Below are positions 1 to 64,000 of a DNA stretch of 64,000 bases, in pieces. The DNA lies in the NCBI RefSeq assembly GCF_003918875.1, contig NW_025767086.1:434001-498000 (forward strand), written 5' to 3'. Made by a program: the position numbers and the translations under genes. This DNA comes from Haliotis rubra (lineage: Eukaryota). The notes beneath the pieces were generated by a model, which was given only the letters and a program-made list of their open reading frames with translations, was not told where the DNA came from and did no database searches. Every line of letters begins with the position of its first letter. Within the stretch, counting starts at the first letter, position 1.

Positions 1-730
1 AACATCATTATGACGACAGTAGGGGTGGGATGCAAACAGTGGACAAACATCAGTATAATGACAGTAGGGGTGGGATGTGAAAATTGCTTGACGACCAGCC
101 ATTATCATGCCTGTTGTTAGGCGACGTCATAAGGAGCTCAGCTCTTGATGTCCAATCACCTATGGCTCGTTTGAACTTGGGTTCAATATTGACGATATTT
201 CTAACTCACATTCGTCACATGTACCTGTGCCATTATAACATTGTTGAGCACTGACAAAAATGGTCGTCTGGGCAAAGGTCAAGGTCAAATGTCGTCACTC
301 ACAACAGTGATGTCATCTGTTTTGTTGTACATTGTTTCCACATTTGTAAACTGTGTGTCAGTGACCTCTGCTTTAAAACCGATATCGTTATTTTTATTTC
401 ATTAAAAATTCTATCCATTTTAGCTATAATAACAGTAACGCTATTTTTCAGGGCATTATCATTATCACTACTGACACAACATAGTCAGAGTAGGACTAGC
501 TGCTGCAACCTAAACATGTTGGGGGTCAACCTCTCCCATCCTCACATAGAACTAACAGGGACATTTTGAGTCCACATTCATGCTAGGGAACAGACAATCC
601 AAGTCACTGAGTCTGACTTCAGGATCCATTTGGCCGCCTCTCACGTCCAGCACCTGATCTAATCAGGAGTATAAACAGGATCCAAACAGGAACTAATGAT
701 ACAGGAAAGTACTACATATGAGATAACTAC

Positions 731-841
731 CTCTTTTGGTGTGTAATGGAAGTTGGACAGTGCATCAAGCTTGAGGAACAAAGATCTCATGGACTTGCGA
801 ATATTTTCATGCTTAGGATCTTCTTCCTCTCTTTCTTCTTT
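731..841 (-). CDS. MPHOSPH10: MPHOSPH10 exon 9 (...[16 protein letters not shown]); gene continues beyond the left edge
   Basis: [16 protein letters not shown] motif; phase 0/0. Confidence 0.95.
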
Positions 842-932
842 CTGTAACAAGAAACATCAACATCAACAGTAGCTAAAGGACACACAATGACGACAATACA
901 AAACATGGTTGTATTTTGTTTAATGAAATTAC

Positions 933-1076
933 CTCCTCCTTTTGCTGTTTGAGGAATTCCTGTTCATACACGTCGCCAAGACTCTGCTTGCTCTTCTCCT
1001 GGTCCAAGACAATCCTCTTCTTGTACTCGAACACATCCCCTTTAGGCTTCACCTTCCTCTCCACATCATCCCAGGC
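933..1076 (-). CDS. MPHOSPH10: MPHOSPH10 exon 8 (AWDDVERK...[21 protein letters not shown])
   Basis: WDDVERK and KSKxSLxxxYEQE motifs; phase 0/0. Confidence 0.95.
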
Positions 1077-1154
1077 CTGAAACACAAACACACCTGAAGC
1101 ACACTGAGTAAACAGCGTTGTCAAAAGCACACAACAATCGTTGTCCTAGTCAGT

Positions 1155-2480
1155 CACCCATCACAGCCACCCATCCACACCTGCACCCATCATGTCACCC
1201 ATCCACACCTGCACCCATCATGTCACCCATCCACATCTGCACTCATCATGACCAGCCATCCACACCTGCACCCATCATGACTAACCATCCACACCTGCAC
1301 CCATCATGACCACCAATCCAAGCACCATCCACACCTGCACCTATCATGTCCACCCATCCACACCTGCACCCGTCATGACTACCAATCCAAGCACCATCCA
1401 CACCTGCACCCATCATGATCACCCATCCACAGCTGCACCCTTCATGTCCACCCATCCAAACCTGCATCCATCATTACCACCCATCCAAGCACCATCCACA
1501 TCTGCACCCATCACAGCCACCCATCCACACCTGCACCCATCATGACCACCCAACCACACCTGCACCTATCATGACCACCCATCCACACCTGCACCCATCA
1601 TGTCCACCTATCCACACCTGCACCCATCATGACCACCCATCCACACCTGCACCATCATGTCCACCCATCCACACCTGCACCCATCATGTCCACCCATCCA
1701 CACCTGCACCCATCATGTCTACCCATCCACACCTGCACCCATCACGGCCACCCATCCACACCTGCACCCATCATGTCCACCCATCCACACCTGCACACAT
1801 CATGACCACCCATCCACACCTGCACCCATCATGACCACCAATCCACACCTGCACCATCATGACCACCCATCCACACCTGCACCATCATGGCCACCCATCC
1901 ACACCTGCACCATCATGGCCACCCATCCAAACCTGCACCAATCATGACCACCCATCCACACCTGTACCCATCATGTCCACCCATCCACACCTGCACCATC
2001 ACGACCAGCCATCCAAGCACCATCCACACCTGCACCCATCACGGCCACCCATCCACACCTGCACCCATCACGGCCACCCATCCACACCTGCACCCATCAT
2101 GTCCAGCCATCCACACCTGCACCATCATGACCAGCCATCCACACCTGCACCATCATGACCACCCATCCACACTTGCACCATCATGACCACCCATCCACAC
2201 CTGCACCATCATGACCACCCATCCACACCTGCACCATCATGACCACCCATCCACACCTGCACCATCATGACCACCCATCCACACCTGCACCATCATGACC
2301 ACCCATCCACACCTGCACCATCATGACCACCCATCCACACCTGCACCATCATGACCACCCATCGACAACTGTACCATCATGACCACCCATCCACACTTGC
2401 ACCATCATGACCACCCATCCACACCTGCACCATCATGACCACCCAACCAAGCACCATCAACACATGCATCCATATGTCCA
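1155..2480. repeat. Intronic minisatellite, ~27-28 bp unit (ccacccatccacacctgcacc[c]atcatga)
   Basis: Direct tandem copies, near-perfect 27-mers at ~2160-2440 and more variable to the left. Confidence 0.95.
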
Positions 2481-2599
2481 CCTATTCGAGGACATCCACA
2501 TCTTAACCCATCACGTCCAACCATACTGTCATATCATACATTTCTAACTACGAGGTTATAGAGACCTGGCTGTCAATGCCTGTTACTGTTCAGACTCAC

Positions 2600-2667
2600 C
2601 TTGTCCTTAATCCTCTGACGTACGATGTCCTCAATTGATTTGGTTGTCTCTTCTGTCACTACAGGGG
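2600..2667 (-). CDS. MPHOSPH10: MPHOSPH10 exon 7 (APVVTEETTKSIEDIVRQRIKDK)
   Basis: PVxTEETT..EDI..QRI motif; cag/gtgagt boundaries, phase 1/0. Confidence 0.93.
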
Positions 2668-3638
2668 CTGTCAAAAGCAAAACACAAAGTGATTACATAT
2701 ACATACATAACAAGCATGTATTACTCAAAACACCTTAATGATGACTTTCAACATTGAACATACAATACTTATCTAAGAACACTTTCATAATACAAAATCC
2801 ATTTCAGAAAGTGGTAAAATACAACATATGTTATATTTGGAATTACACTTTCTCGTAAAGTACAGACTCTTGCACGGACTGGTTGAGCCCCATCCAGGAT
2901 TCTAACCCACACCTAATTGCCAGCAAGCAAGTCAGCGATCTAACACTCTCAGCCAATGCAGCATTAAAAAATATGGAAGTCTTACAACTGATATTCTAGA
3001 TTACATACTTTGTGTACCCCTCTGACAAGTGATATTTGCCATGGCTCTCAGGCCGAAAGCTATGAACACACAATACCTTTTAGAAAGTTGTCAATCATAA
3101 CATATTCTACATCTTAAACTTTCTCAGTGAAGTACACATTCTAGTACAGATTTTTGGTAAGTTCCTTCCAATTTTCAATAAACATTACTCTCTCATGCAT
3201 TACGCATTCTTTCTTGATAATGCCTTGAAAAGTTCACCTGTCTGTTCAACTAAATCATACAACTACTTACAAACAGACAAACTGTTTCAAGAAACAATTG
3301 TCCTCTTTTGTCAGTTAATGTTTCATAAAACAAGTGTCATAACTAATGAGATACCCTTCCATCATGGCCTCCACACACATGGTGTAAAATTATTACCAAA
3401 ATACTACAAACTATAAAAGCAATGTCTCAAAAGGTTTTGCTGTTATTCTGCTTCCATTCTTTGAATAGATGAGAGTGAAACATCTAGCCACTCTTCCTGC
3501 ATGTCAACCAGGATTATTTTCAGATACTGACCATATAAGCACATATTGATCACTTCTTATTCACTTATTTTTTGTGATGAAAAGATCTGAAACCTATCCT
3601 TGCAGAAGGCTCGCTTAGCAAAGGGAGACAACCCTAAC

Positions 3639-3780
3639 CTGCCCGTGTCGTGACATCAAACTGCAAATGCTCTTCCAGCAGGCTGTTTTCAGGCCTGGCT
3701 GGTCCGGCTACCTCCCCTGACAACTGCCATGTCTTGTCTGCCAGACTTGCCTTTTCTAGATGCTCGATGCGTTTCTTCAA
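3639..3780 (-). CDS. MPHOSPH10: MPHOSPH10 exon 6 (LKKRIEHLEK...WQLSGEVAGPARPENSLLEEHLQFD)
   Basis: WQLxGEV...RPENSLLEE is the Mpp10 core motif; phase 0/1. Confidence 0.95.
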
Positions 3781-4851
3781 CTACCGAACAGACACAGATT
3801 GATGCAGGCAGGTTTTAGACCAACACATGACAAACAGTCACAAGTATAGAGATTTGTCACTTCTATGTAAACAGTCACATGGTTCCTCAAAGAGAATCTT
3901 CGATTAAAACGGGTGTTAAGATTCCCAGCTATTCAGATGAAACATGTCAAAGGTAAACTGACCAGAGTTCTATCAGTCTAACTTACTAACAACTTCTTTG
4001 GAAAGCATTTAGAAGTTGAGGCAGTAAGGAAGGAAAACACTACATGGATGGACAACTGATGTTGTTTGCTTGATAATGGTGATAGAATCTACACCTACAT
4101 GTCACTTTCACTGTACTAAAGAAGTTCTTCATCCATATATTGTTATTCCTGACATACAAACTGACTACTTGACTGATCAGCAAATCCAGCATATATCAGT
4201 GACTTACAGAGTGTTAAACATTTAACTGATAAACAGAAATGCTTTAGAAACAACCAAAACCACTTTGACCTCTTCAATAAACTAGTCCAAATAGTTAAAT
4301 AATACCTGATTCCTTCATATTACAACAGGTACTTACAACACAATAACTGGTTGTTCTTTAACCCTTTTGGAGTAAACAATATCAATCAGTGCACACACGT
4401 TGGGCCTATTAGACAATTCATTACTGCACACCTTACTTGCTTTCCTTTATCCAATGAATAACATTGGTATGTCCAATATACCTGATTTAATGTTATTTCT
4501 AGTAAATATTATATGCTCCATTCAGCTTCATAAGAAACACGCACAGAAGGCTGGTAGTAAACGCTTTTTCATACAGAGAATGCTTGTTACCATATCTACA
4601 CAGTGTTCTTTACACATCTTATCATTCCACCCACACCTGTGACATGGCTTGACTGACATAATTTTGTATGTAACAATAACTTTGGACTGAATTTTAATTT
4701 CTTAGAAAAATATAATACTTCATGTTTACATGTATGTAAGGAGATGGTTTTTGTTGGCCATTATCAGAGATCGCTTTCTATGGAAAACGGACACATATCC
4801 CCATCATCAGCCCTCGTTACTCATTTGTCACGTAACTTAAAGGATATCTAC

Positions 4852-4969
4852 CTTCTCCTGCCTCTTTTCAAAGGTAGACAGAAACTCTGCTTTAGTAGAG
4901 TCCTTGACCTTGTTATTGGCGGCTTCCTCCCGGTCGGATTCCATTTCCTCAGACATGTTGTCTTCTTCA
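4852..4969 (-). CDS. MPHOSPH10: MPHOSPH10 exon 5 (...LSTFEKRQEK)
   Basis: STFEKRQEK motif; cag/gt boundaries, phase 2/0. Confidence 0.9.
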
Positions 4970-5575
4970 CTGTGAAGTCAGGAGTAAATGAGTTATACTT
5001 CACATACACAACACACTGGCTACAGAAGCCAATGTTTATTAGACATTTTACCATGGTAAGGGCTGGGATGGGTAGACATTTTATAAACAAGTACTCAAGG
5101 TAGAATTATCCTAAACCCCACTAGGTAGCTGTTACGTCTATATTTAGCGTTAATACCTTACTTTTGTGAATTTTATTATTGTATTACCTAACAAGTTTTA
5201 CTATAAACAGGTGTATGTCCTGAAAGAGGTTATATGATTAGACTTGTGAGGGAAGGTTGTGCTTCAAACACGATCATCATGATCATAGTGCACAACATAC
5301 AGCTTGAAAATGAAATAGCTGAAGTATTGTTGGAATGATTTTGAACTTAATTTTCAACATCAAGCTGGATTAAAACCACATTCAGCAATAGTGCAGCAAT
5401 GGGATGGCAGTCTGTAAACAACTGAACCAGCTTTGGGGCTACTAACAATCCATTAGGTTGCCTTGTACATCACACTATTGTTGCTTGGCACTATTAAACT
5501 GGAACCCTCACAGCTCAAAATTACCATAAAATGACAGTCAAGTGGAATTCAAGAAACTGTAAAATTTTCAGTCAC

Positions 5576-5679
5576 CTTTCTTTCTCTTCATTTACGAATT
5601 TCACTTTTTTCTTTTTCTCTTTTTTCTCTGGTTCTTCATCAGGAGGGTCGAAGAAATCTTCATACCTCAGCTCTCCTCC
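5576..5679 (-). CDS. MPHOSPH10: MPHOSPH10 exon 4 (GGELRYEDFFDPPDEEPEKKEKKKKVKF)
   Basis: Conserved YxDFFDP motif. Phase 0/2 boundaries fit the neighbouring exons. Confidence 0.88.
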
Positions 5680-5793
5680 CTTGATTGAAGAGAACACTCA
5701 TAACATCATCATCTCACCTACATGTAATGAGCAACAAATTGATAAACAATTCATAAGACAATTATTTTCTTTCTTCTACTAGGTACCAGTAGA

Positions 5794-6080
5794 GACCACC
5801 TCTGTGTGTAGTGGTTCGAGCGTCCGCCCGGAGAGTGGAAGGTCGTGGGTTTGATCCCCGACTGCGTCATACCAAAAGACATTAAAATATGGTACTTGTT
5901 GGTCCCTGCCTGACGCTCTACATTAATGAGTACAACAAGGACTGATCAGTATAATGAATCTTCAGTCTGGGCAAGTACAAGCAGCCGCACATACACATAC
6001 ACACGCATGCATGCATGCACGTCGTCATATGGGCGAAATATAGTCTCAAACACGACGTTGAACCCAATTTCACCTCACCA
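5794..6080 (+). mobile_element. tRNA-derived SINE (family C)
   Basis: A-box/B-box-like head (gtagtggtt...gggtttgatccc) and tcacc tail. A second copy lies on the minus strand at 40500-40864. Confidence 0.8.
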
Positions 6081-6402
6081 GGTACTAGTAGAACCAATAG
6101 ATGAAAAAAGAAATCATGGAGATGGGACCTTTGTGTAAGATTTTTGTAAGAATGCACTTAAATAAATGAGACAAATTACACCCACTCTACTTTAATAATA
6201 ATTTCCACACAACATGTTGGTGCCCCAACTTATACACAGATGGGGTGTGGCCTCCTTGCCTTGTCAAAGCTGTCCTTAGATGCAAAGCAATGTAGTATTC
6301 AAGTACATTCCATGAAATATCACAAAACTGACTTACCGGTTCAGGCTGATATTAAGTCATAGTATTAAAATGAAATTTTTAGAGTAAAATTAATATTTTA
6401 TA

Positions 6403-6585
6403 CTTATCCTGACTCATGCTTATTGCTTGTCTTCTTCTTCTTGCGAACCTAGTGGAACACGTGTATCTCCCAATTGAAGTTCCCTTCAATAAAAAATCAC
6501 TCATTAGTACTCACCACGAGTTAGCTCCCTTCCGCAAGCGCGGGAACGAGGTCGCCACCTGCACCCATGTGCCTCACTCTCTCCT
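6403..6585. repeat. DIRS 3' inverted terminal repeat (with terminal extension 6370-6402)
   Basis: Reverse complement of 12782-13027 (cttatcctgactcatgcttattgcttgtcttc... vs ...gaagacaagcaataagcatgagtcaggataag). Confidence 0.9.
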
Positions 6586-6662
6586 CTTTTTATTTTGAGC
6601 CCGACACTTTATTTTTCCGAAGAAATCCAAAGTGTTTAGTGGGAGGATCGGAGGGCTTACCT

Positions 6663-6744
6663 CATGAGTCAGGATAAGTATAAAATATTAATTTTACTCT
6701 AAAAATTTCATATTTTTCCTTATCCTGACTCATGCTTATTGCTT
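6663..6744. repeat. DIRS internal complementary region (ICR)
   Basis: First part is the reverse complement of 6370-6418; second part is the reverse complement of ~13002-13034. Confidence 0.9.
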
Positions 6745-7352
6745 ATAGAATCCGACGGAACAGGAGGTGGGATTATATATACTTTGGATTTTTAATAATT
6801 AGTGATTTTGAACTGAGATGATTGTAATAACTCTATGGGAACTTCATAAAGGCACTGAACTGAAGAATTCCTGCTGTTAACTTATCAGCTGCCATATAAA
6901 AGGTTATTACAATTTAGTGAAGGTAAAAAAGTATATACAACATTAAGGTAAATTGAAGCCATTAATGTGATAGTATAAACTTCTGAGAGTTTATAGTGAA
7001 TACTTTTATAATGAACCAAAGTATGAAGCTTACAATATGTATATATATAAGCTGTAATAGTACTGTGCTTAAGATATAATATAACTTAAGCTGTATAATA
7101 GTAACCAACTACTTAGAGTTTGTTAACTAATACATGTTATGAATTGAACATGTGACTGAGCTTAAATATTGATAATATAAGCTGAACATATATATAATAG
7201 TAGAACTCCTAGGAGTTGAAACATATATATAGTATGATATAGAATCAAAGTACTGAGCTTAAGATAATAAATTAAACTTAAGCAAAAATTATATATATAG
7301 CATGTAGCTATTAGTACTGTTATGAGATAAGTATAAAATCTGTAAGATCAAC

Positions 7353-8440
7353 TTATCTTCTCCGTGGAACTGTCAACTGTTGAGCGAGGACCATGGGACC
7401 GAAATGGTGGATACCTGAGACATCCTTGGTGGTGATATCTCTCAGATAGTGGTTGGCAAACACCATATCGGATCTCCAAAAACATCCCTCCATAATGGTA
7501 TTCAATGAGCAATTTCCATGTAGAGCGAGAGTTGAGGCTAGCGCTCTAATTTCGTGAGGATTAGAAGCTCTTGGAGGGTCGAGTCCAGCAGCCTTGTAGG
7601 CTCGTAGTATGACAGTTCTGATCCAAATAGAAATTGTAGTACGCGACACTTCTGTCTGTGAAGCGGTGGATATAGGGATAAACAATCTTTTGAATTTCCC
7701 TCTACTTTTCTTGGATCGTTGGAGATATATTTTCAGTGCATACAGGGCAAAGTGATAGGTCCATCGTATCATGCGGTCCAAGTATGGATGAGAGAGCTGG
7801 GACATGGAACAACCTGTCTGGTTGACCTGGCAGTTGATTTTTAGCTATAAAATCCCAGCGAAGTCCCAGATGAGCGATGTTATGAGTATCATCAAAGCGT
7901 GTTCTCTCGTAATCCAAAGCGTGAATCTCAGACATCCTGGCAGCAGTAGCTAATGCTAAAAGGAATAAGGTCTTGTGGGTCAGTGATTCAAACGATGCAG
8001 ATAACAAAGGCTCATAAGCCTCACTTGTGAGGTGTTGGAGTACTATATTTAGATCCCATGCTGGAGCTTGAAACTTCCGTTTCTGGTCTTCCAATCGGAA
8101 CGCTCGTAACAAAGCGAGTAACTCCGGTGTTTTGGTCAATTTGACGCCCGTTCTCATAGTTATGACAGAACTTAAAGCTGCAAGATAAGTGGACAAGGTT
8201 GAGCCTTTTAGATTCTTAGGTTGACGTAGGTAACATAAGAAATCTGCCACTTGAGGATGTGTAGCATATCTGGCTGTAAATCCTTTCTTAGCAGCATAAT
8301 TGACAAAGCTGTGCCATTTGTCATCGTACAAGTTACGAGTTGAGTGACGTAGTGCAAGCGTGACCGCTTTAGCCGCTCTGGCAGAATAACCTCTCTTATT
8401 CAAACATGCCTTGATACAATCCACACGTGAAGTTGGTATG
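7353..8440 (-). pseudogene. DIRS tyrosine recombinase, frameshifted near 7740
   Basis: LLALATAARMSEIHAL (catalytic Arg), HEIR (HxxR) and W...FANHY (catalytic Tyr), split over two ORFs. Confidence 0.9.
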
Positions 8441-10290
8441 CTTCTGGTGTCTTGTGCACTTGTTTGGTGTGCGGATGTATCAATAGATTGGTGCGCAGTG
8501 GGAGCTGAAGTACTGGTTTTCCGATTCCTAGCATGAGATCTGGAAACCACGTTCTCGCAGGCCAGTATGGCGCGACCAAAATGAGATCGAGGCTCTTCGT
8601 TTGACTGATTTTCTGTAAGACTTGTGGTCATTAAGGAGGCGGGAAAGCGTACGCGTTGAGTCCCTCCCACGATATGCTTAGTGCGTCCGTTGCCCATGCT
8701 AATGGGTCTGGCACTGGCGATACGAAGGTTGTCAGTTGTTTGTTGAATCGAGTGGCAAATAGGTCTATCAATGGAGATCCTATTTCCATGATTATTTGAT
8801 TGAATATCTCTGTGTGGAGCATCCATTCTGTCGGTGACGGTTGGTGTGGCCGAGAGAGAGCGTCTGCTAACACATTCTTTGCTCCTGGAATGTGGCACGC
8901 TCTGACATGTATGTTTAGACTGTCGACTAAATCGAACAGTCTGAAACAACGATTGAGTAGGTTTAGTGATCTTGTTGAACCTTGTTTGTTCACATAAAAT
9001 GCCACTGTTGAATTGTTCGTGTGAATCATCAACTGAGCGTTCTGTAGTAAGTTGCTCCAGTGACTTATGGCGTTTATGACTGCTTGCATCTCTAGCAGAT
9101 TTATGTGACATTTGCTCTCTTGGTTGCTCCATAGGCCTGACGCTGTCCTGCCGGGCAAGTTGGGCTCCCCAACCTTTTAGTGACGCTGCGTCTGCGTAGA
9201 GATGTATTTTCGATTCCGGCTCTACTAAGGAGACGCCTGCACAAACATTCAATCTCTTGGTCCACCAGAGTAGATGTGGTTTGACGTAATCTGGTAGACT
9301 GAACGGTAGAGGGTCCTCGAGATGAGCATTGATGAGGACTTGTAATGGACGTAATTGAAGCCTGCCTCTGAGTGTCAAGACTTGAGCTGATGTGAGTAGT
9401 CCCAATAGGCTCTGCCACTGTCGTAGTGGTAACGGAGAGAGTAGGGCTTGAGGAATCAGTTGTTGGATCTTGATCCATCTGTCCTCCGGGACTACTAACC
9501 GATTCTGAGCTGTGAGGAATCGTATACCTAGAAAGTGCAGATCCTGTGTTGGTTTCAGGTCCGACTTGAGTAGATTTACTAACCAACCTAATTGAGTTAG
9601 TAGCTTGATTATAAAGTTCAGCTGTAGTCTGAGACGCTGTGGATCTGGATCCACTTGTATACCGTCATCTAGGTAAAATGCGCTCCGCAGACCTTGACGA
9701 TGTAGGTAAGAGACAATAGGCTTGGTTACTCTTGTGAATACCCAAGGGGCTGAAGTGATTCCGAAGGGAAGTACTTTCCATTGGTAATGTATGCCGCCTA
9801 GGATAAATCTTAGATATTTCCTTGAGCTGGGATGAATCGGAATGTGTAGATATGCGCCTTGCAAATCTATGCTGGCCATGTAATCTAGTGGGTCTAATTA
9901 ATTGTCGGGTTGTGGTAAATGTATCATGCTAAACGCTGGTGGTTTGCATAGATATTCTCTGTTGAAGGTGCTCATGTTGTAAATGAGACGACATACTTCT
10001 CCTTGGAATTCTTTTCGCACTAGGAAAACTGGGGAGTAGAAACCTGGTAATGCGATGTTTCGTTGATCCAGAACTTCTAAGGCCTGTTTGTTTAGCAGAG
10101 ACTGTACTGTTTCTCTTAACATAGGTAGTTGAGCCGGTTGAACGCTGAACCTTGGTGGGTTGACTGTTAACGGCGGCTTGGCCTTGAGTTGTATGAGATA
10201 TCCGTGCTGTAGGATGTTGGATACATAAGGATCTTGTAGTATTCCCCAGTTTTCCCAGTGTAGTTGAAGACGCCCACCCACTTGAGAAGG
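8420..10290 (-). pseudogene. DIRS pol: reverse transcriptase, RNase H and DNA N6-adenine methyltransferase-like domain, with several frameshifts
   Basis: VGGRL start motif; SIDLQGAY, LPFG..SAP and YLDD (RT); ADA..GWG, HINLLEM and HIPG..NVLADALSR (RNase H); IDLFA..N, YAFPP and, in the next frame, ILVAPYWP..WFPDL (MT). Confidence 0.92.
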
Positions 10291-10329
10291 TTGTACTGGA
10301 ACGACTGGGGTGGAAGACTCCAGTCGTTC

Positions 10330-12584
10330 CAACCCTGCCTTTCATCGCTTAAATCCACGGCCACCTCTGGATGATCTGCCTCTCGCTGATCCTCCTCTAA
10401 ATTTGCTGTATGGGCTTAATTTAAAAGAATCCTTGGGATTATTAGCTGCAGCTAGTTTCTTGTCCCTGTGCTCTCTGTAGCCCTGAGAACTGAGCCTTGC
10501 CCGAGTATCTCTGTGCTGACTGTTTAAAGCATGCTCGCTAAGGTATCCATGGATCTAATCATGAGTACCTCTCTGGAATCTTTAGATACTTCTTTGGAGA
10601 CCTTGTTTATGTTGCCACCAAACAGAAAGGCGATGACCATGGAGCTGTGTAAAGAGGCTCTGTGAATTGTTTATTCCAAGAGCAGGAGGCTAGTAGTCCT
10701 TGCCGACGAGTCATGGTAGTAGTTTCAGTAAGCGCCGAAAGGTGTTCTGTAAGAAATTGGTGGTCTTTTTTCTGCATGAGTAGAGCTGAATAGATCATTC
10801 TGTCTTCCTCATCTGTAGAATTCTTGAACTTGGTGATGAGAGTCTCATTAATAGTCCTAGATCTATTTAATCCGAAGAACATCCTTCTGGAAATGGTATC
10901 TAATTGGGCCAGTTTGCAATCGTCTACTCTGTAACTTCTGGACTTGGTATCAGAGATAAGTTGAAAGTTGTCATCAATATCCTGGGCCTTGAAAAAGGGT
11001 TCCATATTATGTCCAGCAAATTTCTTGGCATTGAAGACCGGTAAATGAGTAGATTGGGCTTTAGTGGATTTGGAGTAGACTGTATCTTGTTTAGCTGGTA
11101 CGGCTGCGATTGGGTCAATAGGAGGTAAGGTGATATAATCCACATCATCATCCTTCCTCAGATAAGTCTGAGTTGCATCCTCGTTCTTTGATGGGGAGGC
11201 AAGTTGTAATTCGTTCACCATCCAATATCTTATCTCAGCGTCTGAGAAAATGATACCATCCTCCTCTTCTGACGATGGTCATATTTTCGGAGTCCTAGAT
11301 CTATGGGAAGATCTATGTGAGGACTGTGGAGAACGGACTGATGAGTGGCTAGTGTACGGAGACCTTGGAGAAGATATCCTTCGCGAAGGCTGACGGCTTT
11401 GCGAACGGTGAGGGCTTCGCAAACGCTGTGGGCTTCTCGAACACTGGGGGCTTCGCGAACGCTGGATATTCCGCGAACGCTGGGGGCTTCGTGAAGCTCT
11501 TCTAGGCGAGGTAGAAATGGAACCACTTAGCCTTCGCGTCCTTCGCGAATGTCTCGAAGTCAGTGTCCGAATCGACATGTGAGCTGCTTGCTTCGCGAAC
11601 GACCTCTGTGAATTACAAAGTGGTGCTCGGCGAAGAGCTCCTTCTCCGCGAAGCCTCTCGCAATAGGTGAGGTTCTAGCTCCTTCGCGGAGGTGACCTGG
11701 GATTCCCTATGCAAAGAGCTCGCTCCGGGCTGGGATGCCCTTCGCGGAGAGCGCCGCCTGTGGGCTCTGGGGCCCCACGCTGAAGCCAAGGCGGCTCTGG
11801 GGCCCTGTATGACTTAGTATGGGGTGGGCTCTGGGGCCCGTGGCTCTGGGGCCTCTGTAAACCGTAACGGTCTTCCATCAGCCTCATGATATGGTTGACC
11901 AGGTCGCCTGAGGCGGTTCCGCGCTGATGATGAGGGTTGTCTCTCTGTCAAGGTGACGGACCCTCAGTCAAAATTTCTGGTGACAGCGTAGGCATCTCCG
12001 GGTTGTGTGTTAATCTGCGCTGAGGTGACAGTCGCATGATACCGGACGCTTCTTGTGACGTAATCTCTGAATGATAATCGGAATGTCATCATCATATAAG
12101 GCTAATTCTGTGACTGGTAAAATATCAGAGGCAAAATTATTAGATTTTGTAGACTTCCCTTTGACGCCAGTAGTAGACCTGGGTGTACGAGCGCACAGAA
12201 GATGTGGATGCTTTACTAGTCTTAGACTGAGAAGACGACAGATCTTGAGACGCAGGTCGCTTCTTGGACATAGCAGATCAAGGCCCCACGCTTATCCCCC
12301 GAGGGAAACTTCAGGCATGCCACCAGTCGGTGTATGGTCAGTCAGTCAACAGTTGACAGGGAACATTAATATGTGATCTATTAGCCATGACTGAGATTTG
12401 TTTACTTAGATTTATCTGCCTTCCGCCTAAAAACGGAACATAAATATTTATCAAAGGCAGAAATTGGTAAATTAATACATAATTTACAACGAGAAACAAA
12501 TGAACATGGAGTAATGCAACTAGGGCATTTTAAATGTGGGTCTGTATCAGAGTAACATAGTTTACAATCTGTGCAGATTCTCAT
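10330..12584 (-). pseudogene. DIRS gag-like ORF1, disrupted; N-terminal Cys/His cluster and an RS/SP-rich middle
   Basis: MRICTDCKLCYSDTDPHLKCPSC...CSFVSRCKLC zinc-finger-like start, RSRSPQ repeats, position upstream of pol. Confidence 0.7.
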
Positions 12585-12781
12585 TAACGTAAACTGTTGA
12601 ACAAGCACGCTTAACCGTGAATAAACAGCAGAAACACGATTAATAATCAATGCAAAATTGAATAAGGATACTAGTAACACCTCTATACTAAGTATAAAGA
12701 GGTACTAAACTAAATATAAATAAAGGATATAGTGTGTTGGGAGACACAGGCGCTCCCACGCCCAGCTCACTGGGCTTAAGA

Positions 12782-13034
12782 AGGAGAGAGGAGGCACATG
12801 GTGCAGGTGGCGCAATAAGCCTCAGTGATAAGGAAAAATAAGTATGCTCCTGAAGATTTTATGTTCAGAATATGGAAGGGAGCTAACTCTCTCTTTGGTG
12901 AAGAGTACTAATGAGTGATTTTTATTGAAGGGAACTTCAATTGGGCTGATACACTTCACTGTTCCACTAGGTTCGGGCTTTTGGAAGAAGAAAAAGAAGA
13001 CAAGCAATAAGCATGAGTCAGGATAAGGAAAAAT
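12782..13034. repeat. DIRS 5' inverted terminal repeat, containing a templated insertion at 12813-12873
   Basis: Reverse complement of the left ITR apart from the insertion. Confidence 0.88.
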
Positions 13035-13685
13035 AAGTATGTTGTGAAGATTTTATGTTCAGAATATAAGTAAAATTTGATGTTTCATATATGCTAATCA
13101 AATTAATCTCTTAATCAGTACTCCCATCACTCTGTTTGTCATTTGCGTAAATGTTTTGCGGATTAAATGACTAGAGGTGAGTTATGTCTCTAAAACTTTA
13201 GGCGTGCCTTAAGGGCTTATTTTACTGTGGGACTGATGTTCAACATGGATACCCCACTCAGACACTCATACTGACTACAACTGAGTACTCCTTGCTCTAT
13301 CTCCTTAATGCCTACCGCCAGGAAGGGAAGCAACAAGTACCATCATTTAACATATTTTGGTATGATATGTCCGAGTATCAAACATGAACATATCCCTCTG
13401 AGTAGACCCTCTATCCACTTGACCGTAATGGTGGTCTTATAAGCAGTACAAATCTGGAACGAGGAACAATGATCCGTAGATTCCGAAAGAAGCACCGTAG
13501 AACAAAACACTCACCATTTGATCTCTACTTCTCACAACTGAAGCCACAAGACCAATTTCACATACCTTTAAAAACATTATAGCAACCAATCTTCATTGTA
13601 AATTATATTGTTGGGCCTTACGGCAAGATTGAATCTGGTTAACAATGCATGTGATGGAATAAGCTATTGGCTGTTGAATACTAAC

Positions 13686-14164
13686 CCCATCCTCCTCGTC
13701 TGACGTAGGGATTTCAGCAAACATGTCAATATCATCTTCTTCATCTTCGTCATCGTCACTCTCATCGCCGTCATTACCCCCAGATTCCAATCGACGACGT
13801 TTCTCTTCCCTAGCATCTTCCTGCACTAAAAATGCCTCCATTTCAGACAATTTGAAAAATGTGTCATCCACCACACTCTTGTATTTTAACTTCTTTGCTT
13901 TCTTCTGTCTGTTGTCATCTTGAATGTCCTCCTCCTCATCATCATCATCGTCCATCATCTCATCCTCCCCCATCTCAAGGTCACTTGACCCCACATCAAA
14001 GTCATCAACATCCTCCGAGTCGCCCCCATCTTCTCCCCCCTCGTAGTCGCGTCTTGATCCGTTGCAGCAGCTCATCATCTGCATCATCGCTGCTAGCTTC
14101 ATCCTCCTCCGTCAACTCAACCTTTTTCTCTTTCCCCCTCTTAGGTGAAGGTAAGGCCCCACCT
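13686..14164 (-). CDS. MPHOSPH10: MPHOSPH10 exon 3 (acidic region, SVVDDTFFKLSEMEAFL), with an apparent +1 frameshift in a G run near 14035-14040
   Basis: VDDxFFKLSEMEAFL is a hallmark Mpp10 motif. Acceptor ttgtag before 14164 and donor gttagt after 13686. The frame switches at a 6-G homopolymer. Confidence 0.88.
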
Positions 14165-14853
14165 CTACAACAAATGAGTAAAAAATGCTCCTGACAAAGT
14201 TTGCTTCTATGTTCTGGGTATCATCAGTATTTGGGTGAGAGGATAGAAAGTAAGAAACACTATCACAATGCAACTGTATTATCCCAAACACAACTAAGTA
14301 TTTGTAAAAGTTGCAATGCACTTACCATCAGAATTAATCTTTCAACACCTTATTCAAAGAGCAAACATATCATGCATACAAAATGTCATTTCAACATTTA
14401 GAATTACAATATACTAGCACATATTCCTTGTTTAATGGACAGGCTGAGTTTAAAAGGGTTCAACAAGACCAAGCACTTACATGTTGTGTGTGTGGCTTGT
14501 ACTAGTCACGACTAAAGCTGGTTTTACAGTACTAGCCCACTGATGTACCATGACGCAATTTTAACATGGATGCGGCACTTATATAAAGAATACAAACAGC
14601 GAACTGACCAGTCAGTGAGTTACTGAGTAACATACTAACAACAGGTGTCATCTCCTACCATCACTTGTCCTGTCTGGGGATCAAACACTGACACACAGCT
14701 CTCCAGGCAGACACTCTATCCACTGGACCACACAGCTACTACATCAGTTATCAGTACTATGATGCTACAGCTTATACTTCATCTGCTAAATCATCACCGA
14801 ACAGGCCAAAGCCATTCTGGTTGACTGTGCCTGCAAATTTCAGTATAACTTAC

Positions 14854-15087
14854 TTAAAACTAATGTTTTTCTTGACAAGAACTTCAGACACAGCAACAAG
14901 CAGCTTCTTCACACTGTGCGTGTTCTGTAATTCTATTTCCTGCCAGATCTGTTCCTCGTCGAAGTCTTTCACAATTAGTCGAGGAAGTACTCCTTTGTCA
15001 GAAGTACAATCAGATTCCTGGTTCTTTGCAAAGTCATACACAGCTTTGGTGGCAGTCCTTAACTTCTTGCATAAAGATGGCTGGGTG
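14854..15087 (-). CDS. MPHOSPH10: MPHOSPH10 exon 2 (TQPSLCKKLRTATKAVYDF...LIVKDFDEEQIWQEIELQN)
   Basis: FDEEQIWQEIELQN is the conserved Mpp10 N-terminal motif. AG/GT boundaries, phase 2/2. Confidence 0.93.
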
Positions 15088-16390
15088 CTAAAAGGTAAGA
15101 AAGTATAAACTAGGTTCATAACGTGTGTGTTGATTAATTAATTTTAGGTCTTCAAACAGGAGACCTACACTACTTAATAACCATAGAGTATTTCTAAACA
15201 TGGAAACAATCAACTTGATTGATCAAAGTTAGGTAAAGACAGTAATATATATTTATTATTTTACTTAGCCCACAATATACAAGACAGTTATCATGGTTAC
15301 GTTTACAGTTCTGTGTGTATGTTGTATCTCATGCTAAATATATTTATTGCTACCTTGGGATAAAAGATGGGAACTTTGAGTAGTAAAAACAACAACAACA
15401 CCAAGCCCAGTAGCTGACTGGTAACTACTCCAGTGTTCATGTTATCAGCCACTAGCTGACAGGCTCCCCCCTCTGGGTCCTCCCATCAACTCTACACAGG
15501 CCAACTTGACACATATGTAATGCTAGTAGTAGTACTGACTTTGGCATCAGTGTTAAACAAAGTATGGCATGCACATGATATACCTGCTGCACTACCTACA
15601 GATGGTTAGTTAGAGTGATTGTATTGTTACATCTGAGCCACAGGCTAGTATATCCACCATTAATATACTCAGTATGTCCAAAGGTTGTGAAAACACTGCC
15701 AGCTCCTATATTATTTCAGTGTAGTGAGGATGACTTGGGAACCCACATCTGCAGGCAGGACCCTGTTGTATCACATATCCATTAACCATGTTAACTAATG
15801 GTTACATCAAACCCTACTGATACAACTAGTTATTAATGATTCATTAGTTACTGAAACAGATTTTAAGAAGGTTTGATGATACATTAATGCATAATTAATG
15901 TTTGTTATAACCAGGACTTGATCACATATAAAATATTTAACATATCATAGACTGCTTTCAGCAGTTAATGACAGCAAATTGGCTAAAACAGCAAAATGTG
16001 TCATTGTCCACAATGCCTCTGTCTATGTTATTCAGTTTGTATACTTTGGTGATGCTACATGATCCATAACTACACAAATCAGTCTCATCAAAAATAGCTA
16101 ATACATATAAAAAAAATCCCATCTGATCTGTACCTCATTTGAAGTAATTGTACATCATTTGACTAGCTTAGACACAACTTTGGATACCCAATACACAAAT
16201 CTGGAGGACCCTTACAGAATTTTGATGTAGCAAATACAAATTTAATTTCATATTTGTTAATTACATTCATTAAGTGATGCCATGATAAAACTGGAATACT
16301 GGTCACACTGTATCTAAACACACTCACTCCATCGCTGAAAGAGTTCTTTCCGTTCCCCCAACTCTAAACCTAACCCTAACTTAAATTTTG

Positions 16391-16713
16391 GGGAAGTACT
16401 GCACTTTACCGTTGTTTTCAATAGAAGAAAGGGGAGTACTGCACTTTACCGTTGTTTTCAATAAGAGAAAGATATGTTTTACCGGCTAGAATGCACTTTA
16501 CCGGGCGCAGCCCTCGCTGCTCCCTTTACGATCCTTAGGGTTAGGGCACCCTTTACGATCCTTAGGGTTAGGGTTTAGGGTTAGGCACCCTTTACTATCC
16601 TTGGGGTTAGGCACCCTTTACGATCCTTAGGGTTAGGGGCAAGGGTTAGGGTTAGGGAACCCCAGCAGCGATAAATAGCCTGAAAAAGTGTGCCCAGTAA
16701 AGTGCAGTACTCC
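16391..16713. mobile_element. Small non-autonomous element with inverted termini (gggagtactgcactttac / gtaaagtgcagtactccc) and internal TTAGGG-rich repeats
   Basis: IR at ~16432-16449 (duplicated at 16391) vs ~16696-16713; internal units cacccttta(c)gatccttagggttaggg. Confidence 0.65.
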
Positions 16714-16919
16714 CGTTTTACCCGACAATGAATGAAAGTGACGTTTGTTAGGTAATAGTAAGGCTAGAATGCACGTGTTTTATTATCCGAGGACACTCGC
16801 GAAATTAGGTTACTCTACTGTCCAAACACGATATACGCTTCAACACACGGGTAGATTTTTAATACTAAAACTGATACCCTTAGTAGGCAACTAACTGCCT
16901 CTCATTATTGGAAACGAAC

Positions 16920-16999
16920 CTGAGAAATATTTCGGGCCTTTCCAGAAGGGTAGAAAAGTCTTTCAAGTTCCGTCGCATGCTGCCCATGGTGGCAGCCAT
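16920..16999 (-). CDS. MPHOSPH10: MPHOSPH10/Mpp10 coding exon 1 (MAATMGSMRRNLKDFSTLLERPEIFL)
   Basis: ATG at 16999 and GT donor after 16920 (phase 2). RPEIFL resembles the Mpp10 N-terminal RPECFL-type motif and splices in frame to the next exon. Confidence 0.8.
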
Positions 17000-18000
17000 A
17001 TTTGTTTTTAGTGGTTATTCACAAAACTAGGATTACGGTGAGGACGAAACTGTGTGCTTGTCTGTCTGTCAGGGCGGTGTGAATTTGGATATAAACGAAC
17101 CGTGTTGAAAATCAGAGCTATATAACAAAATTATAAGAGCTCTAAATTTGATTTTAAAACCGTACGCGTAGTGCTAACTTTTAAAAAAGTACAACATCAT
17201 ATTTTTGTTTATTGGCCATAAAACTGGTTTTCTTTATATCCCATTACATTTTAGTTAAAATGTGATTTGTATAAATTTATCAGTGGGAATAATTGTGATG
17301 ATAAAAGCATAGTGGAACATTACAAGCGAGTGGAACATTACAAACATGCATGCACATGCACATGCACGCACACACGCACGCACGCGAGCGCACACACATA
17401 CAGTGTTTATAATGAAAATACATTGTACTGCTGAAATTTAGATGTTTGGGAACAAAAGGTGTTGCGCCAAAACGCAACCCAAATGCGGAAGCGGTCGGGG
17501 AATATCGAGTTTGCCAGACAAGATCTGCTTTCGGTTCGAAGCTATACCTATGACAGCACGATACTAACATTAATCTGATGACGTTTGTAACTGCTGTTTA
17601 TACGTGGAAGGTAAATCATCTTCAGTACTATTACAACTGTTACCATAAACTTCACTTGACGTGGGCCTGTTTGTCAGCTGTTCGTGGCCGAGGCCCGCGA
17701 TCAAATGTGACAGTCAAACCATGACGTAAGCATCAAGTCGTGAGTATCAGACGCCATGTGTCAGCTGTCGGTTAAATTTGTAGCCTCTATATTATTTTCC
17801 ATGTTTTCGATTCAATGATTTTCAGTTTTGATATTGTTTTACGTCATAAAGTAGACGACAAGCGCGCTTCTCTCCGCCGTGGGGGACAGTCGGGTGGGAA
17901 CTATTAAAATCCGTAACGGTACCCACGTCTCGGAGATTCGTGCCCAAACATTTTTTTCGTACTCGTACCCCAAATGTTGGACATCCTGTATCATATCTTA
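17000..18000. promoter_or_regulatory. CpG-rich putative promoter of MPHOSPH10, possibly bidirectional with the TIR-1 gene; four TGACGT sites
   Basis: Immediately upstream of the MPHOSPH10 ATG and visibly CpG-richer than the flanking introns. TGACGT/ACGTCA at 17579, 17657, 17722 and 17841. Confidence 0.5.
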
Positions 18001-18099
18001 CCTAAACAACTGGACATCTTATTACCAACTGATCGCTTGAAACAATAAAACTCATTTAGTAATTTCAGTCCCTTCTGAAAAGTATCTACGCAATCACAG

Positions 18100-18270
18100 C
18101 GGGGGTTGGGTTGGGTTTAGTCTGGTGGTTAAAGCGTTCACTCGTCACGCCGAAGACCCGGGTTCGATTCCCCACATGGGCACAATGTGGGAAGTCCATT
18201 TCTGGTGTCTCCCACCGTGATATTGCTGGAATATTGCTACCAGCGGCGTAAAACCCAACTCACTCACTCA
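18100..18270 (+). mobile_element. tRNA-derived SINE (family A)
   Basis: tggtggttaaagcgttc A-box, ggttcgattccc B-box and (actc)n tail; matches copies at 21890 and 53348. Confidence 0.85.
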
Positions 18271-20562
18271 CAACTAGGGGCTTGTAACACCAAAACTGCC
18301 ATCAAGGTATGTACTGTCATTACTTGGGGTCTTAGCACTATAAAAATGAAGTTCCTTTTATATAGTGCCAAGACCCCGATAAATGACAACTACATACCTT
18401 CATTTTTAGCATTACAAGCCCTTGCGTACTCAATAAGGCAACCACCAGCAGAAATTTGAGCCCCAGGTACCCAAGGTGCCATTACCTGACCTGACCTGGG
18501 TATCTGTTTCAGCTGTATTTGAAGATTTGTCATGGCAGTCATGGCCACATAGAGTCTGGTCATATTTTAAGCTGTCAAAACCTATGCAATTTATTTGCAT
18601 ACATGTGCTGTGCAGAAATAAGCTTTAAAGATGATGGTATGTCCTGGATGTGGAAACACCTGGCTGTCGAAGGTGGCCAAGGCCCCAGCAGATGTGGTTA
18701 AACCAATTGTAAAAAATCAGATAAGAAAATTATACTTAATAGGTGTCACCTTGGCCATTATTATATATCTTCCTTATAAATCAGAAAATCTTAGGATTAA
18801 TTTGTTACACTCTATTCTTCAAAAGATATCACAAATTAATTATTGACGAAATTGGTTATTGTGATGTTCATTCATGGATGGATCACATCCCTGCCTAAAT
18901 TCCCGAAAGCATCAACAATGTAACACAACGCCTAATGTAGAATGTCCGATTTTGTTGGGTTCATTTTTATGATTGAAAAACAAATATAGACTGTAAGTTT
19001 GGTTCATTATTATTTCATTTCTATCAAGTTGCGTAACGTATCAGACTATCAGTCACACGTGACCAGTCACGTAACAAAACTGGTCCAGGTACTGTTTTCA
19101 GGACCCAGGTAGTGAAAATTGTTTATCTGACCTGGGTACTTGGTTAACCCTTCCCAGCCCTACTGCTCAACATATTGATTAAACAGTATATTGACTAAAC
19201 ATATTTATCATGTTCTCAAGTAAGCCACAGTGTTTGATTTGTGTTTCATGTAATGCATGAGAAGCCCAATTGCCACCTGTGTAATCTTGTATTATTACTT
19301 GAACTCACTTCCAAGAATAATTAGCTTTCATACTAAAACAACTATATGCCACAGCTATATTTATTGAGCCATAAAGTAAATTGTCATCTATATTTGGGTA
19401 TGAATCATCTATATTTGGGTATGAATCATCTATATTTCTGTATGGATGGAAAAAGGTATGAATGCTCAAAATTAGGAACGAAGCTAACGAGAATTCTTGG
19501 AACAGGTCAGCCATTTTTGTAGGGTACAAATCTGTGTGTGTATGGATCATCTAGTATACGTTTAGGAGTATGTACATCACCATGGCCTGATATTATCATA
19601 GATCTGCCTTATCAGCTGATTACACGTATGCATAGGCAGCCCATGTTTATTTCATGCCATGTAAGAAGTACTTGGCACCCTGACCTACTTCTATACAACT
19701 CTTTGAATATTATTTACTAATATGACTGAGTATATGTATATGACGTATAATAACTTTTGATAAAACAGTTTTAGTTTACAAACATGTTACAAGTGTATGT
19801 TGACACTCCAAATTCATCCCAACAAATTTAAATCATTAATGGATGTAATGACTCAAATTAATTATAGATTCATGCACCAGTCTGCACAGAAAGCAAAACA
19901 TGAGTCTAAGTCATATTTCCCCATGCAAGTCATATGTGGTATGTGATAGTAATAACATGTGTAATCAACTTATAAGGTGCCCATTCACTAACAGGCCTAT
20001 TGGAAGCAGCTAGCTACCCCCACCCTAAATGTTGTATATGGTAATCGGAAAAAATAAAGAATCAATTTTTGCTACAATCTTTTATATCTGATCATGTCTC
20101 CACTGACATCCTACAAGTAGTTTTCTTTGTAAAGACATGGATTCCAGAAATTGTTTGTTTATAGACATATGGAGCAATTGATTGATGAAACAGAACATTA
20201 CCAGCTGTACACAACTGATTACTATCCAATTCAAGTTAGGTAATTGTAGAGAAGAGTCAACATGGAGCTTTATGATGTGACTGTTTTGGCAGTGCAAGCA
20301 TTCGTTGTAAAATCATAAGTTTAACATTGTTGGCAAGTGTTTCAATTACAAAAGCATTAAGTAACATCATAAGGAATGACATAGAAGTATGAAAACACAA
20401 CAGACCAGTTGTAAAGGGATAATCTGGAGACAAAATGGTTCAAAGAAAAGATTTGATATATGTAAATTAACAGTGTGAACCATGCTTAAATGTATCAGAA
20501 TTTGTATTTTGAAATGATCGCCTGTTTTCACTGACAGATTAAGATGATGTGATTAACTCAAA

Positions 20563-21040
20563 ATGGACATGAACTTGGAAGGATCAAGTGTTGACCCAGA
20601 ACAAATCAAAACTCGCTTCTATGAAGAGAACACCACAGGTGCTACGCAAAGGAACAGCATGGAATACCCCAGTCTGCCGACATCAGACCTTGAATCTGAC
20701 GCTGTGCCATTCTCACCTGAAGTCAATCATGCAGCAGGTATGTTTGGAGACGCAACGACCCACTTGCCAAGAGAGCTAATTGAGGGAACCACAGCACCAC
20801 CGTTAACAGAGCTCCTCGCAGAGTCATCCAGGACAGATCCGAGACATACGGCAGGATATGGTTCTTCCTGTCACCACCCAGATACACATACTCAATCTCC
20901 TGTAGGTAGCCAGTGTGCAGCTCAGCAACCTAAGGTTCCAATACGGAGGGAAACATATTGTCCACCAGCTCAACCAGATCAGCAGTCCAGAGATGCCAAT
21001 CCCCCATCAAGTACACCTGTTCAAGAAGAAACCATGAAAG
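20563..21040 (+). CDS. TIR-1 gene, first coding exon: low-complexity S/P/T/Q/E-rich N-terminus (159 codons)
   Basis: Acceptor ctgacag at 20537, in-frame upstream stop, ATG at 20563, donor AG|gtattt at 21040 (phase 1) joining the TIR exon at 22499 in frame. Confidence 0.7.
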
Positions 21041-21094
21041 GTATTTACTGTTATGAATGAAATAACAAAGACTTGTTGATTCACCTTAGTTGGG

Positions 21095-21620
21095 TTAATT
21101 GTGATGGTGTTGTCTCAGTGGTTGGTTGTTACAGTGTTGTCTCAGTGGTTGGTTGTTACAGTGTTGTCTCAGTGGATTGTTGATTGTGATGGTGTTGTCT
21201 CAGTGGTTGGTTGTTATGGTGTTGTCTCAGTGGATTGTTGATTGTGATGGTGTTGTCTCAGTGGATTGTTGATTGTGATGGTGTTGTCTCAGTGGTTGGT
21301 TGATTGTGATAGTGTTGTCTCAGTGGTTGGTTGTTATGGTGTTGTCTCAGTGGTTGATTGTGATGGTATTGTCTCAGTGGATTGTTGGTTGTTATGGTGT
21401 TGTCTCAGTGGTTGGTTGTTATGGTGTTGTCTCAGTGGCTGGTTGTTATGGTGTTGTCTCAGTGGTTGGTTGTTATGGTGTTGTCTCAGTGGCTGGTTGT
21501 TATGGTGTTGTCTCAGTGGTTGGTTGTGATGGTGTTATCTCAGCGGTTGATTGTGATGATGTTGTCTCAGTGGATGGTTGATTGTGATGGTGTTGTCTCA
21601 GTGGATGGTTGATTGGGATG
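21095..21620. repeat. Intronic minisatellite, 26-30 bp unit (ggtgttgtctcagtggttggttgttat)
   Basis: Direct tandem copies. Confidence 0.95.
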
Positions 21621-21889
21621 GTATGTAAATACTGCTGTTCTACTAATACCGCGGTAAACCGTTTCACCCCTAGTGTTTGTAAACAACTGTTGCTGATGTT
21701 GGACAAAGTAATATTTTGAAACGTGTTTACTATATTGTAATACATGTAATACTCAGAGGTGTTCACATTATGTCTTAAACATCCTTTAGAATGGATGCCA
21801 GGATAACGAAATAGAAGAGGCATCTCCACTATGAATATGCCTAAGAACTTCAGGCTTTACCCCCTTTCCTGTCCTTCAGTGTACAATTG

Positions 21890-22054
21890 GGGCCGTGGGG
21901 TAGCCTAGTGGTCAAAGCGTTGGCTCGTCACACCGAAGACCCGGGTTCGAATCCCCACATGGGTTCAATGTGTGAAGCCCATTTCTGGTGTCCCCCGCCG
22001 TGATGTTGCTGGAATATTGCTAAAAGCGGCGTAAAACCAAACTCAGTCAGTCAG
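21890..22054 (+). mobile_element. tRNA-derived SINE (family A)
   Basis: gtagcctagtggtcaaagcg...ggttcgaatccc head and (cagt)n tail. Confidence 0.88.
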
Positions 22055-22498
22055 TGTACAATTCATGATGTAGCTGGCACTCACTCACTCACTGACTGAC
22101 TGACTAAGACAGTTCCAGACTGACTGTTGTGACCCACCTCTACAGACCGGCAACATGGGGCACCTGCCCACTGTGCTTACAGTGTCTGACTTTCTATGGT
22201 GATTTCCTTGTTCAAAACAAAAAAGCTTAGCATCTGTGTCAAGCAAGGAGTACATGAACATTCAGAACATCTATTATTTTTAAGACTCCATATTTGAATT
22301 TGACATGGAACAAACGATATATGATTAGATTCTTCATAGAATACCACTCACTCTCACAATGATCTTTCATTTCTTTTGCAACATTTTCGTTTTTTAGTGA
22401 ATTTTGTTTAGCTTCTCATCCAGGTTGGGAACCTTGGGCCATGTATTGGTGAAACTCAGTGATCTCAGAAGATTTATTATGATGTGTTTTATCCGCAG

Positions 22499-23010
22499 TG
22501 GACATGCCGGTGCCTGTGAAGTTTGACGCCGTGATCATCTGCCATGAAGACGATGCCCACGAAGTCAACAAACTCAAAGACCACTTGAACAGTCTTGTTT
22601 TGTTTGACGATAAAATGGCCTCCGTTGCCATCGAGGGCGATGGACCTGACTTGGGGAAAGGAGAAGTCACCTACTTTGAGGGTTGGCTAGAAAGTGCACA
22701 AATAATGTTTCTTTTTATGACCAAAGTATTTTGTGAAGAAAGCTTCTGTTGCTATAAGCAGAATATTGCTTTATGTGAATCATTCTTATTTTCAGATAGT
22801 AAAAAGGAATTTGTGATTCCTATTTTCTTGGACAAAAAGCATAATCTGAAGTACTTAAAGCCCTCAATACGAGCAATAAAGGGGATTGAGTACATTGACT
22901 GCAAGTGGAATGACAAAGTAGCAGAGAGATTCAGGAAGAATTTGATCAGTGCTCGACATAAGAGACAAGAAAATCTAGCTGCAAAAATGGCAAATTTGAC
23001 AATTACTTAG
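22499..23010 (+). CDS. TIR-1 terminal exon: TIR domain, TICAM (TRIF/TRAM)-like; predicted protein ~329 aa with the upstream exon
   Basis: FDAVIICHEDD (betaA), GKGEV (BB loop/alphaB), IMFLFMTKVF (betaC), FVIPIF (betaD), IRAIKGI; acceptor ccgcag, phase 1. Confidence 0.85.
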
Positions 23011-24362
23011 AGATGGGACAATTACTTACATGAATAAGTGCTTAATGAACCACATTTGAGATACTGTTTTTGTTGTATTTAAGTGCCCGTTATCAACTTC
23101 AAGACCAATCTGTTTGGAGTATTCTTTATATATGCCCCATATTGTCTTGTGTGTGTTAGAGACTGTGTTTACAGAAAGCACAGCACTGTACAAGGGGCAT
23201 ATAATTGTTGCCTTTTAACTATTGTTGAAAAGATTTTCACTTTTGAACTCAGTTTGTTCTCTGATGCTTAATCTCTGAAAACTGATTTAACACACTGTCT
23301 GTGGATGTAGCAAGGCCTCTTTCTCAATTTTCTATGCACTAAGACACTTGTTTCTGTGAATATGGTCATTATTTGTTTTGAGAGACAGTGATTTGGATTC
23401 CATAGAATGTCCTATCACCCTCATTACAAGATGCAGTGGATGACACTTGAAGCTCATCACAAACTGAAACCAACAATCAATAAACATAGTTGTTCCGGAA
23501 GCCAAGTCATGTGTGTCCGTTACTTCCTCCATGGCATAGCAGGTAGAGCATTTGCCTATAGAGTATGAAGTCAGTGGATCAATACCTGGCCACATGCTAG
23601 AAGGTGGTATGTATACTTGACGATACCCTGTTTGGAGTCTGGAGTTGAGAGAATTAAACAAGACCCGGTCGGCTTAAAGTTAAAGTCATATGCTGTGTCT
23701 GAGTGGGCGTGGTCTCATCAGAGAAGTGCAAGAAGTCCAGACAGGCATGGATTTGCATGCATGCATGCACACACACACACACATGACTGTAAGTGCAATG
23801 CTGTTGCACACATCCAACAACTGATGTCAGATTGTACCCCCCATGATCTGTCCTTGTGTTGTTACTGGCTTGGTTGTGGCCATGGAACCCAACTCCACCT
23901 AATTTGCAGTTATGAATGTCAATGATGATGTTTCATTTGCAGTGTTCTTGTGTTGAAGCTGTTCATGTGTCATCTCCTGAGGTCTAGATTGTGTAGATTA
24001 TGTTGGTCTGCATATTCATTGAGCATGTATTAAAACTCTCCTTTTGCTACATAACACTATTTATTGACGAGAATAAGCTTATGAAATTGTATTTGATTTA
24101 ATGTAATGACTTTACTTGAAGAGGCCCTCTACAGGTGGATCTCTATAACGAACATCACATTCTCATGTTGGTCTTATATTTCTGAGACTTCATTGTTGCT
24201 AGGAATGTAAATGCCTAATACTTTTGGTTCATGTGAAGCTCTTTTGGGATGTTTTCAAACTTTATCTTCATGTTTTGTTTTGTGCGTTAACTATGTAGTT
24301 ATTAATTGCTTGCTTCACACTTTTTTAGTACACTTTTTTGAACCTGTTACCCTATTTGCAAC

Positions 24363-24622
24363 GGGTGGGGGCACGGTGGGCGAGCTGTCTAAGGCGCCAG
24401 GCTAGTAATCCAGTGAGCTTGGAGGTGCCGGATCGAGCGCACCTGTGACCGGGTGTAAAAACCTTGGAGTCAACTTTGTATGCAGACTCTTTTCAGATTC
24501 TTGTACAACCCCTAGTGTACAGTACAACACCCTGTGCACTTAAAAGAACCCACGAATCCGTTGGTAGATGACCAGATGGTGGCCACATGAATATGTGCAA
24601 ACACCTAGTTGAGGGTACAGCA

Positions 24623-24671
<49 letters not shown>
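24363..24671 (+). mobile_element. tRNA-derived SINE ending in (TG)n
   Basis: ggtgggcgagctgtctaaggcg tRNA-like head, gcacttaaaagaaccca central motif, TG microsatellite 24624-24671. Confidence 0.7.
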
Positions 24672-24672
<1 letters not shown>

Positions 24673-26849
24673 CACAGAGATGCCAATAAGTTGGCAGAGA
24701 TCTGTATGCCATATACATATGTTATTATTTGAAGAAACAAAAAATATTTCTGTAATCATTAGTAATATCTGCTAAATGGAGAGTCTATTTTATAATTCTG
24801 ACTAGAGCATAAGTATGTGCATCATACGTATCACTGAAACACTGGTGACACCAGGTGTTCACAAGGAAGTAAGCGTATCCTGCCCCACCAGCATGCCTGC
24901 CTTCATCTTGTGTTTCTTGTCACTTTTTCACAATGTTGACGCAATCTCTGTTTTATGCAGTTGTGCTTGGTAATGTGTAGTTAAAGGGTACACAAGAAGG
25001 GTATTAGTACCTGGTATTAGCCAAGGTTCAACTGAGTGAGGACTGTGTGTTAAATTCACCACCCTTCAGCTAACATTCTGACTAACTAACAAGTGAATGT
25101 TTTATATACAATGTACTTCACATTTTTCAAATTGCATGTTGTTGATTTCTTTTCATCATTCAGCAAATTTATATGTATTTCCTTTTACATCTGGCATAGA
25201 ATGTCTGTAAAACAAGGTGTGCGACTGCTATTGCTGTAATGTTCTGCTACAGAGAAATAGGTTGTTTTAGGCCATGGCTGTCTTTTTTTTATAGTGAAGT
25301 TATTGAACATTGGTGTTTGTTTCATAAGTTATACTACATACTGAATTGTGGATAAATTAAGATCTCTTAATTGTTGATACAAGATTTGGATAAACTGAGA
25401 GACATCCTGCTGTACATGTTTCATATCCAGATTATTTTTAAAATATATTTTTGTTACCCTACTGGCAACTAGTTATTGTGAGTTTTTGAAATGAATGTTC
25501 ATATGTCTCAAAGAGTAATTTGAAGCTGTTCACTGTATGGATGTAACATATGTATTATGTGGAAAGCCTAAACAAGTATGCCGTTGAATAAGCATCGCTA
25601 CCTAAGCGATAAGTGATACTTTGCCAGTTAATCATTAAAATCAAATGCATATTTGTCTTTATTTTAAGATCTTTGCAATTTTTTAAATCCATGTAGATAT
25701 TTCCTATACTTAAGTATACACTACAATAACACTCCTGCACAGAGAGAATGACAGAAGGTGACTGGAAAGGCAGGGTAGCTTAGTGGTGATTGTCAGGATG
25801 TGTTCCATTCATCATTTCTCTTGGTCAAACAAATGTATTTGCGAAATGTATGGGAAGTTTGAAAGTAAATGTGATGAATGATTTATATGTATTGTTTCAG
25901 TGTACTTGTTTCCGACTTTGATAGTCATTGTTAGTCAAGAGTCATCAGCGTGGCAAGTGGTCCTGTCCATAGAGCTTAGGTCCAGGTCACAAATCAGTTG
26001 AAGTTGAGCAGCGTTGGGCTCGGAGAGTTCTTGGATGGGTGACGTGTTTGGAATCATGACTCTTGAGAGGTCCAGGACTTCGGTCCTGCCCCCATCCTCG
26101 ATAATCTCCAGGGTATACGTTACGATCACTCTCCACTATGCCCTGGATGCATCTACGGCTTGGGGCGATGAGTTTATTACCTCCCTTGTCTGGCTCCGCA
26201 TTCTCACAGTAGCCAATCAGCTAAGCCGCCGTTACAACCTTGCCTCTGTTCGTCCAGCAGAAAATGGGTATTTGGTGGGTTAAGTCATGTGACTATTAAC
26301 CTACTAGCGTCTCACAGGCAGCTTGGGTTACCTGGGGTAATAATAATCAGATTGTGTGTTGGTGCTTGGAGCATGTGTCTTGTACATGGAATAAGACATG
26401 CATTATAAGACAAGTCAAGATTTTTTTAGGTCAAAGACCAATACAATTTAGCTTGATTGAATATTATGAAATCACAGTTATTATTATTATCATTAACTGA
26501 CTGGATTTAATTAAAATTGTGCCTGGTTTTAAATGAAAGTGAAAACTTTTTGAGATCCTCCTAGAAACCACAAGTCTAGTAATCTGAAAAATTGTTATGA
26601 TGTATAGCAACACATATTGTCGTTTGTTTAAGGACACACACATCTCAGAAGTTACACAACCGAGATAGCTGCAACTTTGTGTATAGACATGTTTGATGTC
26701 AGATGTAAAACAAGTATTATTTTCTCAGGAAGAACATTGTAGGAATCTAGAACATTGATCTGACATTGAGATTTGTTCATTCCAGTACCATACTGTTAAG
26801 GGGCGATTGGAAACAACAATATAACCTAGATGTCGAACGCAAAGGAGTT

Positions 26850-27480
26850 AAGTGTGAAACCAACAACCTCAAGAGACATTTTATAATCAAGAAGGTCATG
26901 CATACAATACGTATTGTTAAATACAACTGTATTCTAGAGATGTATGTCGGTCATATCCTCCCTGAAAACAAAGGTTATGGGATATGTAAAACCGACTCTA
27001 CTAGCTAAAGGGCTAACACGCGAATTATTAGAAAGAGGTATACTTCAAAGACTAGTGGACTAATAATAATGTCACATTTCCACATGCTTTTCAGTTTGGA
27101 TTTAGAAAAGGCGCTGACATAGTAGTCTCAGGAAAGTCTTGCCTACTGTAACGCGAGAGATACGCCTGTATACTGCGTTTACACGATACCTAGAAAGCAT
27201 TCACTGGGGTATGGCTTGACGGTTTGTATTACAAGTAAGATACATGTAGATACGGATTTACTGGTAAAGTATGGAGAATTCTGCGCTACCATATAACTCC
27301 ATGGAATCACTTATATTAGCATCACTTGTGGCTTTATTTCATGTCAAACAAGGCGTTGGCCAAGGACGTGTCATATCTGCAAGGCTCTTTGGTCTCTAGT
27401 CTAATGATCTACTGAACAACTCTCTATATGGACTTAATCTAGTCCCAGTATACCTCTTGCAGATGAAACAACTTTATCGA
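26850..27480 (+). mobile_element. Highly decayed LINE reverse-transcriptase fragment
   Basis: Remnant VKQGVGQGRVIS (GVRQG motif) at ~27340-27380; no long ORF. Confidence 0.4.
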
Positions 27481-28114
27481 GTTGTAAGCTGTAATGTATT
27501 GGCAAGACTTTTGAAATATGAAATGTTAGAAACAATATACACGACATTTCTGTAAGAAATCGCAAGAGTTCCTTAACACACATCTAACTGGTCGAATTCA
27601 GTTCATTTCAAAGATATGTCGTTGAGTGTGCACGTCTTCAAACAGCTACTCATGGCCAGGCTGACACAGTATGAAAGGGTAATGAACATGAAACATCCAA
27701 TCTTGGAAATGAAACATCCAATCTTGGACATGAAACTTCCAATGTAACACACACACAAACACACACCAGCAGTGCACAGCAGGTGTAGAAGCGTGCTACA
27801 TTATATCCTGAACACTTTGCTGACAATGCCCATGTAGCACATTTGCATATGGTATGGTTTATTATTTTGTATGTCATGTGAGATAATCCTCCACGAAGGA
27901 GACCTCCATTTAGCAGAGGTTGTGATTTACTTGAGGTTAACGTATTATTAGAACTATCGGAAGATGAAGGTGATCTGTTGTTTATCTCTGCTGCTTGGAG
28001 GTATAATTACTCAGTGGGAAACAAGTTTAGATTTCCATATATGGCAGCAGATGATTCTCACTGTTTCATCCACCGATTCCATTCAATCAATACAAATCAC
28101 TTCAAAGTGATAAC

Positions 28115-28772
28115 AACAGCAGTACACACTAGAGTGACAAGACACAATTCAGTGGCAGCACGACAATAGCAGTACACACTAGAGTGACAAGACACAATTC
28201 ATTGGCAGCACAATGGCAATAGCAGTACACACTAGAGTGACAAGACACAATTCAGTGGCAGCACAACGACAATAGCAGTACACACTAGAGTGACAAGACA
28301 CAATTCAGTGGCAGCACAACGACAATAGCAGACAATAGACAGTGGCAGCACAACGACAATAGCAGTGACAAGACACAATTCAGTGGCAGCACAACGGCAA
28401 GTACACTAGAGAGTGACACAAGACACAATTCAAGCACAACGCAGTACACACTAGAGTGACAAGACACAATTCAGTGGTAGCACAACGACAATAGCAGCAG
28501 ACAAGACACACTAGAGTAGCAGTACACAAGACACAATTCAGTGGCAGCACAACGACAATAGCAGTACACACTAGAGTGACAAGACACAATTCAGTGGCAG
28601 CACAATGGCAATAGCAGTACACACTAGAGTGACAAGACACAATTCAGTGGCAGCACAACGGCAATAGCAGTACACACTAGAGTGACAAGACACAATTCAG
28701 TGGCAGCACAATGGCAATAGCAGTACACACTAGAGTGACAAGACACAATTCAGTGGCAGCACAACGACAACG
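28115..28772. repeat. Minisatellite, ~53 bp unit (gcagtacacactagagtgacaagacacaattcagtggcagcacaacgacaata)
   Basis: Direct tandem copies with a scrambled middle. Confidence 0.93.
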
Positions 28773-30779
28773 ACTGTATAAAATACAGAAACCGTGGCAA
28801 CAGCAATGAAATTATTAGGACTGCACTCTATTACCGGTATACCGCTGTACCATTTTCAGACGATACCTATTGTAATATTGTTTTCTGAGAGCCGGTATAT
28901 AAATAACATATAAGAAGTTTTTGTGATTATGTTTATGGTTTAAATTAAAATCTACACAGACTTTCCTTCACAACAAATGTTTTACTTCGCTATTCAATGA
29001 CAAAACGGCATATTGTAAAACTATAAATTTACCCAAAAAAATGAAAAAAGAGAGAGAAAATAGAATCCCTAACTATGCAACCTAAGTTTGCGATGGCTGT
29101 TATCAGAATCATAACATATATATTTTAGGGACTTATAATGTGGAAAATAGGATCGACATGTACAATTAATGTCACTTACTGTCAAACTATATCGCAATAC
29201 GTATCGCAATACGGGTACCTGAATCGCAATATACTGCAATACAATTTATTTGCCAATACACAACAGTAGAAATGATCAGATTTATCTTGCAGCAGTAGCG
29301 GTCAAGTTTCATATAAAGTCCCATACGCGATGTCCATGGTGAAAATGTGATCTGGTTTTGATGTCATGTGAGATGATAGAGGCATCTATTCACCGACTTA
29401 GATGGCCTTACGTATACATACTAGAACATTCCAAGCTATACTGTCGTGGATTAGTCTACAGCTGTTCTAAATAAAGTCCAGAGTACACCTGACTCCTAAA
29501 AGCCTCAAAATATATAAAACTGCCATATATCAAACACAATGTTATTAACTTTTACTGTATCTTAACGCACTCAGTTTGATGCAATATCAACACTGTTTAA
29601 TTGCATGCTACACTTTCATATAACAATATGTATGGTCAATGTGAGTAAAAACGGCTGTTTAAAAAGAAAATCTACTGTTTTTATCTTCAGGCAAGCTTTG
29701 TTCGTACAAAATATTTGAATAACGCGCGTCTGAGACAAGGTCCTTCTAATACACTTCCTCATATATATATTCGCTCCGTGTATTATTGTAGATGACTGCT
29801 GTTCATGAGTAAGTTAGGGAATGCTAATTTCTTCGTTTTCAAAAAGCCAGAGAAGAATTTTGTTTTCGGTTTCTTGTTATATTCTATGACGGCTTTGCAT
29901 GTTGCTTTGTTCCCATTTTCAGGAGAAACTGGCCTTGTTGCTAGTTTCCAGCGGGTAAAACAACCACCCATCACACCCTTCCACTGACAGTTCGGTATAT
30001 ATTACTACCTGCAGCAAACATGCGATTTACATGCGGGTGCTTCACGCTTTACGAACACGATTCATTCAGGGGCAAGCTTTACGGGTAGTTGCGAGAGGGG
30101 ACAATCCAGTTGTTAAACATAGATGGCGTAACAAGCGTCACTTCCTGCTTGAAAGGAAAGTACGGAGTAACACTGATACTGACCTAACGGTGTGTTCACT
30201 CTGAGCATAGAACTATGAGTAGAATGTGTGAGTGGTTAAGGAGTCTGTTGCATGGGCCTCAAATGCAAGGCAAGTTAAAGAATTTGATTGCCATAGTTAC
30301 AGCTGTGTTGCACACGGGTTTCTGCACATGTCTACGATCTCTTCCCTTCCTACTCCAACCCCCATTTATTCATTAATTTTCAATTCTAGTTCGTCTTGAT
30401 ATCGTTATCATCAGCTTATGCTATGCCGTCCGTTAGTATGGCAGCACAAGGTCTCTGGTTCTCACTCAGCATTGAACATATCACTATCAATTTCACTGAA
30501 GATGTTCTTCACATGCCTGTTTACAAGAAAGTGATGGCCGAAGCTGATTGCAGTGACTGGTTGGCTTTGAAGGTCTAGTTTTCAATGTGTTACCAAGCAC
30601 ACTGGTTATAACCAGCAGTACTGGATGGTTCATCAAAGTAACTTCACGATCTATGGATGCCTGATGTCACAGACAGAGCCAACTTTTCATACGTAGCCTT
30701 CCTAATCGTTACCTGATAAACAACTTAAGGTAAATCCAATTATGTGAAAGGCTGATATGGTGACTTTGACCAAGACATC

Positions 30780-31362
30780 TGACTTAAGTTTTACTGTACA
30801 TCGATGATCTAATATCGTTCAATAACCATCAAATAGCCAGTTCCCTTCCACCTTCCCAACTTGAAATTAAGGAGACGAGTGAGATCACATCAACTGTTTC
30901 ATATTTAGATCTATGCATAAAGATTCAGAGTTGGCTGTATGACCAAAGGGATGATTTCAACTTTCCAATAGTCAACTTCCCTTTAATGCAGAGCAATATT
31001 CCAACATCTTCAGCCTTTGGTGTTTACATTTCACAACTTTTGAGGTACTATCGAGCATGTTCTTTTTATCAGGATTTCAAAGAATGTCATACCACTCTTG
31101 CTCAGAAGTTGTTTGGTCAAGGTTACAACATTCAAGCCCTCAGTAAAGCTTCCAAGAGGTTTTTTGGTAGACATGTGGACAAAATTTCCAAAGATGCGTC
31201 TGACAAAAATGATGTCCGATGCAATTCCCTATTTTGAATTATACCGTACGTTCTCGAATTATTATTGGTGAACAACTGACTAGACTTTGCTTATGTTTAT
31301 GACGGGTGCCACCAGTGGGGCAGGATACACTCACCTGTTCGCGAACACCTGGTATCATCTCT
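30780..31362 (+). mobile_element. Penelope-like retroelement fragment (RT C-terminus plus downstream conserved non-coding segment)
   Basis: YIDDL, SYLDL and LYDQRDDFNFPIVNFP..SNIP...FGVYISQLLRY.RACS motifs; gacgggtgccacc...cacctg segment at ~31300-31360. Confidence 0.7.
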
Positions 31363-32693
31363 ATTTCATAGTGATTCATAAACACATGCTATGTCATCGT
31401 ATTGCTGTCAGGTCCAGACGCGATACAGCTACAATACTGCTGAAACACATATCAGCTCATGACATAGTCACACTTGTACAATCGACTCTGCAATTAGCAG
31501 GGATTTCTTATGAATGTGGAAAGGGTTTTGTCGCTTGTATTTGAAAAACATCACCATGTACCCATTTTATTTAATTACAATCAGTGTCTGGTATCTCTTT
31601 CAATAAAACTTAGCTACAACTGACGAATTGTAGTCAGTACTTTTGTCAGGGAACATATTTTCAAATCACACTGTACATTATTTTGTGTTATCACATCCTC
31701 GTCCGGAAATATTATATCACTGAATCACGCTGAGCATATGCACCTGTGGTACGCTTCATGTGACACTGCTTCGTGTTTTAACCTCCCTATCTCCTATTTT
31801 GTCTCCAAAACACCTTTGGCGATTAAGCTGACATTGTCTATCACTTGCCAGCAATGTCTCCACCTTGCATGGGAAAATCATACTAGAAAGTGTTTCATGT
31901 ATGTTTTAGTTACTGGAATCAAAGACTCACATTCGGTCAAATCTGTTGTTGCTATTGGCCAAGGTATGTACCAGCACTTATTTTGTGAATAGTGGTGACG
32001 TAGATGTGTCTGTCTGTAGAGAAATATATTTTCTCTGTGTCAAATATCATTTTATGCAGGACTCACCTTCGTCCATCTGCATTCCTCAATTGTCATTTTT
32101 ATCATCCCCTAAATACCTTATATTTTTAATGAAATATGATTTGTTTCCTAAATTCCTACAAACGTGGAGGTCATTACTTGTAACCTACAAAACGTTGAAT
32201 AGCATTTCTCCCACACAATTCTAACATTTGAGAAAGCTTTCTGGTTGACGTTTTTTAATACTTTAAGGTCCCCAATGTTGAAAAATACAAAGACCATAGA
32301 TACAATGAACATAAACGCGAAGTATATCATGCTATAAAAATATAACTTTCATTTGTTTCAAAATACCATGAATCGCATTATATATGTGGATGTATTAGGA
32401 TTTACGCAAAATGTAAATACTTAAAACGACATACGACTATTGAGTTTAACAGATAACAGAGATAAAGTACCTGTAACATAAGAAATATATAGTTTTCCTG
32501 TTTTCTCAGAAAGCTTCGAACGGTAACATTACCGTAAAATGGGCGATTGCGATACCATGTACATGACACAGACGTTCGCCAACAACCTGGCAGAGCTAGA
32601 TACCAGTATTTCAAATATGATCAGGCTGAGATGGTTTTCTTATTTGTTAATTCTGAACTAACGCATTTGTTTTTGTCCTACCCTTTTCCTTAG

Positions 32694-33221
32694 CCAACAA
32701 CGTCATCTTCAACCTACCTTCCAGCACTGACCCCGACCCTGGGTTCTCCCATGCCACGTTAGTCTACAGCAAGGATGACGAAGATGACGTAATGGATCTG
32801 CGATCCACCTTGCAGGATCTTCAGCTGTATAATGGGAACAGGGTTAGCGTGGCTTTGGAAGAAGAAATTGTACCTGACGGAGTAACTGAAGTCGAGGCAT
32901 TCGATCAGTGCTTGTTAAAATCTGAGTTAATATTATTATTCATAACAAAGAACTTTGTCGTGTCTCGCCAGGACATTTGGAAGGGTAATGTAACATTAAC
33001 GGATTCGCTTAGTGGTGGTAAAAAAAGTTATTCCCATTTTCACTGAAGATAAATTAAAAGCTACATATCTAGAAGAATGCCACGCTTTTAGATCTATCCG
33101 GGGAATAAATTACCACAACTGTAAATGGAGTAAAGACACAAAGATTGCTTTTCTCAAAAACTTTAATCACATAGAGAAACAGCGCGAAGGACCAGGCAAG
33201 GCGCATGCACGTGATTCTTAG
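32694..33221 (+). CDS. TIR-2 terminal exon: TICAM-like TIR paralog with a +1 frameshift in an A7 run (33020-33026); pseudogene or assembly error
   Basis: Acceptor ttccttag (phase 1). HATLVYSKDD...GVTEVEAFDQC...LLFITKNF...[fs]VIPIF...RSIRGINY..CKW aligns to TIR-1 and TIR-3. AATAAA at 33299. Confidence 0.78.
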
Positions 33222-34299
33222 TACCTGTCCGAATATGGCCGTAGTATTGACCGGCGGAATGCTCTTAGCGAAATGTGATGATTAAACCAGTTATATACAA
33301 TAAATATTTCTGTAGCACAGTCTAGATTGTATTCAATTAATCGCAGCAAAATAGAAACCTTCTTGACTGTGTTGTCCGCTGGTCTCGACGCAGAATGAAG
33401 TCCCGGATCCCAGACGTTATCCCCTTTACCCAGACACTCAATCATATCTACATCTGCTCACCAGTTCTTCGTCGTCTGTTTCCAATGGAATTATTAAGGG
33501 TCACTTTGGCGTCTTGATGATGAGGTGTGGTTTAGTGAACTATAGACACGATATGAAAATCGTTTACATGGAACACGCTTCGAGCTGACAGAACGGAATG
33601 ATCGTGTTTCAGTGTTACACCTTTCAGTGTACGATGCTAAGATATACTTGTAAGACACAGTGGTAGCCAGATGTGTATTCTTCAATAACCTTTTTGCCTC
33701 AATAAGCTTTGAGCTCGACAACGGTGTAGGAATCTACACCTAAACGTCACTCCATGCAATAAACAAGAAGTTGTCATCCATATACAGTGAAGCCTCGTTA
33801 ATCCGGACGGTTGCGTTGTAGTTGTGTGTTTCATTATTGACTCACCAACTTTTGGAATGCCGATCAAACAATTATGTGTCAATGTTTAAACAATGTTTGA
33901 GTGTCCTTGTATTGTATTATAACAAAATGTATGTCATCCTGTATGATGCTCTATGGGTGTATATACTGTAGATGTACAAGTAGTTTCATACAGTACTTGT
34001 ATTTGTAATGAATTAATTCTACTTGAGTCATTGTGTCAGTGTCACCTATGCCTTCCGTCACCAATGCAACTTCATCTATATTTTATACTGTACAATAAGG
34101 GCTAGTGTTGAAATTTACATTTTATATAATTGTATTCTTGAAAACAATATGGTTTTACACCTTCCTATTTATTTTATTTTATTATTATTATTATCAGCGC
34201 TGTCATCCTCGATAATCTCTATACCCTGGAGATGAAGCGCTGTAGGTACATGTATTTGTATGTGTGCGTTTTGTCATGAATGAAATGACCATAGTATAC

Positions 34300-37200
34300 A
34301 GTAATACCAGGACAGATGACACATTAATACCACGACAGATGACACACAGTAATACCAGGACAGGTGAGTCGTACCAGTACAGATGACACACAGTAATACC
34401 AGGACAGATGACACACAGTAATACCAGGGACAGGATGACACACAGTAATACCAGGACAGATGACACACACACAGGACACAGTAATACCAGGACAGATGAC
34501 ACACAGTAATACCAGGACAGGTGACACAGATAATACCAGGACAGATGACACACAGTAATACCAGGACAGATGACACACAGTAATACCAGGACAGATGACA
34601 CACAGTAATACCAGGACAGGTGACACACAGTAATACCAGGACAGATGACACACAGTAATACCAGGACAGATGACACACAGTAATACCAGGACAGATGACA
34701 CACAGTAATACCAGGACAGATGACACACAGTAATAACAGGACAGATGACACACAGTAATACCAGGACAGACATGACACACAGTAATACCACCAGGACAGG
34801 ATGACACACAGTAATACCAGGACAGATGACACACAGTAATACCAGGACAGGTGACACACAGTACCAGGACAGATGACACACAGTAATACCAGGACAGATG
34901 ACACACAGTAATACCAGGACAGGTGACACACAGTAATACCAGGACAGGTGACACACAGTAATACCCAGGACAGGACAGATGACACACAGTAATACAGGAC
35001 AGATGACACACAGACAGGACAGATGACACACAGTAATACCAGGACAGATGACACACAGTAATACCAGGACAGGTGACACACAGTAATACCAGGACAGGTG
35101 ACACACAGTAATACCAGGACAGGTGACACACAGTAATACCAGGACAGGTGACACACAGTAATACCAGGACAGGTGACACACAGTAATACCAGGACAGGTG
35201 ACACAGTAATACCAGGACAGGTGACACAGTAATACCAGGACAGGACAGATGACACACAGTAATACCAGGACAGATGACACACAGTAATACCAGGACAGAT
35301 GACACACAGTAATACCAGGACAGATGACACACAGTAATACCAGGACAGATGACACACAGTAATACCAGGACAGATGACACACAGTAATACCAGGACAGAT
35401 GACACACAGTAATACCAGGACAGATGACACACAGTAATACCAGGACAGATGACACAGTAATACCAGGACAGATGACACACAGTAATACCAGGACAGATGA
35501 CACACAGTAATACCAGGACAGGTGACACAGTAACACAGTAATAGTACCAGGACAGGTGACACACAGTAATACCAGGACAGGTGACACACAGTAATACCAG
35601 GACAGGATGACACACACACACAGTAATACCAGGACAGGTGACACACACAGACAATACCAGGACAGGTGACACACAGTAATACCAGGACAGGTGACACACA
35701 GTAATACCAGGACAGGTGACACACAGTAATACCAGGACAGGTGACACACAGTAATACCAGGACAGGTGACACACAGTAATACCAGGACAGATGACACACA
35801 GTAATACCAGGACAGGTGAACACACCAGGACACAATACCAGGACAGATGACACACAGTAATACCAGGACAGATGACACACAGTAATACCAGGACAGGTGA
35901 CACACACAATAATACCAGGACAGGTGACACACAGTAATACCAGGACAGGACAGATACCAGGACAGTGACACACAGTAATACCAGGACAGGTGACATGACA
36001 CAGGTGACACACACAAACACCAGGACAGGTGACACACAGTAATACCACGACACCAGTAACACAGGACAATGACACACTCAATACCAGGACAGGTACACAG
36101 TACACCAGGACAGGTGACACACAGTAATACCAGGACAGGTGACACACAGTAATACCAGGACAGGTGACACACAGTAATACCAGGACAGGTGACACACAGT
36201 AATACCAGGACAGGTGACACACAGTACACAGTAATACCAGGACAGGTGACACACAGTAATACCAGGACAGGTGACACACAGACAGGGTGACACACCAGTA
36301 ATACCAGGACAGGAGGTGACACACAGTAATACCAGGACAGGTGACACACATACCAGGACAGATGACACGAAAGTAATACCAGGACAGATGACAGTAATGA
36401 CAGGTGACACAGTAATACCAGGACAGGTGACACACAGTAATACCAGGACAGGTGACACACAGTAATACCAGGACAGGTGACACACAGTAATACCAGGACA
36501 GGTGACACACAGTAATACCAGGACAGGTGACACACAGTAATACCAGGACAGGTGACACACAGTAATACCAGGACAGGTGACACACAGTAATACCAGGACA
36601 GATGACACACAGGACAGGACAGGATGACACACAGTAATACCAGGACCAGGACAGTGACACAGGACAGGTGACACACAGTAATACCAGGACAGGTGACACA
36701 CAGTAATACCAGGACAGGTGACACACCAGTAATACCAGGACAGGTGACACACAGTAATACCAGGACAGGTGACACACAGTAATACCAGGACAGGTGACAC
36801 ACAATACCAGGACAGGTGACACACAGTAATACCAGGACAGGTGACACAGTAATACCAGGACAGGTGACACACAATACCAGGACAGGTGACACACAGTAAT
36901 ACCAGGACAGGTGACACACAGTAATACCAGGACAGGTGACACACAGTAATACCAGGACAGTAATACCACACAGGTGACACACAGTAATACCAGGACAGGT
37001 GACACACAGTAATACCAGGACAATGACACACAGTAATACCAGGACAGGTGACACACAGTAATACCAGGACAGGTGACACACAGTAATACCAGGACAGGTG
37101 ACACACAGTAATGACAGGTGACACAGTAATACCAGGACAGGTGACACACATCAGGAATGACACACAGGACAGATGACACACAGTAATACCAGGACAGGTG

Positions 37201-37435
37201 ACACACAGTAATACCAGGACAGGTGACAGGACAGTAATACCAGGACAGGTGACACACATACCAGGACAGGTAATAATACCAGGACAGATGACACACAGTA
37301 ATACCAGGACAGGTGACACACAAATACCAGGACAGGTGACACATTAATACCAGAACGGTTGACACATCAATACCATAACAGTTGACACCTATTAATACCA
37401 CGACAGATGACACATTAACATCAGAACAGATGACA
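34300..37435. repeat. ~3.1 kb satellite, 25 bp unit (acagtaataccaggacag[a/g]tgacac); related diverged copies at 37645-37790
   Basis: More than 100 tandem copies; source of the spurious 400-1000 aa ORFs. Confidence 0.97.
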
Positions 37436-38262
37436 TGTGTTTATTATTCCAGCACAGTTAAAAGTGGGTACACTCGCGTGGGCATGAACACACATATGCA
37501 GGCTTGTTTGAGAAACAAACTTCAAGAGATGGACAATGAAAGCAAACGGGAGTAACTCTGGCTGTAACAAGGCTCAACAGTATTCGAAATCAGATGTAAT
37601 GTATCTGACTAAAGTTGTGCAAGCTTGTTTGAAATACAAAATTAATAATACACATTAATACCAGGATAGGTGACACACATTAATACCAGGATAGGTGACA
37701 CACATTAATACCAGAACAGTTGACACACATTAATACCAGAACAGTTGACACACATTAATACCAGGACAGGTGACACATTAATACCAGGACAGAATTTGTG
37801 AACGATTCTTTACTTTAGACACAAGACGAAATTATTAACCGCCATTCGACAACATAGATTACTCAGAATGGATTAATGTGATGACTACCTTTCACTGAGA
37901 TCACTAATGTGATGTGTCTGGGAGGGACAGTGTCAAGATGTAAGAGTTGACTTTACAAACCATCAAAGCAAGCTCTGTTGATATTAACAATAAACATTAT
38001 ACAGAATATATACACAAATGAAGATTTAAATACATTGCATAATTCACTCGATACAGGAGCAGATAAACAAATATGCATTAATTGTGAAGATGGACATATC
38101 CAAAAAGACTCTATTATAAATATATAAATACTCTCTTTTACACTGACACGCACGCACACACACATACACACACGCACGCACGCACACACACACTCTGAGT
38201 GTGAGGCCTGGCCTGAGTAACTTCCACGTTTAGCGTTCATCAAGTTAAGGCTACTACAGGGA

Positions 38263-38547
38263 TCAATGTAAGATACAGGAAAGTAAAATCCCCACAGTAC
38301 TGGCTACAGTTGCTATGAAGAATAGCACAAGCAGCAGTCTGTCCACCACGACTGCCACCTTCCTCCACTCCTCATCAATGACCCCAGCAGCCTGTTTGTC
38401 GCTGTACCGGCTGTTTATCTCCTTCAGAACGGATAGCTGCTCCTCCAGCACGTGTTTCAATGGCAGTAAATGATGATAGTCGAGCACACCAGTGTCTTGA
38501 GATTCCAAACTAACCATTTCCTTTTGCTTTAACGTGTTGAAATGGTC
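38263..38547 (-). CDS. nAChR alpha subunit last exon (MA helix, TM4, stop)
   Basis: EEWRKVAVVVDRLLLVLF motif; acceptor tttcag, phase 0. Confidence 0.93.
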   Translation of the reverse strand, partial: DHFNTLKQKEMVSLESQDTGVLDYHHLLPLKHVLEEQLSVLKEINSRYSDKQAAGVIDEEWRKVAVVVDRLLLVLFFIATVASTVGILLSCILH

Positions 38548-38970
38548 CTGAAACAATGGAAATTGTAAATTAATCAGGACATAGTAGCTGAATATCTACA
38601 ATATACATGAATCGAATCTAGATTCGGCGTATCAATAAGCCACAACTCCATCTACACTATTAAGACAAGCTTTGCATATTTCGTATATCAAATGAGATTT
38701 TATTTGTATTGGAAGAGCCAATTTGTGCATTTTAACCTAAGATATACTAGTACGTTCTTTCGACAAGTAGTATTTTAAAACTACCCCGTCAGAATGTATA
38801 TATACATGGACCTCTGTTCAGAGATCTCAGATATGTATCTCTGTTTCATTTATTGAGGACCATGTTTCCTTTAATCACAAACATCCATAGGATTACAGAA
38901 CGAAAACTGTTTGAATTAATAGTTATAATGCCTTTCTTGCGTTACCGGTGTGAAACTAGTCTTATCTTAC

Positions 38971-39185
38971 CCTGTGGACGTGACTGTATACGTCCTTTAT
39001 CTTCACTGGGTACACTGCGGGTTCTTTCCTCACACAAAGGAGCTCCGAAAGAGTCCCGAGAAATATCTTCCTAATCCAGTGAGGAACTGGGTCGCCATGC
39101 TGACCGCGGAAGTGCACGTTCAGCACGATCACTGTGAGGGCCGTGGAGAGCGCCACCAGCAGCATTGCCACGCAGAAGTAGATTC
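38971..39185 (-). CDS. nAChR alpha subunit exon (TM3 and start of intracellular loop)
   Basis: GIYFCVAMLLVALSTALTVIVLNVHFRG...VPHWIRKIFL; phase 1/0. Confidence 0.95.
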
Positions 39186-39645
39186 CTGTGGAAGAGAATG
39201 GTATTTAGTTGTCGGAAACTAGTCTTCATGTGTTTGGGAGACAGAGATAAAGAGTTCGCTCGTCACGCCTAAAGCCGGGGTTCCTTTCGAAAAGTAGGAT
39301 ATATAAGGCCCACCATGATTGTGCTGGAACATTGCTAAAAGCGGTGTAAATTCAACTCGCTTAACCTGAATGCGTTACACGATCACGTGACAGGCTGTTC
39401 GTAAAGACGGTATGTGGATTAAAACTAGCATTTTATACAGACCTATCACCTTATATCCACTGGTACTATTACTGTCGCTTTTAACGATCGTATCTGGTTT
39501 AACAGACCTGCCAACAGAACATATTGGGAGATGGGCCAGTCAAACCACTTACTGGCTAAAGCTATAAGGGTCTTCTGTTGTGCATGTCACACACACACAA
39601 TACACGTTTTATCAACCGAGACTGAATGGAGTATTGAGAACATAC

Positions 39646-40181
39646 CTAGGCAAGGAAAGTTGTCCGATGTCGGTGGCAACGACTGCGCCACAAGCAGCAT
39701 GAATACTGACAGCGACAGCAGCATCGTGATCTCTAGCGCAACCTTCTCCCCGGCGTCTGGAGGTAGCAGGAAGCCCAGCAGACCCACAGCAGAGATCAGT
39801 ATACAGGGAAACAGCAGGTTCACGATGTAGAAGAACGGCTTACGTCGCATGGAGATGTAGAACGTCACGTCGGGATAGGGTTCCGGGCAGCAGCTGTAGA
39901 ACTTCTCGTGACGCGCAGCTGGGACACTCAACAGCTCCCACTCTGTGTTGACTTTGTAGTCCGATATATCAGCTGCCTTGTCGCCGATGGTGATGTTGAG
40001 CTGGTGCCCACTGTAGGCCCAGGAACCGAACCGAAGGGCACAGGTTTGACCGTCGAAGGGGAAGTAGGTGACGTCGACAGGACAGAGACTTTTGATGACG
40101 GTGGGGAAGTTGTAACTGGCGGCGCCGTCTGAGGTGAAGGTCGGCCTGTAGTCCTTCAGTCCAATAAGTTCGTCTCCAGCA
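39646..40181 (-). CDS. nAChR alpha subunit exon (Cys loop, loops B/C, TM1, TM2); alpha7/9/10-like
   Basis: CPVDVTYFPFDGQTC Cys loop, FGSWAY, YSCCPEPY vicinal cysteines (alpha type) and GEK before M2; phase 2/1. Confidence 0.97.
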
Positions 40182-40499
40182 CTGGGATGGGTCCAAAAGA
40201 ATTGTTGTTACAGCAACACACATATCTTTTAAGTATGTTGTCATTTACAGAGGTTTGGAAACATGGCGGTCGTCAGTTTGAATGGCTGGTTTCATCGTTT
40301 TTGTTTTTAACCCCGCAATCAGCAATATTCCAGCTATAAAATGGAGATATGTCTGGACCAAGCAATCACATGGGTGACATTTTAAACATCGACTCGTGTT
40401 ACGCTGACATGCTATCAGCTAAGTCTGAGCTCTCTGAGCGACTTGATCCATGTAGTCCCCTCTTGGTATTCTTACCTGGTTTCCTCACGGGTCACTATG

Positions 40500-40864
40500 T
40501 GAGGTGAGGTGGTGAGGTGAAATTGGGTTTAACGTCGTGCTGAAGAATATTTCGCTCATATGACGCCGTGCATGCGAGTGTATGTGTAGGTGCGGCTGCT
40601 TGTACTAGCCCAGACATAAGCTGGTTTTATAGTGCTAGCCTCACTGAGATACAATGCCGCAGTGAAGCATGAATACCCCACTCAGACACATTATACAGAC
40701 TCCGAGCCGACCAGTCCTTGTTGTACCCATTAATGCCGAGCGCCAGGCAGGGACCAACAAGTACCATATTTTAACGTCTTTTGGTATGACGCGGTCGGGG
40801 ATCGAACCCGCGACCTTCCGCTCTCCGGGCGGACGCTCTAACCACTACACCACGGAGGCGGTCG
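40500..40864 (-). mobile_element. tRNA-derived SINE (family C) in a nAChR intron
   Basis: Reverse-complement match to 5794-6080; intact A/B boxes; flanked by the direct repeat gggtcactatgt at ~40489 and ~40864 (candidate TSD). Confidence 0.85.
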
Positions 40865-40916
40865 GGTCACTATGTAAAACAGAGTTACAGAAAGGACTAA
40901 TGTGAATCTCACTCAC

Positions 40917-41026
40917 TTGTCATATAGAGTAATATCTGGAGTCCATACTTTCTTATAGGGAAGGATGAGTTTTGAGATGCCGCCGTACTCGGTGGCGTTC
41001 CAGGTCATCTGACAGTCGTACCAGTT
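40917..41026 (-). CDS. nAChR exon (NWYDCQMTWNATEYGGI...VWTPDITLYD; loop A)
   Basis: WxPDI.LY motif; 110-nt exon, phase 0/2. Confidence 0.95.
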
Positions 41027-41575
41027 CTGCAACAAATATACCACCATAAACACCAATATGTGACAGCGGTCGGGATACCTAGTGCACTCAATGGTAGGGA
41101 GTAGAGGCAACTCTTCGGCTCATTAACTAAGAGTGTAGAATGGAAATAAATATCAACTGTGCAGATAAAGGGTAAAATGTCCAGAAGAGCCTAGAAGGTG
41201 GAGCGGAAGGTTGTGTACTACCAAAATATCTCGTAATTGCTGGAGTGCAAAGGAAAATCACTCTTGGATTTACGACTGTTCATAAGTATTCCACGCCCCA
41301 GATGAACTATGCACCATATATGTAGGCTCTAAAACTCAATAATTCCGCCAAAATACAAAAGACATCCACATTGTCATTTCGCTCTTCTATTCAGATGTAA
41401 GTACGTCCACCGTGGATCAGGGCACAGTATCGTTGAGTTGTCTGTATACCTATCTGAAATCTTTAGGATCTCTCATAGGAAGCACGGATAAGATGTAGGC
41501 AATTACTGGATTGACAAAAGAACCCTTTTACCAACTTGAATGAAAGAATATTCGAGTGACTGATGCAGCACTTAC

Positions 41576-41620
41576 CAATCGGACCCAGACGTTGACAGTC
41601 AATATCTGGCTGGGTTCATC
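41576..41620 (-). CDS. nAChR 45-nt exon (DEPSQILTVNVWVRL; loop D)
   Basis: DE..Q.L..N.W motif; ccag/gtaag boundaries. Confidence 0.92.
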
Positions 41621-42106
41621 CTGGAACAAAATAAAATCTATATTATGATGTCGACTGGAGCTCCAGATTAACGACGAGGATGGTTCAGTTCACCGTATAA
41701 CCTGTCATTATACTGAGATTGTTGTTATATAGTGTTCTGTATAGTCTAAGGAATGTTTTAACATGCACAATCGTGTTTGAACATTTCAGCATGCTATCTT
41801 AATATAAAATGTATCATAATATCACCCTTGTTTCTACTTTTTACTAAAGGAAAATCTACATTCTCTGATGTTTCTTGACATCTCCACATAGTTTGTGTAG
41901 GTTAGAAACATTGTCATGCAAAGGTGAAACGGCATGTCCCCCTCTATATATAAGTTGTTTTTGGAGAATAGTACATTAATCACCAAAGGAATGCTGTCAA
42001 TCTACCTTCGTCTTCCACAATGACATGTAGCACTGCAGTGGCGTGTCAGAAACATTCAACATTCAATATCCCTAAGGTTACAGGGAAACAATACCTATGT
42101 ACTAAC

Positions 42107-42246
42107 CAGCTCCATGATCTGTCTGACAGCGATGCCAACTTTCACCTCTATAGGAGCGTCCTCTTCACAGATTGGCCGCACTTCTTTCTTGTACTTGGCA
42201 AACAGCTTGTCCAGTAGTGCTCGTTGGTGGGCGTCGAGACCTGCTA
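42107..42246 (-). CDS. nAChR exon encoding the mature N-terminus (AHQRALLDKLFAKYKKEVRP...QIMEL); signal-peptide exon not located
   Basis: L...LF..Y...VRP motif; 140-nt exon, phase 1/0. Confidence 0.9.
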
Positions 42247-43482
42247 CTGTAAGAAATGTTGATGTACATAATCGACGTAATACTGGAGGACAGTACCTAG
42301 TATGTCCTGAATATATAGAATAATACAGATCAGGTATATACATTCCCGCAGATGTGTCAATACTATAACTATATATCAAATCGCACATGAACAATGAAAA
42401 CCACAATAATTGATTGTTCTTTAGGCCAACATGTCATACAATACACACTTGTACTTGCATAATATATTTTACGCATGTGCACTCATGATAGTTCGATGGA
42501 TCTTTAACATAAATAATGTTTTCTTACTGATGGATAGACAAATGGATCTTATGTCGTAACAGATGATAACATTAGAGGGAACGCGGATATCGTATATCAT
42601 TATATAGTGGACACAGCAGGTGTACAATCATCATGTTCTTCACCTTCAGAAATAGATCATTCGTTACAAATATTCTTACTGCATACGGTACATACAACTT
42701 TACTCGGTTTCTCAGCGCCTATTGTATTGTATCCACTTAAGCAAAGAAGAAAAAGCCTCTTCATTACTTCTAACTTTCTTTAAAATCACTGTCACTTCAA
42801 CAAACGTTAACGATGAACTAATGATTTTGTAACCCAGTCGTGTTTATAACCATCAATCTTTGTTTGAAGATAACAAGCAACAGAGATGTTGCCCTGACAT
42901 TTAGAACAATCCATACCTCGACAAAACCATACAAGCAAAGAAACTATCTGATATGTTCAGCCTAATTTGTTATATTGCCGGTTTGTTTCTGACTATCATT
43001 GAAATGGATGCCTTGAAATTATGCAATTCACATAAAGGGAAATTGCTTTCCCACAGTCACACTATGTGAAAAGGTTTGGTAACTGAAAGCTACTATTTGA
43101 TACAAATTTACGGACATATTGGTGGACAGCTTACATAATTCAAAATCGGTAAACCTGTTGAGTTGGCGCTGTCTTACAAAATACTACTTTGATGATACAA
43201 AATGCAAAACTTATCAACTTTCTCTAAAACTAAACTCTGTAAGACTGAAACATGGATTTTTATTACTAATAAATAACCTTCAACGAAAGACTGTTTTACG
43301 TTCAACATTCACCAAGACGATTGTTGACGAGTTTGATCATGTAAAAGATGAAGCACTTGAATCCGGTGTCTATTCGTTATATGGGACACAGGGCGACACA
43401 TTTCTTTCTTCAAATTGTACTATCATCAAGTTCATGATAGAACATAGTTCGGTCATCGCCAACTGGATGTTACTGATCCAAG

Positions 43483-43553
43483 TTAGTTAGTTAGCCTTTT
43501 AAGTTAGTTAGTTAGCCTTTTAAGTTAGTTAGTTAGCCTTTTAAGTTAGTTAG
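43483..43553. repeat. Short ~21 bp tandem repeat (agttagttagttagcctttta) x3
   Basis: Direct repeats. Confidence 0.8.
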
Positions 43554-46500
43554 CCTGTTTGTTCAGATGTGGCCTGTAATTGATTGTCGTCAGATCTATG
43601 TTGAGCTGTGGCTAGAACTAAAATCTGATCTGCAAAATTTACAGGGTTACAACATGAATGACTAAGTCAAGTTTTCCCGAAACGTTTTTGGTAGGCATGT
43701 TGAGAACATTCCAGATGTGACCCACCAATGACCAAATGCGATTCCCAATTATAATGTGTACCACATGAGATTGTACATATCAACACTTGGTCTGTTTTAT
43801 TGTTATGTTAGAGACATAAGTGCACGATGAGTTGTCTACACTATTGCTTCACAACCCAATCAGGATATACATTAAAATTGAAACGTCTCATCATAATAGA
43901 ATGGAACAGGTTGTCATCCATTAAATATCCTGTCTTCAATGATGCCTTTAGCTACTGTGTGGAAGACACCCTTGCATACTACCGCTCCCAAAACGTGGAT
44001 CAAGACACGGGACGCTGAAGACCTATGCTTGGAAAGAGTTGTTCGTATTCTGTACTCAGCGTCGCCTGACACATGTTGCAGATATGACAATGGATACGAC
44101 AGTGTTATACTCACCAAGTAGTCCGATGAATATTACCAATGCTAAGCGAGCCATTTCAGTTTGTGTATGTATCTGTCCCGACCTCACCAAATGTCCTGAG
44201 ACAAGTAATAACCAAACAGATTGTGCCCCAGCTGTTGAAGGGAAGGGAGTTATCGTTACTAATCACTTCACTGTCAGGTAGTTCAGCCAACCAAGTGGGC
44301 AACATGAGACTATTCGGCCTCTAATTATCCCCTTTGTTATGCAAAGTTTGTGTGAAGGTGTTAATTGGCAGACTGTGAGTACTACCAACAGAGGCGACAT
44401 GCAAAGGTTGAATACTAATTAAACAATGCTCTGAACAATAAGCATCACAGTGGCATACAGATGTCTCAATGCTTGGATGATCATAGAACAGTAGCTTCCA
44501 AAAGGTTGTGTCAGCAATATACTGCTCATTGTCCTACAACAAACAAATGTCGGACTTCGCCTCCGGCTATGTGAAAAGACTGATTGAGCTAACGTTGCAG
44601 ATGTACCTAACCAATTTCGATGTTTTTCTTTCTTATTTAAGCATTGTTTAATTTGATCCCTTTGGAAATAGATAACGTTATGTCTTCACTAAATTCATAA
44701 CGAATAAGTATACTGAAGAGCTAACGTTGGTACAGAGAAGACGTGGTGAGCCATAGGAGTGTTGTTGTAATTACCTTTACCGTTGGCTGTATGAGTATCA
44801 CTTTCCAACCGTAGTGACTCATCGGAGACGGGAATAATCGGTAAAAGATATATTTTTATTGAATCATTATTTTTGATATGTTATTCCCGTTTTTCATATA
44901 AGGCATTGTATTAAAAAAACACAGTGCCCTCATTGAACACGTGGATGTTAGTTACTGGGTTTAAAAAATAATAGAAATACATATATCACATGAAAATAAT
45001 TTAGTTATTCTGTTTTCTTCATATGAATGACGACTGAACATATGTAGTTAAAGGGTGGCTTCAGTGTCTACTGGACACATCTACACGTTGGTCAAGGGGT
45101 AATGTTAGTGTGAACAGGGATTCATATCCGTAGGAAGGTCAAGTAGATGTTGCCTCGGGTCATCGTAATGATCACATGAGGAAAGGCAATGCACTTTCTC
45201 CTATTAAGAAACCAAATTTACACATTCTGAAATTAAAGTATGCGGGCGAGAAAAGCGTCCAAATGATATTTTGAAAGGTAGATTGTCATATTTCATTGGG
45301 CCAGAAATGAAAGTTACTCGTACAGGGCTACAGTGTTACCCGACTCGATCAAAACAAATCGACAAAGGGTTGAACGTCTGGGGATTAACGTCCTTGAAAG
45401 AAGGATTAAAGGTGTACTAAGCCAGCGGTAGACACCCGTCGATTTAAATGACATAGACCAAAGACAATAAAATAATAAAAAAACATCGAACTAATTTACG
45501 TACATAATACTATATCGTCTGTCTTTTCAGCTACATCTATAGTATTTTATATAACTGAACTTTTTTCCTTATTGGTACCACTTTATTATGTGTATATTTT
45601 AATACGTTTTTAGATACGTTTATGTCATATTCCTATAATGTTTTAGTATTTTAGTATTTATTTGTCTCTCGTAAATCGTTGGGCAATTGGCTGTGTGTGT
45701 TTTTATAACTACGTTGTATGTACATATTTTATGAACTGTAATATGTACACAAGTGATTCCATGAGAGAATATTTAAAACAACACGAAACTGCAATGGAAT
45801 CATGTGCGAAATACGTATTATGTCGAAAAGCGCACGTTAAATCTCCAAATCATCATCATCATCATGCAATGGAAGTAATTATTGTTTACCTCCCACTTGT
45901 CTGATACATGCTTGTCTGACAGCCGAACCTGCTCCTGTGGAAGCAGTCGAGAGGATCCCTTTCATTACTTCCTTCAGTGACCTCTGTATGATAGATTCAG
46001 ATTTAACAAATACTTTTTCAAAATAATGTAAGTTTACATGCTATTCTAATCTTTGTTTCAGTATTAAAGCGAATTGATAATAAAATCTGTCTAGAAGTTC
46101 TTGAATGATGCCAACCGTTTTTCATTAAGTGTGGTACCATATGTTGTATTTAGTTTGAATTTATTGAATCATGAAAACATTTGTCTGCGCATTTTCTATA
46201 TTTCCATAAATGTATTAATAAACCAATAATTTTGTAAAAACCATTTAAATGATTAATAAAAAAATAAATTTAAAAAAATAAAATAAATAAACCCATTCGT
46301 CAAGTTTAGGAGAAGCACTTATATAGGCTGATGCAGCCTGTTTGCTGATCCGTTTTCCTTTTGTATTTATTATTCTTTATTGTATATCATATGGCTGTCG
46401 GGGAATAAAATACTTTAAATCAATTAATGTTTACGTATTGAAGTTGAATCTGGCCATCTGGGTATGTACGTACATTTAGGATAAGTGAGTAAGACTTTTA

Positions 46501-47585
46501 AAACCGGCATTCGCCTCAAGATCCTTATTCTAAAACTGAATGTGTAAATCCATTAGACGTAAGTTCATGTTCGTAAGTTTGCAACCAACAAAGAGACGCA
46601 TAGTTGTGTTCTCACTTACACTACTCTATTTCTTTATTACAGAGTGATTCTTTCAGTATTATTTGGAAAGACCAGAGGATTCTGTTGCAGCGAAAAGTCG
46701 GAGCACTTTTGTGGTTGTTTTATTTGTTTGGTTTGCTTTGCTGGGAGTGTGTTTTGGGCTTGTTGTTTTGTCTTCTTTATACTTTTTTGGTTATGACCAA
46801 TTAGATTGTTTTGTTGTTCTTTTATTTAATGGAGCGAGGTGGGTGCGTTTTACAGAATTTAGACTGATCGAGACGAAAACGACTGTTGGTAATTTTGGAT
46901 ATCACACCCATCACCACCAGAGGAAACCGTTCCCAGGGATAGTCTATTAGACTACTGTATAGTCCCTGAAAATGATATTTTGAATAGGAGGCCCGGAAAG
47001 ATTGTTGGTTCAGAACCTGTGGAAAATCTAAGAGTTGTTTGTTTCTTTGTATATACCTGACACGGGAAAGCCGCTTCAAACGTAGATGTTGCCTCGCTTT
47101 GATTGGTTGATACAGTTTGTGCTAAAAATGCCGTGATCTGATTGGCTAATTAAAAATAACTCGATGGTAACGTGAAAAGTGGATATCGGAGGCTGGGGCA
47201 ATTGGGAAACCCCAATGCTAAGAATAGACACGAGGTAAAATCTGGTTTTGAAATACAGCTTTGATTTTTAAAAGGTGTCATTGAAAAGGGAATCCTAACT
47301 AAGTGCAAACATTTTCGGAAATGCACCTGTCCTTCTTGGCTCATGCAGACATAATGCCATCTCAGGCGTCTGTATTCATCATGTCAAAGTATCGAGTGAA
47401 TATCTTGAAAGGCATTTATTATTAGAAGGTGGACGATGTATTATAATTAATTGTTTCGGCCTCCAAATAAGTTAGTAGGTTGAGAGGGATTACAAACTAT
47501 TCATATGGGAACACATGCTCACTAAACAATTATTAAAGCAAGAGAGTCGAGTTGGATATTTGCTTCACTTAAAGCTCTGCCTTCT

Positions 47586-48272
47586 ATAACCCAGTACAAT
47601 AATGACGTATTTGAGACACCATTCTTCATGCCATAACCCGGTACAATAATGACGTATTTGAGACACCATTCTTCATGCCATAACCCAGTACAATAATGAC
47701 GTATTTGAGACACCATCCTTCATTCCATAACCCAGTACAATAATGACGTATTTGAGACACCATCCTTCGTGCCATAACCCAGTACAATAATGACGTATTT
47801 GAAACACCATCCTTCATTCCATAACCCGGTACAATAATGACGTATTTGAGACACCATCCTTCATTCCATAACCCGGTACAATAATGACGTATTTGAGACA
47901 CCATGCCATAACCCGGTACAATAATGACGTATTTGAGACACCATCCTTCATGCCATAACCCAGTACAATAATGACGTATTTGAGACACCATCCTTCATTC
48001 CATAACCCAGTACAATAATGACGTATTTGAGACACCATCCTTCATTCCATAACCCAGTACAATAATGACGTATTTGAGACACCATCCTTCATTCCATAAC
48101 CCAGTACAATAATGACGTATTTGAGACACCATCCTTCATTCCATAACCCGGTACAATAATGACGTATTTGAGACACCATCCTTCATGTCATAACCAGTAC
48201 ATATAATGACGTATTTGAGACACCATCCTTCATTCCACAACCCGGTACAATAATGACGTATTTGAGACACCA
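47586..48272. repeat. Minisatellite, 47 bp unit, ~15 copies (ataacccagtacaataatgacgtatttgagacaccatccttcattcc)
   Basis: Period 47 measured between 47586 and 47633. Confidence 0.95.
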
Positions 48273-48350
48273 AAGTTAGATGTTCTTACATGTACATATT
48301 GTAACTACCTACTGCTCCATATGTCTGAAATAAAGCCAATGCGACGTTAT

Positions 48351-48374
48351 TCTCTCTCTGTCTCTCTCTCTCTG

Positions 48375-48432
<58 letters not shown>
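48351..48432. repeat. (CT)n microsatellite
   Basis: Direct reading. Confidence 0.95.
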
Positions 48433-48436
<4 letters not shown>

Positions 48437-49690
48437 AATAATGTTTAACGACATTCTAATGAGATTTTCTGTTTATCAGAATAAACTGTATCTGATAATT
48501 CATTATTACTCCTTGCACAAATTTTCACATTTGCATATATGCTCCGCAGTAATTTTCCCATTTTGCGACTGGCACCATGCTTGTCTAAGAGATTCCATAG
48601 TTTGTTCCTGTTTATTGAATCGAACGCCTTGGAAAAATCTACAAATAAGACATAGAATTTTTGTCCCTTTTGATTAAGATATTTCTGAATAATAGAATGT
48701 AAAACAAATATGTTATCAATAGTAGCGTATCCCTTCCTAAAGCCAGCTTGTGATTCTGTTATCTTGTCTAGAGTATCTGCCCATTTAACTAACCTCTTAT
48801 TTATGGTAGATGTAAATATTTTGCTAAATATGCTTAATAACGTTATGCCCCTATAATTTTCAGGATTGTTTACGTCTCCGTTCTTATGTATAGGAACTAT
48901 TATGCCAGTGGACCATTTATTCAAATTCAAACAATCCAAATGGGTACGGAAAATAATGTTTAACGACATTCTAATGAGATTTTCTGTTTATCAGAAGAAC
49001 GTTTCTTCAGTCCAGTGTTATGGATAATGTTTTTTGTTATAAAACAATTGTCAATTCGTTGTGTGAGGGCTTAATATACAGCCTTGTCTGACTCCTAATT
49101 GGCTCAGAAATGTATCTGATAATTCATTATTACTCCTTACACAAATTTTCACATTTGCATATATGCTCCGCAGTAATTTTCCCATTTTGCGACTGGCACC
49201 ATGCTTGTCTAAGAGATTCCATAGTTTGTTCCTGTTTATTGAATCGAACGCCTTGGAAAAATCTACAAATAAGACATAGAATTTTTGTCCCTTTTGATTA
49301 AGATATTTCTGAATAATAGAATGTAAAACAAATATGTTATCAATAGTAGCGTATCCCTTCCTAAAGCCAGTTTGTGATTCTGTTATCTTGTCTAGAGTAT
49401 CTGCCCATTTAACTAACCTCTTATTTATGGTAGATGTAAATATTTTGCTAAATATGCTTAATAACGTTATGCCCCTATAATTTTCAGGATTGTTTACGTC
49501 TCCGTTCTTATGTATAGGAACTATTATGCCAGTGGACCATTTATTCAAATTCAAACAATCCAAATGGGTACGGAAAATAATGTTTAACGACATTCTAATG
49601 AGATTTTCTGTTTATCAGAAGAACGTTTCTTCAGTCCAGTGTTATGGATAATGTTTTTTGTTATAAAACAATTGTCAATTCGTTGTGTGA
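48432..49690 (-). mobile_element. Tandemly duplicated non-LTR (RTE-X/CR1-group-like) RT fragment, period 623 bp
   Basis: PIHK.GD...NYRGITLLS..SK, QAGFR, FVDFSKAFDSI and GVRQGCILSP motifs; two near-identical copies. Confidence 0.9.
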
Positions 49691-51389
49691 CTGTTAGTGC
49701 CTTCGATCCCGAAATTTCATAGTGTCGGTATCACAAGTTCTCACCTACGCTTTTGCAGTTCTTATCTCCCCTTAAATAAGCTATGGTCGATAGGTGTCGC
49801 GGTTAAGTGACTGTAATATGGCGTAATAAGGGAACTGCCTCCTTTCTGTTTAGAAGGCGGTAATTCACAGAAGTATTTTTTACGTGTTCATGTAAAACTG
49901 CTTGTTATTCATTTGTTTATTATCATAATATGCACTCGAATAACTAACTATTTAAAATATGTTTGCATTTCGAGGACTATTGCACCAAATACATAATCTA
50001 TTGGAAGACAAACTTGGCCCAACTAGGCCAGCACTGGGCAAGTTAATTTATTTTTCCTTACTTGTACTCAATCGACTAAGAGTCGTGATGAGATAACAAA
50101 ATGTTTTATTCACTTCTTCTTCCTCTGTAGCCATTCAGCTAAATATGATGGTTAGCATTTCGGCTAAATCAGTTGTTAATGAGATGAGATGTCTACACTG
50201 GGTATTGTTTTGGAGTATGGAGGGTATTACTTACAACTCTGATATATATAAAAAATATAGTGCTACTGAACCATACAACATGATGTTTATACACACTCAT
50301 ACACATCCTCAAACAAAGCAATGCATAATGTTGTGATATGGGTCTGTTAACTAATGGTGGATATTATATAGGTTAGTTGTAACATGAAATACACAATGCC
50401 CAAATATAACATATGTTATATGGTTTAAGAAAGCTCCGACACTTATTCTTCCACTTGTTATAATGGAGGTTATGCGGGAGTGTGTACATTAACTCTCTTC
50501 AATCACTTAGGCCACTATGGGGCGGTAGGTAAGGCGTTCCCTGTCGCTATGTTGCTGGGATATTGTTGAATGCCGTTCAAAATCATGAGTCACTCAAGGC
50601 TATAAGTCACATCAAGATTGGGAACACCGGAAATGATGGCCATTCACTGTACTCATGAGGAAATCAGGGCTTGATATCCTCGATGACAAGTTTTGTCGGT
50701 AGCTGACGCGTTCGCAAAAAGAACAGCAACACCATATAATGCACAATGTATTTTATTCGCAATACTTTAAGCATGGGCGGATACAGAGAGGAATGCAGAG
50801 GTGCGCACGCACGCTCGCACACACAGACACAGACACACCATTTCCTCATCTCCAGGGATATCCGTCCCTGTTAAGGCTATCACTTGTTTATGGTAAATCC
50901 ACATTCAACATCCATTTAACCATGGTGTACATGCCTGATAATATTTTCATATTGTTTGTTTTTTCTACATGAAAATGACTTTTTATTACAACTGAATATG
51001 CTACTTTGATGTGTTATGTAGAAACACAGACTGTGGTTGATAGTTGTATGCAGTCATGAATCATAAGGGAAATATATACTATTTCAATGAATGTCCCCAA
51101 ACCCCTTCAGTAGTAGGACTTTGAAGTGTGTGATAGCCGGCTCCGTGTCCTAGTAATAACGTGAACCACAGCAGGAAATCCGGCAGTGATGCTGAAATAG
51201 TCCACTATACGCGGAACACCTACAGTATATATAGTAAATTAAGGATGGATGGTGCTCGCGTGCATGGGAAGATAAGCGGACTGTTGCGGACCCCGGAGAT
51301 AGATAGCATTACTTCCATGTGAATACTTTAATACCAGGATTTCTTACATCCCACATCCCACATCCCGTAACCGTAGCACATAGGACACG

Positions 51390-52296
51390 ATGAATAATAC
51401 ATAGATGATATTTTGTTAATGTTGTCAAATAACATGTATATTTCATCGAGTGGTCTGACAAAGTTGATATGTTCACGAGTGGCGCAGCGAGACCACGAGA
51501 TGAAATATACATGTTATTTGACAACGTTAACAAAATATTCTATTTATTCTATTTTATATTATATACTACACATCAAAAGTTTGGACTCACTTAAAACACT
51601 CACTACAAAAATGGTTACATCGAATATGGATTTCTCCACTAACTTGGGGGAACCAACTGCAAACCTTATGCAGATGAACTGCATGAGGGTCATGCATCAA
51701 ATTGCTGAAAAGCATGTGCAAATATCATGCAATGTGAACAGCTGCGTTTTGGTGTAAAGTTTTGTTAAGAATTCGCCAATTTTTCAGTTTCATCATTTAT
51801 TGAACTCATGACAATAATCTTTTCAACGTTACGAATTTGTTTTACAATACATCAGTTCATGTGAAAACAGTACCTTTAAACAATATGGAATATTCTGCAA
51901 ATCCAGTTTAAAACAGTTGACAGCAGTAAGTGGCTAAATTTACATTTGATGGGTAGTATATTAATGATAAAATATCATCTCTGTCGCAAGGGAGGTAATT
52001 CTTTAATCAGAAAGTAGTTTCAGGCAAAAGTGATATTCTACTCAGTGAAATATGGAATATTTTGCAAAATCTAGTTTAAAACAGTTGACAGCAGTAAGTG
52101 GCTAAATTTACACCAGTGAGTCTAAACATTTGACGGGTAGTATATTTATGATAAAATATCATCTCTGTCGCAAGGGAGGTAACTCTTTAATCAGAAAGTA
52201 GTTTCAGGCAAAAGTGATATTCTACTCAGTGAAATATCATGTTATTCTACTATATTCACCAATATTTACAGTATTTCACCCTAAGAATATAATAAA
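51390..52296. mobile_element. Non-autonomous element with a 5' palindrome (51408-51538) and an internal ~170 bp direct duplication
   Basis: atattttgttaa...gtatatttcatc / gatgaaatatac...ttaacaaaatat inverted repeat; ~51880-52050 repeated at ~52050-52236. Confidence 0.55.
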
Positions 52297-52692
52297 TATT
52301 TCATATTTTCCTTGCATGTGCGTTGTTTTTTGCCAGATTAATAATGTGTTTAATGTCAGCAGCAATTTTGGGATGGGAAGAATGCGTTTAGTTGAGAAAC
52401 ATTTTATATATTATACGATCAGCTCATGAAAATTATGTCGAGAAGCGAGTGATGAAAACTCTGTTTCATGATAAGCGATCTGTGCCTTTGACGATATCGT
52501 ATAATGTTCTCTGTGCATACAGTTGCAGGTCTTCAGTATTTATGTTAATTTTAAAAGTTGAACTAGTATGTAAGCACTCTGTGCCGACAGGAGGTAAGCA
52601 TGCATATTTACGATTCCAAGAAGGATCTTGTTTCTGGATGCATTTCCATACCAGGAATGTCAATTACATTATTCGTGTATTTTTTGTTTCAG

Positions 52693-53237
52693 GTAAGCAA
52701 TCATCCCCCAACAGCCCCGTGCAGACGAGGGAAGCACACCTCAGGGTCTACCACGCTGTGATAATATACGATGAGGCTGACAAAGACAAAGTCTTAACTC
52801 TACAAACGGATTTAAACAGTATAGTTCTTGGTAACGGTGTACACGCGAATGTGGCACTACTGGATGACGTACAAAGTGACGGAGAAACAGAAGTAGCATC
52901 ATTCGATCAGTGTTTCCAAAAATGTGTCTTAATGTTTTTGTTTATATCGGAACCGTTTATGAAAAACGTCTATGAGAGATGGAGATATGAAGTTGGACTG
53001 ACTGAGTCCTTGAAATATGGGTCTCGTATAGACGGTAGACCTTTTGTTATTCCAGTTTTCACTGACAACAAAGACACAGCAAGCTATCTAAGAGATAAAC
53101 CTATACTTAGAGCTGTTTGTGGTATCAAACATCACGGCTGTACAGGGAAAAAGTCAGTGGACATTAGGTTCCGCAGAGACTTGGAGGAGGCAGAACAAAG
53201 AAGGCAAATAAAACTAAATGGCACTACCGTGGATTAA
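52693..53237 (+). CDS. TIR-3 terminal exon: TICAM-like TIR paralog, intact
   Basis: Acceptor ttttgtttcag (phase 1). YHAVIIYDEAD...GETEVASFDQC...MFLFISEPF...FVIPVF...LRAVCGI aligns to TIR-1 and TIR-2. AATAAA at 53692. Confidence 0.85.
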
Positions 53238-53347
53238 CAAGAATGATAGCTGATAGTTTGTGACACTACCGCCCATTCAGTGGTTACTGTTATACGGTAA
53301 CTTTATGATACCATGACTTGCGAGTGCTTCGTGACGATGTTGCGCTT

Positions 53348-53503
53348 ATTGTGGTTTTACGCCTCTTTTAACAATATTCCAGCAATATTACAGCGGGGTA
53401 CACCAGAAATGGGCTTCACACATTGTACCCATGTGGGGAATCGAACCTGGTACTTCGGTGTGATGAGCGAACGCTTTAACCACTAGGCTCTCCAACCGCC
53501 CCC
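53348..53503 (-). mobile_element. tRNA-derived SINE (family A)
   Basis: Reverse complement of the 21890 copy. Confidence 0.85.
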
Positions 53504-55299
53504 TTTGTGAATACTTTCTAAATGAAGATGAAGCCGTGCGCTTCAGCACAATATAATGTGGCGCTGAATTACACACACTAGAACTTGCCTTCATCAACAA
53601 GTGTCCATCTAGCCTTCATCAAGATCAACTCTTCGTATGTAACATAAATCATGCAGAACGTGTATGGAAAAATGTAGGTTTATGTCTTCATAATAAAGGT
53701 GATATTACTTTGTATAGCAGGGTTTTTTTTATCTATGCAGCTGTAAGTATTAACTACACCGTGTGTTAAAGCTTCAGTTGAAATGACTTGTAAGTAATGT
53801 ATTTAGTTTTCACAACGTTATGATAACACGTTATTTTATATTTTAGTTGCTCATATGGCAATATTATCAATCATAGAAACAGGTAAAGGTGTACTAATAT
53901 TGGGAAGTATTACTACTTTGTGCTGAGAACAGTTAACCAATATGTCCTTATGTAAATAAACCCAAGCTAATAATTACGGTAAACCCTATACTAACACACA
54001 TTTATCTTAGTGGGATGCGGGAACAATAATTATGAGCATAGGTATATAGAACAAACTTGTAGTGGAAATCATATAAACGGATGACTAAGAATCAGAGATG
54101 ACCCCAGGGGTTCGTGAAACAATACATCTCTGCGTGTGCTTCAAGTACATCAAAACCGTTACACCAGCCCTGATGTCCACACTACTCGTGTTTCCATATA
54201 CCATACTCACGTCTATTTCCGTATTTCGTTTGTATTTTTAATGTAAGTATTTAAGACCTTTAAATGGTGTCAACGTGAACGAAATAAATATCTCACAGTG
54301 GGAAGTCTCTCTTTACATCCTCATTTTGGGAAACGTGTTGATTCCAAACCATATCAAAACTAGAGGGCGGAGTGCAATACTGTTACAATATTTCTACCTT
54401 GCATAGTTTCTTGGTGGTTCCTTGGTGGACTTGAAATATGAGTCATCTTCACTTTATAGTATGTTCCATGTAACAAACATATGGACGTCCACGAGTAAAA
54501 TGGCAGGCCAGCATATGGTCAGCACTTTCTTTCCCAAATCCACTAAGTGTGAAAATTAACATACATGTATCTTGAACTTTGAAGTTTTATTCAGTTTAAC
54601 TTAATGTCAAACTAAAACTGTTGATGCATGGTCAACCGCTAAGACGTGCTGTATAAGAGAATACACACAGGAGCAATCAACCTGACGGATGGTGAAGAAT
54701 GATGACATTTTTATTGATATTGGATATACATTTTCTTTTATTCTGTGGAAGGCGACTTGCTTGACAACGACATCGCGATGTTTCGACATAGATTGTGATG
54801 TCGTTGTCAAGCAAGTCGCCGTCGAAACATCGCCTTGCACAGAATAAAAGACGTTCTTCTTCACCTCAACTTCTAAATGCCCTTCAAAAATATCTGACGG
54901 ATGGTGTGATGAATGCTGAATATAGTGCTGAAATGTGGTGGAAATATAGAGACAAAATAGAATCAACAGATGCCAACGCTATTAGCGTCTTGTAAAGTAT
55001 GGTGCCAAAAATAATGAATAAACCATAAATGCTACTACATGTACTTTAATCGTTTACATCGTTCTTATATTTTGGTTTGACCTTTCTCAGCCGTTTTCGC
55101 CAGACATTTCAGCCGACTCCCATGCAGCGAAGGAGTAGACAACGACGACATCAGGGTTGTACAAATAAGTGACTGTAATACAGCAAAGGCATGTTGACAG
55201 TCACTTGACGTACTTCCGGGTTTCGAGCAGGTCATTCTGTATATCACGCATGTATGCATCACCGTTACTGCCTTAATGAAATACACATATGGCAGAAAC

Positions 55300-56570
55300 T
55301 GGTTGGTTGGTTGGTTTGTTGCTTAACGCCGCACTCAGCAATATTCCAGCTATATGGCGGCGGTCTGTAAATCATCGAGTCTGGACCAGACAACCCAGTG
55401 ATCAACATCATGGGCATCGAACTACGCAAGTGGGATACGATGACATGCGCCTGACCACGAGAAATGGCATACGGAATTCTAAAATCTCTTTATACGTTTA
55501 ATCCACTTCCTTATGATTTATTTTTTAAGATATTTGATACAAAAATTAGTCCGATTCTTTTATATGGAGCTGAAATATGGGGGAGTTGATAACTTTAAAG
55601 AAGTCGAAGTTGTACATATGTTTTGTTGTAAACGTTTTTTAAATGTCAAACGGTCGACTTCGAACCATGTAGTTAGGGGAGAATGTGGCCGTTATCCAAT
55701 GTATGTATGTATATATAAAAAAGTTGTTAAATATTGGTGTAAAATATGCAAAATGCCCGATTCCAGATTTGTAAAGAAATGTTATAACATGTTAGTTTTA
55801 TACTCTGTAAATGGTAAAACAAACTGGGCATCAAAAATTAAGAATATTCTTTACTCTTTTGGATTTGGCTTTATGTGGGAACAGCAGCAAAATTTATGTA
55901 ATGTCGATAAATTCATATCAGAATTTGTTTTTAGTTTAAGAGCAAGTTATGAACAAGAATGGCACACATCGCTTTTAAATAGTCCTAAATTTTCACTTTA
56001 TTCTTGTTTTAAAATCTCATTTAATGTTGAATTTTACATAAAAGACTTATCAATTTCAAAATTCCGATCGGCCCTTGCTAAATTCAGATGTTCTTCACAC
56101 CGCCTCCAAATTGAAACCGGTCGCTATATTAATCAACCCAGATCAAATAGATTATGTTTTGTATGTAAAGATAACTTTATTGAAAATGAATTCCATTTTA
56201 TTTTGGTATGTAAATGTTATCAAAATCTGAGATGTTTGTATTTACCACATAACTTTTATTCGAATCCAACTATTCATAAGTTCAATATGCTCATGTCAAC
56301 TGGCAATCCATATACTGTAAGAAACCTAGCTATTTATATACACAATGCAATGAAACTTAGAGATTCACTTCTTTGCCAATAATATCATACTTCCTTTTGT
56401 ATACTTTGTAAATTAACTTATAGTCTTCTAAACTATATATGCTCATATGTACCGCTCTGAAATCCTGAAGTGTAGCCTGGGCCTATGGCCTCCACTACAA
56501 AGAAAATAAAGATTCAAAGGACACCAAAGGCCTGACCACCCGATCCCGTTGGTCGCCTCTTACAAGCATG
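55300..56570 (-). mobile_element. SINE-like element (family B) split by a LINE insertion (pieces 55300-55458 and 56530-56570)
   Basis: Shares the gctggaatattgct...gcggcgt 3' motif with family A; sequence resumes after the duplicated gcctgaccac; related decayed copy near 40300-40490. Confidence 0.65.
55459..56529 (+). mobile_element. 5'-truncated LINE 3' end (RTE-X/CR1-group-like ORF2 C-terminus) with a 10-bp TSD
   Basis: PILLYGAEIWG, GECGRYP and HRLQIETGRY...C..C...ENEFHF...C motifs; aataaag tail; GCCTGACCAC at 55449-55458 and 56530-56539. Confidence 0.88.
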
Positions 56571-59187
56571 GGCAGGGGCGGATTCAGCTTTTGAGAAAGG
56601 GGTGGGTGGTGGTGGTTGTTGTCACACTCTTGAGAGGGGGGGGGCTCATTGGCCGGGAAAGGTAATTTCACACATAGCAAATATCAGGTAAATTATGACC
56701 TAGTTTAATAATACGGATCTTGAGCACTCGCCCCCTATTCTTTAGGTTTTAAGCTTATGCTCACCCGAGGATCCCAGCAACCCTTTTGCTTGGCTGATAT
56801 CACACTAAGACGTAGTATGAAAATACACGTTTGATCAAAGACGTATAAACAATACGTGTATACGTGTATATACATACGTCTTTGGTTTGATAGACGCAAA
56901 TAACTCGAATTAAATTGAAAAAGTGATCCAATGAGATGGGAAATCTGGGGAATATCTAGCCTTGCTTAAGTTATTATATATATTTACGGCTTTTTGCATT
57001 ACAGTATGCGCTGGGCGGAATAAATAATACGGTTTTAAGGGACTGTAAGACAGACTAGGTCGACGTCACAGGGCATTATCTCACCGGTGTCTCTAGCAAC
57101 ATTTCGCAAATTATACGTCCTAATGCGGTGTGATGTCTTTATATACGTGCTAACATCAAAAGATTAAAATATTAAATTAATCCGTGTCATCTCTTAATGC
57201 GATTGGAGTTGTAGTTTTCTTTTAAACTCAATTGTGATCACATATATGTGCACACAACACTTTCCGTAAAGATGCCAAATAAAACAAATCGCCGCACAGT
57301 GCCGAGAAATATACTGGTTTTTCTTGACGCATAACACAATTTAACACATCACTTAGGGGTGTATGTTTCAAAGCGTATTTGCACTTGAGTTTACACCATC
57401 AGATAGGAAATTTACCATTCTGCATTTCTGTGTAATTTTATAGCCGTAGGTAGTGTCGCGCGAACGGAATTCTCGTGTAACTCCACTTTTCAAATCTTAG
57501 GAAAAGGTGAGTCAGAAAAATACATCGGCATCCAAAATATTAAATTAATCACAGTCATCTTTTAACGTGATTGAAGTTTATATTTTTCGGTTAAACTCAA
57601 CTGGGAACCTTAATAAGGTCCTTATGCTGTGGGTGGCGTAGAGGTCAGCGTATGTTTATATTTGTAGCTTATAGAATATTGCTACTGTTTCTTCGTGGAA
57701 TGCTTTGCCATTAAATATATCTTATCTTATCTTATCTCTGTACACACAGCAGTGAAATATACTCAGTTTATGACGGGAAATATTTCGATCAAATGAGTTT
57801 TCAAAAAGTATTTAAAAGCAACATGAAAATAAAAGACTGGCCACTCGCTTTAGCTCGTCAGATATCAGAACTATACCCACTGGTTGATTTGCCTATCGCC
57901 CAGGGGCATTTTTAGTGTTAATCTCAAATATATATCTTATGAGCAATATATTGTTTATGGTATGGGACAATAAGTTCATTACATGAAAACTATGAATTTA
58001 AATCTATTTCCTTACAAACCTCCCATCCTCTTTTTCGTTTCAGATTAAGTCAGCTGGTGCCTTATTCCAGAGTTGTAAACAAACACAACCCTGCCATGTC
58101 CAACATGACTCAGATGCTATTTAATTCCAGTGAAATTCCCAGTCGGTTCATTCTAAAGTTAATTCACTTTCTCACATCCGGTACAGTTTTGGTTTAGCCA
58201 AGGGCAGGCTACTCTTAGCCTCGTGTTGGAATAGGGAAGTCCCCATGTTGAACGTGTGACACGATTTAGGACATGTACGAATTGTTCCATGTTGGAGAGT
58301 AATCGTTCGTTCCGATATCATTATATCAGAAGGAACCGAATTGGTAATCTGACATCCTGCCCGTTTCATGTCATAGAAGATGCTGCCTTAGTGACACAGG
58401 TAAGACGTAGAATTTCGTTCAATATTACAATTTGAAACCGAAAGTATTCTGAACTTGTGATCGAAGTCTGGCATTCCCCTTTTGTAACTAACACACACAG
58501 TTGTGTCATGATTCCGCCAGTCGCACGCCTGTCTTCTTCCTTCCTCCAAAATCAAGTAGTAAGGTATTTATAAACGAATTAGTTTGTTCTGTGTCATATA
58601 TTTGTTGTTTTTTTTTCAATATTTTGAAATATCATGGTCCTGATAAATTAACCTGTATAACTGAAGTGTGACCTGTCTACTACTTGCCATGTTTATGTTT
58701 AAAATGTGTCACTTAGCTAAGCGTAATCAGAATGAAACATGTTTGTGGTTGTTGTTACTAATTATGGTCAAGTGACAATTAATACCGATAATATTCTGAT
58801 AATATTCATGTCAATAGGAAACACACGCACGCACACACGCACGCACGCACGCACACACACACACACACATAGTATTTACCATGATGTGCTGTGATATTCA
58901 TATTAAATCCAGCAGTAACATAGTGCAATCTATCATACCAGAAAGTTGATTACATTGTGAAGGCTGACACGTCAAATACACCCATAGACATGTAATGAAG
59001 TGTTGTACTGGTACAGGAAGTGGAAACACAGTTGTCTAAGTTGATAATGTTTTTAGGTTTAACAGTACTATACCCATGTTCGTGTGTTTTATCAAAGTGG
59101 TAGATGTGATGAAAAACCCGCATCACTTCAGGTTTTAATGCCACGATGTAAGTGAAATACTGTCTAAAGCAATGTTGAATTCTCATG

Positions 59188-61296
59188 TAGGGCTGGGGTG
59201 GGTCAAAATTTCCTACGCGGATACCCGACCCCCTATTACCCGACCCGACCCGGGTACCCATTATAACACTAATTACGAGTTATTCCCCTTCAATAAAATC
59301 AGTTATGGCCGAGATTAAGAGTGGCATCTGGAAATATTTTAAATACTCGCATCAGGTACAAAGACAAAATGCACTTTGTGCACAGTGCAGCTAAGTCAGA
59401 AAGGAGGGAGTAGGTAATCGATGGGGAAACATCTGAACAACAAACATCCCTCCGTAACAGACCAGGAGCTACAAACAAATGCCGTTCCAATCTACAGGCA
59501 AAATACAATTGAAGGTAAAAATAAAAAGTGTATACCATTAAACTAACAAGTAAACAATGTAATGTAAACAAGGTAAATACCTCTCTCCCTCACCCGTGGA
59601 CTCATAATCCAATCACAATAGTCAGACAGACAGACAGATTGCTTATTTACGTCTCACCATATGTACATTAAAATAAATTCTAATACATATAAAATATTCA
59701 GTAAATATTATAAATGAAGTTATGAGACACGGTTGATAATTAAGTATCACAGAGCAATATATTGGAAGCATATGAGTAGATAAAATGACAATTGAACTTA
59801 AAAAAATATGTACAAAACTATTAACATGAAATGTTAAACTTATTTATGTAACATTTGTCGGCATCTTAAAAGGGTTTTAAAGCAGTTTTTGGCACGTATG
59901 TTTATAAGATCTTGAGAGCTTAAAAGGAGTGATGACTTCTCAGGTTCCGATAAGAGGGTAAAACGTGGCATGAAAAACTTTGCTGATGTTAAAATGTCAT
60001 CTCTTAAATCATTGTGAAGTGGAGATTTCAATAAAATGCTCTTCCGATTCAACTTGATTTGGGCAGTGAAAATTGTACTGTGAAGCATTTCGAGCCGGGG
60101 GTCATCTCAAAAACAATAATTATAAAATCTTTAATCCTTGCAAAAACACGCAAGTTTGTTTTTCCTCGATCCCCATTTTGAGTTCTCCAGGTGTGATGAA
60201 TTTTCCCTTATTTTTATAAAAGCTTGTAACAATAGTTCTTCACAGTCTCTTACAGTGATGATGATGTTGTTTAAAAGAGCTTTTTTGGTGATTCCCAATG
60301 TGTTCATTCGCCGGTAAAAAGCTAAGTGCCAAGGCTTGTGTCTGTTCCGTGATTGATTATTTTCCCAATTAGAAACATAGGGCTCTATACGTTCTTGGTC
60401 CATATTGATCATTTTCCTCCAGTAACGAATCAAGAATATATCTTGTAGTACATGTAGTTGCGGGGTTCCATCCCATGTCACCAATAACTTCTTCATTAGC
60501 CTCGACTTCAATAGCCTAGACCTAGGTAAAATCTCATAGCACGGTTTTGCATTGCATTGATCGATGAATAGTCCTCTGTTCCATAGATTAAAATGCCTTA
60601 AGTTATAACTGGCCAAAGTAATGCTTTGTACAGTTTGTTAAATGTTTTGAAACCCAGTTACCTAATCAGTAACAATAGGTCTACCTTCGCGGTTTGTTCA
60701 GACTCTATTTGAGGTGGACGTCTGCGTTCTTGAGTCTTTTACATGTAAACAATTTACTACTTGGCGTACTTGCAACCTATGTTACACGTGACATGCTTAG
60801 TTGCCGACAGTTGATACCTTGTGCTAGTTTAGTCCACAATTTCAAACATAAGACAACAATCTCGTTGTAGATATCAGGGGAGTACATTTAGAGTACTGAA
60901 TGGAATTTAATGGAGTATCAGTAATCTTGTGTTTCGTTTCATATATGCACCACAACATTGCTACTCTCGTGTAAACAGGTCAATAGACAATAAAACAATA
61001 ATTTTTGAGATAAAAACGTCTGTAAATGATTCTAAGACCGTACACCATTGCTGTGGTGCATAACTGCTACGTTTTCTAAATTATTTCCTACTGTATCGTG
61101 CATATTTTTTATCCGTACATACGCCGATACGGCCCTTATCTGGAGCACTGGATATATATAATATTTATAAACACATTCAATTAAGTCTTCATTTATTAGT
61201 CACATGATCAAAGCCGGTCCGGGTAACATGACGGGTACCCGGGTCCAACTCATTACCCACCCGTCCCAGATACCCGTGTTACCCGTCCCAGCCCTA
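59188..61296. mobile_element. Non-autonomous hAT-like DNA transposon containing a decayed minus-strand LINE fragment (~59830-60620)
   Basis: TIRs tagggctggg / cccagcccta, subterminal acccg repeats at both ends, 8-bp flanks ttctcatg / ctctcatg (7/8 match). Confidence 0.75.
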
Positions 61297-61783
61297 CTCT
61301 CATGTTATTTTATAGTATGAATTCTCACATTGCCATTGGGGATTCCCTTTTTGTACTAGAAACTCAGCCCTTCTTACAATGCTTGTTGTATGATATGACA
61401 CAGACGTAGGAAGCTGCTGCCAGTGTGTGACTGGCCCGACTGGCTCTACTGTCCCAGATTATTTAGGTAGGCCTTGATACTGTAGCAATAGTGATAATGT
61501 TGTATAAAACCTCTCATGTATTTACCACTCTTACCATCTGGGATAAAATTTCCCAGTCTATTTATATATTCCCAACACCAGTTACTGCAGGTTATGTGAC
61601 ACTGACAGTGCTTCTGTTGAAATGTCTTAGAGCATGACCATGCATGCATTGTTGAAACCTGGACATAGTGAAAGTAAAACTAGTGGTCTTACAGACTCAG
61701 CCTACGTAGTCGGTGATTCAATGTTACTTGAAAGTAACTCATGTGGTTAATCACTGGGTTGGCTGACCTTTTTCTTACTCATA

Positions 61784-63008
61784 TTTATACCCCCGCTACG
61801 AAGTAACTGGGGTATATAGCGTTCATTCTGTCCGTCCGTCCCGAAACTTTGTCCGGAGCATATCTCTTAAAGTTTACTTGCTAGGTTCACCAAACTTCAC
61901 ACACATGTTAATCATTACCCATTGATGTGCCTTTTGCTATTTTAAAGTTTTTTCAGAATTTAGTTTTTTTGCTGTTTCCATGGAAACACGACTTAGGCTG
62001 TGACTATGAGGATGTCATCTTGTCCGGCGCAGATCTTCCAAACTATACATGCTAGCTTCATCAAACTTGGTACACATTTCAAGCATGATCCCTAGATGTG
62101 CCTTTTGGGGGGTAGATCCAGATATGAATTGTATTTTTTGCTGTTTCCATGGAAACACGACTTAGTGCCAAATGTGTTCGATTATTTTGTCCGAGCATAT
62201 CTCTTAAAGTTTACTTGCTAGGTTCACCAAACTTCACACACGTGTTAATTATTACCCATTGATGTGCCTTTTGCTATTTTAAAGTACACATTTTTTTCAG
62301 AATTTAGTTTTTGCTGTTTCCATGGAAACACTACTTAGGCTGTGACTATGAGGATGTCATCTTGTCTTTTGCTATTTTAAAGTTTTTCAGAATTTAGATC
62401 TTCCAAACTATACATGCTAGCTTCATCAAACTTGGTACAAATATCAAGCATGATCCCTAGATGTGCCTTTTGGGGTTTAGATCCAGATATGAATTGTATT
62501 TTTTGCTGTTTCCATGGAAACATGACTTAGTGCTAAATGTGTTCGATTATTTTGTCCGGAGCATATCTCTTAAAGTTTACATGCTAGGTTCATGCTAGGT
62601 ACATGCAAAATGTATTTGATGGTTACCTGACCACGGCATATCATCGAAACTATACGTGCTAGGTTCACCAAACTTAATACACAAGTTAATCATGACCCAC
62701 AGATATGCCATGTGCTAAAAAATAGCAATCTTCATCTACGTCCATTGTGTGCAACATGAGACAGTCAAGTTCAACTGTATGTCAGGTTTCCACGGAAAAC
62801 ACAAAAAAATCTAGTTTCCATAAATTATTACCATAATCAGTACATGCCAAAACTATTATCTAACATGTATATAAAGTTTAGTAGAGTCAAAGAGAAAGTC
62901 TTGTGAGCTGCTGATCCTTGTCACATTATATATATCAATATCAGTCATTTCCATGTCCCAAGGTTGGAAGCGGGGGTATGTGAGCTTTGCTCACTTCTAC
63001 ACTTGTTT
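61784..63008 (+). mobile_element. Non-autonomous Helentron-type (HINE/DINE-1-like) element with internal ~170 bp tandem repeats
   Basis: 11-bp subterminal IR atacccccgct (61787) / agcgggggtat (62969), inner ggggtata IR, (gtcc)n microsatellite, 3' hairpin gtgagc-ttt-gctcac and T-rich ends. Confidence 0.82.
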
Positions 63009-63054
63009 GTTTTGCTTTGAAGTCATTCCATTTAATATTCCATTATCACCTAAA

Positions 63055-63710
63055 ATACGTAAATAAGGCCTGCAGCCATCAATATGTAAATAAGACCACT
63101 GTTCATCAATATGTAAATGAGGTCTGCAATGATCAATATGTAAATAAAACCACCGTTCATCAATATGTAAATGAGGTCTGCAATGATCAATATGTAAATA
63201 AAACCACCATTCATCAATATGTAAATGAGGTCTGCAATGATCAATATGTAAATAAAACCACCATTCATCAATATGTAAATGAGGCCTGCAATCATCAATA
63301 TGTAAATGAGACCACCATTCATCAATATGTAAATGAGGCCTGCAATGATCAATATGTAAATACATTGTAAGACCACCATTCATCAACCGTTCATCAATAT
63401 GTAAATGAGGCCTGCAATGATCAATATGTAAATACATTGTAAGACCACCGTTCATCAATATGTAAATGAGGTCTGCAATGATCAATATGTAAATAAAACC
63501 ACCATTCATCAATATGTAAATGAGGCCTGCAATCATCAATATGTAAATGAGACCACCGTTCATCAATATGTTAATGAGGTCTGCAATGATCAATATGTAA
63601 ATGAGACCAACGTTCATCAATATGTAAATGAGGCCTGCAATCATCAATATGTAAATGAGACAACCGTTCATCAATATGTAAATGAGGCCTGCAACTGTCA
63701 ATATGTGAAT
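63055..63710. repeat. Minisatellite, 54 bp higher-order unit made of two 27 bp subunits (atcaatatgtaaat core)
   Basis: Direct tandem copies; 18-aa periodicity in the spurious ORF. Confidence 0.93.
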
Positions 63711-64000
63711 GAAAGCAGTCAGCTGCAAAGGCCCATAGAGAAAACAATATATTTTGATGCATGAAAAATCTGGTTTAATAGAATTATTATCTCAAAAGTT
63801 TATATAGCTGGACCGGTTATTCAATTATATTTGAAAATATCACTTGTCAGTAAAGACTCATAACAAATCTCTTCTGGACTCTTAACTCTTGACGAGTGTA
63901 GTCTTGACTACAGGTACTATTACACAGTTACAGTTACTGGACCTATTACATGTAGAGTATACCTTTTGACAACAATGATTAGTAGGAGTGTAGCAATACG

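What the first reader, a model, noticed from the sequence alone, without database searches (positions are those of the whole stretch)
20563..53237. Three paralogous TICAM (TRIF/TRAM)-like TIR domains in an invertebrate locus
Seen: three plus-strand exons (22499-23010, 32694-33221, 52693-53237) align along their whole length. Shared blocks are [D/H]A..hxxxD, G.[G/T]EV..F, hFLFhT/S..F, L.[E/D]S, VIP[I/V]F, YL and R[A/S][I/V].GI....C. Established knowledge, recalled: vertebrate TRAM/TRIF TIRs read FVILHAEDD...GRGEL/GRQHL...LLLTENF...VIP...ALQTINAL, which fits these better than MyD88 or TLR TIRs (YDAFxSY...DRD..PG). TICAM adaptors are known from chordates and are absent from fly and worm. Inference: a locally expanded, diverged family of TICAM-like adaptors in a probable mollusc could mark an uncharacterised MyD88-independent innate signalling module.
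Basis: partly seen in the sequence, partly recalled or inferred. Interest (0 to 1): 0.75.

Follow-up and report, generated by a model that had tools for sequence, protein, structure and literature searches.

The report
Abalone TRIF/TRAM-like TIR adaptor cluster
Three neighbouring abalone genes encode signalling (TIR) domains whose closest known relatives are the vertebrate Toll-receptor adaptors TRIF and TRAM; they belong to an unnamed family found across molluscs, a brachiopod and a ribbon worm, although this adaptor type is described as chordate-only in the papers searched here.

Summary
In this Haliotis rubra window, three plus-strand exons (22499-23010, 32694-33221, 52693-53237) are paralogues (BLASTP E 9e-26 to 7e-11). 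All three start after an AG acceptor in phase 1. Copy 2 carries a one-base frameshift in an A7 run (33020-33026).

About 160 cluster representatives form an unnamed family in gastropods, bivalves, a chiton, a brachiopod and a nemertean. Long members carry a RHIM after the TIR, which is the TRIF architecture. Many members also carry an N-terminal motif, (L/V)xxD|A(V/A)P, that matches the caspase-cleavage/IAP-binding site of insect IMD.

Gene 1 (20563-23010, LOC124287711) has this motif (LESD|AVPF). In RNA-like runs of a close relative it is covered on exons only, by contigs that skip the intron. The window genes lack a RHIM, so they resemble short, TRAM-like adaptors or regulators.

Orthology to chordate TICAM, and all function, remain untested.

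The parts
20563..21040 (+). Gene 1 (LOC124287711, 329 aa), exon 1: ATG plus a Pro/Ser/Thr/Gln-rich N-terminal region of 159 codons and one extra base
   Evidence: ORF. It matches P0176 exactly up to residue 159, and a GT donor follows 21040. RNA-like contigs of a relative cover 20536-21040.
20689..20712 (+). Motif LESD|AVPF: candidate caspase site followed by a candidate IAP-binding neo-N-terminus (IMD-like)
   Evidence: Coordinates. The block SMEYPxLPTSDLExDAVPFSPEV is nearly invariant between H. rubra and H. asinina, in an exon that is only 66% identical overall. The motif occurs upstream of the TIR in 31 of 104 family members, against 0.98 expected from shuffles. Insect IMD sites are LEKD/A, LETDA and LTTDA (PMC6626034).
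21016..21033 (+). PVQEET just before the TIR: candidate TRAF-binding motif (weak lead)
   Evidence: Coordinates. Similar motifs are SVQEET in H. asinina and PIQET / PIQES in the two Gigantopelta-clade sequences P0006 and P0009. It is not enriched family-wide. The TRAF consensus is from memory.
21041..22498 (+). Intron 1 of gene 1 (GT..AG). It holds a 27-nt tandem repeat (21099-21611) and a very high-copy repeat (about 21890-22100).
   Evidence: Splice sites. Exon-only coverage in runs X8, X10 and X11 versus full coverage in DNA-like run X3. Repeat.
22499..23010 (+). Gene 1 exon 2: TICAM-like TIR domain with a long C-terminal helix, then the stop codon
   Evidence: Family profile E 3.5e-40. AlphaFold model m3ab777bf3c97 has pLDDT 91.5 and a TIR fold. 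dN/dS against H. asinina is 0.31.
31910..31963 (+). Upstream coding exon of the copy-2 gene (..KDSHSVKSVVAIGQ)
   Evidence: AG acceptor and GT donor. It is exon 2 of NCBI model P0001, and the same ..AIGQ|AN.. junction is present in the intact H. asinina protein P0005.
32694..33221 (+). Copy 2 TIR exon, frameshifted in this assembly
   Evidence: Profile E 1.5e-21 for the N part and 3e-7 for the C part, in two different frames. dN/dS against H. asinina is 0.53 and 0.38.
33020..33026 (+). A7 homopolymer that breaks the copy-2 reading frame
   Evidence: Sequence. H. asinina reads ..GDGKKVIPIFTEDK.. in one frame.
52693..53237 (+). Copy 3 TIR exon: open frame, phase-1 acceptor, own upstream exons unknown
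   Evidence: Profile E 5.9e-35. Acceptor. A 61%-identical open homologue, P0002, exists elsewhere. Copy 3 groups with copy 2 in the tree.
38263..58026 (-). Context: nicotinic-receptor-type ion-channel subunit gene on the other strand. Copy 3 lies inside its span.
   Evidence: Gene call and Pfam families. Exon Pfam hits.

Best explanation
The three exons encode TIR domains of a tandem cluster of short adaptor-type genes. They belong to a lophotrochozoan family whose TIR is most similar to those of chordate TICAM2/TRAM and TICAM1/TRIF.

The family's full-length form has three parts: an N-terminal disordered region with an IMD-like caspase-site/IAP-binding motif, a TICAM-like TIR, and a coiled-coil-rich tail containing a RHIM. 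The window genes are RHIM-less derivatives.
- Gene 1 keeps the N-terminal motif plus the TIR, and appears transcribed and spliced in a close relative.
- Copies 2 and 3 are sister TIR-only genes. Copy 2 is broken by one base in this assembly.

Shown: paralogy, TIR fold, closest-to-TICAM ranking, family distribution, RHIM in long members, motif enrichment, an intron-skipping joint for gene 1, and purifying selection.

Inferred mechanism: the TIR joins activated Toll-like receptor TIR assemblies and/or the long TRIF-like paralogue, much as TRAM bridges to TRIF. A caspase-8-type protease then cuts gene 1's product after LESD. The new AVPF end recruits a BIR-domain ubiquitin ligase, as in fly IMD, which feeds NF-kB-type signalling. 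The TIR-only copies would act as bridging or dampening partners.
For: Paralogy.

Sequence profiles: TICAM-only hits. TICAM2 and TICAM1 lie 12-17 bits above MAL and more than 20 bits above MyD88. The long-clade profile gives TICAM2 4e-10. The full profile gives TICAM2 4e-20, TICAM1 1.5e-12, MyD88 6e-7. The short and long clades are homologous: hhalign 99.5%, E 2.8e-23.

Family: 162 representatives at E<=1e-3. 79 of 143 reach Pfam TIR_2 at E<=0.01.

Taxa: Haliotis, Gigantopelta, Patella, Lottia, Batillaria, Elysia, Mytilus, Sinanodonta, Potamilus, Mactra, Liolophura, Lingula and Lineus. None carries a TICAM name: most are 'uncharacterized', 'hypothetical' or 'TIR domain-containing', and two bear unrelated automatic names.

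RHIM: the core tetrad lies downstream of the TIR in 16 members, against 2.4 expected. A profile of these segments hits RIPK3 (1.9e-5) and RIPK1 (0.01) RHIM structures. Pfam RHIM is the best hit in 6 of the 13 members checked, up to 19.8 bits.

IMD-like motif: 31 of 104 members against 0.98 expected. It is spread over several clades and two phyla.

Expression: contigs in runs X10 and X11 join 21040 to 22516 and leave the intron uncovered.

Constraint: dN/dS 0.31 for the gene 1 TIR.

Synteny: H. asinina has gene 1, an intact copy 2 and the ion-channel gene in the same order.
Against: - Pfam gives no TIR hit for the window copies themselves.
- Structural ranks are tied within 1 Z among TRIF, MyD88 and a Hydra TIR. 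Foldseek ranks MyD88 first.
- The language-model scores for TICAM2 and TIRAP are nearly equal.
- The canonical BB-loop Pro-Gly, needed for TRIF/TRAM signalling, is not conserved: copy 1 has DLG, copy 2 PDG, copy 3 SDG.
- No TRIF N-terminal domain was found in the ten long members scanned. The pLxIS motif is not enriched. Gene 1 has no myristoylation signal.
- The window genes have no RHIM.
- No chordate TICAM sequence could be placed in a tree, so exclusive common ancestry is untested.
- The expression evidence comes from assembled contigs of a related species, in runs whose RNA status is a guess.
- Copies 2 and 3 were not checked for expression.
- Caspase cleavage, IAP binding and receptor binding are all untested.
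Confidence: 0.7

Rival explanations
1. They are lineage-specific 'orphan' TIR-only proteins with no special kinship to TICAM. The TICAM-like scores would reflect shared loss of the box-2 RD motif and a long alpha-C helix. They would act as generic decoys that dampen MyD88 signalling.
For: TIR phylogeny is notoriously shallow. Structural scores do not separate TRIF from MyD88. TIRAP is almost tied in the language-model search. The BB-loop Pro-Gly is absent. An oyster TIR-only MyD88 variant is described as a pathway 'plug' (PMC7381170).
Against: Three independent profiles rank TICAM2 and/or TICAM1 first by wide margins. The family's long members share the TIR-then-RHIM order of TRIF and amphioxus TICAM.
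Confidence: 0.17
2. Only gene 1 is a working gene. Copies 2 and 3 are decaying duplicates: a frameshifted pseudogene, and an exon stranded inside another gene's intron. The NCBI chimera reflects that decay.
For: A7 frameshift in copy 2. No upstream exon of its own is known for copy 3, and it lies inside the ion-channel gene span. The NCBI model needs a non-GT donor. No copy 3 lies within 10 kb downstream of copy 2 in H. asinina.
Against: Copy 2 is intact in H. asinina, with dN/dS 0.38-0.53. A single-base homopolymer error is a common assembly artefact. Copy 3 keeps an open frame across the whole 544-base exon and a good acceptor, and it has an open 61%-identical homologue elsewhere.
Confidence: 0.3
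3. The domains are enzymatic, NAD+-cleaving TIRs like SARM1 or bacterial and plant TIRs, rather than scaffolds.
Against: In the family consensus the residue at that alpha-C position is not the same in half the members. With the vetigastropod profile, no enzymatic TIR appears at all up to E 10. With the long-clade and full profiles, bacterial TIRs score only E 0.0013-0.56, far below TICAM. The residue-level equivalence to the catalytic Glu was not tested.
Confidence: 0.05

Closest known systems
TICAM2 / TRAM (vertebrate TIR-only bridging adaptor)
   Same: Best sequence match for every profile, and first named cluster in the language-model search. The alpha-C pattern D-x-W-x-x-F-x-x-x-x-x-L-M has the same spacing. 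The window genes are likewise short, with a TIR at the C-terminal end and no RHIM.
   Different: No N-terminal myristoylation signal in gene 1. No BB-loop Pro/Cys-Gly. About 17-18% identity. Gene 1 has an IMD-like motif that TRAM is not known to have. Orthology is untested.
TICAM1 / TRIF (vertebrate TIR + RHIM adaptor)
   Different: No TRIF N-terminal domain. pLxIS is not enriched. The window genes themselves have no RHIM.
Amphioxus bbtTICAM
   Same: An invertebrate TIR adaptor said to resemble both TICAMs, signalling to NF-kB through a RHIM without interferon (PMC6043800). The long lophotrochozoan members share the TIR-plus-RHIM design.
   Different: It is a chordate protein.
Drosophila/insect IMD
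   Same: N-terminal (L)xxD|A(A/V)P motif. IMD has LEKD|A; dipterans LETDA; beetles LTTDA. Abalone has LESD|AVPF; the two Gigantopelta-clade sequences have LETD|AAPY and LTTD|ALPS. In flies, cleavage exposes an IAP-binding end that recruits Diap2.
   Different: IMD has a death domain and no TIR. Here a TIR replaces it. Cleavage and IAP binding are untested.
MAL / TIRAP and MyD88
   Same: Same TIR fold, and also adaptors. TIRAP is near-tied in the language-model search.
   Different: Profile scores are much lower: MAL 0.012 and MyD88 1.2, against TICAM2 7e-8. No death domain, and no PIP2-binding motif was looked for.

Membership tests
TIR domain superfamily | Flavodoxin-like alternating strand/helix fold that superposes on solved TIR domains | tested here: met
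TIR domain superfamily | Match to the curated Pfam TIR models | tested here: inconclusive
   The window copies give no hit at E<=10. 79 of 143 family members hit TIR_2 at E<=0.01.
TICAM (TICAM1/TRIF and TICAM2/TRAM) | TIR sequence closer to TICAM TIRs than to any other TIR family | tested here: met
   tested against PDB sequences only, which hold every human TIR adaptor returned in these searches and many receptor TIRs.
TICAM (TICAM1/TRIF and TICAM2/TRAM) | Monophyly with chordate TICAM in a TIR tree | not tested
TICAM (TICAM1/TRIF and TICAM2/TRAM) | BB-loop motif E-D-F-x-x-P-G (TRIF group; PMC7075850) with the signalling-critical Pro/Cys before Gly | tested here: not met
   Copy 1 reads EGDGPDLG, copy 2 EEEIVPDG, copy 3 LDDVQSDG. 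The acidic start and the Gly are kept, but no residue pair Pro-Gly is present.
TICAM1 / TRIF | RHIM C-terminal to the TIR | tested here: not met
   No RHIM anywhere in the window. It is met in long family members from Lingula, Haliotis cracherodii, Lottia, Patella and bivalves.
TICAM1 / TRIF | TRIF N-terminal helical domain (Pfam PF17798) | tested here: not met
   No hit in gene 1 exon 1 or in ten long members.
TICAM1 / TRIF | pLxIS motif for IRF3 recruitment | tested here: not met
   15 members carry the loose pattern downstream of the TIR, against 24.7 expected.
TICAM2 / TRAM | N-terminal myristoylation signal MGxxxS/T | tested here: not met
   Gene 1 starts MDMNLEG. Three relatives (P0017, P0049, P0053) do start with MGxxxS/T.
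TICAM (functional) | Binds TLR TIRs and drives MyD88-independent NF-kB/IRF activation | not testable with these tools
   Needs co-immunoprecipitation and reporter assays.
IMD-type caspase-activated IAP-binding adaptors | N-terminal (L/V)xxD|A-(V/A)-P-x motif | tested here: met
   LESD|AVPF at 20689-20712. Family enrichment 31 of 104 against 0.98 expected.
IMD-type caspase-activated IAP-binding adaptors | Death domain; cleavage by a Dredd/caspase-8 protease; BIR binding | not testable with these tools
   No death-domain hit in Pfam. Cleavage and binding need experiments.

The most novel reading that the evidence does not exclude
Lophotrochozoans have a TRIF/IMD hybrid adaptor family: an IMD-type caspase-cleavage/IAP-binding motif, then a TICAM-like TIR, then a RHIM. 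If so, the TRIF-RIPK1-caspase-8-IAP axis of vertebrates and the IMD pathway of insects would descend from one ancestral bilaterian module coupled to Toll-like receptors. Abalone would additionally have evolved RHIM-less, TRAM-like short paralogues (this cluster), one of which still carries the cleavable IAP-binding end.
Probability: 0.35. Interest if true: 0.9.

Novelty: new variant of a known kind. Interest (0 to 1): 0.75.

Why it matters
Reviews and immunome surveys state that TRIF/TRAM-type adaptors arose in chordates and that invertebrates lack a MyD88-independent Toll pathway (PMC6043800, PMC9334734, PMC7075850, PMC7381170). Molluscs nevertheless have many Toll-like receptors (PMC6043800) and, from general knowledge, very many IAPs and an interferon-like antiviral response whose wiring is unknown.

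A conserved TICAM-like TIR family with a RHIM and an IMD-like motif gives concrete candidate genes for that missing branch. It links the vertebrate TRIF pathway and the insect IMD pathway, and it can be tested directly in abalone or oyster cells. Abalone and oysters are farmed species that suffer viral mass mortalities.

Tried and rejected
- Pfam on the raw exons gave nothing.
- The first AlphaFold run, with six sequences, was poor (pLDDT 55) and was not used.
- Word-index searches found only four to nine close relatives because of the length window.
- SEFIR was rejected (E 0.33).
- TRAF6 motif P-x-E-x-x-(aromatic/acidic): not enriched, 6 against 9 expected. The strict P[IVL]QE[TSED] pattern occurred once against 0.16 expected. 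Both are kept only as a weak lead for the short clade.
- pLxIS: not enriched.
- A RHIM and a fourth TIR copy in the window: none found.
- Nearby earlier findings of this scan: none at this place.
- Tassia et al. 2017 (PNAS) was not held in the library. Gerdol et al. 2017, on bivalve TIR families, was not looked up directly; an 'ecTIR-DC' search returned only papers citing it. Prior description of this family there cannot be excluded.
- A second language-model search for copy 3 failed because the server was busy.
The A7 frameshift and the expression of copies 2 and 3 were therefore not checked.


Full report
**What is in the window**

The window is Haliotis rubra contig QXJH01000405.1; window coordinate = locus L001 coordinate + 20214. 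Each lies directly after a pyrimidine tract and AG, and each begins in codon phase 1. This explains why translation from the first base shows stops, while the correct frame gives a 170-aa ORF, a split ORF and a 178-aa stretch.

The copies are clearly paralogous:
- copy 1 vs copy 3: 33% over 162 aa, E 9e-26
- copy 2 (N part) vs copy 3: 40% over 90 aa, E 2e-21
- copy 2 (N part) vs copy 1: 30% over 93 aa, E 7e-11

A six-frame scan of all 64 kb with the family profile finds these three copies and nothing else.

**Gene models**

Gene 1 is NCBI LOC124287711 (329 aa, P0176). Its exon 1 is 20563-21040, its GT..AG intron is 21041-22498, and its exon 2 is 22499-23010.

Copy 2 has an upstream exon at 31910-31963 and its TIR exon at 32694-33221. 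A run of seven A at 33020-33026 shifts the frame.

NCBI's LOC124287712 (P0001, 287 aa) avoids the frameshift by joining the N-terminal half of copy 2 to copy 3. It does so through a donor after 32903 that is not GT. I take this model to be an artefact.

In Haliotis asinina the same neighbourhood holds the gene 1 orthologue (329 aa), an intact 198-aa copy-2 gene and the same ion-channel gene. No copy 3 is seen within 10 kb downstream of copy 2 there. dN/dS between the two abalones is:
- gene 1 TIR exon: 0.31
- gene 1 exon 1: 0.67
- the two halves of copy 2: 0.53 and 0.38

Copy 2 has therefore been under constraint for most of that time. The extra A is either recent or an assembly error.

Copy 3 lies on the opposite strand inside the span of a nicotinic-receptor-type gene (38263-58026). 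It keeps an open frame and a good acceptor, and it has an open 61%-identical homologue in another data set. In the family tree, copies 2 and 3 are sisters and copy 1 is a separate lineage.

**Expression**

Assembled contigs of four public runs of a close relative were laid on 20400-23200. Three small runs (X8, X10, X11; guessed to be RNA) cover only the two exons, apart from a high-copy repeat in the intron. A fourth run (X3) covers the intron as well.

Single contigs in X10 (631 nt) and X11 (1980 nt) run from 21040 directly to 22516. Eleven record letters lie between, where H. rubra has 17. That is an in-frame six-base difference. The gene therefore appears transcribed and spliced as modelled, with the N-terminal motif and the TIR on one RNA. 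The weaknesses are that these are contigs, from another species, in runs whose RNA status is not on record. Copies 2 and 3 were not tested.

**What the domain is**

Pfam sees nothing in the exons themselves, but profiles do.

| Profile | TICAM2 | TICAM1 | Next best |
|---|---|---|---|
| 6 abalone sequences | 1.5e-3 | 3e-4 | none at E<=10 |
| 13 sequences, abalone/Gigantopelta clade only | 7e-8 | 2.7e-6 | MAL 0.012; TLR5 0.85; MyD88 1.2 |
| 19 long relatives (separate set) | 4e-10 | 0.75 | bacterial TIR 0.01 |
| 143 sequences | 4e-20 | 1.5e-12 | MyD88 6e-7; MAL 3e-6; TLR2/TLR15 3e-5 and weaker; SEFIR 0.33 |

The smaller profiles contain no possible chordate sequence, so the ranking is not circular.

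So the fold is certainly TIR. The sequence evidence points specifically to TICAM. Structure agrees but cannot discriminate.

**The family**

An exhaustive profile search found 162 cluster representatives at E<=1e-3. 79 of the 143 aligned domains reach Pfam TIR_2 at E<=0.01. The short (abalone) and long clades are homologous: hhalign 99.5%, E 2.8e-23.

Named members come from these groups:
- gastropods: Haliotis, Gigantopelta, Patella, Lottia, Batillaria, Elysia
- bivalves: Mytilus, Sinanodonta, Potamilus, Mactra
- a chiton: Liolophura
- a brachiopod: Lingula
- a nemertean: Lineus

Most are labelled uncharacterized, hypothetical or simply 'TIR domain-containing'. Two carry unrelated automatic names ('daf-12-interacting protein 1-like' and 'Transmembrane emp24 domain-containing protein 7').

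Two further features emerged from the full-length proteins.

The first is a RHIM.
- The core tetrad lies downstream of the TIR in 16 members, against 2.4 expected from shuffles (maximum 7 in 300).
- Its context is typical of a RHIM, for example IINIYNSSGIQIGNHNTAVV in Lingula.
- A profile of these 16 segments hits the RHIM amyloid-core structures of RIPK3 (E 1.9e-5) and RIPK1 (0.01) as its top five PDB matches.
- Pfam RHIM is the best or only hit in 6 of the 13 members checked. The best score is 19.8 bits, against a cut-off of 20.

TIR followed by RHIM is the arrangement of TRIF and of amphioxus TICAM (PMC6043800).

The second is a short N-terminal motif, (L/V)-x-x-D-A-(V/A)-P.
- It is present in 31 of 104 members, against 0.98 expected (maximum 4).
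- It is spread over several clades and both Mollusca and Brachiopoda.
- It matches the caspase-cleavage/IAP-binding site of insect IMD: LEKD/A in Drosophila, LETDA in other dipterans, LTTDA in beetles (PMC6626034).
- In IMD, cleavage by Dredd exposes an IAP-binding end that recruits Diap2 for K63 ubiquitination (PMC8738736).
- Abalone gene 1 reads LESD|AVPF (20689-20712). This block is almost invariant between two abalone species, inside an otherwise fast-evolving exon.
- A Patella member also carries an XAF1-like zinc finger.

No paper in the searchable library links an IAP-binding motif with an invertebrate TIR adaptor.

**How it most likely works**

The steps shown are the TIR fold, the TICAM-like sequence, family membership, the intron-skipping joint for gene 1, purifying selection, and the presence of the motif.

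The rest is inferred. The window genes lack the RHIM, so they resemble TRAM relative to TRIF. They would be short TIR proteins that join receptor or long-adaptor TIR assemblies. Gene 1 may additionally be cut after D46 by a caspase-8-type enzyme. Its AVPF end would then recruit a BIR ubiquitin ligase. Copies 2 and 3 would be bridging or dampening partners.

Points against strict TICAM membership:
- No Pro-Gly in the BB loop.
- No TRIF N-terminal domain.
- No pLxIS enrichment.
- No myristoylation signal in gene 1.
- No tree with chordate TICAMs.

**Rivals**

- Generic orphan TIR decoys: about 0.17.
- Copies 2 and 3 are dead duplicates: about 0.3. This is compatible with the main reading for gene 1.
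- NADase TIRs: about 0.05.

**Novelty**

The literature available here states that TICAM arose in chordates and that molluscs lack it. The only hints otherwise are a 'weak TRAM hit' in Mytilus (PMC3308963) and a TICAM2 label in a scallop pathway cartoon. Tassia 2017 was not held, and Gerdol 2017 was not looked up directly, so prior description cannot be excluded.

I class this as a new variant of a known kind. It is a TICAM-like adaptor family outside chordates, with an added IMD-like motif, and here in a RHIM-less, tandemly duplicated form.

I did not test it. If real, it would supply possible RHIM partners.

Noticed in passing
window 38263-58026 (-): A Cys-loop (nicotinic-receptor-type) ion-channel subunit gene of 445 aa. 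Its large introns hold TIR copy 3 on the other strand, plus reverse-transcriptase fragments. In H. asinina the orthologous gene spans only about 4.7 kb.
   Followed up: partly
window 34298-37433: A 25-nt minisatellite of about 130 copies. It produces spurious 600-1000 aa Cys/Val-rich ORFs on the minus strand.
   Followed up: partly
window 21099-21611 and about 21890-22100: Intron 1 of gene 1 holds a 27-nt tandem repeat and a very high-copy dispersed repeat. The dispersed repeat reaches summed contig depths of hundreds of thousands to ten million in all four runs, including the RNA-like ones.
   Followed up: no
window 48445-48969 and 49051-49593 (-); 47582-48272: Two near-identical partial reverse-transcriptase ORFs (Pfam RVT_1, E 7e-22) lie next to a 47-nt tandem repeat.
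   Followed up: partly
window 7353-10345 (-) and 13593-14102 (-): A retroelement-like 725-aa ORF, and an acidic ORF that may belong to an Mpp10 gene. An Mpp10 gene lies upstream of the gene 1 orthologue in H. asinina.
   Followed up: no
window 30215-53237 (+), NCBI LOC124287712: The RefSeq model fuses half of TIR copy 2 with copy 3 across 20 kb, using a donor that is not GT (after 32903) and a GC donor after exon 1. It is probably an annotation artefact caused by the A7 frameshift.
   Followed up: partly
family members P0090 (Lingula), P0022 (H. cracherodii), P0049 (Lottia), P0017, P0033, P0087, P0101: These full-length relatives combine all three elements: the IMD-like motif, the TICAM-like TIR and a RHIM. 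The abalone long form is annotated 'daf-12-interacting protein 1-like', which looks like a misnomer.
   Followed up: partly
P0016 (Patella vulgata) residues 2-29; P0017, P0049, P0053 N-termini: One relative starts with an XAF1-like TRAF-type zinc finger (29 bits, above the cut-off). Three relatives start with MGxxxS/T, the myristoylation consensus that TRAM uses.
   Followed up: no
L002 (H. asinina CM074528.1): Synteny is conserved: gene 1, an intact 198-aa copy 2, then the ion-channel gene. No third TIR copy was detected within 10 kb downstream of copy 2, so copy 3 may be absent or lie elsewhere in that species.
   Followed up: partly
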